Source: Squalus acanthias (lineage: Eukaryota). Taken from it: a DNA stretch of 64,000 nucleotides. Made by a program: the position numbers and the translations under genes. The stretch spans positions 310,001 through 374,000 of the forward strand of contig JASTWF010000069.1 in assembly GCA_030390025.1 (NCBI GenBank). The letters are read 5' to 3'. The notes under the pieces were generated by a model. The model saw only the letters and a program-made list of their open reading frames with translations. It made no database searches and was not told the origin of the DNA. Each line of letters begins with the position of its first letter. The first letter of the stretch is position 1. This document shows, piece after piece, positions 1 through 64,000 of this stretch.

Positions 1-308
1 TTATAAAACCCTGGTTCGGCCTCAACTGGAGTATTGGGGGCGATTTTCCCAATGGAGGCGGGTTTCGGTTTGGGTGGGTTCCAAACCCGCCTCCACTCAG
101 AGGTGGGAAAAATTTGCGATTTTCCCCTAATTGGCCAGTTGATTTCAGAGGTGTGAGTTCCCCTGGGCCAACTAGTGTTTTGGGACTGAAACTCGCCTCT
201 ACTGACGTCACTCATCCAGCGTCATTTAAGGGCTGCTTGTTGCCTTGGCTCATTCCACTGGTTCTTGGTCGATGCTGCACCACCTCCAAGCTGTTATCTC
301 CTTGAAGA

Positions 309-506
309 ATGGCCAGCTCCAAGGCAAGGGTCTCCCCGAGGTTCTCGGATGAGGCGCTGGGTATGCTGGTTGAGGGGGCGAGAGCTAGCAGGGAGGTGCT
401 CTTCCCCTCATCTGGGAGGAAGAGGCCTCCCAAAGAAACCAAGGCTGTGTGGGTCCAGCTGGCAAGGGATATAACCTCCAGATCTGTGTGCAGATTGGGT
501 GATTGA
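309..506 (+). pseudogene. Truncated Harbinger Myb/SANT-like DNA-binding protein
   Basis: PRFSDEALGMLVEGARASREVLFP...TKAVWVQLARDITS fits the Myb/SANT (MSANTD-type) helix pattern; breaks off before the third helix. Confidence 0.75.
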
Positions 507-687
507 TTCTGTTCATTGATGAAATGCCATCCCTGTGGGAATGTATTAAAATTAGGTGATGGCAAACTGTTGGCGTGATGGCATCTGTTATTTCGGCTTA
601 GGCAGCTCCACATTGCAGGCTCCACGACACTTGCGTGGTCAGGTTGGTGGTCAGAGTGAAAGGAGGCCAGAGAGTCATGTCCTTTGT

Positions 688-942
688 CTATCCTGTGTTA
701 AGAAGGAGCCAAGCACATGTGCCACAATGGGCAACCTGTGCAAATCTGGCCAGGATGAGTGCATTCCTTGCACGACGTGCTTCCATGCGCTGGCGCCTTC
801 TGCCCTGTGCAGCATCAGGTGGGTGAGCAGGAGGTTGGGGCTCCTGCTGCTGTTGCTGCTGAGCTGCCTGGTTCTGCTGCTGCCGTGGCTGCTCCTCATC
901 CGAATCTGAGGTCCATGATGAAAGGAAATAAATGGTTCCCAT
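688..942 (-). pseudogene. Harbinger transposase remnant (termini only, DDE core missing)
   Basis: MGTIYFLSSWTSDSDEEQ...EARRARNALILARF resembles Harbinger transposase N- and C-termini; no catalytic motifs. Confidence 0.55.
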
Positions 943-1450
943 GCTGCTGGCAGATACCTCCGTTGGGGAAGCGCTCAGTCCAAGTGGGGAGAGGGTCTTC
1001 CAAGGAGGTCCCACAGTTGAGAGATAGAAGCTGCAGCACCTCCGACTTCGGTAGGCCTGCAAAAAGTGCTGAAAGACCTTTGGAACAAAAGTTCTGCCAC
1101 CTGCAACAGCTTCCTGATGAAAGCTCCGTTTTAATGGAGCTGCAGCTGTGAGGAGGCCACCCACTTGTCAACCCGCCAGGATTGGCTGGCGTGGTTTAGG
1201 AGGGTCGTGCAACACGCACAAAATGTGGTAAAATAACAAAGGCCTGTCAAAATCGGATTGCAGAGGCCCTTAACTACCATTTAAGGGTCTACCTCTCCCG
1301 ATTGATGGAGGCGGGACCGAATCGCACCCATCAAACCCGCCTCCGGCAAAATTGCGCGGAGGCGGGTTCCGAACCCACCCTCAGTTTTTGCCATTTTGCC
1401 AACTGTCCCGCCTCCAAACCCACCTCCTCGGGGCTGGGAAAGTCACCCCC

Positions 1451-1965
1451 ACAGTGTCCAATTCTTGGCACCGCACTTTAGGAAGGATGTGAAGGCCTTA
1501 GAGAGGGTGCAGAAAAGATTTACTAGAATGGTCCCAGGGATGAGGGACTTCAGTTATGTGGATAGACTGGAGAAGGTTGAGAGGAGATTTGATAGAGGTG
1601 TCCAAAATCATGAGGGGTCTGGACAGAGTAGATAGAGAGAAACTGTTCCCATTGGTGGAAGGGTGGAGAACCAGAGGACACAGATTTAAGGTGATTGGCA
1701 GAACAACCAAAGGTGACATGAGGAAACGCTTTTTTACGCAGCGAGTGGTGAGGATCTGGAATGTTCTGCCTGAAATGGTGGTGGAGGCAGATTCAACCGT
1801 GGCTTTCAAAAGGGAATTGGATAAGTACCTGAAGGAAACAAATTTGCAGGGCTACGGGGAAAGGGTGGGGGAGTGGGACTAGCTGAAGTGCTCTTGCAGA
1901 GAGCCGGCACGGGCTCGACGGGCCGAATGGCCTCCTACTGTGCTGTAACCATTCTATGATTCTGA
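1451..1965 (+). mobile_element. CR1 LINE 3' fragment (continues from 1-35)
   Basis: [23 protein letters not shown] / RRLRGDLIEV / FFTQRVVRIWN plus CR1 3' tail. Confidence 0.9.
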
Positions 1966-2425
1966 CCCTCCGAGATCTCTGCGCTCCTCCAATTCTGGCC
2001 TCTAGCGCATCCCCCGATTTTAATCGCTACACCATTGGCGGCCGTGCCTTCAGCTGCCTGGGCCCTAAGCTCTGGAATTCCCTCCCTAAACCTCTCCGCC
2101 TCTCTCTCCTCCTTTAAGATGCTCCTTAAAACCTACCTCTTTGGCCAAGCGTTTGGTCACCTTTCCTAATATCTCCTTATCTGGCTCGGAGTCAAAATTT
2201 GTTTGATAATTGCTCCTGTGCAGCGCCTTGGGACGTTTTACTACGTTAAAGGCACTATATAAATGGAAGTTGTTGTTGTTGTTTTGGTTCCTGTATTAAT
2301 GGTGCTCAGCCAGGAGATGGCGGTGTTGTCCAGCTCAACGGGCCAATGGTAAACAGAGCACCAGCACCACCCGGTGGACGAAGGGAGGTATTGCAGGGAC
2401 ACCCTGGAGCAACATTAAAGAAAGA

Positions 2426-2700
2426 AATAAAAACAGAAAATGCTGGAGACACTCAGCAGGTCAGACAGCATCCGTGGAGAGAGAAACAGAGTTAACGTTT
2501 CAGGTCGATGACATTTCGTCAGAACTGGAAAAAAGCAGGAAATGGAACAGATTTTAAAGCAAGTTTCGGGGCTGGGAAATGGGGGAGGGGATGAAAGAAC
2601 AAAAGGGAAGGTCTGTGATAGGATAAAAGGCAGGAGAATTAAAGAGACATTAAGAGATATTCAAGGCAAAAGGAGATGGTGATGGGACAGGTTAAGAAAC
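2426..2700 (-). mobile_element. 3' end fragment of Penelope-like family 2
   Basis: Reverse complement matches the 38560-38700 tail; flanked by AAAGAAAGA; absent from the paralog at 58510. Confidence 0.75.
2490..2526 (-). ncRNA. Minimal hammerhead ribozyme motif (family 2)
   Basis: Minus strand AGTT-CTGACGA-AATGTCATCGACCT-GAAA-CGTT-AACT. Confidence 0.65.
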
Positions 2701-2922
2701 AAAGAAAGACTCGTATTTCTCCAGCGCCTTTCACCATCTCAGGACGTCCCAAAGCGCTTCACAGCCAATGAAGTACCTTTTTTGAAGTGTAGTCACTGTT
2801 GTAATGTAGGAAATGCGGCAGCCAATTTGCGCACAGCAAGCTCCCACAAACAGCAATGTGATAAATGACCAGAATGAGAAGTCGCACAACACCAGGTTAT
2901 AGTCCAACAGTTTTATTTGAAA

Positions 2923-2965
2923 TCACAAGCTTTCGGAGCTATCGATCGCCCCTTCCTCAGGTGAA
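2923..2965 (-). ncRNA. Minimal hammerhead ribozyme motif (family 1, inverted arm)
   Basis: Reverse complement of 4255-4297. Confidence 0.7.
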
Positions 2966-4254
2966 GTAAAGAGATACAGAATCGCCAAAGCATATATAGA
3001 TAGAGAACAATGCATGTGTTACTTACAAAAGCAGACGACTACATTTAAATCACCCTGACTGTTTATCTGCCGAGGTGTGACAAAGGCAATCAGGTCACAT
3101 CAAAGACATAGCAAGATACAACTGAGACAATGAGGTGGAGCCACAGGGGGTCCAATGTGTCAAAAGCCGCAGTATGGGAAACGATAAACTTTAAAAATTT
3201 TACTTTTTTACTGGGAATCACATCTGTTAACAAGCCAACGACGACTCGAGTCTGGATCACGTCATGTATCGTGACATAAACCCAAGATCCCGGTTGAGGC
3301 CATCCTCATGAGTGCGGAACTTGGCTATCAGTTTCTGCTCGATGATTTTGCGTTGTCGTGTGTTTCTAAGTCCGCCTTGGAGAACGCTTACCCGCAGATC
3401 CGAGGCTGAATGTCCTTGACTGCTGAAGTGTTCCCCGACTGGGAGGGAACACTCCTGCCTGGTGATTGTTGCGCGGTGTCCGTTCATACGTTGTCTCAGT
3501 GTCTGCATGGTCTCGCCGATGTACCATGCCGCGGTGCATTCTTTCCTGCAACGTATGAGGTAGACAACGTTGGCCGACACAGATACCATCATCACACGTG
3601 AGGACACTACCCACCAGGTACATGGTACATACTCATGTGACTCGGCCAACGTTGTCTACCTCATACGTTGCAGGAAAGAATGCACCGCGGCATGGTACAT
3701 CGGCGAGACCATGCAGACACTGAGACAACGTATGAACGGACACCGCGCAACAATCACCAGGCAGGAGTGTTCCCTCCCAGTCGGGGAACACTTCAGCAGT
3801 CAAGGACATTCAGCCTCGGATCTGCGGGTAAGCGTTCTCCAAGGCGGACTTAGAAACACACGACAACGCAAAATCATCGAGCAGAAACTGATAGCCAAGT
3901 TCCGCACTCATGAGGATGGCCTCAACCGGGATCTTGGGTTTATGTCACGCTACATGACGTGATCCAGACTCGAGTCGTCGTTGGCTTGTTAACAGATGTG
4001 ATTCCCAGTAAAAAAGTAAAAATTTTAAAGTTTATCGTTTCCCATACTGCGGCTTTTGACACATTGGACCCCCTGTGGCTCCACCTCATTGTCTCAGTTG
4101 TATCTTGCTATGTCTTTGATGTGACCTGATTGCCTTTTGTCACACCTCGGCAGATAAACAGTCAGGGTGATTTAAATGTAGTCGTCTGCTTTTGTAAGTA
4201 ACACATGCATTGTTCTCTATCTATATATGCTTTGGCGATTCTGTATCTCTTTAC

Positions 4255-4297
4255 TTCACCTGAGGAAGGGGCGATCGATAGCTCCGAAAGCTTGTGA
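4255..4297 (+). ncRNA. Minimal hammerhead ribozyme motif (family 1)
   Basis: TCAC-CTGAGGA-A-GGGGC(GATCGATA)GCTCC-GAAA-GCTT-GTGA: stem I, CUGANGA, stem II, GAAA, palindromic AAGCTT. Confidence 0.7.
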
Positions 4298-4552
4298 TTT
4301 CAAATAAAACTGTTGGACTATAACCTGGTGTTGTGCGACTTCTCATTTTTGTCCACCCCAGTCCAACACCGGCATCTCCGCATCATGACCATAAATGACC
4401 AGATCATCTGTTTAAGTGATATTGATTGAGGGATAAATATTGGCCGCAGGACACCGGGAAGAACTCCCCTGCTCTTCTTCCAATAGTGGGCATGGGATAT
4501 TTTACATCCACCTGAGAGGGCAGACGGGGCCTCGGTTTAACCTCTCCAAATA

Positions 4553-5052
4553 ACGGCCCCTCCGACAGTGTGGCGCTCCCTCAGTACTGCCCCTCCCTCA
4601 GTGCGGCACTCCCTCAGTACTGCCTCTCCGACAGGGCAGCGCTCCCTCAGTACTGCCCCTCCGACAGTGCGGCGCTCCCTCAGTACCGCCCCTCCGACAG
4701 TGCGGCGCTCCCTCAGTACTGCCCCTCCGACAGTGCGGCGCTCCCTCAGTACTGCCCCTCCGACAGTGCGGCGCTCCCTCAGTACTGCCCCTCCGACAGT
4801 GCGGCGCTCCCTCAGTACTGCCCCTCCGACAGTGCGGCGCTCCCTCAGTACTGCCCCTCCGACAGTGCGGCGCTCCCTCAGTACTGCCCCTCCGACAGTG
4901 CGGCGCTCCCTCAGTACTGCCCCTCCGACAGTGCGGCGCTCCCTCAGTACTGCCCCTCCGACAGTGCGGCGCTCCCTCAGTACTGCCCCTCCGACAGTGC
5001 GGCGCTCCCTCAGTACTGCCCCTCCGACAGTGCGGCGCTCCCTCAGTACTGC
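4553..5052. repeat. 33-bp SINE-internal minisatellite, about 15 units
   Basis: Unit CAGTACTGCCCCTCCGACAGTGCGGCGCTCCCT. Confidence 0.97.
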
Positions 5053-5529
5053 ACTGGGAGTGTTAGCCTGGATTTTGTGCTCAAGTTCTCTGGAGTGGGA
5101 CTTGAACCCACAACCTTCTGACTCAGAGGCGAGAGTGCTACCCACTGAGCCACGGCTGATGCCTCAATTTGAGAGTTCTCTGGACATTGTGAACAGGATC
5201 CCCACAAGTCATCTTCAGGAGGAGAATGTGCAGTAAATTAAGATGCAGAAACTCTTCACCATGAAGTACTCTCTCTCTCCACCTCGTCAAACACAGCGAG
5301 CTAACCCGTCCTCTGTTCAAAAGAAACTGCTTGAAAATGAATGGATGGATAAGTTTAATTTCTGGAAAGGGTCGTTAACTAAACTTCTTTAACTGGATTT
5401 GTTTCAAACCCCGCTCTTTCGGAGGATATCAATTTATTGCATCATATGTATTTATAGGGGAGTTTAAAAAGATCACAGGGTTTTCTGAGGGCGGTTTTAT
5501 CACAATCTGAGGGCTTTCTATTGTAATTC

Positions 5530-6655
5530 ATAGATTCATAGAAATTTACAGCACAGAAGGAGGCCATTCGACTCACCGTGTCTGTGCCGGCCGAATGAGC
5601 TATCCAGTCTAAAGGTTACGGCACTTCAAGTGCATATCCAAGAACTTTTTAAATGTGATGAGGGTTTCTGCCTCTACCACCCTTTCAGGCAGTGAGTTCC
5701 AGACCCCCACCACCCTCTGGGTGAAAAAAGTTCTCAACTCCCCTCTAATCCTTCTACCAATTACTTTAAATCTCTGCCCCCTGGTTATTGACCTCTCTGC
5801 TGGGGGAAATAGGTCCTTCCCAGCCACTCTATCTCGGCCCCTCATCATTTTATACACCTCAATTAGGCTCCCCTCAGCCTCCTCTGTTCCAAAGAAAACA
5901 ATCCCAGCCTATCCAATCTTTCTAAGGATAAGGGGCAAGCCATTTAGGACTGAGATGAGGAGGAATTTCTTCACCCAGAGAGTGGTGAACCTGTGGAATT
6001 CTCTACCACAGAAGGCAGTTGAGGCCAATTCATTAAATATATTCAAGAAGAAGTTAGATATATTTCTTAAGGCTAAAGGGATCAAGGGATGTGGGGAGAA
6101 AGCAGGGACAGGGTACTGAATTTGGATGATCAGCCATGATCTCATTAAATGGCGGAGCAGGCTCGAGGGGCCGAATGGCCTACTCCTGCTCCTATCTTCT
6201 ATGTTTCTATGTTTCCTCATAGCTGAAATTCCCCAGCCCAGGCAACATCCTTATCTTGCGTAGCAACCTTTTATGTGGCACTTTATCGAATGCCTTTTGG
6301 AAATCCAAATATACCATGTCCATTGGTTCCCCTTTATCTACCCTGCTAGTTACCTCCTCAAAAAACTCTAATAAATTTGTCAAACACGATTTCCCTTTCA
6401 TAAAACCATGTTGACTCTGCCTAATCATATTATGATTTTTTAAGTGCCCTGTTACCACTTCCTTAATAATGGATTCCAGCATTTTCCCGACGACTGATAT
6501 CAGGCTAACTGGTCTGCAGTTCCCGGTTTCATCCCTCCCTCCTTTCTTGAATAGCGGGGTTACATTTGCTCCCTTCCAATCCACTGGGACCGTTCTAGAA
6601 TCTAGGGAATTTTGGAAGATCACACCCAATGCATCCACTATCTCTGCACCACCTC
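5530..6655. mobile_element. Cluster of CR1 LINE fragments in both orientations
   Basis: FFTQRVV.WNSLP motifs; SQHGFMKGKSCLTNLLEFF...YLDFQKAFDKVPH RT motifs on minus strand. Confidence 0.9.
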
Positions 6656-6884
6656 CTTTACAACCCTAGAAGTGTAAACTGAAATTGTAGATGGGAAATT
6701 GGCCCATCACATCTCGCCACTAGAATTGCTTCAATACAAAGCTTTGACTGTAGCTGAAAACATCAGGTCAAGTGGACATCAAAGTGTTTTATTTTGCTAA
6801 TTATTCGCTAGTTCTGCTCTGTTTAAACCTGTATTTCCCACAAGCGGATGAATATATTGTAAATTGACTGATGATGTTGAATGT

Positions 6885-7222
6885 GAAAGAAAGACTCGCA
6901 TTTCTCCAGCACCTTTCACCACCTCAGGACGTCCCAAAGCGCTTCTCAGACAATGAAGTACTTTTTTTGAAGTGTGGTCACTGATGTAATGTAGGAAACA
7001 CGGCAGCCAATTTGCGCACAGCAAGCTCCCACGAACAGCAATGTGATAATGACCAGAGAGTCTGTTTTTTAGTGATGTTGATTGAGGGATAAATATTGGC
7101 CTCAGGACGCCGGGGAGAACTCTCCCCCTGCTCTTCTTTGAAATAGTGGCCGTGGGATCTTTTACATCCACCTGAGAGGGCAGACGGAGCCCTCGGTTTA
7201 ACGTCTCATCTGAAAGACGGCT
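6885..7222 (-). mobile_element. Deu-type SINE 3' portion
   Basis: Same body/tail as the SINE at 2415-5160; absent from the inverted paralog near 63840. Confidence 0.8.
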
Positions 7223-8369
7223 GATGTCTTGTGAGGATTAAAATGAATCCTGTCAGCGATTGCAAGAGTCACTGATGATTCCCTCCCTGACACTGCTCCT
7301 GTCAATTGATTTTTTTCGTGAAATGTCGAGTTTTTCCAATTGTTCAATCGTTACTTTTAATCGGCCGATATTTATTTTTCTGAAATCTTCTATCGTGGTG
7401 AAGGTGGAAATAATCTACATTGGAGGGTGCAGTGGGGACAGGAGCTTTCATTCCTGGTTTTCTAACAAGTGAGGGCAAATTATAACACAGGTTAGGGTTA
7501 AAGCCATTGCTCACACCCTGTGTATTGGATTGGTGAAGAATTACTTGCACACTGTGTGGGTGTAAGATGGTGATGTTTCCTGAGAGCCGTGTCTGACACA
7601 CTCGGAGGAATTTCTCTTCTCATTGAGATCCGTTTCTCAGACAACAAGATCAGGTTTTGTTTTAACTCTATCAGGGGCAAAGCTATGTGCTGACTTGAAC
7701 TGCGAGCAGGAATTGTGGTGAAATTTCCAAAATATTATCGAGAGGGATGTGTCAATAAAATTGGGTCAGTGAAACTGGCTCCTGTGTTTCCCGTGTGTCT
7801 TCTGTTGATAAACATTTCGATTGAACGAGAGTTTATATTTACAAGCGAGTGACTGTGTTAAAATCTGTTCATGAGACAGGGACTGATCTGATCTGCACTC
7901 TGCAACACTGAACATCTTGATTTTACAGACACATTTTGTGCCGCTTTTGTGCAGATTGAATGGTCTATTTGCTTATTTCCCAATTCACAGATGTAGGTTT
8001 CACTCTCAAACACGTGTAGGTGTGAATTTCAGTGCAGGAAGCGCACAGACCATAATAATCAGTTAAATATTAATGTCCCTGTGTAATCCAGTTCTGCTCC
8101 TTTAGATTTCCACTTTATTCCCCGTCAGTTGTGTCTGGGAACCAGGAACAAAAGATGGCCCAAAATTTGCATTAAAATCCGAGTCATCCAGTTTCGGGAT
8201 TTATCACCAGTGAGATTATCCGTCTGACCCTCTCCGTATTCCACATTTAAAATTAAATGTTCAGCCCTAAAACCGAGAGGCTTTTCCGCCTGTTCTGGGA
8301 GTGAATTGAATGAGTGTAAAATGTTGAATTTAGCAACAATGTTTGATGGTAAATGATCATTTAACAACC

Positions 8370-9345
8370 CCAACTTGCAATTATACAGCACCTTTAACGT
8401 AGTAAAATGTCCCAGGGCGCTTCACAGGAGTGTTAAATTACCAGGAGAGATTACACAAACTAGGATTGTATTCCCTGGAGTTTAGATGGTGAAGGGCTGA
8501 TCTGATCGAAGTTTTCAGGATATTAAGGGGAACTGATGGGGTAGATAGAGAGAAACTATTTCTGCTGGTTGGGGATTCTAGGACTAGGGTAACATAGTCT
8601 AAAAATTAGAGCCAGACCTTTCAGGAGTGAAATTAGGAAACACTTCGACACACAAAGGGTGGTAGAAGTTTGGAACTCTCTTCCACAAACGGCAACTGAT
8701 GCTGGGGGCCAATTGTTAATTTTAAATCGGAGACTGATGGCTTTTTGTTAACCAGCGGTATTGAGGGATATGGCCAAAGGCGGGTGGATGGAGTTAGGTC
8801 ACAGATCAGCCATGATCTCATTGAATGGCGGAACAGGCTCGAGGGGCTGAATGGCCTCCTCCTGTTCCTATGTTATCAAACAAAATTAGACATCAACCCA
8901 CATAAGGAGATATTAGAGCAGGCGACCAAAAGCTTGGTCAAAGAGGCAGGTTTTGAGGAACATCTTAAAGGAGGAGAGAGAGGCGGAGAGAGCAATCAAT
9001 AGGTTGGGGCAATGTAGACATTTGATCGGAGAAGTCCATTCACCCGGATAGTGCTTTAGGTTGAGAGGAAAAGTCAGATTATTCCCATCTATATAGTGCA
9101 CGAGGATTTATCGCAGCCCAATCCAATATTTTGAACGCATGTTATTTGTCGAGTTACACTGCAGATAGATTTCACTGTTAAACACGTGTCTGTGTCCATG
9201 GGATGTGGGTGTCGTTGCCAAGGCTGCCGTGTTTCCTACATTACAACAGTGACCACACTTCAAAAGTACTTCATTGGCTGTGAAGCGCTTTGGGACGTGC
9301 TGAGGTGGTGAAAGGCGCTGGAGAAATGCAAGTCTCACTTTTTAA
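8370..9345. mobile_element. L2-like tail, CR1 3' fragment and SINE tail
   Basis: CR1 3' end about 8440-8870 nested in an L2-like tail; SINE tail about 9220-9340. Confidence 0.7.
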
Positions 9346-10344
9346 ACCGAAAGAATCATTTCTTATACACCATCCGATATGGACTCCTAAAGTTATCTAC
9401 AGTTCACACACAATTCAGAAGTGCTTTAACAGCAACAAAATGAAAACCTTCTGACTTCAAAATACATGCCCTGATGTGAGAAAAAGGTCTATATTATACT
9501 AACCCCTTAAAAGAAAGCTTTACTTAAACTTAATGTTCAAAGTAGGCCATCAGCACCATCGCATCATTGAGACAGAAATAGTTAACAGTCTGACTGTATC
9601 GGGGAATTCCAAGTGTATAAACAAAAATATCTGTGTAAACTTTCATCAGCTGGGAACGTGTCCAAACTCCAATGAATATTGGCAAGTAGCCATGAGTCCA
9701 GTGTATTTACGAACTGAAGTTGGGCAATAATTCGCCACATTCAGCCACAAGTCATTGTGCAGCTGTTTTTACCAGTGTGAGTGTTAATTGTGTGTGAGTG
9801 TGAGTGTGGAATTTCAAATGGACGGAACAGTGGTAATTCCTGATATAACCAGGAAAAAGTTAGTTGCCAGATGGGAGGACATCAGAGGCTGATTAATGCC
9901 AGATCTAAGGCTAAAGTGGTTTCACAATGTTTTGTGAGAATCTAGACCCCATCTAGTAATATCACTAACCTTAGTATTGCAGCTAATCAGAGATTTATTT
10001 CAGGACCAATGTTCTCTATGCTGCTTACAGTTCCAAGTTTTACAATACTGATTCTCAGCCTGTAAGCTGCCAATATAGACTGGAGTTAGCCTGTAAGTTT
10101 GGATCTGAGACCCTGATCTGTGGCTCCAGCCAGACAATACCAATTGAATTGTCGCGGCTAGGAGAGAGAGAGCAGGTCAATTTTAAAATGTTTTGCGGGG
10201 GGGGGGCGGAAACCACTACACTGTCAAAATATCTAAAGCAGGTCTGTTTAAAGTTTATCACATGCCCAGGAGATCCGTGGAACCCCTGACCACTTTTTAA
10301 TATCATACTGGAATTCTGCTCCATATTACAGAAAGCATATCGAG

Positions 10345-11680
10345 GCACTGGAGAAGGTGCAGAAGAAAATTTGCAAGGCGATACCAGAACTGAGAGGTTA
10401 CAACGATCAGGAAAGGCTGAACAGGCTGGGGCTCTTTTCTCTAGAAAAGAGAAGGCTGAGGGGTGACCTGATAGAGGTCTTTAAAATTATGAAGGGTTCG
10501 ATAGGGTAGACGTAGAGAAGATGTTTCCACTTGTGGGGGAGACCAGAACTAGGGGCCATCAATATAAGATAGTCACTAATAAATCCAATAGGGAATTCAG
10601 GAGAAACTTCTTTCCCCAGAGAGTGGTGAGAATGGGGAACTCGCTACCACAGGGAGTGGTTGAGGCGAAGAGCAGAGATACATTTAAGGGGAAGCTGGAT
10701 AAACACACGAGGGAGAAAGGAATAGAAGGATATGGTGATGGGGTGAGGTGAAGAGGGGTGGGAGGAGGCTGGTGTGGAGCAGAAACACCGGCACGGACCA
10801 GTTGGGCCGAATGGCCTGTTTCTGCGGTGTAGGTTTGATGTAATTCTATGTACTCCATGTTGTTCCAAAGCAAAGCACTCTCCCTGGGCAAGGGCAACTA
10901 GTCACAGGTCTGAACTCCCAGTCAGATGAAATTTAACACAAAGAAGAGTGAAGTGATACATTTCGGTAGGAAGAATGAGGAAAGGCAGTATAAACTAGAT
11001 GGTACAATTTTAAAAGGGAAGCAGGAACAGAGACCTGGGCATGTATGCGCACAAATCTTTGAAGGTGGCAGGGCAGGTTGAGCAGGCTGTTCAGAAAAGC
11101 ACATGGGGTCCTGGGCTTTATTAATAGAGAAATAGAGTACAAAAGCAAGGAAGTTATTGCTAAACCCTTTATAAAACACTGGTTAGGCCCCAGCTGGAGT
11201 ATTGAGTCCAATTCTGGGCACCACACACTTTAGGAAGGATGTCAAGGCCTTGGAGAGGGTGCGGAGGAGATTGACCAGAATGGTGCCAGGGATGGGGGGC
11301 TTCAGTTATGTGGAGAAGCTGGGGTCGTTCTCCTTGGAGCAGAGAAGGTTAAGGGGAGATTTAAGAGGCGTTCAAAATCATGAGGGGTTTTGATAGAGTA
11401 AATAAGGAGAAACTGTTTCCAGTGGCAGGAGGGTCGGTAACCAGAGGACACAGATTGAAGGTGATTGGCAAAAGAACCAGAGGGGGAGATGAGGAGGATT
11501 TAATTTACGCAGCGAGTTGTTGTGATCTGGAACGCGCTGCCTGAAAGGGCGGTGGAAGCAGATTCAATAGTAACTTTCAAAAGGGGAATTGGAGAAATAC
11601 TTGTAAAGGAAAGATTATGCAGGGCTGTGGGGAAAGAGCAGGGGCGGGAATGGCCTCCTTCTGTGCTGTGTGGTTCTATG
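10345..11680 (+). mobile_element. Two CR1 LINE 3' fragments
   Basis: RRLRGDL, RRNFFPQRVV, FRKDVKALERV motifs. Confidence 0.9.
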
Positions 11681-11967
11681 AGCTCCTCCCAAGGGCTGGA
11701 AACTGGCCCAGCTCTTGGATTGAGCAATTCAGGAAATTACACCTGGCGGCACGTCACTGTACAGGTGAGGATTCTCTGAGCAGGCGGGCTCACTTCGAGT
11801 TAGTCTTCAGCCCCTGGATGGTCCACAGCCTACACATGCCAATCCAGCGCCCCGGCTCCCTTTGGTACATGTTTCACAAGTGCCTGGAGGAGATAATCTG
11901 TTCAACCAAAGAGCCAGCAGCTCCCTGCCTTGTTTTATGTTGAAACCGCATCTCCGACTTACTGTTT

Positions 11968-11979
11968 AAAAGCGAAACT
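11968..11979 (+). promoter_or_regulatory. Candidate IRF-binding element upstream of gene A ATG
   Basis: AAAAGCGAAACT fits the IRF-E core AAA(G/C)(T/C)GAAA(G/C)(T/C); about 130 bp upstream of the ATG. Confidence 0.4.
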
Positions 11980-12108
11980 GTTCAGAAAGTCCGATAGAGC
12001 TCTTACCGGGAGTGTCCCTCCCGCTGTGTCTTCGATCCGTTTCAAGGAGAGGGAGATTCCCAATCCAGGAACTTCTGTGCCTCTCTCCAGCTGTGATATT
12101 CAGTGAGC

Positions 12109-12132
12109 ATGAGGGGGCCCTTTATCTCCAAG
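12109..12132 (+). CDS. Gene A first coding exon (MRGPFISK)
   Basis: Acceptor CTCTCTCCAG at 12090, AGCATGA start context, donor AAG|GTAGGT, phase 0 matching the next exon. Confidence 0.65.
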
Positions 12133-12429
12133 GTAGGTTAGCAATCCAGTGCAGCCTATTCACTGAGTGTAAATGGCGTCAGGGGGGTTATACTGGGAGG
12201 GGAGGCTTTGGGATGTCATGTCTTTCAGCACCACCTCTATCCCACCTCTAGACCTTTTCATTTTTCTCTCTGCCATTTGTTTTAGCTTCATTTCCAGTGT
12301 TTTAATTCCCTTTTTGCATCTTTCATCTCTCGTGTCCAATCCTGTTATGTTGGTTTTGTCAATCGTGTTCTGGTATGATATTGCGCCCAGCGCCTGTGTT
12401 AATTCTCTCTCTTTCTAACCTGTAAATAT

Positions 12430-13345
12430 TGGGAAGACCGAGGCCATTGTCTTCACTTCACGCCACAAACTCCGTTCCCTTTCCACTGATTCGATCTCTC
12501 TCTCTCTCTCTCTGGGAACTGTCTAAGGCTGACCAAGTCTGTTGGCAACCTTGGTGCCATACTTGATCACGAATTGAGCTTCCGATCGCATATCCGTTCT
12601 ATCACTAAGACCACCTCTTCCCACCTTCATAATATCGCCCGTCTCCGCCCATACCTCAACTTATCTGCTGCTGAAACCCTCATCCATGCCTTTATCACCT
12701 CCCTACTTGACTATTCCAACGCACTCCTGGCTGGCCTCCCTAGTTCTACCCTCCGTAAACTTGAGCTGATCCAAAACTCTGCTGCCCCCGTGTCCTAACT
12801 CGCACCGAGTCCCACTCACCCATCACCCCCGTGTCCTAACTCGCACCGAGTCCCACTCACCCATCACCCCCGTGTCCTAACTCGCACCGAGTCCCACTCA
12901 CCCATCACCCCCGTGTCCTAACTCGCACCGAGTCCCACTCACCCATCACCCCCGTGTCCTAACTCGCACCGAGTCCCACTCACCCATCACCCCCGTGTCC
13001 TAACTCGCACCGAGTCCCACTCACCCATCACCCCCGTGTCCTAACTCGCACCGAGTCCCACTCACCCATCACCCCCGTGTCCTAACTCGCACCGAGTCCC
13101 ACTCACCCATCACCCCCGTGTCCTAACTCGCACCGAGTCCCACTCACCCATCACCCCCGTGTCCTAACTCGCACCGAGTCCCACTCACCCATCACCCCCG
13201 TGTCCTAACTCGCACCGAGTCCCACTCACCCATCACCCCCGTGTCCTAACTCGCACCGAGTCCCACTCACCCATCACCCCCGTGCTCGCTGACCTACATT
13301 TACTTCGTTAAAAGCGCTGTATAAATGCAAGATGTTAAGTTGTTG
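12430..13345 (+). mobile_element. L2-like LINE 3' fragment
   Basis: AETLIHAFITSLLDYSNALLAGLP...ELIQNSAA is an L2 RT C-terminal pattern. Confidence 0.85.
12785..13285. repeat. 41-bp minisatellite, about 12 near-perfect units
   Basis: Unit GTGTCCTAACTCGCACCGAGTCCCACTCACCCATCACCCCC; period 41 (12790, 12831...). Confidence 0.97.
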
Positions 13346-13473
13346 CTGTAATCAATATGAACCGTTAGTGAGGAAATGGTCATTTGACTCAATGGGACTG
13401 AATATTGGGCCCGGGTGTAGAACAGGCGATCGGTGCACAAACGCTCCTTTAGCCCCACCGACCACAACAAATT

Positions 13474-14770
13474 TACTGCCCCTCTGACAGTGCGACGCTC
13501 CCTCAGTACTGCCCCTCTGACAGTGCGGCGCCCCCTCAGTACTGCCCCTCCGACAGTGCGACGCTCCCTCAGTACTGCCCCTCCGACAGTGCGGCGCTCC
13601 CTCAGTACTGCCCCTCCGACAGTGCGGCGCTCCCTCAGTACTGCCCCTCCGACAGTGCGGTGCTCCCTCAGTACCGCCCCTCTGACAGTGCGACGCTCCC
13701 TCAGTACTGCCCCTCTGACAGTGCGACGCTCCCTCAGTACTGCCCCTCTGACAGTGCGGCGCTCCCTCAGTACTGCCCCTCCGACAGTGCGACGCTCCCT
13801 CAGTACCGCCCCTCCGACAGTGCGGTGCTCCCTCAGTACCGCCCCTCTGACAGTGCGGCGCTCCCTCAGTACTGCCCCTCCGACAGTGCGGCAATTCCTC
13901 AGTACTGCACCTCCGACAGTGCGGCGATCCCTCAGTACTGACCCTCCGATAGTGCGGCGCTCCCTCAGTACTGCCCCTCCGACAGTGTGGTGCGGCGGTC
14001 CCTCAGTACTGACACTCCGACAGTGCGGCGCTCCCTCAGTACTGCCCCTCCGACAGTGCGGCACTCCCTCAGTACTGCCCCTCCGACAGTGTGGTGCGGC
14101 GGTCCCTCAGTACTGACACTCCGACAGTGCGGCGCTCCCTCAGTACTGCCCCTCCGACAGTGCGGCACTCCCTCAGTACTGCCCCTCCGACAGTGTGGTG
14201 CGGCGCTCCCTCAGTACTGTCCCTCCGACAGTGTGGTGCAGCGCTCCCTCAGTACTGCCCCTCCGACAGTGCGGCGCTCCCTCAGTACTGCACCTCCGAC
14301 AGTGCGGCGCTCCCTCAGTACTGCCCCTCCGACAGTGCGGTGCTCCCTCAGTACTGCCCCTCCGACAGTGCGGCGCTCCCTCAGTACTGCCCCTCCGACA
14401 GTGCGGCGCTCCCTCAGTACTGCCCCTCCGACAGTGCGGCGCTCCCTCAGTACTGCCCCTCCGACAGTGCGGCGCTCCCTCAGTACTGCCCCTCCGACAG
14501 TGCGGCGCTCCCTCAGTACTGCCCCTCCGACAGTGCGGCGCTCCCTCAGTACTGCCCCTCCGACAGTGCGGCGCTCCCTCAGTACTGCCCCTCCGACAGT
14601 GCGGCGCTCCCTCAGTACTGCCCCTCCGACAGTGCGGTGCGGCACTCCCTCAGTATTGGCACTGGGCGTATCGGTCTGAATTTTGTGCTCTAGTCTCTGG
14701 AGTGGGGCTTGAACCCACGACCTTCTGACTCCGAGGCGAGAGCGTTACCCACTGAGCCACGGCTGACACT
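13474..14770 (-). repeat. 33-bp minisatellite (13474-14655) with SINE tRNA head
   Basis: Same unit with a few 38-bp variants; A/B boxes on minus strand about 14700-14765. Confidence 0.95.
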
Positions 14771-14894
14771 GTGCTATCCATTCTGATACCATACAATGTG
14801 GCACTGTTTCCACCTGAATGTGGTCAAGTTCATCTGTTGCAACTTTGTGATTTGCAAGCTCGATGTTTAATTGTTTGTCTGTTACTAATTACAG

Positions 14895-14955
14895 GGACTT
14901 GCTGTGCTGAGCATATTCATACAAATCTACATTTGCCATGAGGACCCAGTGGCAG
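14895..14955 (+). CDS. Gene A signal-peptide exon (GLAVLSIFIQIYICHEDPVA)
   Basis: Acceptor CTAATTACAG, donor CAG|GTATGT, 61 nt phase 0 to 1, hydrophobic core. Confidence 0.7.
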
Positions 14956-15389
14956 GTATGTAATAATGCCGGCAATGTTAATTATGGACTGAATATTTAT
15001 CACAGGGTATCCAACAGATCTTTAATCCCTTTCTAACAGGACTGGGTTAGCGATCTACCATCCATGTCTACCGTTATCACAAGTCTAAAATTACCTGGCC
15101 TCTGTACTGCGACACATAACCCAGTCCAAAGTACAATCGCGACTGGCCAAACCAAACCAACTCCAGCAGATACAAGAATGAGTGAAGTGATTCACTCCTC
15201 ATTGCCAGAGGCATCGAAGAGAAAGATCAGGCACAGCAAAGCATCCTCGACTTTACTAACCCATCCACACAATTGACATCATCACAAGGTTCAGGAGCAA
15301 TTGGGCACTTGTTCTTAACTGACAGTCTAAATCATTACAAGCACATAGTTCATGTGTATCAGGGTATTGCAATATTATCTTAACATACA

Positions 15390-16995
15390 TGGAACCTGTA
15401 GCACAGAAACAGGCCATTCGGCCCAACTGGTCCGTGCCGGTGTTTGTGCTCCACACCAGCCTCCTCCCACCCCTCTTCATCTCACCCCATCAACATATCT
15501 TTCTATTCCTTTCTCCCTCATGTGTTTATCCAGCTTCCCCTTAAATGTATCTCTGCTCTTCGCCTCAACCACTCCCTGTGGTAGCGAGTTCCACATTCTC
15601 ACCACTCTCTGGGTAAAGAAGTTTCTCCTGAATTCCCTATTGGATTTATTAGTGACTCTCTTATATTGATGGCCCCTAGTTCTGGTCTCCCCCACAAGTG
15701 GAAACATCTTCTCTACGTCTACCCTATCGAACCCCTTCATAATTTTAAAGACCTCTATCAGGTCACCCCTCAGCCTTCTCTTTTCTAGAGAAAAGAGCCC
15801 CAGCCTGTTCAATATTTCCTGATAGGTATAACCTCTGAGTTCTGGTATCATTCTCGTAAATCTTTTTTGCACCTTCTCCGGTGCCTCTGCAGCCTATTTG
15901 TAATATGGAATCCAGAACTGTGCACAGTGCTCCAAGTGTGGTCGAACCAAGGTATATGGAGACCAGAACTGTGCACAGTGCTCCAAGTGTGGTCTAACCA
16001 AGGTATATGGAGACCAGAACTGTGCACAGTGCTCCAGGTGTGGTCTAACCAAGGTATACGGAGACCAGGACTGTGCACAGTGCTCCAAGTGTGGTCTAAC
16101 CAAGGTATAGGGAGACCAGAACTGTGCACAGTGCTCCAAGTGTGGTCTAACCAAGGTATATGCAGACCTGAACTGTGCACAGTGCTCCAAGTGTGGTCGA
16201 ACCAAGGTATATGGAGACCAGAACTGTGCACAGTGCTCCAAGTGTGGTCTAACCAAGGTATATGGAGACCAGAACTGTGCACAGTGCTCCAAGTGTGGTC
16301 TAACCAAGGTATATGGAGACCAGAACTGTGTACAGTGCTCCAAGTGTGGTTGAACCAAGGTATATGGAGACCAGAACTGTGCACAGTGCTCCAAGTGTGG
16401 TCTAACCAAGGTATATGGAGACCGGAACTGTGCACAGTGCTCCAAGTGTGGTCTAACCAAGGTATATGGAGACCAGGACTGTGCACAGTGCTCCAAGTGT
16501 GGTCTAACCAAGGTATATGGAGACCAGAACTATGCACAGTGCTCCAAGTGTGGTCTAACCAAGGTATATGGAGACCGGAACTGTGCACAGTGCTCCAAGT
16601 GTGGTCTAACCAAGGTATATGGAGACCAGAACTGTGCACAGTGCTCCAAGTGTGGTCTAACCAAGGTATATGGAGACCAGAACTGTGCACAGTGCTCCAA
16701 GTGTTGTCTAACCAAGGTGTATGGAGACCGGAACTGTGCACAGTGCTCCAAGTGTGGTCTAACCAAGGTATATGGAGACCGGAACTGTGCACAGTGCTCC
16801 AAGTGTGGTCTAACCAAGGTATATGGAGACCGGAACTGTGCACAGTGCTCCAAGTGTTGTCTAACCAAGGTATATGGAGACCGGAACTGTGCACAGTACT
16901 CTCTGGGGAAATAACGTTTCTCCTGAATTCCCTATTGGATTTTTTAGTGACTATCTTATGCTGATGGCCCCAAGCTCTGGTCTCGCCCACAAAGT
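15390..16995 (-). mobile_element. CR1 LINE fragment containing a 51-bp tandem array
   Basis: [11 protein letters not shown]...RRLRGDLIEVFK; array within the LVRPHLEHCAQFWSP segment. Confidence 0.9.
15905..16900. repeat. 51-bp minisatellite, about 19 units
   Basis: Unit CCAGAACTGTGCACAGTGCTCCAAGTGTGGTCTAACCAAGGTATATGGAGA; explains the 17-aa periodic ORFs. Confidence 0.97.
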
Positions 16996-17174
16996 ATGTG
17001 AGGACAGGATGGGTTGGGTGTGATGCCTCACATGGTTGAATAGCCAATGATGCTTGCTGTTTAAGGTTCTCGCATCAAGAATGTGTCCAAAGTACTCTAT
17101 GGTCAATGGCTTCAGGAGAGAAAATGAGGAGGAAATTGCAGGGGGGCGGGGGGGCGGTGTGGAGCGAAAAATGC

Positions 17175-17745
17175 ATACAGGGCTTTGGTGAGACCACACC
17201 TGGGGTACTGTGCACAGTTTTGGTCTCATTACCTAAGGAAGGATATACTTTCCTTAAGAGGCGGTGCAACAAACGAAGGTTAGATTGATTCCTGGGATGA
17301 GGGTTGTCCCATGAGAAGAGATTGAGTAGAATGGGCCTATACTCTCTGGAGTTTAGAAGAATGAGAGGTGATCTCATTGAAACGTGTAAGATTCTGAGAG
17401 GGATTGACAGGGTAGATGCTGAGAGGCTGTTTCCCCCTGGCTGGAGAGTCTAGAACCAGGGGTCACAGTCTCAGGATAAGGGGTCGGCCATTTAAGACCG
17501 AGATGAGGAGGAATTTCTTCACTCAGAGGGCGGTGAATCTTTGGAATTCTCTACCCCAGAGGGCTGTGGAGGCTCAGTCTTTGAGTATATTCAAGGCTGA
17601 GATCGATAGATTTTTGGACTCTAGGGGAATGGGGATTGGGTGGGAAAGTGGAGTGGAGGTCGAAGATCAGCCATGATCTTATTGAATGGCGGAGCAGGCT
17701 CGAGGGGCCGAATGGCCGACTCCTGCTCCTATTTCTTACGTTCTT
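17175..17745 (+). mobile_element. CR1 LINE 3' fragment
   Basis: RTRGHSLRIRGRPFKTEMRRNFFTQR. Confidence 0.9.
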
Positions 17746-17792
17746 AAAACAAGTGGAACGTTGCCTGAAGCTGTTTCTTCCGTCTCTTTCAG

Positions 17793-18041
17793 ATTGTACT
17801 GGAAAACCGGCTAATATAACATTGAAGGAATGTGTGACTGAGAGTCAGAAGCCAATCCTGAAACGTGGAATAAAACACGTGATTTGCAATAGTTTAAATT
17901 GCACAGAGAGTTACGCTGCAAGTTTTAACAGCAGTGGCTGTTACAACTTTTACATCCGGAACATTTCAGCGGAAGATATTGTTCAATGGTGGCTCGAATA
18001 CGGGTCCTCCGAGCCTATTAGTTTCAAATTAGTGTCTGCCG
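17793..18041 (+). CDS. Gene A extracellular exon, atypical Cys-rich Ig-like domain
   Basis: Acceptor TCTCTTTCAG, donor CCG|GTGAGT, 249 nt phase 1-1, open; DCTGKPANITL...FYIRNISAEDIVQWWLEY...FKLVSA; 5 Cys, 4 N-glycosylation sequons. Confidence 0.8.
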
Positions 18042-18299
18042 GTGAGTTTAAAAGAATCTTCGTGCGGTCCTGCTTTGCGCTAAACACTTGTTTTCTCCTG
18101 AACAGGTCTTCACTTTCTTGGCCCGGAAATTGCAGGGAAAATAAGGACGATTTCACGGCCATTAATCAGCTCGCTTAAAAAAAAAACCCCCGGCAATTGT
18201 TGGCGAGGAGGAGATACGGCGTGTGTTCCACTTCTCCCCACATTGCTGGACGATTAGCGTCGCTCCGCCATTAGCCTCGCCAAAATGGAACAAATCACC

Positions 18300-18950
18300 A
18301 AGTTCCCTCCGAGTCACGCACACAACTGTCCCGACTTGGAAATATATCGGCCGTTCCTTCATCGTCGCCGGGTCAATATCCTGGAACTCCCTCCCGAACA
18401 GCACTGTGGAGCACCTTCACCACACGGACTGCAGCGGTTCAAGTCGGCAGCTCACCACCACCTTGGGGAACTTGGAGGTGGTGGTGTTCCCATTCGCCTG
18501 CTGCCCTTGTCCTTCTAGGTGGAAGAGGTCGCGGGTTTGGGAGGTGCTGCCGAAGAAGCCTTGGCGAGTTGCTGCAGTGCATCTTGTAGATGGTGCACAC
18601 TGCAGCCACGGTGCGCTGGTGGTGGAGGGAGTGAATGTTTAAGGTGGTGGATGGGGTGCCGATCAAGCGGGCTGCTTTGTCCTGGATGGTGTCGAGCTTC
18701 TTGAGTGTTGTTGGAGCTACACTCATCCAGGCAAGTGGAGAGTATTCCATCACACTCCTTACTTGTGCCTTGTAGATGGTGGAAAGGCTTTGGGGAATCA
18801 GGAGGTGAGTCACTCGCCACAGAATACCCAGCCTCTGACCTGCTCTTGTTGCCACAGTATTTATGTGACTGGTCCAGTTAAGTTTCTGGTCAATGGTGAC
18901 CCGTAGGGTGTTGATGGTGGGGGATTCGGTGATGGTAATGCCGTTGAAAG
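18300..18950. mobile_element. LINE RT C-terminal fragments (second LINE family)
   Basis: Minus strand IYKAQVRSVMEYSPLAW...KKLDTIQDKAARLI; plus-strand tail piece about 18300-18460. Confidence 0.8.
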
Positions 18951-19304
18951 TAAGATGGGAATCTGAGCTCGGAGGTGATACAATCCATGATCGCTGTTCA
19001 GTCACTATGCGACTGGGGTGACATAGCGAAGGCTGCCTGCTTCCTGTAGATCTGCACCACAGCAGGAGGGGTCACCTAGAATCCCACAGCACAGAAGGAG
19101 GCCACTCGGCCCATCGTGCCTGTGCCGGCTCTTTGAAAGAGCTCTCCAATTAGCCTCACAGCCCCTGGCTCTTTCCCCATAACACTGCAAATTTTTCCCC
19201 TTCAAGTATTTATCCAGGGGAAGGGGGAGAAAATGCGTTGAACAGGAGAAAAATGCAAATATTTTACGAACTGCTCAATTAAATTGTCTGCTTTGCTTTT
19301 CCAG

Positions 19305-19370
19305 ATTGTTCTACCCAAGAACCAAACGAAACTTTTGCAGATCCCGACAAACATTTCAATACAAACCGAG
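19305..19370 (+). CDS. Gene A stalk exon (DCSTQEPNETFADPDKHFNTNR)
   Basis: Acceptor CTTTGCTTTTCCAG, donor GAG|GTAACA, 66 nt phase 1-1. Confidence 0.72.
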
Positions 19371-19609
19371 GTAACACCAGCTCAGATTTAATACTTTTTA
19401 TACAAGGTGTCAGCAGTGATTCAGTGGGTTTAGCTCTCTCTCTCTCTCTCTCTCTCTCGCCTCTGAGTCAGACGGTCGTGGGTTCAAATCCCACTCCAGA
19501 CACTAGGGCACAAATTCCAGGCCCACACTGCCCAGTGCCAGTACTGGGGTGACATAGCGAAGGCTGCCTGCTTCCTGTAGATCTGCACCACGGCAGGAGG
19601 GGTCACCTA

Positions 19610-20060
19610 GAATCCCACAGCACAGCAGGAGGTCACTCGGCCTTGTAACTAAGATCCCTCATCCCCGGAACCTTCACATCCCTCCTAAAGTGTGGTGACC
19701 AGAACTGGACACAATACTCTAGTTGTGGCCTAACCAGTGCTTTATAAAGGTTCAGCATAACTTCTCTACTTTTGTACTCAATACCTCTATTTAAGAAGCC
19801 CAAGATCCTATATGCTTTGCTAACCACTCTCTCAATATGTCCCGCCACCTTCAGGGACCTATGCACATTAACTCCCAGGTCCCTCTGTCCCTGCACATTC
19901 TTTAAAACTGTGCCATTAAGTGTATATTGCCTCTCCCTGTTCCTTCTGCCAAAATGCATCACCTCACACTTCTCTGTATTAAATTCCATCTGCCACTTGT
20001 CTGCCCATTCTGCTAGCCTTTCTATGTCCTGTTGCAGTCGATTGGCATCATCCTCCTTTG
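19610..20060 (-). mobile_element. CR1 LINE fragment
   Basis: WADKWQMEFNTEKCEVMHFG...LVRPQLEYCVQFWSP. Confidence 0.9.
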
Positions 20061-20818
20061 TGAACCAGATGGGTTTTTCCGACAATCCGGCAGTTTCATG
20101 GTCACCATTACTGATACTAGCTTTTTTATTTAACTGAATTTAAATTCCCCAGCTGCCGTGGTGGGATTTGAACTCGTGTCTCATTGGATCAGTTACTCCA
20201 GGCCTCTGGACTTCTAGTCCAGTAACATAACCACGATCCCACCGGTCCTGGGATGGGGGAGCCATGTGACGTAATCATACTCCCAGAATCAACCCTAAAT
20301 CCAGACTCCTCTATCACCATCCCCGGGTACGTCCTGTCCCACCGGCCGGACAGACCCACCAGAGGTGGGAGCTCAGTGGTATACAGTCGGGTGGGAGTGG
20401 CCCCGGGAGTCCTCAACATTGACGACAATGGGGAGTAATATTGGCCCAGCTATGAAACCGGCGTTCCACCCGATCCCAAGACTTCCCCGACCCACAGATT
20501 AGTTTAAAATTCCCCCTCGGTTTCAGCGGGCTGTTGGGTTTAATTGTAGGGAGGCTGCTGCTTGTCAGTCTCCAGTTATCTCTATCGGAAAGCCTGTATC
20601 GATCGCATTGTGGGGCAGTGTGTGTGTGTGTTCAAGGAGCTGTGGGCTGGCCTGGTGTGTGTGTTTATTGGAATCTAACCTCTCCCATCGCTCCGGGGCT
20701 AGAATTGACCAGGGATCTATTTGTGCTGGGGATGGTTCTGAAGCACTCGGTGCTGAAGGTCTCTGCTGTTAGTTTTGTGAGTGTGTCCCGGTCTGTTAAC
20801 GGTTTATTCTGTCTCTAG

Positions 20819-20924
20819 ATCCTGGACTCTCTACTGGAGCAGCAGTTGGATTGGGAATCGGAATTCCTACTCTTCTTACTCTTGCTGTTTTCATTGGGGT
20901 TTTCCTGATCCGAAAGCGATGGTG
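20819..20924 (+). CDS. Gene A transmembrane exon (cassette copy 1)
   Basis: Acceptor TGTCTCTAG, donor GTG|GTGAGT; DPGLSTGAAVGLGIGIPTLLTLAVFIGVFLIRKRW, phase 1 to 2. Confidence 0.85.
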
Positions 20925-22191
20925 GTGAGTTCTAGAATGTGCCGCAGTTTCCATTGTTGATTCTAGTTTTGTTCTATTACACTTTGTGTTTAAAGATGTT
21001 GTGTGCAGCGATACACTTTGAGCTGTGTGCGATGCTTCAATGTAGCATTATCCCATCACTTCCAGCTTGTTGTCATCTCTGTTGCTCCGTTCACTAGCCA
21101 CCGACTCCATCCCTCTCCCTGGCCACTGTCTGAGGCTGAACCAGTTCACAACCTCGGTGTCTTATTAGACCCTGAGCTGAGCTTCCGACCCGTATCCTCC
21201 CCATCACCAAGACCGCCTACTTCCACCTCCGTAACATCGCCCGTCTCCGCCCCTACCTCAGCTCATCTGCTGCTGAAACCCTCATCCATGCCTTACCGCA
21301 AAACTCGACCATTTCAAAACTCTCCTTTCTGTATCCTAACTCACACCAAGTCCCGTTCACCCATCACCCTCTGTGTTCACTGACCTACATTCATCCTCCT
21401 GTTCAAATCCCTCCGTGGCCTCCTCCAGCCCCACAACCCTCTGAGATCTCTGCACTCCTCCAATTCTGGCCTCTTGAGCATCCCTGATTTCCATCGCTCC
21501 ACCATTGGCGGCCGTGCCTTCAGCTGCCTGGAAGCTCTGGAAGTCCCTCCATAAACCTCTCCGCCTCTCTGTCCTCCTTTAAGACTCTCCTTAAAACTGA
21601 CCTCTTTGACCAAGTTTTTGGTCTCCTGCCCTAATATCTCCTTATGTGGCTTGCTGTCAAATTTTGTTTGATTGCCACTGTGAAGCACCTTGGGCGATAA
21701 AGGCGCTATATAAATTCAAGCTGTTGCTCTATCTCCACTCGTGCTTACATTTTTCAAACCACCCCCTTGACCCGGCCATCAGTGATTCCGATCACTGAGA
21801 AGGCCATCCTGGATTTCCTCGTCTCCCTCAACATCCACATCTCCCTGCCCACCTCTTACCCCCCACTTCCCCCTTTGCCCCCCGATGGGGAGAAGGAACT
21901 ATTGCTGGGATCTCTAACTCTTCTCTGGTCTTTCCCCGTCACGATATTTCTGCCTCCGTTAGCCTGTTTGGCCACTGCTAGAACAGGCTTGACCACATCA
22001 AGAAATACCATCTCCATCTGTGGCTCTCAGTACTTCAGGATCAGCCTGGAGAGTACGGACATGCCCAACATCCTCCTGTCTGATCTGATCCCCATCATCT
22101 TCAGCTCAGTGTTAACCCAGGTCCTCATCAATTCTTCTTAATCTCCAAAATTGAGGCTAGCTGTCATTTTTCTATTTCTCTGGTGCCTCAG

Positions 22192-22331
22192 GCAGCACGG
22201 GTCCTGTGGAGTGTACAGCTCCTGCCCATTGCCTCCCCTATAAACCTCCTCTCCTCTACACTCTGCTCCATCAACGTGCAGCTCCTGTGACACATTTTCC
22301 AGCTACCAGTGGTGCCCAGGATGTTGTGTAA
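22192..22331 (+). CDS. Gene A candidate cytoplasmic exon with tandem acceptors (22192 / 22196)
   Basis: Pyrimidine tract then CAG|GCAG|C; first acceptor gives WQHGSCGVYSSCPLPPL* (stop 22243), second gives CTGPVEC...LLYTLL...QDVV* (stop 22331). Confidence 0.55.
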
Positions 22332-22627
22332 TTTAATCGGTCTGTGCTCCTGAACGGCTCCTTTACACACTTGTCCAAAGTGTTGGATCCTTTTAACGTA
22401 ACCTGCACTCTGCTGGTTTCTCTCTCCTAGGAACTGTTTGAAAAAGAGACTCCAGCAATCCAGAAGCAGCACCTACTGACGACCCTTTGACAAACGTGCC
22501 TTGTTTGGATGAAGCACGGAGCCTTGTGACAACAGCAGCTGAGCATCAGACTGGAGCGGCTGGAGAACAAAACCTTCTGGGGAACCTGGCTGTCCAGCAC
22601 TGACTGAGTTTATGCTGCACTGTGCCT

Positions 22628-22686
22628 GTATATATTTTATATATATATATTTTTTATATATTTTTTATATATATATATATATATAT
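22628..22686. repeat. (TA)n microsatellite
   Basis: Direct inspection. Confidence 0.9.
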
Positions 22687-23029
22687 TTTGGAATGTCACT
22701 TTTCTATATGTACATTTTGAACCTGTGATTAAAGGGAAGCCCCTGTTTATACGAGTGGATGTACAGTCTTGCTTTGTTTAAGGACCGAAAGCAGAGTAAC
22801 GGTGAACGGTTGTTTTTCAGACTGGAGGGAGGTATACAGTGGTGTCCAAGGGCTTGCTGTTGGGACCACTGCTCTTTTGATGTATATTAATGACCTGGTC
22901 TTGGGTATACAGGGCATCATTTCAAAGTTTGCAGATGACACGGAACTCTGAAATGTAATAAGACAGCGAGATGGGGCAGGAACAGACTTCAGGAGGATCG
23001 AGAGCGAGACAGACTGAATCATAGAATAG

Positions 23030-24215
23030 AATCAGAGAAATTTACAGCACAGAAGGAGGCCATTCGACTCACCGTGTCTGTGCCGGCCGAATGAGCTATC
23101 CAGTCTAATCCCACTTTCCAGCTCTTGGTCCATGGCCCTGTAGGTTACGGCACTTCAAGTGCATATCCAAGTACTTTTTAAATGTGATGAGGGTTTCTGC
23201 CTCTACCACCCTTTCAGGCAGTGAGTTCCAGACCCCCACCACCCTCTGGGTGAAAAAAGTTCTCAACTCCCCTCTAATCCTTCTACCAATTACTTTAAAT
23301 CTCTGCCCCCTGGTTATTGACCTCTCTGCTAGGGGAAATAGGTCCTTCCTATCCACTCTATCTAAGCCCCTCATCATTTTATACACCTCAATTAAGTCTC
23401 CCCTCAGCCTCCTCTGTTCCAAAGAAAACAACCCCAGCCTATCCAATCTTTCCTCATAGCAGAAATTCTCCAGTCCTGGCAACATCCTCGTAAATCTCCT
23501 CTGCCCCTCTCCAGTGCAATCACGTCTTTCCTGTAATGTGGTGACCAGAACTGTACACAGTACTCTAGCTGTGGCCTAACCAGTGTTTTATACAATTCAA
23601 GCATAACCTCCCTGCTCTTATATTCTATGCCTCGGCTAATAAAGGAAAGTATCCCGTATGCCTTCTTAACCACCTTATCTACCTGTCCTGCTACCTTCAG
23701 GGATCTGTGGCCATGCACTCCAAGGAGCCTCTGTTCCTCTGCAAGTCTCAGTATCCTACCATTTATTGTGTATTCCCTTGCCTTGTTAGCCCTCCACAAA
23801 TGCATTACCTCACACTTCTCCAGATTGAATTCCATTTGCCACTTCTCTGCCCACCTGACCAGTCCATTGATATCTTCCTGCAGTCCACAGCTTTCTTCCT
23901 CACTGTCAACCACACGGCCAATTTTTGTATCATCTGCAAAATTCTTAATCATGTCCCCTACATTGAAGTCTAAATCATTGATATATACCACAAAAAGCAA
24001 GGGACCTAGTACGGAACCCCACTGGAAACAGCCTTCCAGTCACAAAAACAGCCGTCGGCCATTACCCTTTGTTTCCTGCCACTGAGCCAATTTTGGATCC
24101 AACTTGCCAATTTCCCGTGGATCCCATGGGCTTTTACTTTTCTGCTCAGACTGTCATGTGGGACCTTGTTAAAAGCCTTGCTGAAATCTATGTAGACAAC
24201 ATCAAACAGACAATC
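23030..24215 (-). mobile_element. CR1 LINE (RT to 3' tail); inverted paralog at 42945-44130
   Basis: IDFSKAF, FADDTKI, YKTLVRPQLEYC motifs. Confidence 0.92.
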
Positions 24216-24221
24216 CTGTGG

Positions 24222-24790
24222 GCGGGGGGCAGTACTGAGAGAGCGCCGCACTGTCGGAGGGGCAGTACTGAGGGAGCGCCGCACTGTCGGGGGGGAGTAC
24301 TGAGGGAGTGCCACACTGTCGGAGGGGCAGTACTGAGGGAGTGCCGCACTGTCGGGGGGCAGTACTGACGGAGCGCCGCACTGTCGGGGGGCAGTACTGA
24401 GGGAGTGCCGCACTGTCGGAGGGGCAGTACTGAGGGAGCGCCGTACTGTCGGAGGGGCAGGACTGAGGGAGCGCCGCACTGTCGGAGGGGCAGTACTGAG
24501 GGAGCGCCACACTGTCGGAGGGGCAGTACTGAGGGAGCGCCGCACTGTCGGGGGGCAGTACTGAGGGAGTGCCGCATTGTCGGAGGGGCAGTACTGAGGG
24601 AGCGCCGCACTGTCGGAGGGGCAGGACTGAGGGAGCGCCGCACTATCGGAGGGGCAGTACTGAGGGAGCGCCGCACTGTCGGGGGGCAGTACTGAGGGAG
24701 CGCCGCACTGTCGGAGGGGCAGTACTGAGGGAGCGCCGCACTGTCGGCGGGGCAGTACTGAGGGAGCGCCGCATTGTCGGAGGGGCAGTT
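24222..24790. repeat. 33-bp minisatellite (reverse orientation)
   Basis: GGGGCAGTACTGAGGGAGCGCCGCACTGTCGGA units. Confidence 0.95.
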
Positions 24791-26070
24791 TTTTACAGAG
24801 TTTAAACCGAGACCCCGTCTGCCCTCTCAGGTGGATGTAAAAGATCCCACGGCCACTATTGGAAGAAGAGCAGGGGGGAGTTCTCCCCCGTGTCCTGGGA
24901 CCAATATTTATCCCTCAATCAACATCACTAAAACAGATTATCTGGTCATTATCACATTGCTGTTTGTGGGAGCTTGCTGTGCACAAAGTGGGTGCTGCGT
25001 TTCCTACATTACAACAGTGATCACACTTCAAAAAAGGTACTTCATTGGCTGTGAAGCGCTTTGGGACGTCCTGAGGTGGTGAAAGGCGCTGGAGAAATGC
25101 GAGTCTTTCTTTAATGTTGCTCCATGGTGTCCCTGCAATACCTCCCTTTGTCCACCGGGTGGTGCTGGTGCTCTGTTTACCATTGGCCCGTTGAGCTGGA
25201 CAACACCGCCATCTCCTGGCTGAGCACCATTAATACAGGAACCAAAACAACAACAACAACTTCCATTTATATAGTGCCTTTAACGCAGTAAAACGTCCCA
25301 AGGTGCTGTACAGGAGCAATTATCAAACAAATTTTGACACCGAGCCACATAAGGAGATATTAGGACAGGTGACCAAAAACTTGGTTAAAGAGGTAGGTTT
25401 TAAGGAGCGTCTTAAAGATGAGGAGAGAGGCGGAGAGGTTTAGGGAGGGAATTCCAGAGCTTGGGGCCCAGGCAGCTGAAGACACGGCCACCAATGGTGT
25501 AGCGATTAAAATCGGGGGATGCGCAAGAGGCCAGAATTGGAGGAGAGCAGAGATCTCGGAGGGTCAGAATCATAGAATGGTGACAGCACAGAAGGAGGCC
25601 ATTCGGCCTGTTGAGCCCGTGCCGGCTCTCTGCAAGAGCACTTCAGCCAGTCCCACTCCCCCGCCCTTTCCCCACAGCCCTGCAAAATTTGTTTCCTTCA
25701 GGTACTTATCCAATTCCCTTTTGAAAGCCACGGTTGAATCTGCCTCCACCACCATTTCAGGCAGAACATTCCAGATCCTCACCACTCGCTGCGTAAAAAA
25801 GATTTCCCCCATGTCACCTTTGGTTCTTCTACCAATCACCTTAAATCTGTGTCCTCTGGTTATTGACCCTCCCACCAATGGGAACAGTTTCTCTCTATCT
25901 GCTCTGTCCAGACTCCTCATGATTTTGAACACCTCTATCAAATCTCCTCTCAACCTTCTCTGCTCCAAGGAGAACAACCCCAGCTTCTCCAGTTTATCCA
26001 CATAACTGAAGTCCCTCATCCCTGGAACCATTCTCGTAAATCTCCTCCGCACCCTCTCCAAGGCCTTGAC
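24790..26070 (-). repeat. Inverted segmental copy of about 1490-4560 without its insertions
   Basis: 25105-25260 is the reverse complement of the unique stretch 2270-2420, with the same flanking SINE/L2/CR1 order. Confidence 0.85.
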
Positions 26071-26940
26071 ATTCTTTCTTTCAATTAGTAATCTCACTCT
26101 GAGGAGGTTGCACCGATGAAGGATGCTTCGGTTTGTGTGTCTGTATTTGTGTGTGACAGTATTGGTAGCAGTGACCACCGCACAGTCCTTGTTGAGACCA
26201 AGTCCCGTCTTCACACTGAGGACACCCTCCATCGTGTTGTGTGGCACTACCACCGTGCTAAATGGGATAGATTCAGAACAGATCTAGCGGCTCAAAACTG
26301 GGCATCCATGAGGATCTACGATACTAAGTCTTTCTTTAATATCGAACATAGAGATTATTAGGAGCCACACACTGAGATCAGGGCAAGCCTCGACATGATG
26401 TTGCCTCAGTTTTGTTTTCAGGGACATAATATGCATTAATTATCGTAACAATAGAGTGAGACTGTTCTCTGTACAGAAGAGATTACATCGTGAAACTTTC
26501 ATAGAAATTTACAGCACAGAAGGAGGCCATTCGACTCACCGTGTCTGTGCCAGCCGAATGAGCTATCCAGTCTAATCCCACTTTCCAGCTCTTGGTCCAT
26601 GGCCCTGTAGGTTACGGCAATTCAAGTGCATATCCAAGTACTTTTTAAATGCGATGAGGGTTTCTGCCTCTACCACCCTTTCAGGCAGTGAGTTCCAGAC
26701 CCCCACCACCCTCTGGGTGAAAAAAGTTCTCAACTCCCCTCTAATCCTTCCACCAATTACTTTAAATCACCACAGGCGGATGTAGGTTATTGGAATCTGA
26801 CCTCTCCCATCGCTCCGGGGCTAGAATTGACCAGGGATCTATTTGTGCTGGGGATGGTTCTGAAGCACTCGGTGCTGAAGGTCTCTGCTGTTAGTTTTGT
26901 GAGTGTGTCCCGGTCTGTTAATGGTTTATTCTGTCTCAAG

Positions 26941-27043
26941 ATCCTGGACTCTCTACTGGAGCAGCAGTTGGATTGGGAATCGGAATTCTTACTCTTCTTA
27001 CTCTTGCTGTCATTGGGGATTTCCTGATCCGAAAGCGACGGTG
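26941..27043 (+). CDS. Second TM exon copy (alternative or pseudo-exon)
   Basis: Acceptor TCTCAAG, donor GTGAGT; DPGLSTGAAVGLGIGILTLLTLAVIGDFLIRKRR. Confidence 0.55.
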
Positions 27044-28318
27044 GTGAGTTCTACAATGTGCCACAGTTTCCATTGTTGATTCTAGTTTTGTTCTATTACA
27101 CTTTGTGTTTAAAGATGTTGTGTGCAGCGATACACTTTGAGCTGTGTGCGATGCTTCAATGTAGCATTATCCCGTCACTTCCAGCTTGTTGTCATCTCTG
27201 TTGCTCCGTTCACTAGCCACCGGCTCCATCCCTCTCCCTGGCCACTGTCTGAGGCTGAACCAGTTCACAACCTCGGTGTCTTATTAGACCCTGAGCTGAG
27301 CTTCCGACCCGTATCCTCCCCATCACCAAGACCGCCTACTTCCACCTCCGTAACATCGCCCGTCTCCGCCCCTACCTCAGCTCATCTGCTGCTGAAACCC
27401 TCATCCATGCCTTACCGCAAAACTCGACCATTTCAAAACTCTCCATTTTGTATCCTAACTCTCACCAAGTCCCGTTCACCCATCACCCTCTGTGTTCACT
27501 GACCTACATTCATCCTCCTGTTCAAATCCCTCCGTGGCCTCCTCCAGCCCCACAACCCTCCGAGATCTCTGCATTCCTCCAGTTCTGGCCTCTTGAGCAT
27601 CCCTGATTTCCATCGCTCCACCACTGGCGGCCGTGCCTTCAGCTGCCTGGACCCTAAGCTCTGGAAGTCCCTCCATAAACCTCTCCGCCTCTCTGTCCTC
27701 CTTTAAGACTCTCCTTAAAACCTACCTCTTTGAGCAAGCTTTTGGTCGCATGTCCTAATATCTCCTTATGTGGCTCGCTGTCAAATTTTGTTTGATAATG
27801 CCACTGTGAAGCACCTTGGGCGATAAAGGCGCTATATAAATTCAAGCTGTTGCTCTATCTCCACTTGTGCTTACATTTTTCAAACCACCCCCTTGACCCG
27901 GCCATCAGTGATTCCGATCACTGAGAAGGCCATCCTGGATTTCCTTGTCTCCCTCAACATCCACATCTCCCTGCCCACCTCTTACCCCCCACTTTCCCCC
28001 TTTGCCCCCCGATGGGGAGAAGGAACTATTGCTGGGATCTCTAACTCTTCTCTGGCCCTTCCCCGTCACGATATTTCTGCCTCCGTTAGCCTGTTTGGCC
28101 ACTGCTAGAACAGGCTTGACCACATCAAGGAATACCATCTCCATCTGTGGCTCTCAGTACTTCAGGATCAGCCTGGAGAGTACGGACATGCCCAACATCC
28201 TCCTGTCTGATCTGATCCCCATCATCTTCAGCTCAGTGTTAACCCAGGTCCTCATCAATTCTTCTTAATCTCCAAAATTGAGGCTAGCTGTCATTTTTCT
28301 ATTTCTCTGGTTCCTCAG

Positions 28319-28458
28319 GCAGCACGGGTCCTGTGGAGTGTACAGCTCCTGCCCATTGCCTCCCCTATAAACCTCCTCTCCTCTACACTCTGCTCCATCA
28401 ACGTGCAGCTCCTGTGACACATTTTCCAGCTACCAGTGGTGCCCAGGATGTTGTGTAA
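28319..28458 (+). CDS. Second cytoplasmic exon copy
   Basis: Identical by eye to 22192-22331, including CAGGCAG. Confidence 0.45.
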
Positions 28459-29367
28459 TTTAATCGGTCTGTGCTCCTGAACGGCTCCTTTACACACTTG
28501 TCCAAAGTGTTGGATCCTTTGAACGTAACCTGCAGCCTGCTGGTTTCTCTCCTAGGAAACAAAATAGAGACTCCAGCAATCCAGAAGTAGCACCTACTGA
28601 CGACCCTATGACAAATGTGCCTTGTTCGGATGAAGCACGGGGCCTTGTGACAACAGCAGCTGAGCATCAGACTGGAGCGGCTGGAGAACAAATCATTCTG
28701 GGGAACCTGGCTGTCCAGCACTGACTGAATTTACGCTGCACTGTGCCTGGGTCAGGGAGGGACCGACCAGCCCGGTATTGTAGTTATCATAGAATCAGAG
28801 AATAGCACAGCACAGGAGGAGGCCATTCTATCCAGTGACTCCTGGAAGTGTTACCCCTTTACTGAAAACTGTCCAATCAGTAGTTCATTCTATTCTATAT
28901 CTCAGTATTACTGTGTCCAGGACCACCTTTAGCTCTGTAACCCACTGATCTGACTCTGAGATGTTGCCATATCAATGAGCAGGAATATCAGCTACATTCT
29001 GATTAATCACCTCTATTCAATCTCCCCGTAACCTTCTCTGCTCTAAGGAGAACAACCCCAGCTTCTCCAGTCTCTCCACATAACTTTACCGTTCTGGTAA
29101 ATCTCCTCCGCTCCCTCTCCAAGGCCTTGAGATCCTTCCTAAAGTGTGTGATGCCCTGAATTGCACACAATACTCCAGCTGGGGCCTAACCAGTGGTTTA
29201 TAAAGGTTATAGCAATAACTTCCTTGCTTTTGTATTCAATAACTGTATTTATAAACCCACGGACCTGTATCTCTCCACTAGCCTTTAACTTGAGAACCTT
29301 GGGCTCCCAAATCTCTTCACTCTACAGTTCCTCATCTCACTGTTTTATACACACAATTCATATTCTA

Positions 29368-30058
29368 GGGGGAAAAATTCGGTATTTGCGCCCGGTGCTA
29401 ATTATCACCTCCGCCTGCAAAATCCGCCTCTCTCGCCCCTGGAGGTGATTTGAGCGCTAAATCAGGCGCTACACACCTCTCGGCGCAAACGTCATGGAGC
29501 GAGGCGCTACCTCAAAACGCTACCGAAGCTCAGGTGATGCTAATTACCACGGAAGCCAGACAGACTGGCGCTGGCCAGCCACTCGCTGCTCATTGCAGCC
29601 TTGAATCTCGGCCTGGAGAGACGTTAAAAGCAATTGTGTTGGAAGCACTAATGGATAGGCGCAGGGAAAGAGCTCGGCGCTTAGGAACCTCAAAAGTGGT
29701 GCTGAGGGCCAAAACTCCTCAGGACAGCGTTAAAACCAAAAATTTTGCCGACAAGAAAAGGCAGGAAGGGCCCGCCTTTAAATAGTGCTCCTCGGCCCCT
29801 TCCCGACTTGAAAATGTTTCCCTCTACCTGTCATTCCTAGCGGCAGGCGCTAAGGCAGGGGGCGTGACTCAATATCCGGTCCGGGGCGTTGCACGTTTGA
29901 CTGATGTCACGATCTGCGGGTGCAGGAGACCGTGGCGGGAGCGTTTAGCGCTGCCGCAAAACGACTGGTCAATTTAGCTAGCGACGCTAAAATCGCCGCG
30001 CTCGGGCGCTAAGTTCCTAGCGCCCCCCGGAGGCACTAACCAACCGAATTTTTCCCCC
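29368..30058. mobile_element. Non-autonomous TIR element (MITE, Harbinger-like ends)
   Basis: Perfect 16-bp TIR GGGGGAAAAATTCGGT / ACCGAATTTTTCCCCC; truncated second copy about 45193-45800. Confidence 0.85.
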
Positions 30059-30289
30059 GAGAGGTTTTAAATAACGTCTTCACAACTGAAACTGCCTTAA
30101 TGACCAAAGATCGTGTGTATATTTATATATTTCTAACCCACTGGAATGTTTTTTGTATATGAAGTTTTTGATAAAAGCGGTGATTAAACAGAAGCCGGTG
30201 TTTATATTTGTCGATGTACAGTCTTATGTTCAATGACTCTGCTAGTCGTGGCCTTAACAGAGGTGATGCTGTGTACAGACAATGAGTCT

Positions 30290-33120
30290 CTTGATGCCAC
30301 GTGGAGTGAATCGAATTGGCTGTCGGCTGGCATCTGTGATGGTGGGGACCACAGGAGGAGGCCGAGATGGATCATCCACTCGGCACTTCTGGCTGAGGAT
30401 GGTTGCGAACTCTTCAGCCTTTTCTTTTGCACTCACGTGCTGGGCTCCACCATCATTGAGGATGGGGATGTTGACGGAGCCTCCTCCTCCTGTTAGTTGC
30501 TAACTGTCCACCACCAGTCACGACTGGATGTGGCAGGACTGCAGAGCTTTAACCCCCCTACCCCGGGATCCATTCATCCCTTCTGTTGAAAAATTGTAGA
30601 TGGCGGAATGGTGTAAGATAAAGATGGCATGAGAAACAATCTATCTATCTAAACTTGCATTTCTATAGCGCCTTTCACAACCTCTGGACGTCGCAAAGCA
30701 CTTCACAGCCAGTGACGTACTGTTGTAATGTAGCAACAATGGCAGCCAATTTCCACACAGCAAGCTCCCACAAACTGCAATGTGATAATGACCAGATCAT
30801 CTGTTTTATTTCAAGTAATGTTGGTTGAGGGATATTGACAGGACACCTGGGAGAACTCTCTCCTCTCTCTCTACCCTATCAAAACCTTGAATCAGCTGAA
30901 CACCTCGATTGGATCACCCTTTAATCTTCTAAACTCGAGGGAATGCAAGCCTAGTCTGTGCGACCTCTCTTCGTAATCTAACCCTTTTAGCCCTGGTATC
31001 ATTCCGGTGAATCTGCGCTGTACCATCTCCAAGGCCAATATATCCTTCCTGAGGTGCGTTGCCCAGGACTGAATGCAGTGACTCCAGGTGGGGTCTAACA
31101 AGATCGAACCTCTCTGATCCAATGAGGAGTTCGACAGCATAACTCATTATTCCAACCTTTACAATCTCGCACAGCGCCTTGCGATTATTTTTTTTGAACG
31201 CAGTGGTTTAATTTCTTTTACACACAGAACAAAGATAATGAGCGAGACGTCCAGAACAAACCCTTGATGTTTCTCAGCGTCGGCTGAATGAATACTTAAC
31301 GGGACAGGAATTAAAGAGCGAGTTTTATTAAAACCTCTCCCATTCACAAACTGGGGAGCAGTAACACTGTCGGTTGGCTTTGATTTTTCTCTAATATTTG
31401 TAAAGACATGGAGCGAAAGGGAGCGGGTGAGGGTCTGGGTGAGGGGCTTCCACTCACTCACTGGGGGGCTTGTGTCCCTGCACCACCAGGGTCGAAGCAC
31501 CAATCACTGTTGCGGGGCGGGTGGGGAGAGCAGCAATGGAATGCTGGCCTTTATATCGAGAGGACTAGAGTACAAGGGGGTAGAAGATATGATGCAGCCA
31601 CACAAAGCCCCGGTTAGACCACACCTGGAGCACTGTGAGCAGTTCTGGGCACCACACCTTAGGAAGGATATATTGGCCTTGGAGGGAGTGCAGCGTAGGT
31701 TTACCAGAATGATACCCGCACTCCAAGGGTTAAATTACCAGGAGAGATTACACAAACTAGGTTGTATTCCCTGGAATTTAGAAGGTTAAGGGATGAATTG
31801 AGGTTTCAAGGTATTAAAGGGAACTGATGGGGTAGATAGAGAGAAACTATTTCCACTGGTTGGAGATTCTAGGACGAGGGGGCAGAGTCTAAAAATTAGA
31901 GCCAGACCTTTCAGGGGTGAAGTTAGGAAACACTTCTACACACAAAGTAGAAGTTTGGAACTCTCTTCCACAAATGGCAATTGATGCTGGGCTAATTGTT
32001 CATTTTAAATCGGAGATTGATAGATTTTTGTTAACCAAAGGTATTAAGGTCTATGGGCCAAAGGCGGGTGGATGGAGTGAGGTCACAGATCAGCCATGAT
32101 CTCATTGAATGATGGAACAGGCTTGAGGGGCTGAATGGCCTCCTCCTGTTCCTAATCACTGTTGGTGCAAAAAAGATTCACAAGGATGATACCACAACTG
32201 AGAGGTTATACCGATCAGGGAAGATTGAACAGGCTCTGGAAAGAGAAGGGTGAGGGTGACCTGACAGAGGTCTTTAAAATAAGGAAAGTTGTTTGATAGG
32301 GTAAACGTAGAGAAGATGTTTCCATTTGTGGGGGAGACCAGAACTAGCGGCCATCAATATAAGAGAGTCACTAATAAATCCAATAGGGAACTCAGGAGAA
32401 ACTTCTTTACCCAGAGAGTGGTGAGAATGGGGAACTCGCTACCACAGGGAGTGGTTGAGGCGAAGAGCAGAGATGCATTTCAGGGGAAGCTGGATAAACA
32501 CATGAGGGAGAAAGGAATAGAAGGATATGGTGATGGGGTGAGATGAAGAGGGGTGGGAGGAGGCTGGTGTGGAGCACAAACACCGGCACGGACCAGTTGG
32601 GCCGAATGGCTTGTTTCTGTGCTGTGGACTCGATGTAACTTTGGTCGGTGCTCAACGCTACCCTCCGGTGGCCAGCCAATATACAGCAGTTCAATGTGCA
32701 GAAAGAAAGACTCGCATTTCTCCCGCGCCTTTGATGACCTCAGGACGTCCCGAGGCGCTTTACAGCCAATGAAGTATTTTTGCAGCGTGGTCACTGTTAT
32801 AATGCAGGAAACGCAGCAGCAACTTTGTGCACAGCAAGCTCCCACAAACAGCAATGTGATAAATGACCAGATCATCTGTTTTAGTGATGTTGGTTGTGGG
32901 ATAAATATTGGCCCCAGGACACCGGGGAGAACTCCGCCCGCCCCCCCCCCCCCCGTCCCTCCCCTGCTCTTCTACAGAGTGGCCATGGGATCTTTACGTG
33001 CACCTGAAAGAGCAGATGGGGCCTTGGTTTAATGTCTCACCCGAAATATGGCATCTCCAGTTCTGGTCTCCCGCGCAGGTGGAAACATCTCTACGTCTAG
33101 CCTATCGAACTCCTTCTGGG
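30290..33120. mobile_element. Mixed LINE (mostly CR1) and SINE fragments, with a unique gap about 31140-31530
   Basis: HLRKDILALE, RRNFFTQRVV motifs; Deu-type SINE bodies about 30655-30860 and 32700-33040. Confidence 0.8.
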
Positions 33121-34021
33121 TCTCAGGAGGGAGCGCCGCACTGTCGGAGGAGCAGTACTGAGGGAGAGCCGCACTGTCGGAGGGGCAGTACTGAGGGAGA
33201 GCCGCACTGTCGGAGGGGACAGTACTGAGGGAGCGCCGCACTGTCGGAGGGACAGTACTGAGGGAGAGCCGCACTGTCGGAGGGGACAGTACTGAGGGAG
33301 CGCCACACTGTCGGAGGGACAGTACTGAGGGAGTGCCGCACTGTCGGAGGGACAGTACTGAGGGAGCGCCGCACTGTCGGAGGGGCGGTACTGAGGGAGC
33401 GCCGCACTGTCGGAGGGGGCAGTACTGAGGGAGCTGCCGCACTGTCGGAGGGTCAGTACTGAGGGAGCACCGCACTGTCAGAGGGGCAGTAATGTGGAAA
33501 TATGATTTTGCCCTTACCAGTGCATGATGGGATACTTGACATCTAATGTATCATGTACCATTGCCTGTGGACGAAAAAGTCGAGTCACCAGCAACTAACA
33601 TAACGACATCTGGCCAAAGAATGAAAAACAATTCTGTTAAAGGTCAATCTCGTTTCTCTTTATCTGCCTGAATACTGAAATAGCTTTGTACTGAGTTGAC
33701 TGCCTACCTTTATACATGATCATATGGAACTGGTGTTCTCCACTGTACAAACATGATAATCAGACATGAGTGAGTTAATCATCCTTTTGGTAACAAGACT
33801 CAGACAATGCCTCCTGACAGAATATAATTAACTTACCTTGTCTGAAGACATTTCTGTCCTGCTGACCTTGAGTCTCCCGACAACTGGACAACCTGGAACA
33901 CTACAGACAGTTACCCACAGATCCGACCAAAGAACACACCCGCCAACTCAATAGACTGATCAAGACCTTCGATCCAGACCTTCAAAGCATCCTACGCGCT
34001 CTCATCCCACGTACTCCCCGC

Positions 34022-35602
34022 GTGGGAGACTTCTACTGCCTCCCAAAGATACACAAAGCCAACACACCCGGACGTCCTATCGTATCAGGCAACGGAACCC
34101 TGTGTGAGAACCTCTCTGGATACGTCGAGGGCATCCTGAAACCCATCGTACAGGGAACCCCCAGCTTCTGCCGCGACACCACAGACTTCTTGCAGAAACT
34201 CAGCACCCATGGACCTGTTGAACCAGGAACACTCCTCGCCACGATGGACGTATCGGCACTCTACACCAGTATCCCCCACAATGACGGCATCGCTGCGACA
34301 GCCTCAGTACTCAACACCAACAACAGCCAATCTCCAGACGCCATCCTACAACTCATCCGCTTCATCCTTGACCACAATGTCTTCACCTTTGATAACCATT
34401 TTTTTACCCAAACACACGGAACAGCCATGGGGACCAAATTCGCACCCCAATACGCCAACATCTTCATGCACAAGTTCGAGCAAGACTTCTTCGCTGCACA
34501 GGACCTCCAGCCAACGCTGTACACCAGATACATCGACGACCTTTTCTTCCTTTGGACCCACGGCGAAGGATCACTGAAAAGACTACACGATAACATCAAC
34601 AAGTTCCATCCCACCATCAAACTCACCATGGACTACTCCTCAGAATCAGTTTCATTCCTGGACATACGAATCTCCATCAAAGACGGACACCTCAGCACTT
34701 CACTCTACCGCAAGCCCACGGACAACCTCACGATGCTCCACTTCTCCAGCTTCCACCCTAACCACGTTAAAGAAGCCATCCCCTATGGACAAGCCCTGCG
34801 AATACACAGGATCTGCTCAGACGAGGAGGAACGCGATGGACACCTACGGACGCTGAAAAACGCCCTCGTAAGAACGGGATATGACACTCGACTCATCGAT
34901 CGACAGTTCCGACGGGCCACAGCGAAAAATCGCATAGACCTCCTCAGAAGGCAAACACGGGACACAACCAACAGGGTACCCTACGTCGTTCAGTACTTCC
35001 CCGGAGCGGAGAAACTACGCCATGTTCTTCGCAGCCTTCAACATGTCATCGATGACGACGAACACCTCGCTAAGGCCATCCCCACACCTCCACGACTTGC
35101 CTTCAAACAGCCGCCTAACCTCAGAAGTACCATCGTTCGCAGCAATTTACCCAGCTTTCAGGATAACAGCGACCACAACACCACACAACCCTGCCATGGC
35201 AACCTCTGCAAGACATGCCAGATCATCAACACAGATACCACCATCACACGTGAGGACACTAACCACCAGGTACATGGTACATACTCATGTGACTGGGCCA
35301 ACGTTGTCTACCTGATACGTTGCAGGAAAGGATGCCCCAGAGCATGGTACATCGGCGAGACCATGCAGACACTGAGACAACGTATGAACGGACACCGCGC
35401 AACAATCGCCAGACAGGAGTGTTCCCTCCCAGTCGGGGAACACTTCAGCAGTCAAGGACATTCAGCCTCGGATTTGCGGGTAAATGTTCTCCAAGACGGC
35501 CTTAGAGACACACGACAACGCAAAATCATCGAGCAGAAACTGATAGCCAAGTTCCGCACTCATGAGGACGGCCTCAACCGGGATCTTGGGTTCATGTCAT
35601 GA
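34022..35602 (+). CDS. Penelope-like RT + GIY-YIG endonuclease (frame open from about 33878; stop 4 codons early)
   Basis: 526-aa ORF; the copy at 3570-3962 ends SRYMT* while this one ends MS*. Confidence 0.9.
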   Translation: MGDFYCLPKIHKANTPGRPIVSGNGTLCENLSGYVEGILKPIVQGTPSFCRDTTDFLQKLSTHGPVEPGTLLATMDVSALYTSIPHNDGIAATASVLNTNNSQSPDAILQLIRFILDHNVFTFDNHFFTQTHGTAMGTKFAPQYANIFMHKFEQDFFAAQDLQPTLYTRYIDDLFFLWTHGEGSLKRLHDNINKFHPTIKLTMDYSSESVSFLDIRISIKDGHLSTSLYRKPTDNLTMLHFSSFHPNHVKEAIPYGQALRIHRICSDEEERDGHLRTLKNALVRTGYDTRLIDRQFRRATAKNRIDLLRRQTRDTTNRVPYVVQYFPGAEKLRHVLRSLQHVIDDDEHLAKAIPTPPRLAFKQPPNLRSTIVRSNLPSFQDNSDHNTTQPCHGNLCKTCQIINTDTTITREDTNHQVHGTYSCDWANVVYLIRCRKGCPRAWYIGETMQTLRQRMNGHRATIARQECSLPVGEHFSSQGHSASDLRVNVLQDGLRDTRQRKIIEQKLIAKFRTHEDGLNRDLGFMS

Positions 35603-35932
35603 TACATGACGTAGAGTTATCCAGACTCAAGTCGTCGTTGGCTTGTTCACAGATGTGATTTCCAGTAAAAGAAAAAGTAAAAATTTTAAAGTTTATCGTT
35701 TTCCATACAGACTGCAGCTTTTGACACATTAGACCCCCTGTAACTCCACCTCATTGTCTCAGTTGTATCTTGCTATGTCTTTGATGGGGTGCCTTCCTGG
35801 CTGACCTGATTGTTTGTCTGCCGAGGTGTGACAAAAGGCAGTCAGGAGGATTAAATGTAGTCGTCTGCCATTGTACGCTTCACATGCATTGTTCTCTATC
35901 TATATATGCTTTGTCGATTTGTATTCCTTTAC

Positions 35933-35970
35933 TTCACCTGACGAAGGAGCAGCGCTCCGAAAGCTTGTGA
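35933..35970 (+). ncRNA. Minimal hammerhead ribozyme motif (family 1)
   Basis: TCAC-CTGACGA-A-GGAGC(AGC)GCTCC-GAAA-GCTT-GTGA. Confidence 0.75.
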
Positions 35971-36624
35971 TTTCAAATAAAACTGTTGGACTATAACCTG
36001 GTGTTGTGCGACTTCTCACTTTTGTCCACCCCAGTCCAACACCGGCGTTTCCGCATCATGACCTTGAGTGTCTTTGTTTAAACTCTTAATTCGTTTAAGA
36101 TGATACAATACCATTACACGTGATTTATGGAACGCTTGCCTGTTTTAATGTATAAATATGCTGCATTCGCTAATGTTCTTTGGAGTGTGAGCCTAGCCAT
36201 TGACTAGACTCTCGCTCCCCTTGTGCAAGTAAAAGAATAAAGCTTTGTTTATCTGACGGTACAGTTTGTTACAGAGTCTTACTCAGAGTCGAGACTTCGA
36301 CAGTACTGAGGGAGCGCCGCACTGTCGGAGGGGCAGTACTGAGGGAGCGCCGCACTGTCAGAGGGGCAGTACTGAGGGAGCGCCGCACTGTCGGAGGGGC
36401 AGTACTGAGGGAGCGCCGCACTGTCGGAGGGGCAGTACTGAGGGAGTGCCGCACTGTCGGAGGGTCAGTACTGAGGGAGCGCCGCACTGTCGGAGGGGCA
36501 GTACTGAGGGAGTGTTGTTGTTTGGCGAACCGACCTCTACCTAGCGGAAGTTGAACGCCAACTCTCTGACACCTCCTCCTACCTCCACCTGGACCATGAC
36601 CCCACTACCGAACATCAAGCCACC

Positions 36625-38292
36625 GTGTCCAAGACTGTCACTGACCTCATCTCCTCTGGAGATCTTCCCCCCACGGCCGCCAACCTCATAGTTCCCCAAC
36701 CCCGCACAGCCCGCTTCTACCTCCTTCCCAAGATCCACAAACAGGACTGCCCCGGTAGACCCATCGTTTCAGCCTGTTCTTGCCCCACGGAACTTATCTC
36801 TTCCTATCTCGACTCTATTTTTTCTCCCCTTGTCCAGTCTCTTCCCACCTACATCCGCGACTCTTCCGATGCCCTCCGCCATTTTAACAGTTTCCAGTTT
36901 CCCGGCCCCAACCGTCTCCTCTTCACTATGGACGTACAATCCCTCTACACCTCCATTCCCCACCAGGATGGCCTGAGGGCGCTCCGCTTCTTCCTTGAAC
37001 AGAGGCCCAACCAGTCCCCATCCACCACCACCCTCCTCCGCCTGGCTGAACTTGTTCTCACATTGAACAACTTCTCCTTTGACTCTACCCATTTCCTCCA
37101 AATTAAAGGTGTTGCTATGGGTACCCGCATGGGTCCTAGCTATGCCTGCCTTTTCGTGGGATATGTGGAACACTCTTTGTTCCAGTCCTACTCGGGTCCC
37201 CTCCCTCACCTCTTTTTCCGGTACATTGATGACTGTATCGGTGCCATCTCCTGCTCTCGCCCTGAACTAGAACATTTCATTCACTATGCTTCCAATTTCC
37301 ACCCTTCCCTCACCTTCACATGGTCCATCTCCGACTCTTCTCTTCCCTTCCTCGACTTCTCCATCTCCATCTCTGGGGATAGGTTATTGACTAACATTCA
37401 CTACAAGCCCACCGACTCCCACAGCTACCTGGACTACACTTCCTCCCACCCCGCCTCCTGTAAGGACTCTATTCCATTCTCCCAGTTTCTCCGTCTCCGC
37501 CGCATCTGCTCTGATGATGCCATCTTCCATACCAGTGCTTCCGACATGTCTTCCTTTTTCCTCAACCGAGGATTCCCCTCTACCGTGGTCGACACGGCCC
37601 TCGACCGTGTCCGTTCTATCTCCCGCACATCTGCCCTCACCCCTGCCCCTCCCTCCCGGAACCACGATAGGGTTCCCCTTGTCCTCACCTTTCACCCCAC
37701 CAGCCTCCACATTCAACGGATCATCCTCCGCCATTTCCGCCACCTCCAGCGTGATCCCACCACCAAACACATCTTCCCCTCACCTCCCCTTTCAGCATTC
37801 CGCAGGGACCGCTCCCTCCGCGACACCCTAGTCCACTCCTCTACCACCCCCAGCACCCCTTCCCCTTCGCCCGGCACCTTCCCGTGCACGCGCAGGAGAT
37901 GCAACACATGCCCTTATACCTCCCCTCTTCCCACTGTCCAGGGCCCCAAACACCCCTTCCAGGTGAAACAGCGATTTACTTGTACTTCCTGCAATTTAGT
38001 ATACTGTATTCGCTGCTCACGATGTGGACTCCTCTACATTGGGGAGACCAAACGCAGATTGGGTGACCGCTTTGCGGAACACCTCCGTTCAGTCCGTAAG
38101 GGGGACCCCGAGCTCCCGGTGGCCTGTCACTTTAATTCACCGCTTCACTCCCACTCTGACCTCACCGTCCTCGGCCTAATACACTGTTCCACGGAAGCTC
38201 AGCGTAAGCTCGAGGAACAGCACCTCATCTTTCGTTTAGGCACGCTACAGCCCTCTGGACTCAATATCGAGTTCAACAATTTTAGATCATAA
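36625..38292 (+). CDS. Penelope-like RT + GIY-YIG endonuclease (frame open from about 36517)
   Basis: 555-aa uninterrupted ORF; FYLLPKIHK, GVAMG, RYIDD. Confidence 0.92.
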   Translation: MSKTVTDLISSGDLPPTAANLIVPQPRTARFYLLPKIHKQDCPGRPIVSACSCPTELISSYLDSIFSPLVQSLPTYIRDSSDALRHFNSFQFPGPNRLLFTMDVQSLYTSIPHQDGLRALRFFLEQRPNQSPSTTTLLRLAELVLTLNNFSFDSTHFLQIKGVAMGTRMGPSYACLFVGYVEHSLFQSYSGPLPHLFFRYIDDCIGAISCSRPELEHFIHYASNFHPSLTFTWSISDSSLPFLDFSISISGDRLLTNIHYKPTDSHSYLDYTSSHPASCKDSIPFSQFLRLRRICSDDAIFHTSASDMSSFFLNRGFPSTVVDTALDRVRSISRTSALTPAPPSRNHDRVPLVLTFHPTSLHIQRIILRHFRHLQRDPTTKHIFPSPPLSAFRRDRSLRDTLVHSSTTPSTPSPSPGTFPCTRRRCNTCPYTSPLPTVQGPKHPFQVKQRFTCTSCNLVYCIRCSRCGLLYIGETKRRLGDRFAEHLRSVRKGDPELPVACHFNSPLHSHSDLTVLGLIHCSTEAQRKLEEQHLIFRLGTLQPSGLNIEFNNFRS

Positions 38293-38567
38293 CCTCAGCT
38301 CCAATCACATTTATATTTTATTTTATCCACCCTTTTATTTGTCCCCCCCACCTTTTTTTCCTCCTAGAAGCTGGCAGCTGTCCTTCATTCTGCCAGTAGA
38401 TTTCACACTTCATTCAGCCTTAATCTGTCACATTAACACCACCTCTAGCCTTGCATATCTCTTAATGTCTCTTAATGTCTCTTCATCTCCTCCTTTGTTC
38501 CTTTATCCCCTCCCCCTTTTCCCAGCTTTACCCTGGCCTTAAATCTATTTGATTTCCAGCTCTTCCC

Positions 38568-38604
38568 AGTTCTGATGAAAGGTCATCGACCTGAAACGTC
38601 AACT
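38568..38604 (+). ncRNA. Minimal hammerhead ribozyme motif (family 2)
   Basis: AGTT-CTGATGA-A-AGGTC(ATC)GACCT-GAAA-CGTC-AACT with a GUC triplet. Confidence 0.75.
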
Positions 38605-39185
38605 CTCTTTCTCTCTCCACGGATGCTGCCTGGCCTGCTGAGTTTTTCCAGCGTTTTCTGTTGTTATTTCGGATTTCCAGCATCTGCAGTATTTTGCTAT
38701 CGTAGTACTGAGGGAGTGCCGCACTGTCGGAGGGGCAGTACTGAGGGAGCGCCGCACTGTCGGAGGGGCAGTACTGAGGGAGCGCCGCACTGTCGGAGGG
38801 GCAGTACTGAGGGAGCGCCGCACTGTCGGAGGGGCAGTACTGAGGGAGCGCCGCACTGTCGGAGGGGCAGTACTGAGGGAGCGCCGCACTGTCGGAGGGG
38901 CAGTACTGAGGGAGCGCCGCACTGTCGGAGGGGCAGTACTGAGGGAGCGCCGCACTGTCGGAGGGGCAGTACTGAGGGAGCGCCGCACTGTCGGAGGGTC
39001 AGTACTGAGGGAGCGCCGCACTGTCGGAGGGGCAGTACTGAGGGAGCGCCCCACTGTCGGAGGGGCAGTACTGAGGGAGCGCCGCACTGTCGGAGGGGCG
39101 GTACTGAGGGAGCGCCGCACTGTCGGAGGGGCGGTACTGAGGGAGTGCCGCACTGTCGGAGGGGCAGCAGTGAGGGAGCGCCGCA

Positions 39186-41715
39186 CTGTCGGAGGTGCCG
39201 TCTTTCGGATGAAACGTTAAACCGAGGCCCCTCAGGTGGACGGCCATCATTTCAAAGAAGAGCAGGGGAGTTCTCCCCGGTGTCCTCAGGCCAATATTTA
39301 TCCTTCAAGCAACATCCAAAACAGATTAACTGGTCATTTATCTCAGTGCTGTTTGTGGGATCTTGCTGTGTGTAAAGTGAGAAAACTGAAAATGGGAATT
39401 ACCTTTCCGAGATACATTGGACTGTTGGTTGGGGGTCTCTCCTCGTGTTGCTATGATTTGGGTCATGTTTGACTGTCCGTGTGGCCTCTAGACACACTGC
39501 TTCTGATTGCAAGCATTCTCCAGGATCAACTCGACCTTCCTCATCATTGCGATTGAGTTTACTTCAGTGTCCCTTGAGAAAGTGTTGGCGGGCCTTCTTC
39601 TTGAACCGCCACCATCCCGTGTGGTGAAGGTGCTCCCGCGGCGCCGTTAGGTCGGGAGTTGGTGGATTTTGAACCGGCGACGATGACGGAACGGCCGATA
39701 TATCTCCAAGTCGGGGACGGTGAGTGTGTGACTCGGAGGGGGAACTTGGAGGCGATGGTGTTCCCATGCGCCGGCTGTCCTTGTCCTTCTAGGAGTGGTG
39801 CTGGAGGGGACGTGTCTGGGAGGTTTTGTCGAAGAATGTGGCACTGGGCACAGAAGAGAAAGAAGACTTGTTATCCTCCTTGTCCTGTCACCCTCCTCCA
39901 GGAAGCCTCAATCCCAGCCAATAAACTCATTCTTTCCCCAAAAAAGCCTTCTTTAGAGTAAATCCAACTCCTTCTCCCATCTCATTAAACATTTCCCCCC
40001 CAACAGCTCCTTCTCTGGGCTTCCTGAATGTGTTTTTCCCCCAATAGACTGAGCTTTCTGAAGTTGGCCATTGAGTTTGACCTTTCACCTCCCAGCCCAC
40101 TTTCCAATTTAAACACTTTTTTCTGCCAACGGTTTCTGCTCGCGCCAGTCGCGGGCCGGGAGGCAGCCGGCCAATCAGGTGCCGGGGATCGCTGTCACTC
40201 ACCGTCCGCTCTGGCCCCGCCCCCTCTACGCTGGCTGATCCACTAGGGGCGGGGTCACAGTAGGCGGTGCGGCCCGCTGAGTGACAGCGCTCTCCTGCCC
40301 CTGATTGGCTGGCTGCCACCCGGCCCGCGACGGCGCGAGCAGAAGCCGTTGGGGAAAAAACGGTTCAAATTGGAAAGTGGGCTGGGAGGTGAAAGGTCAA
40401 ACTCAATGGCCAACTTCAGAAAGCTCAGTCTATTAGGGGAAAAACACATTCAGGAAGCCCAGAGAAGGAGCTGTTGGGGGGGAAATGTTTAATGAGATGG
40501 GAGAAGCAGTTGGATTTACTCCAAAGGAAGATTTTTTAGTGAAAGAATGAGTTTATTGGCTGGGATTGAGGCTTCCTGGAGGAGGGTGACAGGACAAGGA
40601 GGATAACAAGTCTTCTTTCTCTTCTGTGCCCAGTGCCACATTCTTCGACAAAACCTCCCAAACACGTCCCCTCCAGCACCACTCCTGGAAGGACAAGGAC
40701 AGCCGGCGCATGGGAACACCATCACCTCCGAGTCACACACATACTCACCGTCCCCGACTTGGAGATATATCGGCCGTTCCATCATAGTCGCCGGTTCAAA
40801 ATCCCGCAACTCCCGACCTAACGGCGCCGCGGGAGCACCTTCACCACACGGGATGGTGGCGGTTCAAGAAGAAGGCCCGCCAACACTTTCTCAAGGGACG
40901 ACGAGGGATGGGCAATAAATGCCGGCCTTGCCAGCGACATCTCGAGAATTATTATTTCAAAAATGTGGCAACTCATTCGTTCCACTGCTTTTACATCCAG
41001 TAGATTGTGCTCCATTATGAAGACCCTTTTTATATGGACGGGTCCTTAGCCTGATGAACAATGCCCTACCAGGAGGGTCCGGCTAGATACGATGGGTGTC
41101 GGGTTGACACTCCGCTCCCATCGGGCACCAGAACCTCGCTGGATGTCAACCCAGTATTCAGAGACTGGAATTCTCGCCTCCGCTCGCCAGGGTAGAGGTA
41201 ACAAGTAGGGATCGGAATAAAGAGGTAAAAAGGTGTCTGGTGAAAAAGCCACAGCCATGAGGAGGTTCAATGTGTCTCAGATACTGGAACAAGCCCAGCA
41301 GCAACCAATGGAGGGTTCAATGTGTCCTGGACATTGAAGTAAACTCAATCGCAATGATGAGGAAGGTCGAGTTGATCCTGGAGAATGCTTGCAATCAGAA
41401 GTCGTGTGTCTAGAGGCCACACGGACAGTCAAACATGATCCAAATCATAGCAACACGAGGAGAGACCCTCAACCAACAGTCCAATGTATCTCGGAAAGGT
41501 AATTCCCATTTTCAGTTTTCTCACTTTACACACAGCAAGGTCCCACAAACAGCACTGAGATAAATGACCAGTTAATCTGTTTTGGATGTTGCTTGAGGGA
41601 TAAATATTGGCCTGAGGACACCGAGGAGAACTCCCCTGCTCTTCTTTGAAATGATGGCCGTCCACCCGAGGGGCCTCGGTTTAATGTCTCATCCGAAAGA
41701 CGGCACCTCCGACAG
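39186..41715. repeat. Core of a large inverted repeat, axis about 40235
   Basis: 39190-39565 mirrors 41335-41715; 39570-40200 mirrors 40275-40895; right arm has about 440 extra bp. Confidence 0.95.
40140..40340. promoter_or_regulatory. CpG-rich promoter-like palindrome centre with mirrored CCAAT and GC boxes
   Basis: CCAAT 40171, ATTGG 40304, CCCCGCCCC 40215, GGGGCGGGG 40246. Confidence 0.55.
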
Positions 41716-42932
41716 TGCGGCACTCCCTCAGTACTGCCCCTCCGACAGTGCAGGCGCTCCCTCAGTACTGCCCCTCCGACAGTGCGGCTCTCCCTCAGTA
41801 CTGCCCCTCCGACAGTGCGGCGCTCCCTCAGTACGGCCCCTCCGACAGTGCGGCGCTCCCTCAGTACTGCCCCTCCGACAGTGCGGCGCTCCCTCAGTAC
41901 TGCCCCTCCGACAGTGCGGCGCTCCCTCAGTACTGCCCCTCCGACAGTGCGGCGCTCCCTCAGTACTGCCCCTCCGACAGTGCGGCGCTCCCTCAGTACT
42001 GACCCTCCGACAGTGCGGCGCTCACTCAGTACCTGCCCCTCCGACAGTGTGGCGCTCCCTCAGTAATGCCCCTCCGACAGTGCGGCCCTGCCTCAGTACT
42101 GCCCCTCCGACAGTGCGGCGCTCCCTCAGTCCTGCCCCTCCGACAGTGCGGCGCTCCCTCAGTCCTGCCCCTCCGACAGTGCGGCGCTCCCTCAGTACTG
42201 CCCCTCCGACAGTGCGGCGCTCCCTCAGTCCTGCCCCTCCCACAGTGCGGTGCTCCCTCAGTACTACCCTTCCGACAGTGCGGCGCTCCCTCAGTACTGC
42301 CCCTCCGACAGTGCGGCGCTCCCTCAGTACCTGCCCCTCCGACAGTGCGGCGCTCCCTCAGTCCTGCCCCTCCGACAGTGCGGCGCTCCCTCAGTACTGC
42401 CTCTCCGACAGTGCGGCGCTCCCTCAGTACTGCCCCTCCGACAGTGCGGTGCTCCCTCAGTCCTGCCCCTCCGACAGTGCGGCGCTCCCTCAGTACCGCC
42501 TCTCCGACAGTGCGGCACTCCCTCAATCCTACCCCTCCAACAGTGCGGCGCTCCCTCAGTACTGCCCCTCCGACAGTGCGGCGCTCCCTCAGTACTGCCC
42601 CTCCCACAATGCGGCACTCCCTCAGTACTGCCCCTCCCACAGTGTGGTGCTACCTCAGTACTGACCCTCCCACAGTGCGGTGCTCCCTCAGTACTGACCC
42701 TCCCACAGTGCGGCACTCCCTCAGTACTGCCCTTCCCACAGTGCGGCACTCCCTCAGTACTGCCCCTCCCACAGTGCGGTGCTCCCTCAGTACTGACCCT
42801 CCGACAGTGCGGCGCTCCCTCAGTACTGCCCCTCCGACAGTGCGGTGCTCCCTCAGTACTGACCCTCCCACAGTGCGGCGCTCTCTCAGTACTGCCCCTC
42901 CGACAGTGCGGCGCTCCCTCAGTACTGCCCCC
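41705..42932. repeat. 33-bp minisatellite, about 37 units
   Basis: Direct inspection. Confidence 0.97.
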
Positions 42933-42934
42933 CA

Positions 42935-44462
42935 CCCACAGGATTGTCTGTTTGATGTAGTCTACATAGATTTCAGCAAGGCTTTTGACAAGGTCCCACA
43001 TGACAGTCTGAGCAGAAAAGTAAAAGCTCATGGGATCTAAGGGAAAGTTGGATCCAAAATTGGCTCAGTGGCAGGAAGCAAAGGGTAATGGCCGACAGGA
43101 GTTTTTGTGATTGGTAGGCTGTTTCCTGTGGGATTCTGTACTAAGTCCCTTGCATTTTGTGGTTTATATCAATAATTTAGACTTCAATGTAGGGGGCATG
43201 ATTAAAATTTTGCGGATCATCTAAAAATTGGCCGTGTGGTTGACAGTGAGGAAGAAAGCTGTGGACTACAGGAAGATATCAATGGACTGGTCAGGTGGGC
43301 AGAGAAGTGGCAAATGGAATTCAAACTGGAGAAGTGTGAGGTAATGCATTTGTGGAGGGCTAACAAGGCAAGGGAATACACAATAAATAGTAGGATACTG
43401 AAACTTGTAGAGGAACAGAGGCTCCTTGGAGTGCATGTCCACAGATCCCTGGAGGTAACAGGACAGGTAGATAAGGCGGTTAAGAAGGCATACGGGATAC
43501 TTTCCTTTATTAGCCGAGGCATAGAATATAAGAGCAGGGAGGTTATGCTTGAACTGTATAAAACACGAGTTAGGCCACACCTAGAGTACTGTGTACAGTT
43601 CTGGTCACCACATTGCAGTAAAGACGTGATTGCACTGGAGAGGGTACAGAGGAGATTTACGAGGATGTTGCCAAGACTAGAGAATTTCTGCTATGAGGAA
43701 AGATTGGATAGGCTGGGGTTGTTTTCTTTGGAACAGAGGAGGCTGAGGGGAGATTTAATTGAGGTGTATAAAATGATGAGGGGCTTAGATAGAGTGGATA
43801 GGAAGGACCTATTTCCCCTAGCAGAGAGGTCAACAACCAGGGAGCAGAGATTTAAAGTAATTGGTAGAAGGATTAGAGGGGAGTTGAGAACTTTTTTCAC
43901 CCAGAGGGTGGTGGGGGTCTGGAACTCACTGCCTGAAAGGGTGGTAGAGGCAGAAACCCTCATCGCATTTAAAAACTTCTTGGCTATGCACTTGAAGTGC
44001 CGTAACCTACAGGGCCATGGACCAAGAGCTGGAAAGTAGGATTAGACTGGATAGCTCATTCGGCCGGCACAGACACGGTGAGTCGAATGGCCTCCTTCTG
44101 TGCTGTAAATTTCTCTGATTCTATTCTATGATTCAGTCTGTCTCGCTCTCGATCCTCCTGAAGTCTGTTCCTGCCCCATCTCGCTGTCTTATTACATTTC
44201 AGAGTTCCGTGTCATCTGCAAACTTTGAAATGATGACTTGTATACCCAAGACCAGGTCATTAATATACATCAAAAGAGCAGTGGTCCCAACAGCAAGCCC
44301 TTGGACACCACTGTATACCTCCCTCCAGTCTGAAAAACAACCGTTCACCGTTACTCTGCTTTCGGTCCTTAAACAAAGCAAGACTGTACATCCACTCGTA
44401 TAAACAGGGGCTTCCCTTTAATCACAGGTTCAAAATGTACATATAGAAAAGTGACATTCCAG
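42935..44462. repeat. Inverted paralog of 22689-24222 (includes CR1)
   Basis: Same ORFs on opposite strands (44128-44403 + versus 22747-23022 -). Confidence 0.95.
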
Positions 44463-45192
44463 TATACAGGAGAGAGAAAGACAGACACATTATATACATT
44501 TATTTATTTACACAAAGGGCCTGAATTTGCGGGGAAATGCCTCTGAACCCGAATAAAATCCGCGCCTGCCTGGTTCCTCGGGATCCACGTAGACTCGCCT
44601 TCCTGGGCCTCAACGTGTATGCTGGCCCAACCAGGCTTTTTACCAGCACAGGAATTTCATGGGCATTCGCTGGGCAGTAGTTGGGAAAATAGCCCACGTC
44701 TCCAACCGCGAATGCCCTTTTCCCGGGAATGGCTCCGATCGGTCAAAAGGATTCTTGACAGATTGCAAATTCCGGGTTTTCGCGCGTGCGCTTCACGCAT
44801 GAAAACCCGGAACTTGCAGGACACTTACGGAATACGGGCCGAATATATATATATATATATATTGGTCGTTAAGGCAGTATCAGTCGTGTCAAGACATATG
44901 TAAAATATTTTTAACATGAATTGTGTGGATAAAACAGTGAGAGATGAGGAACTGTAGAGCAGAGAGAATTGGGAGTCCAAGGTTCACGAATCATTAAGAG
45001 CCAGTGGCCAGGTACAGGTCCATGGGTTTATAAATAGAGGCCTCTGTCTCTGCTGTGTCCATCCACTGACAAATATAAAGACCGGCTGCTGTTTAATCAC
45101 TGCTTGGATTGTAAAATTCATATAGAAAAGCAATATTCAAATATAAATGCATAATTTTTTGCTGTAGACAGTTTCAATCTGTAAAACATCTA

Positions 45193-45800
45193 GGGGGAAA
45201 AATTCGGTATCGCCCATTTTGGGGCGCCCATATCGGCCGGGCGCAAAGTTTAGCGCCCGGTGCTAATAATCACCTCCGACTGCAAAATTCGCCTCCATCG
45301 CCCCTGGAGGTGATTTGAGCGCTAAATCAGGCACTATACACCTCTCAAGGCGCAAACGTCAGGGAGCGAGGCGCTACCTCAGAACGCTACTGAAGCTCAG
45401 GCGATGTCCGTTACCATAGAAGCCAGACTGGCGCCGTCCAGTTCTTAAAGGGAAGGGGCCATCTTGCTGGCCAGCCACTCCCTGCTCATTGCAGCCTTGA
45501 ATCTCGGCCTGGAGAGACCTCAAAAGCAATTGTGTTGGAAGCACTAATGGATAGGCCCAGGGAAAGAGCTCGGCGCTTAGGAACCTCAAAAGTGGTGCTG
45601 AGGGCCAAAACTCCTCAGGACAGCGTTCAAACCAAAAATTTTGCAGACAAGAAAAGGCAGGAAGCGCCCGCCTTTAAATAGCGCTCCCCCAGCCCCTTCC
45701 CAACTTGAAAACGTTCCCCTCTACCTGTCGTTCCTAGCGGCAGGCGCGAAGGCAGGGGGCACGACTCAATATCCGGTCTGAGGCACTACTGGGGCGTTGC
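45193..45800. mobile_element. Truncated copy of the 29368-30058 MITE
   Basis: Same left TIR and internal sequence. Confidence 0.8.
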
Positions 45801-45991
45801 CTGGGTCAGGGAGGGGCAGAGCAGCCCGGTATTGTGGTAATCATAGAATAGCACAGCACAGAAGGACGCCATTCTATCGAGTGACTCCTGGAGGAAAGTC
45901 TCAGCTCAGGATTGGGATCAGCAGTCACTTCCCCCTCTGACCAGCACAGTCTCAGAGGAGATAAGCTCCCAATGGAAGTGTTGCCCCTTTA

Positions 45992-46645
45992 CTTATGGAA
46001 AGACATCCTTGCTCTCGAGGCAGTGCAAAAAAGGTTCACTCGGTTAATCCCGGGGATGAGGGGGTGGTCATATGAGGAGAGGTTGGGTAGATTGGGACTC
46101 TACTCATTGGAGTTCAGAAGAATGAGAGGCGATCTTATTGAAACATATAACATTGTGAAGGGGTTGGATCGGGTGGATGCGGGGAGGATGTTCCCGATGA
46201 CGGGTGAGACTAGAACTAGGGGACATAGTCTTAGAATAAGGGGCTGCTCTTTCAAAACTGAGATGAGGAGGAACTACTTCACTCAGAGGGTGGTAGGTCC
46301 ATGGAATATGCTGCCACAAAAAGCTGTAGAAGCTACATCATTAAATAAATTTAAAACAGAAATAGACAGTTTCCTAGAAGTAAAGGGCATTAAGGGTTAC
46401 GGGGAGCGGGCAGGAATTTGGACATGAGTCTAGGTTCGGATCGGTCATGGCCCTGTGGGTAGTGGAGCGGGCCCAGGGACCGTGTAGCCTGATTCTGCTC
46501 CTATTTCGTGTGTGCAATTCTATTAGATGCAGGAGATGGTTCTGTGATAGATAGTAGATTGGCGGTTAGGATCAGATCAGCCATGATCTTATTGAATGGC
46601 TCCAGGGGCCGATTGGCCTACTCCTGCTCCTATTTCTTCTTTTTT
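45992..46645 (+). mobile_element. CR1 LINE 3' fragment(s)
   Basis: KDILALEAVQKRFTRLIPG...RRMRGDLIE. Confidence 0.9.
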
Positions 46646-47028
46646 CTTCTTACAAAAAAAAAACTGTCCGATTGGTATTACACAATCTACTGGATGTAAA
46701 AGCAGTGGAACGAATGAGTAGCCACATTTTTGAAATAATATTTACTGTGTCCAAGCTCAGTCAGCGCTGGACAGCCAGATTCCCCAGAAGGTTTTGTTTT
46801 CCAGCCGCTCCATTCTGATGCTCAGCTGCTGTTGTCACAGGGCCCCGTGCTTCATCCGAACAAGGCACGTTTGTCAAAGGGCCGCCATTAGATGCTGCTT
46901 CTGGATTGCTGGAGTCTCTATTTTGTTTCCTAGGAGAGAGAAACCAGCAGAGTGCAGGTTACGTTAAAAGGATCCAACACTTTGGACAAGTGTGTAAAGG
47001 AGCCGTTCAGGAGCACAGACCGATTAAA

Positions 47029-47168
47029 TTACACAACATCCTGGGCACCACTGGTAGCTGGAAAATGTGTCACAGGAGCTGCACATTGATGGAGCAGAGT
47101 GTAGAGGAGAGGAGGTTTATAGGGGAGGCAATGGGCAGGAGCTGTACACTCCACAGGACCCGTGCTGC
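47029..47168 (-). other. Third copy of the cytoplasmic exon (untranslated in gene B if the TM stop is used)
   Basis: Reverse complement of 22192-22331 with one visible change. Confidence 0.6.
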
Positions 47169-47235
47169 CTGAGGCACCAGAGAAATAGAAAAATGACAGC
47201 CAGCCTCAATTTTGGAGATTAAGGAGAATTGATGA

Positions 47236-48482
47236 GAACATAAGAAATAGGATCAGGAGTCGGCCATTCCACCCCTCGAGCCTGCCCCACCATTCAATAA
47301 GATCATGGCTGAACTGATCTAGGCCGCAACGCCACTTTCCCGCCCGCTCCCCATAACCCTTGACTCCCCTGTAGCTGAAATATCTGTCTATCTCCACCTT
47401 GAATATATTCAATGACCCAGCCTCCACAGCTCTCTGGGGTAGAGAATTCCAAAGATTCACGACCCTCAGAAGAAATTCCTCCTCATCTCCGTTTTAAATG
47501 GGCGACCCCTTATCCGGAAACTGTGTCCTCAAATTCTAGATAGCCCCATGAGGGGAAAAATCCTCTTTGCATCTTCCCGGTCGAGCCCCCTCAGAATCTT
47601 ATGTTTCAATAAGATCACCTCTCATTCTTCTAAACTCCAATGAGTATAGACCCAACCTGCTCAACCTTTCTTCATAAGACAACCCCTTCATCCCAGGAAT
47701 CAACCTAGTGAACCTTCTCTGAACTGCCTCCAATGCAAGTATATCCCTATCCCTCCTTAAATAAGGAGACCAAAACTGTACGCAGTACTCCAGGTGTGGT
47801 CTCACCAGCGCCCTGTACAGTTGTAGCAAGACTTCCCTACTTTTATACTCCATCCCCCTTGCAATAAAGGCCAACATTCCATTTGCCTTCCTAATTACTT
47901 GCTGTACCTGCATGCTAACTTTGTGTTTCATGTATGAGGACCTCCAGATCCCTCTGTACCGCAGCATTATGTAGTCTCTCTCCATTTAAATAATAATTTG
48001 CTTTTTTATTTTTCCTACCAAAGTGGATAACCTCACATTTTCCCACATTATACTCCATCTGCCAAATTTTTGCCCACTTAACCTATCCATATCCCTTTGC
48101 AGACTCTGTGTCCTCCTCACAACTTGTGTTCCCACCTATCTTTGTATCATCAGCAAATTTGGCTACATTACACACGGTCCCTTCATCCAAGTCATTAATA
48201 TAGGTTGTAAATATTTGAGGCCCCAGCACTGATCCCTGTGGCACCCCACTAGTTACAGTTTGCCAACCAGAAAATGACCCATTTATCCCAACTCTCTCTT
48301 TTCTGTTAGTTAGCCAATCCTCTATCCATGCTAATATATTACCCCCAACCCCGTGAGCTCTTATCTTGTGCAGTAACCTTTTATGTGGCACCTTATCGAA
48401 TACCTTCTGGAAATCCAAATACACTACATCTACTGGTTCGCCTTTATCCACCCTGCTCGTTACATCAAAGAACTCTAGTAAA
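47236..48482 (-). mobile_element. CR1 LINE insertion specific to cassette copy 3
   Basis: YLDFQKVFDKVPH, SGVPQGSVLGP, FADDTK; absent from copies 1 and 2. Confidence 0.9.
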
Positions 48483-49675
48483 TGAGTAAAAGATGATGGG
48501 GATCAGATCAGACAGGAGGATGTTGGGCATGTCCGTACTCTCCAGGCTGATCCTGAAGTACTGAGAGCCACAGATGGAGATGGTATTTCTTGATGTGGTC
48601 AAGCCTGTTCTAGCAGTGGCCAAACAGGCTAACGGAGGCAGAAATATCGTGACGGGGAAAGACCAGAGAAGAGTTAGAGATCCCAGCAATAGTTCCTTCT
48701 CCCCACCGGGGGGCAAAGGGGGAAGTGGGGGGTAAGAGGTGGGCAGGGAGAGGTGGATGTTGAGGGAGACAAGGAAATCCAGGATGGCCTTCTCAGTGAT
48801 CGGAATCACTGATGGCCGGGTCAAGGGGGTGGTTTGAAAAATTTAAGCACAAGTGGAGATAGAGCAACAACCTGAATTTATATAGCGCCTTTATCGCCCA
48901 AGGTGCTTCACAGTGGCATTATCAAACAAAATTTGACAGCGAGCCACATAAGGAGATATTAGGGCAGGTGACCAAAAGCTGGGTCAAAGAGGTCAGTTTT
49001 AAGGAGCGTCTTAAAAGGAGAGAGAGAGGCGGAGAGGTTTAAGGAGGGAATTCCAGAGCTTAGGGTCCAGGCAGCTGAAGGCACGGCCGCCAATGGTGGA
49101 GCGATGGAAATCAGGGATGCTCAAGAGGCCAGAATTGGAGGAGTGCAGAGATCTCGAGGGTTGTGGGGCTGGAGGAGGCCACGGAGGGATTTGAACAGGA
49201 GGATGAATGTAGGTCAGTGAACACAGAGGGTGATGGGTGAACGGGACTTGGTGTGAGTTAGGATACAGAAAGGAGAGTTTTGAAATGGTCGAGTTTTGCG
49301 GTAAGGCATGGATGAGGGTTTCAGCAGCAGATGAGCTGAGGTAGGGGCGGAGACGGGCGATGTTACGGAGGTGGAAGTAGGCGCTCTTGGTGATGGAGGA
49401 TATGGGTCGGAAGCTCAGCTCAGGGTCTAATAAGACACCGAGGTTGTGAACTGGTTCAGCCTCAGACAGTGGCCAGGGAGAGGGATGGAGTCGGTGGCTA
49501 GTGAACGGAGCAACAGAGATGACAACAAGCTGGAAGTGACGGGATAATGCTACATTGAAGCATCGCACACAGCTCAAAGTGTATCGCTGCACACAACATC
49601 TTCAAACACAAAGTGTAATCGAACAAAACTAGAATCAACAATGGAAACTGCGGCACATTCTAGAACTCACCACCA

Positions 49676-49767
49676 TCACTTTCGGATCAGGAAAACCCCA
49701 ATGACAGCAAGAGTAAGAGGAGCAAGAATTCCGATTCCCAATCCGACTGCTGCTCCAGTAGAGAGTC
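49676..49767 (-). CDS. Gene B transmembrane exon ending in a stop (GLSTGAAVGLGIGILAPLTLAVIGVFLIRK*)
   Basis: Paralogous acceptor TAG reads TCG; an in-frame CAG lies 6 nt downstream; CGA codon reads TGA. Confidence 0.6.
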
Positions 49768-50844
49768 CTGGATCGAGAGACAGAATAAACCGTTAACAGA
49801 CCGGGACACACTCACAAAACTAACAGCAGAGACCTTCAGCACCGAGTGCTTCAGAACCATCCCCAGCACAAATAGATCCCTGGTCAATTCTAGCCCCGGA
49901 GCGATGGGAGAGGTTAGATTCCAATAAACACACACACCAGGCCAGCCCACAGCTCCTTGAACACACACACACTGCCCCACAATGTGATCGATACAGGCTT
50001 TCCGATAGAGATAACTGGAGACTGACAAGCAGCAGCCTCCCTACAATTAAACCCAACAGCCCGCTGAAACAGAGGGGGGATTTTAAACTAATCTGTGGGT
50101 CGGGGAAGTCTTGGGATCGGGTGGAATGCCGGTTTCACACCCGGCTCAATATTACTCCCCATTGTCGTCAATGTTGAGGACTCCCGGGGCCACTCCCACC
50201 CGACTGTATACCACTGAGCCCCCACCTCTGGTGGGTCTGTCCTTCCGGTGGGACAGGACGTACCCGGGGATGGTGATAGAGGAGTCTGGGATGTAGGGTT
50301 GATTCTGGGAGTATGACCATGTCACACAGCTCTCCCAACTTGGGCACCAGTCCCCAGATGTTAGTGAGGAGGACTTTGCAGGGTTGACTGGGCTGGGTTT
50401 GCCTTTCCTGTGTCCTGGTTCAATGCCTGGCTCGTCCAATTTAATTCTTGTTTATCTTTCTAGTGGTTTGATAGAAACTGATTGACTTGCTGGGCCACAG
50501 AGGGCCGTGAAAAGTCAACCACGTTGGTGTGGGACTGGAGTCACCTATAGACCAGACCGGGTAAGGACGGCAGGTTTCCTTCCCTAAAGGACATCAGTGA
50601 ACCAGTTGGGTTTGACGACAATCCAACAGCTTCAGGGTCACTTCTATTGATACCAACTTTTTATTTCCAGATTTATTCTCAAATTCTCAAAGTGCCATGG
50701 TGGGATTTGAACTCACCTTCTCTGGATTATGAGCCCAGGCCTCTGGATTATTAATCTAGTAACAGAACCCCTGCACTATCGTACCCATAAAATTGGTGAT
50801 AGACTCCTGATCAATGCAGATGCCCTGAAACAGAAACCTCTCAC

Positions 50845-51189
50845 CTGTTACAGAGAGATGGACTGAGACATCTTGCTCCCAATAAAAGCCCACAGCCGTC
50901 CTCCTGAGAATCAGACACTCATACTCGTTCTGGTCGGACTGCCTGAGGTCAGAGAGCAGAACTGACCAGTTGCCGTGTTCCAGTTGATCTTTGAAGAGGT
51001 TTGTTCTGTTTCTGAACCGCGGGTCTTGCTGTGTCAAATCATCGCTCCCATCGACAAACTTGTGGACAACTTCACGCTCGGGTATTTGCCAAACTACTTG
51101 TAAATCTGGGACTGGGGCATTCCCTTTGTAGGTACAGGGCAGCACAACCTGCCCCCCAAGGAACCCGGAAACTGTGACAGGTGAAAAAT
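50845..51189 (-). CDS. Gene B IgV exon 2, B7/butyrophilin-like V-set domain
   Basis: 345 nt phase 1-1, TTTTCCAG / CAG|GTGAGA; VVLPC, VVWQ, QDPRFRNRTNLF, GNWSVLL, DQNEYEC. Confidence 0.9.
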
Positions 51190-51867
51190 CTGGAAAAGAT
51201 TCAAAGTATTTATCCTCAGATATAACCTCCCTGCTGGAACATTACATCCCAAGCTTCACAGAGATACACTGCAAGAAGCTCTGACCAGTAACTCACTGCT
51301 TTCACTGCTGTGGGAAGGCTGAAGCTCAGGCATGTACTATTTACAACAAGCACCATTTATATAGCATCCCGTGTGAGGCAGGCATCATTCTTTTGCCATT
51401 TTTAAATGGAAACATCTCGGCGTCACACTTTGAACCAATGAAATCTCAAAATGCTTTTACAATTGGCTCTTTGCACGGGATCGGGTGGAACGCCGGTTTC
51501 ACACCCGGCCCGATATTACTCTCCGGTGACTTCAACCAGCGTTGCACCCTGTCCCATCAGTTTCCCGACAGGAGGGCTCGGACTTTCCCACAGACTTCCA
51601 CAAACACTAATGCTAGCGGGAAGCGGGAATCCTCAGAGTTCAGCCGCTGAGGGACAGGAAGGCGAGGCTCAGAAGCAGAAATAACAGTTGCAGGTAGTTT
51701 AAGGAGCAGTTCCAGGTAACGGTGACCCACACCACTCACTCTCACAGAATCGTTCTTTGGCAAAATATCAAACAGCATTTCAAACCTTCCAGTGTTACTG
51801 CCCGTCTATCCCGCACGATAGAATGTAAGAGCTGAAAACACATGCAGTAGTTTAGAAACAGACTTAC

Positions 51868-51906
51868 CTGGTGCGGGCGTGTTCGGTACAGGTGAACGGG
51901 CTCGCT
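51868..51906 (-). CDS. Gene B Pro-rich linker exon (ERARSPVPNTPAP)
   Basis: Acceptor GTTTTCTTTAG, donor CAG|GTAAGT, 39 nt phase 1-1. Confidence 0.75.
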
Positions 51907-52589
51907 CTAAAGAAAACATCATGCGTTTAGTATTGTGAAACAAACTGCAGAAATGTTCAAAGACTCTATAGGGCTGCAGGGAAACACATCCAGGGAGGAA
52001 CGAGACTAGGGTGAAACTGATCAGGAAGGATCAGCAACCGGGTCGGCAGAGTGAAAAATCCAACAGGATTGCATGAACTGAGGGGCAGAATGGAAGATTT
52101 CCAGAGTTACCCCGAGCAGTATCGTTCCCAGCAGCCTACATCCGCCTGTGGAGTGCATTCCCACAGGATCCTGGGCCTACTGGGATACACCTTCAAGGTA
52201 AGAGCACTGGGTCTTTTAAAGGCTGCTCCAGAGGTGCTTTGGGCCCGAGCTCCTGCACCCCAACATCTGGAGACAGATGTAGCCCGTTCCTGGTGAGTGA
52301 GTGCAGCTTGAGAGCACCACTGACTCCTTCCATCACCCAGTTTGGCAGCTCTGTCCTTCAGGGCTCAGCCAGCTCGGTCAGTGGTGGTACCGAGCCACCC
52401 TTGGTGATGGACATTGCAGTCTCCCACTCAATACATTCTGTGCCCTTGCTACCCTCAGTGCTTCCTCCAAGTGGTGTTCAACATGGAGGAGTGCTGATTC
52501 ATCAACGGAGGGAGGGCGGTAGGTGGTAATCAGCAGGAGGTTTCCTTACCCATTCTTGACCTGAAGCCGTGAGACTTCATGGGGTTCAG

Positions 52590-53772
52590 AGTCAATGTTG
52601 AGGACTCCCGGGGCCACTCCCACCCGACTGTATACCACTGAGCTCCCACCTCTGGTGGGTCTGTCCTTCCGGTGGGACAGGACATACCCGGGGATGGTGA
52701 TAGAGGAGTCTGGGATGTAGGGTTGATTCTGGGAGTATGACCATGTCACACAGCTCTCCCAACTTGGGCACCAGTCCCCAGTTGTTCGTGAGGAGGACTT
52801 TGCAGGGTCGACTGGGCTGGGTTTGCCTTTGCTGTGTCCTAGTTCGATGCCTGGCTCATTCAGTAAAATTCTTGTGGTTTGATAGAAACTGATTGGCTTG
52901 CTGGGCCACAGAGGGCCGTGAAAAGTCAACCACGTTGCTGTGGGACTGGAGTCACCTATAGACGAGACCGGGTAAGGATGGCAGGTTTCCTTCCCTAAAG
53001 GACATCAGTGAACCAGTTGGGTTTTATGGCAATTCAACAGCTTCATGGTCACTTCTATTGATACCAACTTTTTATTTGCAGATTTAGTCTCAAATTCTCA
53101 AAGTGCCATGGTGGGATTTGAACTCACCTTCTCTGAATTATAAGCCCAGACCTCTGGATTATTAATCTAGCAACAGAACCCCTGCACTATCGTACCCATA
53201 AAATTGCTAACAAACTCCTGATCAATGCAGAAACAGAAACCTCTCACCTGTTACAGAGAGATGGACGAGAACATCTTGCTCCCGATGAAAGCCCTCACCC
53301 GTCCTCCTGAAAATCAGACACTCATACTCGTTATGGTCGGACTCCCTGAGGTCAGAGAGCAGAACTGACCAATTGCCGTGATCCAGTTGATCTTTGAAGA
53401 GGTTTGTTCTGTTTCTGAACCGCGGGTCTTGCTGTGTCAAATCATCGCTCCCATCGACAAACTGGTGGACAACTTCACGCTCGGGTATTTGCCAAAGGAC
53501 TTGTAAATCTGGGACTGGGGCATTCCCTTTGTAGGTACAGGGCAGCACAACCTGCTCCCCAAGGAACCCGGAAACTGTGACAGGCAAAGAACCTGGAAAA
53601 GATTCAAAGTATTTATCCTCAGATATAACCTCCCTGCTGGAACGTTACATCCCAAGCTTCACAGGGATACACTGCAAGAAGCTCTGACCAGTAACTCACT
53701 GCTTTCACTGCTGTGGGAAGGCTGAAGCTCAGGCATGTACTATTTACAACAAGCACCATTTATATAGCATCC
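52590..53772. repeat. Tandem duplicate unit carrying the IgV exon (paralog about 50167-51368)
   Basis: Exon and flanking intron LINE pieces near-identical. Confidence 0.92.
53248..53592 (-). CDS. Gene B IgV exon 1, B7/butyrophilin-like V-set domain
   Basis: 345 nt phase 1-1; canonical B-strand Cys, C-strand Trp, D-x-x-x-Y-x-C. Confidence 0.9.
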
Positions 53773-54624
53773 TTTCCCTTAGCATTTTTAGAGTGAGAGA
53801 AACTGTGGAGGAAAGGGCGATGTACGAACAGACAGTTTGGAAACGCATCATACCCTGATAAGACAAGGCCTTTTTCTCAGCCCGGGTGTTATTCATTCTC
53901 TGGCCTTGTGTTTCCAGGCTTCACAGCAGCGATCAACTAATAAAATTTGACACCGAGCCACATAAGGAGATTTTAGGACAGGTGACCAAAAGCTGGGTCA
54001 AGGAGGTCGGTTCTAAGCAGCGTCTTAAAGGAGGAGAGAGGCAGAGAGGTTTAGGGAGGGAATTCCAGAGCTCGGGGCCCAGGCAGCTGAAGGCACGGCC
54101 GCCAATGGTGGAGCGATGGAAATCGGGGGATGCGCAAGAGGCCAGAATTGGAGGAGCAGAGATCTGGAAGGGTTGGAGGAGGTTACAGAGATAGGGAGGG
54201 GCGAGGGCCATGGAGGGATTTGAACACGAGGATGAGAATTTTATAATTTTTAGCGACAGGTCCCGTGTATACCAAGCAATTATTTCTTTTGTAATTTTAA
54301 ATTGGAAAGATTTAAAATGGAGATTGCCTACGTAAACATTTATAATGTCAAAACCACCTCAACATCACACTTGACAATAATTAAATCTCAAATTGGATTT
54401 TAAAGTTTGTTTAGTTTATGCATCAGCAAATTTCTAATGTCCAAAATAAGATGTTACGTTTCATCAAACATTGCCAACAGATTCTTTCAACTATATTTTT
54501 TTGCAGAGCTAAAAGGCCACTTTCTGTAAACTATCTTTCTTACGGGGATTGCGATTAGTGGCGCGGTCACAGAAACTGCAGCGTTGTCAGACAGAGCAGT
54601 TGCTGACTTTCCGCTTTCTGGAGG

Positions 54625-54650
54625 TTCCTGTTTCTCAGTTTCGTTTTCAC
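54625..54650. promoter_or_regulatory. ISRE plus adjacent IRF-Ets composite site
   Basis: AGTTTCGTTTTCAC (54637-54650) matches AGTTTCNNTTTCNC; GAAACAGGAA on minus strand (54625-54634). Confidence 0.65.
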
Positions 54651-54984
54651 TGTGCTCACTCCAGGGGCTGTGGTTGGCCGCCGGGTTGTGTGTCAGAACT
54701 GAACCATGTATTCCCCACACTGTAAATTCTGTAGTGTGGGGCTGGCGGCAGCGTCCCTGTCCACAGGAGCTGCCTCAGTGTTTAACCGTTTCCCTGTCAG
54801 AGCGAGCGATGGTATCCGGGGGATGTGGGCCCGGACTCCGGGCAGAGCGAGCGATGGTCTCGGCGCTGCGGGGAGGGGGAGAGGGACCCCAACACCCGCT
54901 GATCCACCAGGAGTCTCTCCCTCTCTTTGTTTCTCTCTCTCTGTCCCCCTCTCTCTCTGTAACAGGCTCAGTGCGCCTCCTCCT

Positions 54985-55453
54985 GGTGAAAGGTTAAACT
55001 CAATGGCCAACTTCAGAAAGCTCAGTCTATTGGGGGAAAAACACATTCAGGAAGCCCAGAGAAGGAGCTGTTGGGGGGGAAATGTTTAATGAGATGGGAG
55101 AAGGAGTTGGATTTATTCTAAAGGTTTTTTTTTTAGTGAAAGAATGAGTTTATTGGCTGGGATTGAGGCTTCCTGGAGGAGGGTGACAGGACAAGGAGGA
55201 TAACAAGTCTTCTTTCTCTTCTGTGCCCAGTGCCACATTCTTCGACAAAACCTCCCAAACACGTCACCTCCAACACCACTCCTGGAAGGACAAGGACAGC
55301 CGGCGCATGGGAACACCATCGCCTCCAAGTTCCCCCTCCGAGTCACACACTCACCGTCCCCGACTTGGAGATATATCGGCCGTTCCGTCATCGTCGCCGG
55401 TTCAAAATCCCGCAACTCCCGACCAAACGGTGCCGCGGGAGCACCTTCACCAC
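54985..55453 (+). repeat. Third copy of the palindrome-arm segment (about 40388-40848)
   Basis: Same ORF text MCFSPNRLSFLKLAIEF / WHWAQKRKKTCYPP. Confidence 0.9.
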
Positions 55454-55629
55454 AAGAATTAACCGTGCTCTTAGCCAAGCTGTTCCAGTGCAGCTACAAC
55501 ACTGGCATCTACCCGACAATGCGGAAAACTGCCCGGGTATGTCCTGTCCACAAAGAGGTTGAAGGGGAACATTGGGTAGGGCACCGAAGAACTCTCCTGG
55601 TCTTACTCAGGGAATGCCATGGCATTGTT

Positions 55630-56536
55630 TACATTACATCTCCGCCCCTGCCTCAGCTCATCCGCTGCTGAAACCCTCACCCGTGCCTTTGTTACCTCCG
55701 GACTCGACTATTCCAACGCTCTCCTGGCCGACCTCCCACCTTCCACCCTCCGTAAACTGAGCTCCTCCAAAACTCTGCTGCCCCGTGTCCTAACTCGCAC
55801 CCAGTCCCCTTCACCCGTCACCCCCTGTCGCTCGCTGACCTACACTCGCTCCTGGTTAAGCAATGCCTCGATTTTAAAATTCTCATCCTTGTGTACAAAT
55901 CCCTTCATGGCCTCCTCACCCTCTCCCGATCTCTGTAACCTCCTCCAGCCCCACAACCCATGGAATAAAAGGGACAGTGGCAGCATGGATACAGAATTGG
56001 CTAAGTGACAGGAAACAGAGAGTAGTGGTGAACGGTTGTTTTTCGGACTGGAGGAAGGTACGCAGTGGTGTTCCCCAGGGGTCTACTAGGACCACTGCTT
56101 TTCTTGATATATATTAATGACTTAGACTAGGATGTACAGGGCACAATTTCAAAATTTGCAGATGACACAAAACTTGGAAGTATAGTGAACAGTGAGGAGG
56201 ATAGTGATAGACTTCAAGAGGATATAGACAGGCTGGTGGAATGGGCGGACACGTGGCAGATGAAATTTAACGCAGAAAAGAGTGAAGTGATACATTTTGG
56301 TAGGAGGAACGAGGAGAGGCAATATAAACTAAAGGGTACAATTCTAAAGGGGGTGCATGAACAGAGAGACCTGGGGGTATATGTAAATAAATCGTTGAAG
56401 GTGACAGGGCAGGTTGAGAAACTGGTTAAAAAAGCGAACGGAATCCTGGGCTTCATAAATAGAGGCACAGGGTACAAAAGCAAGGAAGTTATGATGATCC
56501 TTTATAAAACCCTGGTTCGGCCTCAACTGGAGTATT
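55630..56536 (+). mobile_element. L2-like fragment followed by CR1 fragment
   Basis: AETLTRAFVTSGLDYSNALL; WADTWQMKFNAEK...YKTLVRPQLEY. Confidence 0.88.
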
Positions 56537-57928
56537 GGGGGCGATTTTCCCAATGGAGGCGGGTTTCGGTTTGGGTGGGTTCCAAACCCGCCTCCACTGA
56601 GAGGTGGGAAAAATTTGCGATTTTCCCCTAATTGGCCAGTTGATTTCAGAGGTGTGAGTTCCCCTGGGCCAACTCGTGTTTTGGGACTGAAACTCGCCTC
56701 TACTGACGTCACTCATCCAGCGTCATTTAAGGGCTGCTTGTTGCCTTGGCTCATTCCACTGGTTCTTGGTCGATGCTGCACCACCTCCAAGCTGTTATCT
56801 CCTTGAAGAATGGCCAGCTCCAAGGCAAGGGCCTCCCCGAGGTTCTCGGATGAGGCGCTGGGTATGCTGGTTGAGGGGGCGAGAGCTAGCAGGGAGGTGC
56901 TCTTCCCCTCATCTGGGAGGAAGAGGCCTCCCAAAGAAACCAAGGCTGTGTGGGTCCAGCTGGCAAGGGATATAACCTCCAGATCTGTGTGCAGATTGGG
57001 TGATTGATTCTGTTCATTGATGAAATGTCATCCCTGTGGGAATGTATTAAAATTAGGTGATGGCAAACTGTTGGCATGATGGCATCTGTTATTTCGGCTT
57101 AGGCAGCTCCACATTGCTGGCTCCACGACACTTGCGTGGTCAGGTTGGTGGTCAGAGTGAAAGGAGGCCATAGAGTCATGTCCTTTGTCTATCCTGTGTT
57201 AAGAAGGAGCCAAGCACATGTGCCACAATGGGCAACCTGTGCAAATCTGGCCAGGATGAGTGCATTCCTTGCACGACGTGCTTCCATGCGCTGGCGCCTT
57301 CTGCCCTGTGCAGCATCAGGTGGGTGAGCAGAAGGTTGGGGCTCCTGCTGCTGTTGCTGCTGAGCTGCCTGGTTCTGCTGCTGCCGTGGCTGCTCCTCAT
57401 CCGAATCTGAGGTCCATGATGAAAGGAAATAAATGGTTCCCATGCTGCTGGCAGATACCTCCGTTGGGAAAGCGCTCAGTCCAAGTGGGGAGAGGGTCTT
57501 CCAAGGAGGTCCCACAGTTGAGAGATAGAAGCTGCAGCATCTCCGACTTCGGTAGGCCTGCAAAAAGTGCTGAAAGACCTTTGGAACAAAAGTTCTGCCA
57601 CCTGCAACAGCTTCCTGATGAAAGCTCCGTTTTAATGGAGCTGCAGCTGTGAGGAGGCCACCCACTTGTCAACCCGCCAGGATTGGCTGGCGTGGTTTAG
57701 GAGGGTCGTGCAACACGCACAAAATGTGGTAAAATAACAAAGGCCTGTCAAAATCGGATTGTAGAGGCCCTTAACTACCATTTAAGGGTCTACCGCTCCC
57801 GATTGATGGAGGCGGGACCGAATCGCACCCATCAAACCCGCCTCCGGCAAAATTGCACGGAGGCGGGTTAGAGGCGGGTTCCGAACCCACCCTCAGTTTT
57901 TGCCATTTTGCCAACTGTCCCGCCTCCA
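56537..57928. mobile_element. Paralogous Harbinger derivative, right TIR deleted
   Basis: Matches 36-1416 then jumps to the equivalent of about 1822; Myb ORF 56810-57007. Confidence 0.8.
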
Positions 57929-58825
57929 TAAGTACCTGAAAGAAAAAAAATTAGCAGGGCTACGGGGAACTAGCTGAAGTGCTCTTGCAGAGAGCCGGCA
58001 CGGGCTCGACGGGCCGAATGGCCTCCTACTGTGCTGTAACCATTCTATGATTCTGACCCTCCGAGGACTCTGCGCTCCTCCAATTCTGGCCTCTAGCGCA
58101 TCCCCCGATTTTAATCGCTACACCATTGGCGGCCGTGCCTTCAGCTGCCTGGGCCCTAAGCTCTGGAATTCCCTCCCTAAACCTCTCCGCCTCTCTCCTT
58201 TAAGATGCTCCTTAAAACCTACCTCTTTGGGCAAGCGTTTGGTCACCTGTCCTAATATCTCCTTATCTGGCTCGGAGTCAAATTTTGTTTGATAATTGCT
58301 CCTGTGCAGCGCCTTGGGACATTTTACTGCATTAAAGGCACTATATAAATACAAGTTGTTGTTGTTGTTGTTTTGGTTCCTGTATTAATGGTGCTCAGCC
58401 AGGAGATGGCGGTGTTGTCCAGCTCAACGGGCCAATGGTAAACAGAGCACCAGCACCACCCGGTGAACGAAGGGAGGTATTGCAGGGACACCCTGGAGCA
58501 ACATTAAAGAAAGACTCGCATTTCTCCAGCGCCTTTCACCACCTCAGGACGTCCCAAAGCGCTTCACAGCCAATGAAGTACCTTTTTTGAAGTGTAGTCA
58601 CTGTTGTAATGTAGGAAACGCGGCAGCCAATTTGCGCACAGCAAGCTCCCACAAACAGCAGTGTGATAATGACCAGATCATCTGTTTTAGTGATATTGAT
58701 TGAGGGATAAATATTGGCCCCAGGTCACCGGGGAGAACTCGCCTGCTCTTCCAATAGTGGGCATGGGATATTTTACATCCACCTGAGAGGGCAGACTGGG
58801 CCTCTGTTTAACCTCTCCAAATAAC

Positions 58826-60063
58826 GGCCCCTCCATCGGTGTGGCGCTCCCTCAGTACTGCCCCTCCGACAGTGCAGCGCTCCCTCAGTACTGCCCCTCC
58901 GACAGTGCGGCGCTCCCTCAGTACTGCCCCTCCCACAGTGCGGCGCTCCCTCAGTACTGCCCCTCCGACAGTGCAGCGCTCCCTCAGTACTGCCCCTCCA
59001 TCAGTGCGGCGATCCCTCAGTACCGCCTCTCCAACAGTGCGGCGCTCCCTCAGTACTGCCCCTCCGACAGTGCAGCACTCCCTCAGTACTGCCCCGCGCC
59101 AGTTCAGCGTTCCCTCAGTACTGCCCCTCCGACAGTGCGGCGCTCCCTCAGTACTGCCCCGCGACAGTTCAGCGTTCCCTCAGTACTGACCCTCCGACAG
59201 TGCGGCGCTCCCTCAGTACTGCCCCTCCGACAGTGCGGCGCTCCCTCAGTACTGCCCCTCCAACACTGCGGCGCTCCCTCAGTACTGCCCCTCCGACACT
59301 GCGGCACTCCCTCAGTACTGCCCCTCCGACAGTGCGGCGCTCCCTCAGTACTGCCCCCCCGACAGTGCGGCGCTCCCTCAGTACTGCCCCTCCGACAGTG
59401 CGGCGCTCCCTCAGTACTGCCCCTCCGACAGTGCGGCGCTCCCTCAGTACTGCGCTCCCTCAGTACTCCCCCTCCGATAGTGCAGTGCTCCCTCAGTACT
59501 GCCCCCCCGACAGTGCGGCGCTCCCTCAGTACTGCCCCTCCGACAGTGCGGCGCTCCCTCAGTACTGCCCCCCCGACAGTGCGGCGCTCCCTCAGTACTG
59601 CCCCTCCGACAGTGCGGTGCTCCCTCAGTACTGCCCCTCCGACAGTGCGGCGCTCCCTCAGTACTGCCCCCCCGACAGTGCGGCGCTCCCTCAGTACTGC
59701 CCCTCCGACAGTGCGGCGCTCCCTCAGTACTGCCCCTCCCACAGTGCAGCACTCCCTCAGTACTGCCCCTCCGACAGTGCGGCACTCCCTCAGTACTGCC
59801 CCTCCGACAGTGCGGCGCTCCCTCAGTACTGCCCCTCCGACAGTGCGGCGCTCCCTCAGTACTGCCCCTCCGACAGTGCGGCACTCCCTCAGTACTGCCC
59901 CTCCGACAGTGCGGCGCTCCCTCATTACTGCCCCTCCGATAGTGCGGAGCTCACTCAGTACTGCCCCTCCGACAGTGCAGCGCTCCCTCATTACTGCCCC
60001 TCCGACAGTGCGACGCTCCCTCAGTACTGCCCCTCCGACAGTGCGACGCTCCCTCAGTACTGC
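58826..60063. repeat. 33-bp minisatellite, about 37 units, inside SINE 58505-60170
   Basis: Paralog of 4553-5052. Confidence 0.97.
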
Positions 60064-63000
60064 ACTGGGAGTGTTAGCCTGGATTTTGTGCTCAAGTTCT
60101 CTGGAGTGGGACTTGAACCCACAACCTTCTGACTCAGAGGCGAGAGTGCTACCCACTGAGCCACGGCTGATGCCTCAATTTGAGAGTTCTCTGGACATTG
60201 TGAACAGGATCCCCACAAGTCATCTTCAGGAGGAGAATGTGCAGCAAATTAAGATGCAGAAACTCTTCACCATGAAGTACTCTCTCTCTCCACCTCGTCA
60301 AACACAGCGAGCTAACCCGTCCTCTGTTCAAAAGAAACTGCTTGAAAATGAATGGATGGATAAGTTTAATTTCCGGAAAGGGTCGTTAACTAAACTTCTT
60401 TTACTGGATTTGTTTTAAAGCCCCCGCTCTTTCGGAGGATATCAATTTATTGCATCATATGTATTTATAGGGGAGTTTAAAAAGCTCACAGGGTTTTCTG
60501 AGGGCGGTTTTATCACAATCTGAGGGCTTTCTATTGTAATTCATAGATTCATAGAAATTTACAGCACAGAAGGAGGCCATTCGACTCACCGTGTCTGTGC
60601 CGGCCGAATGAGCTATCCAGTCTAATCCCACTTTCCAGCTCTTGGTCCATGGCCCTGTAGGTTACGGCACTTCAAGTGCATATCCAAGTACTTTTTAAAT
60701 GTGATGAGGGTTTCTGCCTCTACCACCCTTTCAGGCAGTGAGTTCCAGACCCCCACCACCCTCTGGGTGAAAAAAGATCTCAACTCCCCTCTAATCCTTC
60801 GACCAATTACTTTAAATCACTGCCCCCTGGTTATTGACCTCTCTGCTAGGGGAAATAGGTCCTTCCCATCCACTCTATCTAAGCCCCTCATCATTTTATA
60901 CACCTCAATTAGGCTCCCCTCAGCCTCCTCCGTTCCAAAGAAAACAATCCCAGCCTATCCAATCTTTCTAAGGATAAGGGGCAAGCCATTTAGGACTGAG
61001 ATGAGGAGGAATTTCTTCACCCAGAGAGTGGTGAACCTGTGGAATTCTCTACCACAGAAGGCAGTTGAGGCCAATTCATTAAATATGTTCAAGAAGAAGT
61101 TAGATATATTTCTTATGGCTAAAGGGATCAAGGGATGTGAAAGCAGGGACAGGGTACTGAATTTGGATGATCAGCCATGATCTCATTAAATGGCGGAGCA
61201 GGCTCGAGGGGCCGAATGGCCTACTCCTGCTCTTATCTTCTATGTTTCTATGTTTCCTCATAGCTGAAATTCCCCAGCCCAGGCAACATCCTTATCTTGC
61301 GTAGCAACCTTTTATGTGGCACTTTATCGAATGCCTTTTGGAAATCCAAATATACTATGTCCATTGGTTCCCCTTTATCTACCCTGCTAGTTACCTCCTC
61401 AAAAAACTCGAATAAATTTGTCAAACACGATTTCCCTTTCATAAAACCATGTTGACTCTGCCTAATCATATTATGATTTTTTAAGTGCCCTGTTACCACT
61501 TCCTTAATAATGGATTCCAGCATTTTCCCGACGACTGATATCAGGCTAACTGGTCTGTAGTTCCCGGTTTCATCCCTCCCTCCTTTCTTGAATAGCGGGG
61601 TTACATTTGCTCCCTTCCAATCCCCTGGGACCGTTCTAGAATCTAGGGAATTTTGGAAGATCACACCCAATGCATCCACTATCTCTGCACCACCTCCTTT
61701 ACAACCCTAGAAGTGTAAACTGAAATTGTAGATGGGAAATTGGCCCATCACATCTCGCCACTAGAATTGCTTCAATACAAAGCTTTGACTGTAGCTGCAA
61801 ACATCAGGTCAAGTGGACATCAAAGTGTTTTATGTTGCTAATTATTCGCTAGTTCTGCTCTGTTTTAACCTGTATTTCCCACAAGGGGATGAATATATTG
61901 TAAATTGACTGATGATGTTGAATGTGAAAGAAAGACTCGCATTTCTCCAGCGCCTTTCACCACCTCAGGACGTCCCAAAGCGCTTCTCAGACAATGAAGT
62001 ACTTTTTTTGAAGTGTGGTCACTGATGTAATGTAGGAAACACGGCAGCCAATTTGCGCACAGCAAGCTCCCACGAACAGCAATGTGATAATGACCAGAGA
62101 GTCTGTTTTTTAGTGATGTTGATTGAGGGATAAATATTGGCCCCAGGACACCGGGGAGAACTCACCCCCTGCTCTTCTTTGAAATAGTGGCCGTGGGATC
62201 TTTTACATCCACCTGAGAGGGCAGACGGAGCCCTCGGTTTAACGTCTCATCTGAAAGACGGCTGATGTCTTGTGAGGATTAAAATGAATCCTGTCAGCGA
62301 TTGCAAGAGTCACTGATGATTCCCTCCCTGACACTGCTCCTGTCAATTGATTTTTTTTCGTGAAATGTCGAGTTTTTCCAATTGTTCAATCGTTACTTTT
62401 AATCGGCCGATATTTATTTTTCTGAAATCTTCTATCGTGGTGAAGGTGGAAATAATCCACATTGGAGGGTGCAGTGGGGACAGGAGCTTTCATTACTGGT
62501 TTTCTAACAAGTGAGGGCAAATTATAACACAGGTTAGGGTTAAAGCCATTGCTCACACCCTGTGTATTGGATTGGTGAAGAATTACTTGCACACTGTGTG
62601 GGTGTAAGATGGTGATGTTTCCTGAGAGCCGTGTCTGACACACTCGGAGGAATTTCTCTTCTCATTGAGATCCGTTTCTCAGACAACAAGAACAGGTTTT
62701 GTTTTAACTCTATCAGGGGCAAAGCTATGTGCTGACTTGAACTGCGAGCAGGAATTGTGGTGACATTTCCAAAATATTATCGAGAGGGATGTGTCAATAA
62801 AATTGGGTCAGTGAAACTGGCTCCTGTGTTTCCCGTGTGTCTTCTGTTGATAAACATTTCGATTGAACCAGAGTTTATATTTACAAGCGAGTGACTGTGT
62901 TAAAATCTGTTCATGAGACAGGGACTGATCTGATCTGCACTCTGCAACACTGAACATCTTGATTTTACAGACACATTTTATGCCGCTTTTGTGCAGATTG

Positions 63001-63420
63001 AATGGTCTATTTGCTTATTTCCCAATTCACAGATGTAGGTTTCACTCTCAAACACGTGTAGGTGTGAATTTCAGTGCAGAAGCGCACAGACCATAATAAT
63101 CAGTTAAATATTAATGTCCCTGTGTAATCCAGTTCTGCTCCTTTAGATTTTCACTTTATTCCCCGTCAGTTGTGTCTGGGAACCAAGAACAAAAGATAGC
63201 CCAAAATTTGCATTAAAATCTGAGTCATCCAGTTTCGGGATTTATCACCAGTGAGATTATCCGTCTGACCCTCTCCGTATTCCACATTTAAAATTAAATG
63301 TTCAGCCCTAAAACCGAGAGGCTTTTCCGCCTGTTCTGGGAGTGAATTGAACGAATGAAAAATGTTGAATTTAGCAACAATGTTTGATGGTAAATCATGA
63401 TTTAGCAATCAAGGGATAGG

Positions 63421-64000
63421 TTGTCTGAGAAACGGATCTCAATGAGAAGAGAAATTCCTCCGAGTGTGTCAGACACGGCTCTCAGGAAACATCACCATCT
63501 TACACCCACACAGTGTGCAAGTAATTCTTCACCAATCCAATACACAGGGTGTGAGCAATGGTTTTAACCCTAACCTGTGTTATAATTTGCCCTCACTTGT
63601 TAGAAAACCAGGAATGAAAGCTCCTGTCCCCACTGCACCCTCCAATGTGGATTATTTCCACCTTCACCACGATAGAAGTCTTCAGAAAAATAAATATCGG
63701 CCGATTAAAAATAACGATTGAACAATTGAAAAACTCGACATTTCACAAACAAATCGACTCACACGAGCAGCGTCAGGGAGGGAATCATCAGTGACTCTTG
63801 CAATCTCTAAAAGGATTCATTTTAATCCTCACAAACACATCACATTCAATATCATCAGTCAATTTACAATATATTCATCCCCTTGTGGGAAATACAGGTT
63901 TAAACAGACCAGAACAATCGAATAATTAGCAACACAAAACACTTCCACTTGATCTGATGTTTTCAGCTACAGTCAAAGCTTTGTCTTGAAGCAATTCTAG
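63421..64000 (-). repeat. Inverted copy of about 61762-62687 lacking the SINE
   Basis: ORF 63464-63721 + mirrors 62386-62643 -. Confidence 0.92.

Follow-up and report, generated by a model that had tools for sequence, protein, structure and literature searches.

An uncharacterized shark gene with a predicted V-type immunoglobulin head and shared membrane-anchor exons

A 64,000-nt window of the Squalus acanthias genome (GCA_030390025.1, contig JASTWF010000069.1, positions 310,001-374,000, forward strand; coordinates below are those of this whole stretch) raises the question of whether six exons, which an initial annotation had joined into a type I membrane protein, form a genuine gene and, if so, to which immunoglobulin (Ig) family the product belongs and what it may do at the cell surface. 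The gene is real, with exons 1-5 as initially annotated and a different last exon.

Exon structure and transcript joints

The coding part of exon 1 (12109..12132, + strand) begins with the ATG at 12109, gives the first 8 aa of a likely signal peptide and has four copies on the contig (97.5-100% identity). Exon 2 (14895..14955, +), present in six copies, supplies the hydrophobic core (hydropathy peak at residues 9-21) and the end of this peptide, exon 3 (17793..18041, +) encodes an 82-aa Cys-rich domain with five Cys and four sequons, predicted to adopt a short V-type Ig fold, and exon 4 (19305..19370, +) encodes a stalk with the sixth Cys at its start. Exon 5 (20819..20924, +), a shared module of an array, encodes a transmembrane helix that is free of charged residues and contains GxxxG motifs, together with a basic stop-transfer sequence. 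The AG/GT sites of the internal exons among these five, the phases (0,1,1,1,2) and the open frame agree with the initial annotation, as do the six ectodomain Cys (30, 42, 60, 65, 78 and 113; five in the domain exon and one opening the stalk) and five sequons (N36, N64, N74, N85 and N119); a further Cys22 lies in the leader.

Transcript evidence consists of contigs from four runs of one study, whose RNA nature is presumed and not on record. Spliced reads, proposed earlier as a check, support two joints in these runs, those of exons 3-4 (18041-19306, 2/4 runs, in paralogue-type contigs) and 5-6 (20924-22431, GT..AG, 3/4 runs); no read directly spanned joints 1-2, 2-3 or 4-5. Contigs end at the boundaries of exon 3, including one with a single mismatch over 201 bases, and one contig departs from the genome 3 bases ahead of this exon, as expected of the exon 2-3 joint. 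At the exon 4 donor, one contig of paralogue type continues unspliced, which would give a hydrophobic end in two of the six copies. Depth over the membrane exon comes mostly from other copies in three of the four runs and about half in the fourth.

The last exon had been placed at acceptors 22192 or 22196, giving forms of 185 or 213 aa and a gene end at 22331. The best 15 of 300 joints include neither of these, contigs in 4/4 runs cross 22192 unspliced, and both acceptors are set aside in favour of 22431, given the joint there and tblastn matches of shark homologues at 22412-22600. Exon 6 as a whole spans 22431..22733 (+), with ATTAAA at 22728, and its coding part in this copy (22431..22479, +) encodes a 15-aa tail, the coding end lying beyond the one first assigned. 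The conserved family tail frame, which ends at 22603, is out of frame in the window copy, whose tail exon has lost 2 bases compared with tails of the 57-aa type; the tail is shortened through this loss and the predicted product is 184 aa long.

Homologues and fold of the head domain

A HMMER search with the exon 3 domain returned 17 matches, 12 of them full homologues; P0001, P0009, P0015, P0016 and P0017 were rejected because in these long proteins the match covered only short stretches, most of them repeats, and the Pfam domains were unrelated. Seven shark proteins were found by an alignment search with exon 3, and word-index searches with exon 3 alone gave no matches. By sequence comparison the family is shown to occur in six shark genera, and those homologues that have a name are all called 'uncharacterized' or 'hypothetical', which upholds the earlier statement that the gene is not assignable to a named family. 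XP_038670882, XP_060708628, XP_048476625, XP_067874694, XP_078394435 and GCC17306 carry the same domain at 29-43% identity and mostly have the stalk, membrane helix and tail in common with the window gene, with variation in Cys set and anchor type. These six are computational annotations; no name, domain call or publication was found under their accessions, nor was any publication on the family found in the literature covered, supplements and subscription journals lying outside it.

For exon 3, Pfam gave PAN_3 (E 0.41) and no Ig match, and it gave a V-set match in one of 14 head-domain rows (E 0.034). Weak PDB sequence matches of exon 3 were antibody VL domains in 12/20 cases, mostly over strands C'-G, and the top Atlas match of homologue P0006 was V-set (0.91). 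Exon 3 itself was modelled from a shallow alignment only, the deep alignment being used for homologue P0011, which shares 36% identity with exon 3 and has the full set of six Cys; the fold prediction comes from 18 rows and is transferred by homology (E 7.9e-9) to exon 3. The P0011 model is all-beta, with pLDDT 94-98 over residues 21-110 (5/5 models having a mean of 75.7-78.4), and contains a two-sheet beta-sandwich of strands A'BCC'DEFG, with which the shallow model of exon 3 disagrees. All Foldseek PDB matches listed are Ig domains, and the best matches in VIA include CD2 D1 (Z 12.0, rmsd 1.7, 86 aligned), 2B4 (Z 11.3, rmsd 1.7, 87 aligned) and CD48 (Z 11.0, rmsd 2.0, 86 aligned). The prediction for the head domain, made via this homologue, is therefore a short Ig sandwich of V type, and the V-type domain without B-F disulfide that had been proposed by likeness to CD2 and CD58 is recovered in a confident homologue model, whose best matches, all tied, include CD2, CD48, CD58 and 2B4. 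Dpr11, IgLONs and antibody VL score within 1 Z of the CD2 family, pIgR D1 and TREM2 also being among the ties; since the matches are tied across V/I domains, the fold does not pick a function.

That exon 3 forms a small alpha/beta ferredoxin-like module instead, or a piece akin to the beginning of a fibrinogen-like domain, is highly improbable: its own model is indeed alpha/beta (pLDDT 68, pTM 0.49; best VIA match a ribosomal protein, Z 9.0, rmsd 2.1, 79 aligned), but it was built on five near-identical rows with models spanning 42.7-68.4, Foldseek gave nothing for it at E 0.001 and the 18-row P0011 model, of much higher confidence, is an Ig fold, so that the alpha/beta model is dismissed as a shallow-alignment artefact, and the match to angiopoietin-1 (E 0.007) covers only 25 of 87 positions and is taken as chance.

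The canonical B-F disulfide and the C-strand Trp are absent (C-strand Leu in 18/18 rows, F-strand Leu in 17/18), and three non-canonical disulfides are predicted, joining A' to a position after G (C30-C113), B to D/E (C42-C78) and C' to C'' (C60-C65). The B-side Cys sits 3 residues beyond its canonical place. The C'/C'' pair is invariant over the 18 rows, the B and D/E Cys are missing together in P0006, and a strand E Cys has been gained in three homologues with Pro for the A' Cys and in two starting after that position.

The exon array and known Ig families

The array context was missed by the initial annotation: membrane and tail exons are common to the gene and to B7-like V exons. Between 20 and 1684 kb the contig holds 14 membrane, 17 tail, 6 head, 10 whole V and 11 truncated V exons. 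All six copies of exon 3, recent duplicates in a side-by-side arrangement, are on this contig, exons 2-4 recurring in order in 6/6 and exon 1 in 4/6, so that two heads are without it; together with the full homologues, this recurrence exceeds what chance would give. One exon 3 copy is interrupted by a Gypsy-type insertion. None of the 17, 17 and 35 candidates scored elsewhere in the genome was a further head copy, the count being at least six. A tail of 55-57 aa is kept in 13/17 tail copies, the window copy being frame-shifted, and the 2-base loss recurs in one 3' fragment copy.

The window also contains a second transmembrane exon copy with an Asp in its helix (26941..27043, +), a possible alternative 3' module, and a second tail exon copy with an open 55-aa frame (28556..28724, +). 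Two B7-H3/H4-like V exons, both open and with AG/GT sites, lie on the minus strand at 53248..53592 (Pfam V-set E 3.9e-9; 65% identity with the P0003 V domain) and 50842..51186 (Pfam V-set E 6.2e-9; CD276 E 6e-18; B7-H4 E 1e-13), and behind them are a third transmembrane exon copy (49671..49773, -), broken by a CG acceptor and an in-frame stop, and a third tail exon copy with an open 55-aa frame (46761..46929, -). In the whale shark model P0003 the Cys domain, a B7-like V domain and the same anchor occur in one protein, and P0011 has, by eye, a GPI-like end. A Siglec/MAG-like cluster also lies on the contig, as do FFAR2-like genes, a neighbourhood that resembles human 19q13; a scan of 209 open frames (99 from 383 clusters and 110 from 504) gave Siglec-like, TRIM and GPCR matches.

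On its traits, the window gene falls outside CD2/SLAM, CEACAM and B7. Like the heads of CD2, CD58, CD48 and 2B4/CD244, its head is short, V-type and without the B-F disulfide, a trait that PMC5990624 gives for the distal IgV domain of CD2/SLAM; CD2/SLAM N domains are its best or tied-best structural matches among those listed (Z 10.1-12.0). The family is likewise glycosylated, and its short tail or, judged by eye, lipid-anchor-like end (P0011) may correspond to the short tail or GPI anchor of the ligands CD58 and CD48; the predicted A-G bridge resembles that described for 2B4 in PMC12506779. The same paper assigns CD2/SLAM proteins a membrane-proximal IgC2 domain, whereas the window gene has a 22-aa stalk exon, and a Pfam scan of 12 homologues placed no C2 domain between the head and the membrane in any of them. 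It further differs in two additional predicted disulfides, the C-strand Leu and an identity of only 8-16%; no ITSM or Pro-rich tail of the CD2/SLAM receptor type was seen, the 12 homologues scanned all being without an ITIM/ITSM-type motif. Its neighbours are Siglec-like and FFAR-like and differ from the genes that PMC5990624 gives for CD58. As to the markers linked to CD2/SLAM (igsf3, ttf2, ptgfrn, nhlh2, gdap2 and wdr3), the 209 open frames gave only the Siglec-like, TRIM and GPCR matches named above, in a scan that might miss short marker-gene exons.

With CEACAM N domains the head has in common a V domain without the canonical disulfide, clustered fast-evolving copies, the Siglec/FFAR surroundings known from 19q13 and, presumably, the strand F Tyr-x-Leu. 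The D-E loop Asn (17/18 rows; full sequon in 15/18) was equated by eye with the CEACAM N70 glycosylation site, a similar site being present in CD2. The CEACAM N domain is of about 110 aa, with a conserved Arg64-Asp82 salt bridge (PMC4079198), compared with about 85-90 aa in the window head, where the Asp position is Asp in 5/18 rows (this genome only) and His in 7/18 and the D-strand Arg is found in 0/18. Six Cys, no A/B IgC domains and no ITIM/ITAM members found also set the family apart. Among the fold matches listed, which are tied, there is no CEACAM chain.

The shark B7-H3/B7-H4/MOG/BTN-like V genes of the array have membrane and tail exons in common with the window gene, about 90-99% identical in nucleotides. 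The head profile, however, gave no significant match to the neighbouring B7-like V exon (hhalign probability 0.4%, E 0.17) or to neighbouring Siglec-like V exons; no B7 C domain was found beside the array V exons, and no V or C exon lies between exons 4 and 5 on the same strand. CD300/TREM/pIgR-like proteins and skate MDIR, in which the B-F disulfide and Trp are retained and signalling runs via charged helices or ITIMs, presumably resemble the window gene in a single V domain with stalk, an extra disulfide near C-C' and a modular multigene organisation, and differ from it in the B-F disulfide, Trp, charged helix and ITIM that it lacks.

Proposed role and alternatives

The product is, somewhat more probably than any other role, a 184-aa single-pass glycoprotein with a predicted V-type head that serves in adhesion or as a ligand at the cell surface without signalling itself. 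It had been called a receptor or ligand; judged from sequence, 'ligand' fits better, because no charged membrane residue or ITIM occurs in 12/12 homologues scanned, the window helix being uncharged too. Via its GFCC' face, as in CD58 and CD48, the head would engage another cell by binding either a counter-receptor or the same protein there, and any signal would be made in the partner cell, while the array would yield variants through duplication and recombination of head, B7-like V and anchor modules. The variation of exon 3 between copies, detailed below, also fits this reading; a dN/dS not distinguishable from 1, and variable sites that take in the E-F loop besides the CC' and FG side, speak against it. 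The best reading of the family is one of unnamed shark adhesion-type ligands assembled from shuffled modules. Vertebrates commonly have Ig families that are lineage-specific and evolve fast, and the system is thus not new in kind. The inventory of shark immune surface proteins has mostly been built from mammalian-name searches, so that families unseen by Pfam, such as this one, get missed. The predicted replacement of the canonical disulfide and Trp by three other bridges, and the tie of a CD2-like head to B7-like domains through common anchor exons, bear on relations among the CD2, CEACAM and B7 lineages; if a ligand, the protein would be a testable candidate for adhesion and costimulation partners of shark lymphocytes.

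A bolder version, which we put forward only tentatively, is a shark-specific modular array next to the Siglec/FFAR genes. Exon duplication and splicing would there combine a CD2-like head with three disulfides, up to two B7-H3/H4-like V domains (or none) and a common anchor of membrane, short-tail or lipid type, giving hybrid adhesion-plus-costimulation ligands without a bony-vertebrate counterpart, the head diversifying under pathogens or a polymorphic receptor.

It is rather doubtful that the protein is instead a pathogen-facing receptor or decoy of CEACAM N-like type, whose head would be bound by microbes or viruses, driving copy gain and fast divergence of the head, while forms with a short tail, a read-through end or a lipid anchor would be decoys. 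Variable columns are about three times more frequent in exon 3 (39/240) than in intron 3 (74/1245; p 7.5e-7), and are distributed 16/15/8 over codon positions 1/2/3 with in-frame indels only; the Siglec/MAG-like and FFAR2-like neighbours, the read-through of the exon 4 donor and a fold matched by viral single-V glycoproteins would also suit this explanation, as would Xenopus ceacam N exons, which diversify on the CC'C''FG face (PMC5112662). However, pN/pS among exon 3 copies is 1.39 with dN/dS not distinguishable from 1, the codon test for omega >1 is not significant (2dL 1.0-1.5 at kappa 1.5-2, and 5.6 at kappa 3), and intron homogenisation through gene conversion could yield the same exon/intron contrast; moreover, the CEACAM Arg-Asp bridge is not retained and no ITIM or charged-helix partner gene is among the homologues scanned.

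Improbable, too, is the possibility that the family is functional and the window copy a decaying, near-neutral duplicate in a birth-and-death array, still transcribed with a truncated tail. The 2-base loss common to a 3' fragment copy, the 11 truncated V exons, the Gypsy-split exon 3, the heads without exon 1, an omega near 1 and a membrane-exon depth owed mainly to other copies are all consistent with decay. Against it, exons 1-5 are intact in frame, with six Cys and splice sites, and the contig with one mismatch ends at the exon 3 boundary. The favoured ligand, moreover, may not need a tail: CD58 has short-tailed and GPI forms, according to PMC12506779.

Exon structure and spliced contigs

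The head gene is a real gene whose last exon required correction. The coding part of exon 1 (window 12109-12132), exon 2 (14895-14955), the Cys-rich head exon 3 (17793-18041), the stalk exon 4 (19305-19370) and the membrane exon 5 (20819-20924) were located by script on the forward strand, the last four with AG/GT sites, and join in phases 0, 1, 1, 1, 2 into an open frame of 168 codons, with ectodomain cysteines at 30, 42, 60, 65, 78 and 113 and N-glycosylation sequons at 36, 64, 74, 85 and 119. To this extent the six-exon gene proposed in the initial annotation stands, but its sixth exon does not: the acceptor at 22431, giving a product of 184 aa with a stop at 22479, is better than the proposed endings of 185 aa (acceptor 22192) and 213 aa (acceptor 22196), and 22192 is crossed unspliced by contigs of all four sequencing runs used.

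These runs, from one study, were among 12 that matched, none recorded as RNA; between one third and one half of the query words occurred in each of the four, and their contigs were aligned to window 16950-23000 at 85% likeness. That contig joints span GT..AG introns argues that the four runs are RNA. Among 15 of 300 joints listed, four bear on the head gene: 18041-19306 (exons 3-4, two of four runs), which comes from another copy or allele since its contigs show 26 mismatches; 20924-22431 (exons 5-6, GT..AG, three of four runs); and two variant tail starts (two runs each) that match other tail types of contig C3542. The 20924-22431 joint is missing from a single run, the only one in which every contig misses the 3 extra bases of the window copy's membrane exon, and this ties the joint to the window-copy type. 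Two or three 3' copies that are nearly identical are possible alternative sources of it. Splicing is thus seen at exons 3-4 (through another copy or allele) and, with the corrected acceptor, at exons 5-6; joints of exons 1-2, 2-3 and 4-5 were absent from the 15 of 300 listed for the four runs and window 16950-23000.

Contigs with 1 and 7 mismatches end at 18040, followed by 137 and 89 unaligned letters, and one contig (7 mismatches) departs from the genome at 17790 with 115 further letters, which fits an exon 2-3 joint, CAG being the last three bases of exon 2 as well as of intron 2. Support for the exon 4-5 join comes from predicted gene models of other species, namely homologous proteins in which the stalk directly abuts the helix. 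Beyond the exon 4 donor (window 19371-19423, and paralogues L008/L009 and L034), read-through occurs in one contig of paralogue type; in two of six copies, the read-through frame terminates with a short hydrophobic stretch that derives in part from a CT microsatellite, possibly a lipid-anchor or secreted form.

Homologues and the predicted fold of the head domain

An HMMER profile search against 1.84 billion representative proteins gave 17 matches, 12 of them full-domain homologues and five unrelated repeat proteins, which were dropped; an alignment search matched seven shark proteins, three of them new. The named homologues belong to Hemiscyllium, Rhincodon, Scyliorhinus, Cetorhinus, Heterodontus and Chiloscyllium, and both searches of representative sequences returned none from rays, chimaeras or bony vertebrates. 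All 11 named homologues (the twelfth, P0014, is nameless) are labelled uncharacterized or hypothetical, in keeping with the earlier statement that the protein is not assignable to a named family. Among the papers listed by topic and identifier searches, none describes the family; gene tables in supplements could include these loci. We conclude that the gene belongs to a shark family without a name, in which the Ig V domain takes a new form.

In several homologues the match to exon 3 is accompanied by one to the tail exon at 22431, and in two by one to the membrane exon as well. The whale shark protein P0003 runs head, stalk, V domain (65% identical to the window V exons) and the same anchor; other homologues have differing anchors, the C-terminus of P0011 being a short hydrophobic stretch. 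P0004 (Scyliorhinus torazame GCB78193) has a V-C1-hydrophobic segment similar to Ig light chains ahead of its Cys-rich domain; this arrangement, which probably reflects a merging of gene models, is unmatched on contig C3542.

The head domain very probably adopts an Ig V fold, as modelled on homologue P0011, which has all six cysteines, with an 18-row alignment that includes window exon 3. The model is all-beta (pLDDT 94-98), and its listed Foldseek matches include IgLONs, pIgR D1, CD58, 2B4, CRTAM, TREM and antibody domains. A wide VIA search gave CD48 (Z 11.0, rmsd 2.0, 86 aligned) and CD58 (10.7, 2.2, 86), and a second VIA comparison Dpr11 (12.2, 2.0, 89), CD2 (12.0, 1.7, 86) and 2B4 (11.3, 1.7, 87); for a predicted model, these best matches are ties. 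The V-type fold resembling CD2/CD58 N domains that was first suggested is therefore recovered in the P0011 model, CD2, CD48, CD58 and 2B4 being among the ties. Viral single-V glycoproteins likewise match, and the Atlas places homologue P0006 in V-set (0.91, 164 shared features; a lead only).

All 18 rows keep the C' and C'' cysteines, those of B and D/E are lost jointly in P0006, and homologue P0005 keeps the B cysteine plus a shifted one; three homologues with Pro replacing the A' cysteine and two starting past it have a new strand-E cysteine and keep the one after G. These joint losses and gains suggest the bridges 30-113, 42-78 and 60-65. An A-G bridge is described for 2B4 (PMC12506779).

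Putative role

Self-signalling appears unlikely from the coding sequence, because the membrane helix of the window copy is uncharged, an ITIM is absent in all 12 homologues scanned and the tail is mostly lost in the window copy. The protein would instead be a ligand or adhesion molecule, as with CD58 and CD48, which bind their counter-receptor through the GFCC' face (PMC5990624); by this analogy, such a role is mildly favoured. It would work most like a CD2-family ligand, but it is not a member of that family because the IgC2 domain is missing, nor is its head domain of B7 type.

Among five unbroken head-gene copies, 39 of 240 exon 3 columns vary vs 74 of 1245 in intron 3 (p 7.5e-7). State changes in exon 3 number 30 for amino acids and 7 silent, and its variable sites lie on C-C', C'', F, G and the E-F loop. 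Its pN/pS is 1.39, but silent sites too exceed the intron rate, and a codon model at kappa 1.5-2 did not reject omega = 1 for these copies; diversifying selection may act on the head domain. A CEACAM-like role as pathogen receptor or decoy is rather unlikely; the head domain does not share the CEACAM Arg-Asp feature (PMC4079198). Tails of 55-57 aa without tyrosine occur in 13 of 17 copies, a 2-base loss leaves two (the window copy and one fragment) with 15 aa, and two stop immediately; that the window copy, with its open frame through exons 1-5, is decaying seems improbable. A non-Ig fold is scarcely credible beside the P0011 model, although the model of exon 3 built on five close rows was alpha/beta (pLDDT 68, pTM 0.49), resembling generic ferredoxin-like folds only.

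The exon array and its neighbours on contig C3542

Exon 3 has at least six matches in the genome, every one found lying on contig C3542, of which the window covers 310001-374000; two further genome searches yielded no extra copies among the candidates scored. Between 20 and 1684 kb, this contig carries four exon-1 and six each of exon-2, exon-3 and exon-4 copies (an LTR element interrupts one of exon-3), 14 membrane and 17 tail exon copies, and 10 whole and 11 truncated V exons; its first 20 kb contain a further copy each of the V, membrane and tail exons. The V exons, open in all 10 whole ones examined, are V-set, closest among solved structures to CD276 (E 6e-18) and B7-H4 (E 1e-13), and precede the same membrane and tail exons as those of the head gene. 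At window 46761-53592 on the reverse strand, two open B7-H3/H4-like V exons precede a broken membrane exon copy and a tail exon that is open. We identified no leader exon belonging to these V exons, which may form the 3' part of the head gene that lies 50 kb off on the same strand, at contig 413-422 kb, the layout of whale shark P0003. Charged membrane exon copies have Asp within the helix (window 26941-27043) or Arg at its outer edge (contig 298374). The truncated V exons lie at eleven places (42-671 kb, e.g., L020, L022, L026), most breaking at one common point, the start of a repeat bearing a 33-base minisatellite, which suggests one breakage copied many times.

Farther along are 11 whole and three split Siglec/MAG-like V exons, in a large cluster (515-1215 kb, L045-L118) with many C exons too, interleaved with the end of the head/V array. 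The contig also carries two FFAR2/3-like receptors (L149:5315-6325, L154:771-1877), a third rhodopsin-type GPCR (L144:4169-5197) and a TRIM RING/B-box exon (L134:393-1130); in human 19q13.1, MAG, CD22 and FFAR1-3 adjoin one another.

Mobile elements include a Gypsy-type LTR retrotransposon frame of 1325 aa, open and inserted mid exon 3 copy (L014:366-4340, reverse strand), and a retrovirus-like element (L043:1326-8253, reverse strand) whose three frames are a gag-like one, a pol-like one and one of 655 aa that lacks a Pfam match. Two long open frames (window 33872-35602 and 36508-38292) resemble Penelope-type reverse transcriptase/GIY-YIG elements.

What the first reader, a model, noticed from the sequence alone, without database searches (positions are those of the whole stretch)
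17793..53592. One TM/tail cassette wired to two unrelated ectodomains on opposite strands
Seen: about 20255-22620 (+) and about 46760-50330 (-) are near-identical inverted copies carrying the TM and tail exons. Upstream of one is the atypical Cys-rich domain plus stalk; upstream of the other is B7-like V-linker-V. Homology begins inside a LINE-endonuclease fragment that is longer in the intron behind each V exon and cut at about 20255 in gene A. Inference: recent exon shuffling created a chimeric receptor, probably by copying the cassette from the B7-like gene. The pair could act as a signalling form plus a tail-less form.
Basis: partly seen in the sequence, partly recalled or inferred. Interest (0 to 1): 0.85.

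Follow-up and report, generated by a model that had tools for sequence, protein, structure and literature searches.

The report
Shared membrane-anchor cassette in shark receptor cluster
Three near-identical copies of a membrane-anchor-plus-tail gene segment sit in a shark immune-type receptor cluster behind two different outer domains, but this pairing is an old, shark-wide design that is repeatedly re-copied rather than a newly made chimera.

Summary
They are A 20254-22628 (+), B 26787-28749 (+) and C 50337-46753 (-). They are about 96.5% identical, introns included.

- **Cassette content.** Each copy carries a TM exon and a terminal tail exon. Both are homologous to the TM and tail of a large shark B7-like V-set family.
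- **Upstream exons.** Upstream of A lie a phase 1-1 Cys-rich exon (17793-18041) and a stalk exon (19307-19372). Upstream of C lie V, linker and V exons.
- **Age of the combination.** Recent exon shuffling as the origin is not supported. Five of the ten Cys-rich-domain proteins I looked up, from five other shark species, already carry this same TM/tail. One whale-shark model carries the Cys-rich and V domains together.
- **Recurrent process.** On a TM/tail tree the cassettes group by species, not by ectodomain. That means repeated re-copying or homogenisation of the 3' module.
- **Cys-rich domain.** It has no Pfam family and is predicted to be a compact Ig-like sandwich.
- **RNA.** Contigs show the TM exon spliced directly to the terminal exon. 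The proposed ITIM exon is unsupported.
- **Tails.** C has a stop just after the TM. A's conserved tail is out of frame. Only the orphan copy B is intact.

Earlier scan notes cover this same window.

The parts
17793..18041 (+). Gene A, Cys-rich Ig-like domain exon (249 nt, phase 1-1)
   Evidence: Acceptor ...ctctttcag| and donor G|GTGAGT read directly. 16 of 16 Cys-rich-family proteins hit it by tblastn, best E 4.3e-19. phmmer found 15 proteins at E<=1e-3. One RNA contig of run X1 is laid on exactly 17790-18040 at 96%. AF2 model with a 13-row alignment: pLDDT 88.8, seven strands.
19307..19372 (+). Gene A, stalk exon (66 nt, phase 1-1), DCSTQEPNETFADPDKHFNTNR
   Evidence: Splice sites read directly. 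Weak but colinear tblastn match to the stalk of P0048 (E 0.096). The motif C-[PS]-T-x-x-P aligns with the stalks. Depth 26.8 in X1 only, in bin 19273-19469.
20254..22628 (+). Cassette copy A (intron, TM exon, intron, tail exon)
20819..20924 (+). TM exon of copy A (phase 1 in, phase 2 out), DPGLSTGAAVGLGIGIPTLLTLAVFIGVFLIRKRW
   Evidence: 36 hit rows from the 43 V-family queries. GT..AG joint to 22431 in RNA contigs.
22431..22603 (+). Terminal tail exon of copy A. The conserved frame (22442-22600) is out of register with the splice, because A has 4 extra nt relative to B and C. The spliced frame ends at a TGA at 22477-22479.
   Evidence: Joint 20923/4 to 22430/1, ends GT..AG, X1 depth 129.
26787..28749 (+). 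Cassette copy B, an orphan. No V or Cys-rich exon was found between 22.7 and 26.8 kb.
26941..27043 (+). TM exon of copy B (open frame; Asp in ...AVIGDFLI...)
28556..28724 (+). Tail exon of copy B, in frame with its TM exon: KQNRDSSNPEVAPTDDPMTNVPCSDEARGLVTTAAEHQTGAAGEQIILGNLAVQH*
46753..50337 (-). Cassette copy C, with a 1254-nt reverse-transcriptase insertion at 47237-48489
49671..49773 (-). TM exon of copy C. The acceptor AG is changed to CG, with a new in-phase AG 6 nt downstream (exon then starts at 49767). CGA is changed to a TGA stop at 49678-49676.
46761..46929 (-). Tail exon of copy C. The frame is open but lies behind the stop in the TM exon.
   Evidence: The C-specific base at the position equivalent to A 22551 is seen in RNA contigs of all 4 runs.
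53248..53592 (-). Gene B, V exon 1 (345 nt, phase 1-1)
   Evidence: Pfam V-set E 4e-9.. Splice sites read.
51868..51906 (-). Gene B, linker exon (39 nt, phase 1-1), (E)RARSPVPNTPAP(G)
50845..51189 (-). Gene B, V exon 2 (345 nt, phase 1-1)
   Evidence: Pfam V-set E 6.3e-9. 43 homologues. Splice sites read.
50167..50451 (-). Fragment behind V2 in which the A/C homology starts. A twin lies behind V1 at about 52591-53004. In A only 20254-20423 is kept.
   Evidence: Its identity as a LINE endonuclease is not confirmed.

Best explanation
The window is part of a shark multigene cluster of type I membrane proteins built on one chassis. All ectodomain exons are phase 1-1. They are followed by a TM exon and one terminal tail exon. 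The ectodomain slot holds a B7-like V-set exon, a compact Cys-rich Ig-like exon plus stalk, or both.

Gene A (+) reads Cys-rich, stalk, TM, tail. Gene B (-) reads V, linker, V, TM, tail. A third TM/tail cassette (B) is an orphan.

The three cassettes are about 96.5% identical, introns included. The 3' part of a V-type gene was recently duplicated or recombined into these positions by segmental duplication, non-allelic recombination or gene conversion. The left breakpoint in A lies at 20254, at the edge of a SINE-like repeat.

This is one instance of a recurring process. In each shark lineage examined, the TM/tail of Cys-rich-type genes is nearest to that of V-type genes of the same lineage. 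The pairing of the two ectodomains with one TM/tail is therefore ancient, and only the present copies are young.

Shown: the copies, the exons and their phases, the homologues, the TM-to-tail splice, and the lineage-wise clustering. Inferred: the mechanism and direction of copying, and that the Cys-rich exon is spliced to cassette A in this particular locus.

Since copying, the cassettes have decayed or diversified. C stops after the TM, A's conserved tail is frameshifted, and B is intact.
For: - Copies and their identity.
- The TM and tail exons are homologous to the V-family TM and tail. 43 proteins at E<=1e-3 among 55 candidates. Sequences. tblastn gives 36 hit rows (from the 43 queries) at each of the three TM exons.
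- The Cys-rich exon has good splice sites and phase 1-1.
- phmmer against 1.84 billion representatives gave 15 hits at E<=1e-3. All 10 that I looked up are shark proteins. 5 of those 10 (P0044, P0045, P0048, P0050, P0056) end in this same TM/tail. P0045 holds the Cys-rich domain, stalk, V, TM and tail.
- P0056 (chiPu_0017517) lies on the same 473-kb contig as the V-type chiPu_0017518 and chiPu_0017520.
- TM/tail tree of 31 rows: Scyliorhinus Cys-rich with V, support 99/99. Rhincodon 96/98. Cetorhinus 84/89. The window's A, B and C, 100/100. The Cys-rich/V label needs 5 changes on the tree. Holding the Cys-rich-type cassettes as one clade costs 193 lnL, p-AU 4e-64.
- RNA contigs: a GT..AG joint from 20924 to 22431, and paralogue-type joints at the same exon pair in all 4 runs.
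- The fragment is native to the V units. V2-unit against V1-unit is 169 of 171 identical there, and the fragment continues upstream. A has only the truncated part, at 160 of 170.
Against: - No RNA contig was shown that joins the Cys-rich or stalk exon to TM exon A. The only contig on the Cys-rich exon comes from one of the four runs and is 96% identical, so it comes from a paralogue or an allele.
- The runs' RNA label is a guess by the tool.
- No leader exon for either gene was found in the window.
- Branch lengths among A, B and C are not clock-like: 12, 32 and 45 unique sites. A simple one-step duplication history therefore does not fit.
- The AU test group was named after the tree had been seen.
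- Other species' proteins are automatic gene models, and a model can merge neighbouring genes.
Confidence: 0.7

Rival explanations
1. A recent exon-shuffling event created a new chimeric receptor for the first time, by copying the TM/tail cassette of the B7-like gene behind an unrelated Cys-rich ectodomain.
For: The cassettes are near-identical, introns included. The homology is cut inside a fragment that is longer behind the V exons.
Against: Cys-rich + this TM/tail is present in 5 of the 10 looked-up homologues, from five other shark species. The stalk, TM and tail order of gene A is colinear with those proteins. The Cys-rich/V label changes 5 times on the TM/tail tree.
Confidence: 0.08
2. 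Gene A descends from a composite Cys-rich, stalk, V, TM, tail gene like the Rhincodon model. An inverted segmental duplication copied a V, fragment, TM, tail unit. Gene A then lost its V exon through a deletion or repeat-associated rearrangement ending at 20254. No transfer between genes took place.
For: A composite model exists (P0045). A's intron keeps exactly the piece that lies just downstream of V exons. The sequence upstream of 20254 is made of repeats with very high contig depth.
Against: No V-exon remnant was found between 19373 and 20253. The composite is a single automatic model. The present sequence is equally well explained by recombination between a Cys-rich gene and a V gene.
Confidence: 0.25
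3. The members seen here are decaying products of birth-and-death evolution, that is, pseudogenes or gene pieces, and not a working pair. C is stopped, A is frameshifted, and B has no ectodomain.
For: The stop in C and the frameshift in A. B is an orphan. This copy of the Cys-rich exon was not seen in 3 of 4 runs, and only a 96% relative was seen in the fourth.
Against: Truncated-tail forms are expressed. There is an A-type joint at depth 129 in X1. A 'W-N-stop' type joint has depth 57-128 in 3 runs. Short-tail or tail-less models exist in other sharks (for example P0007, P0017, P0032). The stop in C lies 5-7 nt before the TM exon's 3' end, and by recalled rule a stop less than about 50 nt before the last junction escapes nonsense-mediated decay. 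The exons vary three times more than the introns, which plain decay does not give.
Confidence: 0.35
4. Assembly artefact. The inverted and direct copies are haplotypes or collapsed repeats that were wrongly placed in a satellite-rich region.
For: The region is full of 33-nt satellite arrays, palindromes and repeats. The window's two ends are a 98% direct duplicate of each other.
Against: The copies differ by about 3.5% and by private indels. They also differ by a 1254-nt insertion, by different flanks and by different coding defects. A-type and C-type variants are both seen in one run (places 20869 and 22551). Allelic variants cannot be excluded from that alone.
Confidence: 0.07

Closest known systems
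Unnamed shark V-set family, annotated as 'CD276 antigen homolog', 'myelin-oligodendrocyte glycoprotein-like', 'sodium channel subunit beta-4-like' or 'VTCN1-like' (for example Mustelus P0004, Heterodontus P0003, Scyliorhinus P0042)
   Same: The same B7-like V domain (59-77% identity to V exon 2). The same short Pro-rich linker exon. The same TM (…GLSTGA.VGLGIGI…). The same tail ending …TTAPEHQDGAAGEQNLLGNGAVQH.
   Different: Most models have one V, whereas gene B has V, linker, V. The only other such model is the Pristiophorus model P0001. The window's TMs read GAAVG where most others read GARVG.
Uncharacterised shark proteins with the Cys-rich domain: XP_060708628.1 (Hemiscyllium), XP_038670882.1 (Scyliorhinus canicula), XP_078394435.1 (Cetorhinus), XP_048476625.1 (Rhincodon), GCC17306.1 (Chiloscyllium punctatum)
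   Same: The Cys-rich domain (33-57% identity), the stalk beginning D..C-P-T, and then the same TM/tail as the V family.
   Different: Gene A's tail exon is frameshifted. Other family members (P0049, P0051, P0053) carry a different TM/tail. The domain has no Pfam family.
Chicken BG genes (butyrophilin relatives), PMC4046983. I read the abstract and passages found with 'hybrid', 'gene conversion' and 'cytoplasmic tail'.
   Same: A B7-superfamily V, TM, tail multigene cluster. [quoted passage not shown] The 5' and 3' gene parts have different histories.
   Different: BG genes all have a V ectodomain and long coiled-coil tails built of many exons. Here the swapped or kept module is a two-exon TM/tail, and the ectodomain alternates between two different domain types.
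Paired activating/inhibitory receptor families (KIR, LILR, SIRP and similar). Recalled, not tested by any search.
   Same: Clustered Ig-type receptors whose members differ in tail length, with truncated-tail members next to long-tail ones.
   Different: The conserved tail has no ITIM or ITAM. No basic residue lies in the TM core of A or C. The ITIM exon proposed by the scan is not supported.

Membership tests
B7/butyrophilin-like V-set proteins | An N-terminal V-set Ig domain | tested here: met
   Pfam PF07686, E 6.3e-9 and 4e-9, above the cut-off of 26 bits. Sources name the relatives CD276-like, BTN1A1-like and VTCN1-like.
B7/butyrophilin-like V-set proteins | A membrane-proximal IgC domain after the V (the canonical V-C layout; recalled) | tested here: not met
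   No C-type exon lies between the V exons and the TM exon. tblastn with 43 V-type and 16 Cys-rich-type homologues finds only V, linker, TM and tail. The homologues themselves are V-TM.
Shark V / Cys-rich receptor family sharing one TM/tail (unnamed) | A TM exon of the type …GLSTGA.VGLGIGI…, entered in phase 1 | tested here: met
   Three copies, each with 36 hit rows from the 43 V-family queries. Sequences.
Shark V / Cys-rich receptor family sharing one TM/tail (unnamed) | A terminal exon ending …TTAxEHQxGAAGEQNLLGNxAVQH, in frame with the TM exon | tested here: inconclusive
   The exon is present in all three copies. It is in frame in B. In C it is in frame but lies behind a stop. In A it is out of frame.
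Shark Cys-rich domain family | The conserved pattern C..P.L…IC….C…Y…(F/Y)N.SGCY…I…LE.G, followed by a stalk | tested here: met
   Invariant L22, C31, C36 and I54. Nearly invariant C13, P20, Y40, N45, L67, E68 and G70, in a 13-row alignment. phmmer best E 3.4e-14.
Ig-like fold (for the Cys-rich domain) | A seven-strand beta sandwich that superposes on solved Ig domains | tested here: met
   The model has pLDDT 88.8 and seven strands. In VIA-align the 50 listed rows have Z 8.1-9.0 and rmsd 2.2-2.8 over 73-82 of 82 residues. By their titles they are Ig V/I-type domains or complexes or fusions that hold one. The best Foldseek E is only 5.6e-3. The tool notes that a best Z of 7-8 is common, so this is a fold assignment, not homology.
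Inhibitory (ITIM) receptors | A cytoplasmic exon carrying (I/V/L/S)xYxx(I/V/L) that is spliced into the mRNA | tested here: not met
   The listed joints go from the TM exon straight to 22431 or nearby. None enters 22170-22331, though 32 joints were not shown. Contigs run unspliced across 21749-22437. No homologue holds that peptide.
LINE apurinic-type endonuclease (for the breakpoint fragment) | A match to an endonuclease/exonuclease/phosphatase profile, or to LINE ORF2 proteins | tested here: not met
   No Pfam family at E<=0.1. The only hit at E<=10 is DOG1 (E 0.33), which is not an endonuclease family. There is no relevant PDB sequence. 15 candidates were scored and none reached E<=0.001. 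The resemblance to endonuclease N-terminal motifs is recalled only.

The most novel reading that the evidence does not exclude
Sharks hold a so far undescribed receptor system in which one leader/TM/tail chassis is kept homogenised, lineage after lineage, across genes with two different binding domains. These are a B7-like V domain and a compact Cys-rich Ig-like domain without the usual F-strand cysteine. Both domain types therefore always feed the same membrane-proximal machinery. Within a cluster the TM and tail exons change faster than their introns and repeatedly produce tail-less forms. That would point to selection on signalling output, for example decoy against signalling forms under pathogen pressure, rather than to plain decay.
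Probability: 0.3. Interest if true: 0.65.

Novelty: new variant of a known kind. Interest (0 to 1): 0.5.

Why it matters
Clusters of immune-type receptors are known to evolve by duplication, hybrid genes and tail loss. This locus adds a cartilaginous-fish case with several unusual points:

- The exchanged unit is a two-exon TM/tail module.
- The module is shared by two structurally different ectodomains.
- One of those ectodomains is a domain family without a name or Pfam model.
- The family is large in every shark genome that gave hits, and its members are labelled only by misleading automatic names.

If the lineage-wise homogenisation of the 3' module is real, the family is a good natural system for asking why signalling modules are kept uniform while binding modules diversify. 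It is not a case of a newly born chimeric gene.

Tried and rejected
- **Homologue search with the Cys-rich ORF.** A word-indexed search with the 197-aa ORF, scoring residues 58-170, found nothing: 9 candidates, none at E<=0.01. I nearly read this as 'no such gene'. The exhaustive phmmer search then found the family.
- **Single-sequence AF2 model of the Cys-rich exon.** It gave a low-confidence alpha/beta model (pLDDT 67.4). I discarded it in favour of the model built with an alignment.
- **ORF length as evidence.** I rejected it for the Cys-rich exon. By my own estimate a stop-free stretch of about 143 codons outside the repeat is not rare in 64 kb.
- **Leader exons.** Pattern searches for leader and linker motifs of the family found only the linker at 51875-51892. 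A search for Leu runs gave nothing convincing. The 5' ends of both genes remain unknown. The scan's proposed start of gene A near 12091 was read but could not be tested.
- **Naming the breakpoint fragment as a LINE endonuclease.** This failed in Pfam, PDB and the homologue search.
- **ESM Atlas.** It gave only weak Ig/V-set-flavoured neighbours.
- **Literature.** Five searches and passages of PMC10751288 turned up no description of this family. Supplements were closed, and gene-family tables of shark genome papers may list it.
- **Three-copy history.** A simple clock-like history was rejected. Unique sites are 12, 32 and 45, and about 10 of C's lie beside the insertion and may be alignment noise.

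Full report
**What is there**

A self-comparison of the window shows three copies of a segment of about 2-2.4 kb, not two.
- A is 20254-22628 (+).
- B is 26787-28749 (+).
- C is 50337-46753 (-).
- A against C is 96.55% identical over 1857 columns and 95.29% over a further 488. In C the two blocks are split by a 1254-nt insertion (47237-48489) that encodes a reverse-transcriptase piece (RVT_1, E 1.7e-16).
- A against B is 96.76% over 1972 columns. B against C is 96.60% over 1443.
- The inverted homology resumes beyond a (TA)n tract: 22689-24788 matches 44461-42364 at 94.8%.
- The window has no N.
- The surroundings are repeat-rich. There are 33-nt satellite arrays in both orientations, RT fragments and a palindrome near 40.2 kb. 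The window's own ends are a direct 98% duplicate: 1-1416 matches 56502-57928, and 5613-8367 matches 60659-63408.

**Exons of the cassette**

The three-way alignment and translations give the TM exon.
- In A it is 20819-20924, with acceptor AG at 20817-18 and donor GTGAGT from 20925. It is entered in phase 1 and left in phase 2. It reads DPGLSTGAAVGLGIGIPTLLTLAVFIGVFLIRKRW.
- tblastn with the 43 V-family proteins gives 36 hit rows at each of the three TM exons. It also hits a terminal exon in all three copies, with best E from 1.2e-15 to 6.4e-17.
- The terminal exon is A 22431-22603, B 28556-28724 and C 46929-46761. It ends …VTTAAEHQTGAAGEQNLLGNLAVQH and is plainly homologous to the family tail …TTAPEHQDGAAGEQNLLGNGAVQH.

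**RNA evidence**

I laid the contigs of four public runs on 17500-23400. These were X1 and X3 of one coded organism and X5 and X6 of another. The tool only guesses that they are RNA.
- A joint with GT..AG ends skips 1506 nt and runs from the TM exon to the terminal exon (X1, depth 129).
- Further joints link the same exon pair with a few different letters at the start of the terminal exon: AACTGA in X3, X5 and X6; AAACA in X1; AAACAAAGT in X3. These are transcripts of close paralogues or alleles.
- Spliced RNA is therefore present, and the TM exon joins the terminal exon directly.
- No listed joint enters 22170-22331, the 'ITIM exon' of another scan note. Contigs run unspliced through it (21749-22437 in X1, 21698-22424 in X3). 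No homologue contains its peptide. However, 32 joints were not shown by the tool.

**State of the three cassettes**

- In C the TM-exon acceptor AG has become CG, and a new in-phase AG lies 6 nt downstream. CGA has become TGA right after …FLIRK (49678-49676). A protein from gene B would therefore end just inside the membrane.
- A has 4 extra nt at the start of the terminal exon relative to B and C. With the RNA-supported splice the frame reads WNCLKKRLQQSRSSTY and stops at 22477-22479. The conserved tail is in another frame.
- B is open in both exons, with an Asp in its TM. No V or Cys-rich exon lies upstream of it.
- The AACTGA-type transcripts would read W-N-stop. Other sharks have short-tail models (P0007, P0017, P0032). 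Tail loss may be a regular feature of the family.

**The two ectodomains**

- *Gene B (-).* V exon 1 is 53592-53248, the linker is 51906-51868 and V exon 2 is 51189-50845. All are phase 1-1. Both V ORFs pass Pfam V-set.
- The 43 relatives are all shark proteins, with names such as CD276 homolog, MOG-like, VTCN1-like and sodium channel beta-4-like. The best is a Pristiophorus model at 77% identity.
- *Gene A (+).* The Cys-rich exon 17793-18041 has a strong acceptor and donor and is phase 1-1. The stalk exon 19307-19372 is also phase 1-1.
- Pfam finds nothing in the Cys-rich ORF, and the indexed search found nothing.
- The exhaustive phmmer search found 15 proteins at E<=1e-3. Three are long repeat proteins that I take for chance (P0046, P0055, P0058). 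Two were not looked up (P0053, P0057). The other ten are all shark proteins labelled uncharacterised or hypothetical.
- In run X1 a single 631-nt contig lies on 17790-18040, which are the exon's limits. It has 10 mismatches, and the rest of the contig lies elsewhere. The other three runs have zero depth there.
- A close paralogue of the exon is therefore expressed and spliced. This copy itself is not shown to be.
- With a 13-row alignment AF2 gives pLDDT 88.8 and seven strands.
- Foldseek has no match at E<=0.001. Its best rows (E from 5.6e-3) are Ig V/I domains.
- In VIA-align the 50 listed rows have Z 8.1-9.0. They are Ig V/I-type domains or entries that contain one, among them CD58 and CD48.
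- I read the domain as a compact Ig-like sandwich with unusual cysteines. This is a fold call, not proof of homology. The two ectodomains are unrelated in sequence but not in fold class.

**Is the chimera new? No.**

- Five of the ten looked-up Cys-rich proteins end in this very TM/tail. They come from Hemiscyllium XP_060708628.1, Scyliorhinus XP_038670882.1, Cetorhinus XP_078394435.1, Chiloscyllium punctatum GCC17306.1 and Rhincodon XP_048476625.1.
- The Hemiscyllium model also starts with the V family's leader and linker.
- The Rhincodon model carries the Cys-rich domain, stalk, V, TM and tail in one chain.
- The Chiloscyllium gene sits on the same 473-kb contig as two V-type genes with neighbouring tag numbers.
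- Gene A's exon order is colinear with these proteins.
- The architecture therefore predates the split of these shark orders, while the A/B/C copies differ by only about 3.5%.

**A recurring process**

I built a tree of the TM/tail parts of 28 database proteins plus the three tail exons of the window. It has 31 rows and 90 columns.
- Each Cys-rich-type cassette sits next to V-type cassettes of its own lineage. Scyliorhinus has support 99/99. Rhincodon has 96/98. Cetorhinus has 84/89. The hemiscylliids have 81/81. The window's A, B and C have 100/100.
- The Cys-rich/V label needs 5 changes on the tree.
- Forcing the six Cys-rich-type cassettes together costs 193 log-likelihood units, p-AU 4e-64. 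The caveat is that I named the group after seeing the tree.
- I left out proteins without a full tail. Two V-type rows have long branches.
- Two processes give this pattern, and I cannot separate them. One is repeated homogenisation or re-copying of the 3' module between the two gene types. The other is repeated birth of Cys-rich-only and V-only genes from composite Cys-rich + V genes by exon loss.

**Direction of the local event**

- The A/C homology starts at A 20254, next to a SINE-like repeat with very high contig depth.
- In gene B the same fragment runs on upstream behind V2, and again behind V1.
- In the shared 171 nt the two V units are 169 of 171 identical to each other, while A is 160 of 170 identical to either.
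- The fragment is therefore at home in V units, and A holds a truncated copy. It equally fits a lost V exon in gene A.
- The label 'LINE endonuclease' is unconfirmed.

**Odd rates**

- Among A, B and C, variable sites make up 3.7% of the TM-tail intron (56 of 1501).
- They make up 7.8% of the TM exon (8 of 103) and 11.7% of the tail exon (20 of 171).
- Tail exon against intron gives Fisher p 3.5e-5. TM exon against intron gives p 0.06. Both exons against all non-coding columns give p 1.3e-5.
- The changes come in runs.
- Plain decay cannot exceed the intron rate. This points to patchy conversion from other paralogues or to selection on the tail.

**Literature**

Five full-text searches found no description of this family. 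Passages of the cartilaginous-fish MHC paper PMC10751288 do not mention it. The nearest described parallel I found is the chicken BG cluster, with 'many hybrid genes' (PMC4046983, abstract and passages). Supplements were closed.

**Verdict**

A shared module, the likely direction of copying and a tail-less C all hold.
- It is wrong on the main point, that a new chimeric receptor arose by recent exon shuffling.
- What is there is a member of a shark-wide modular receptor family caught after a recent re-copying of its 3' module. It includes an undescribed Ig-like domain.
- The joined spliced models were deliberately not built or searched.

Noticed in passing
window 1-8367 and 56502-63408: The two ends of the window are a direct duplicate at about 98%. 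1-1416 matches 56502-57928, 4553-5612 matches 59564-60625, and 5613-8367 matches 60659-63408. The whole unit of about 56.5 kb may therefore be tandemly repeated. That could be the source of the 96% paralogue of the Cys-rich exon seen in RNA.
   Followed up: no
window 20665-22611 (three-way alignment of copies A, B and C): The exons vary more than the introns. The tail exon has 20 of 171 variable sites and the TM exon 8 of 103, against 56 of 1501 in the intron (Fisher p 3.5e-5 for the tail exon). The changes are clustered in runs.
   Followed up: partly
window 50167-51369 against 52591-53772: The two V units are a mosaic. They are 99.2% identical just upstream of the V exon and 98.8% in the fragment behind it. 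They are only 94.4% identical in the V exon itself and 90.4% in a stretch between.
   Followed up: partly
window 33872-35599 (+) and 36508-38289 (+): Two long open frames of 576 and 594 aa lie next to satellite arrays. The first carries a reverse-transcriptase domain (RVT_1, E 4.5e-8). They are probably retroelement copies.
   Followed up: no
window 4391-5160, 13468-14770, 24200-24960, 33090-33500, 36200-36600, 38600-39380, 41520-42940, 58620-60070; also 15801-17018 and 12785-13284: A 33-nt satellite occurs in at least eight arrays in both orientations. There is also a 51-nt array of 19 copies and a perfectly identical 41-nt tandem array.
   Followed up: no
window 38704-42199, centre near 40240: A near-perfect palindrome. 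38704-39572 matches 42199-41329 at 96%. 39744-40123 matches 40354-40733 at 96%, with 230 nt between the arms.
   Followed up: no
window 26941-27043 (TM exon of copy B): The orphan cassette B is the only copy with both exons open and in frame. Its TM carries an Asp (…AVIGDFLI…). It could serve as an alternative 3' end for gene A.
   Followed up: no
window 20819-20850 and the equivalent places in B and C: All three window TMs read STGAAVGLGIGI, where most other sharks' proteins read STGARVGLGIGI. The widely kept Arg before the TM core is lost here.
   Followed up: no
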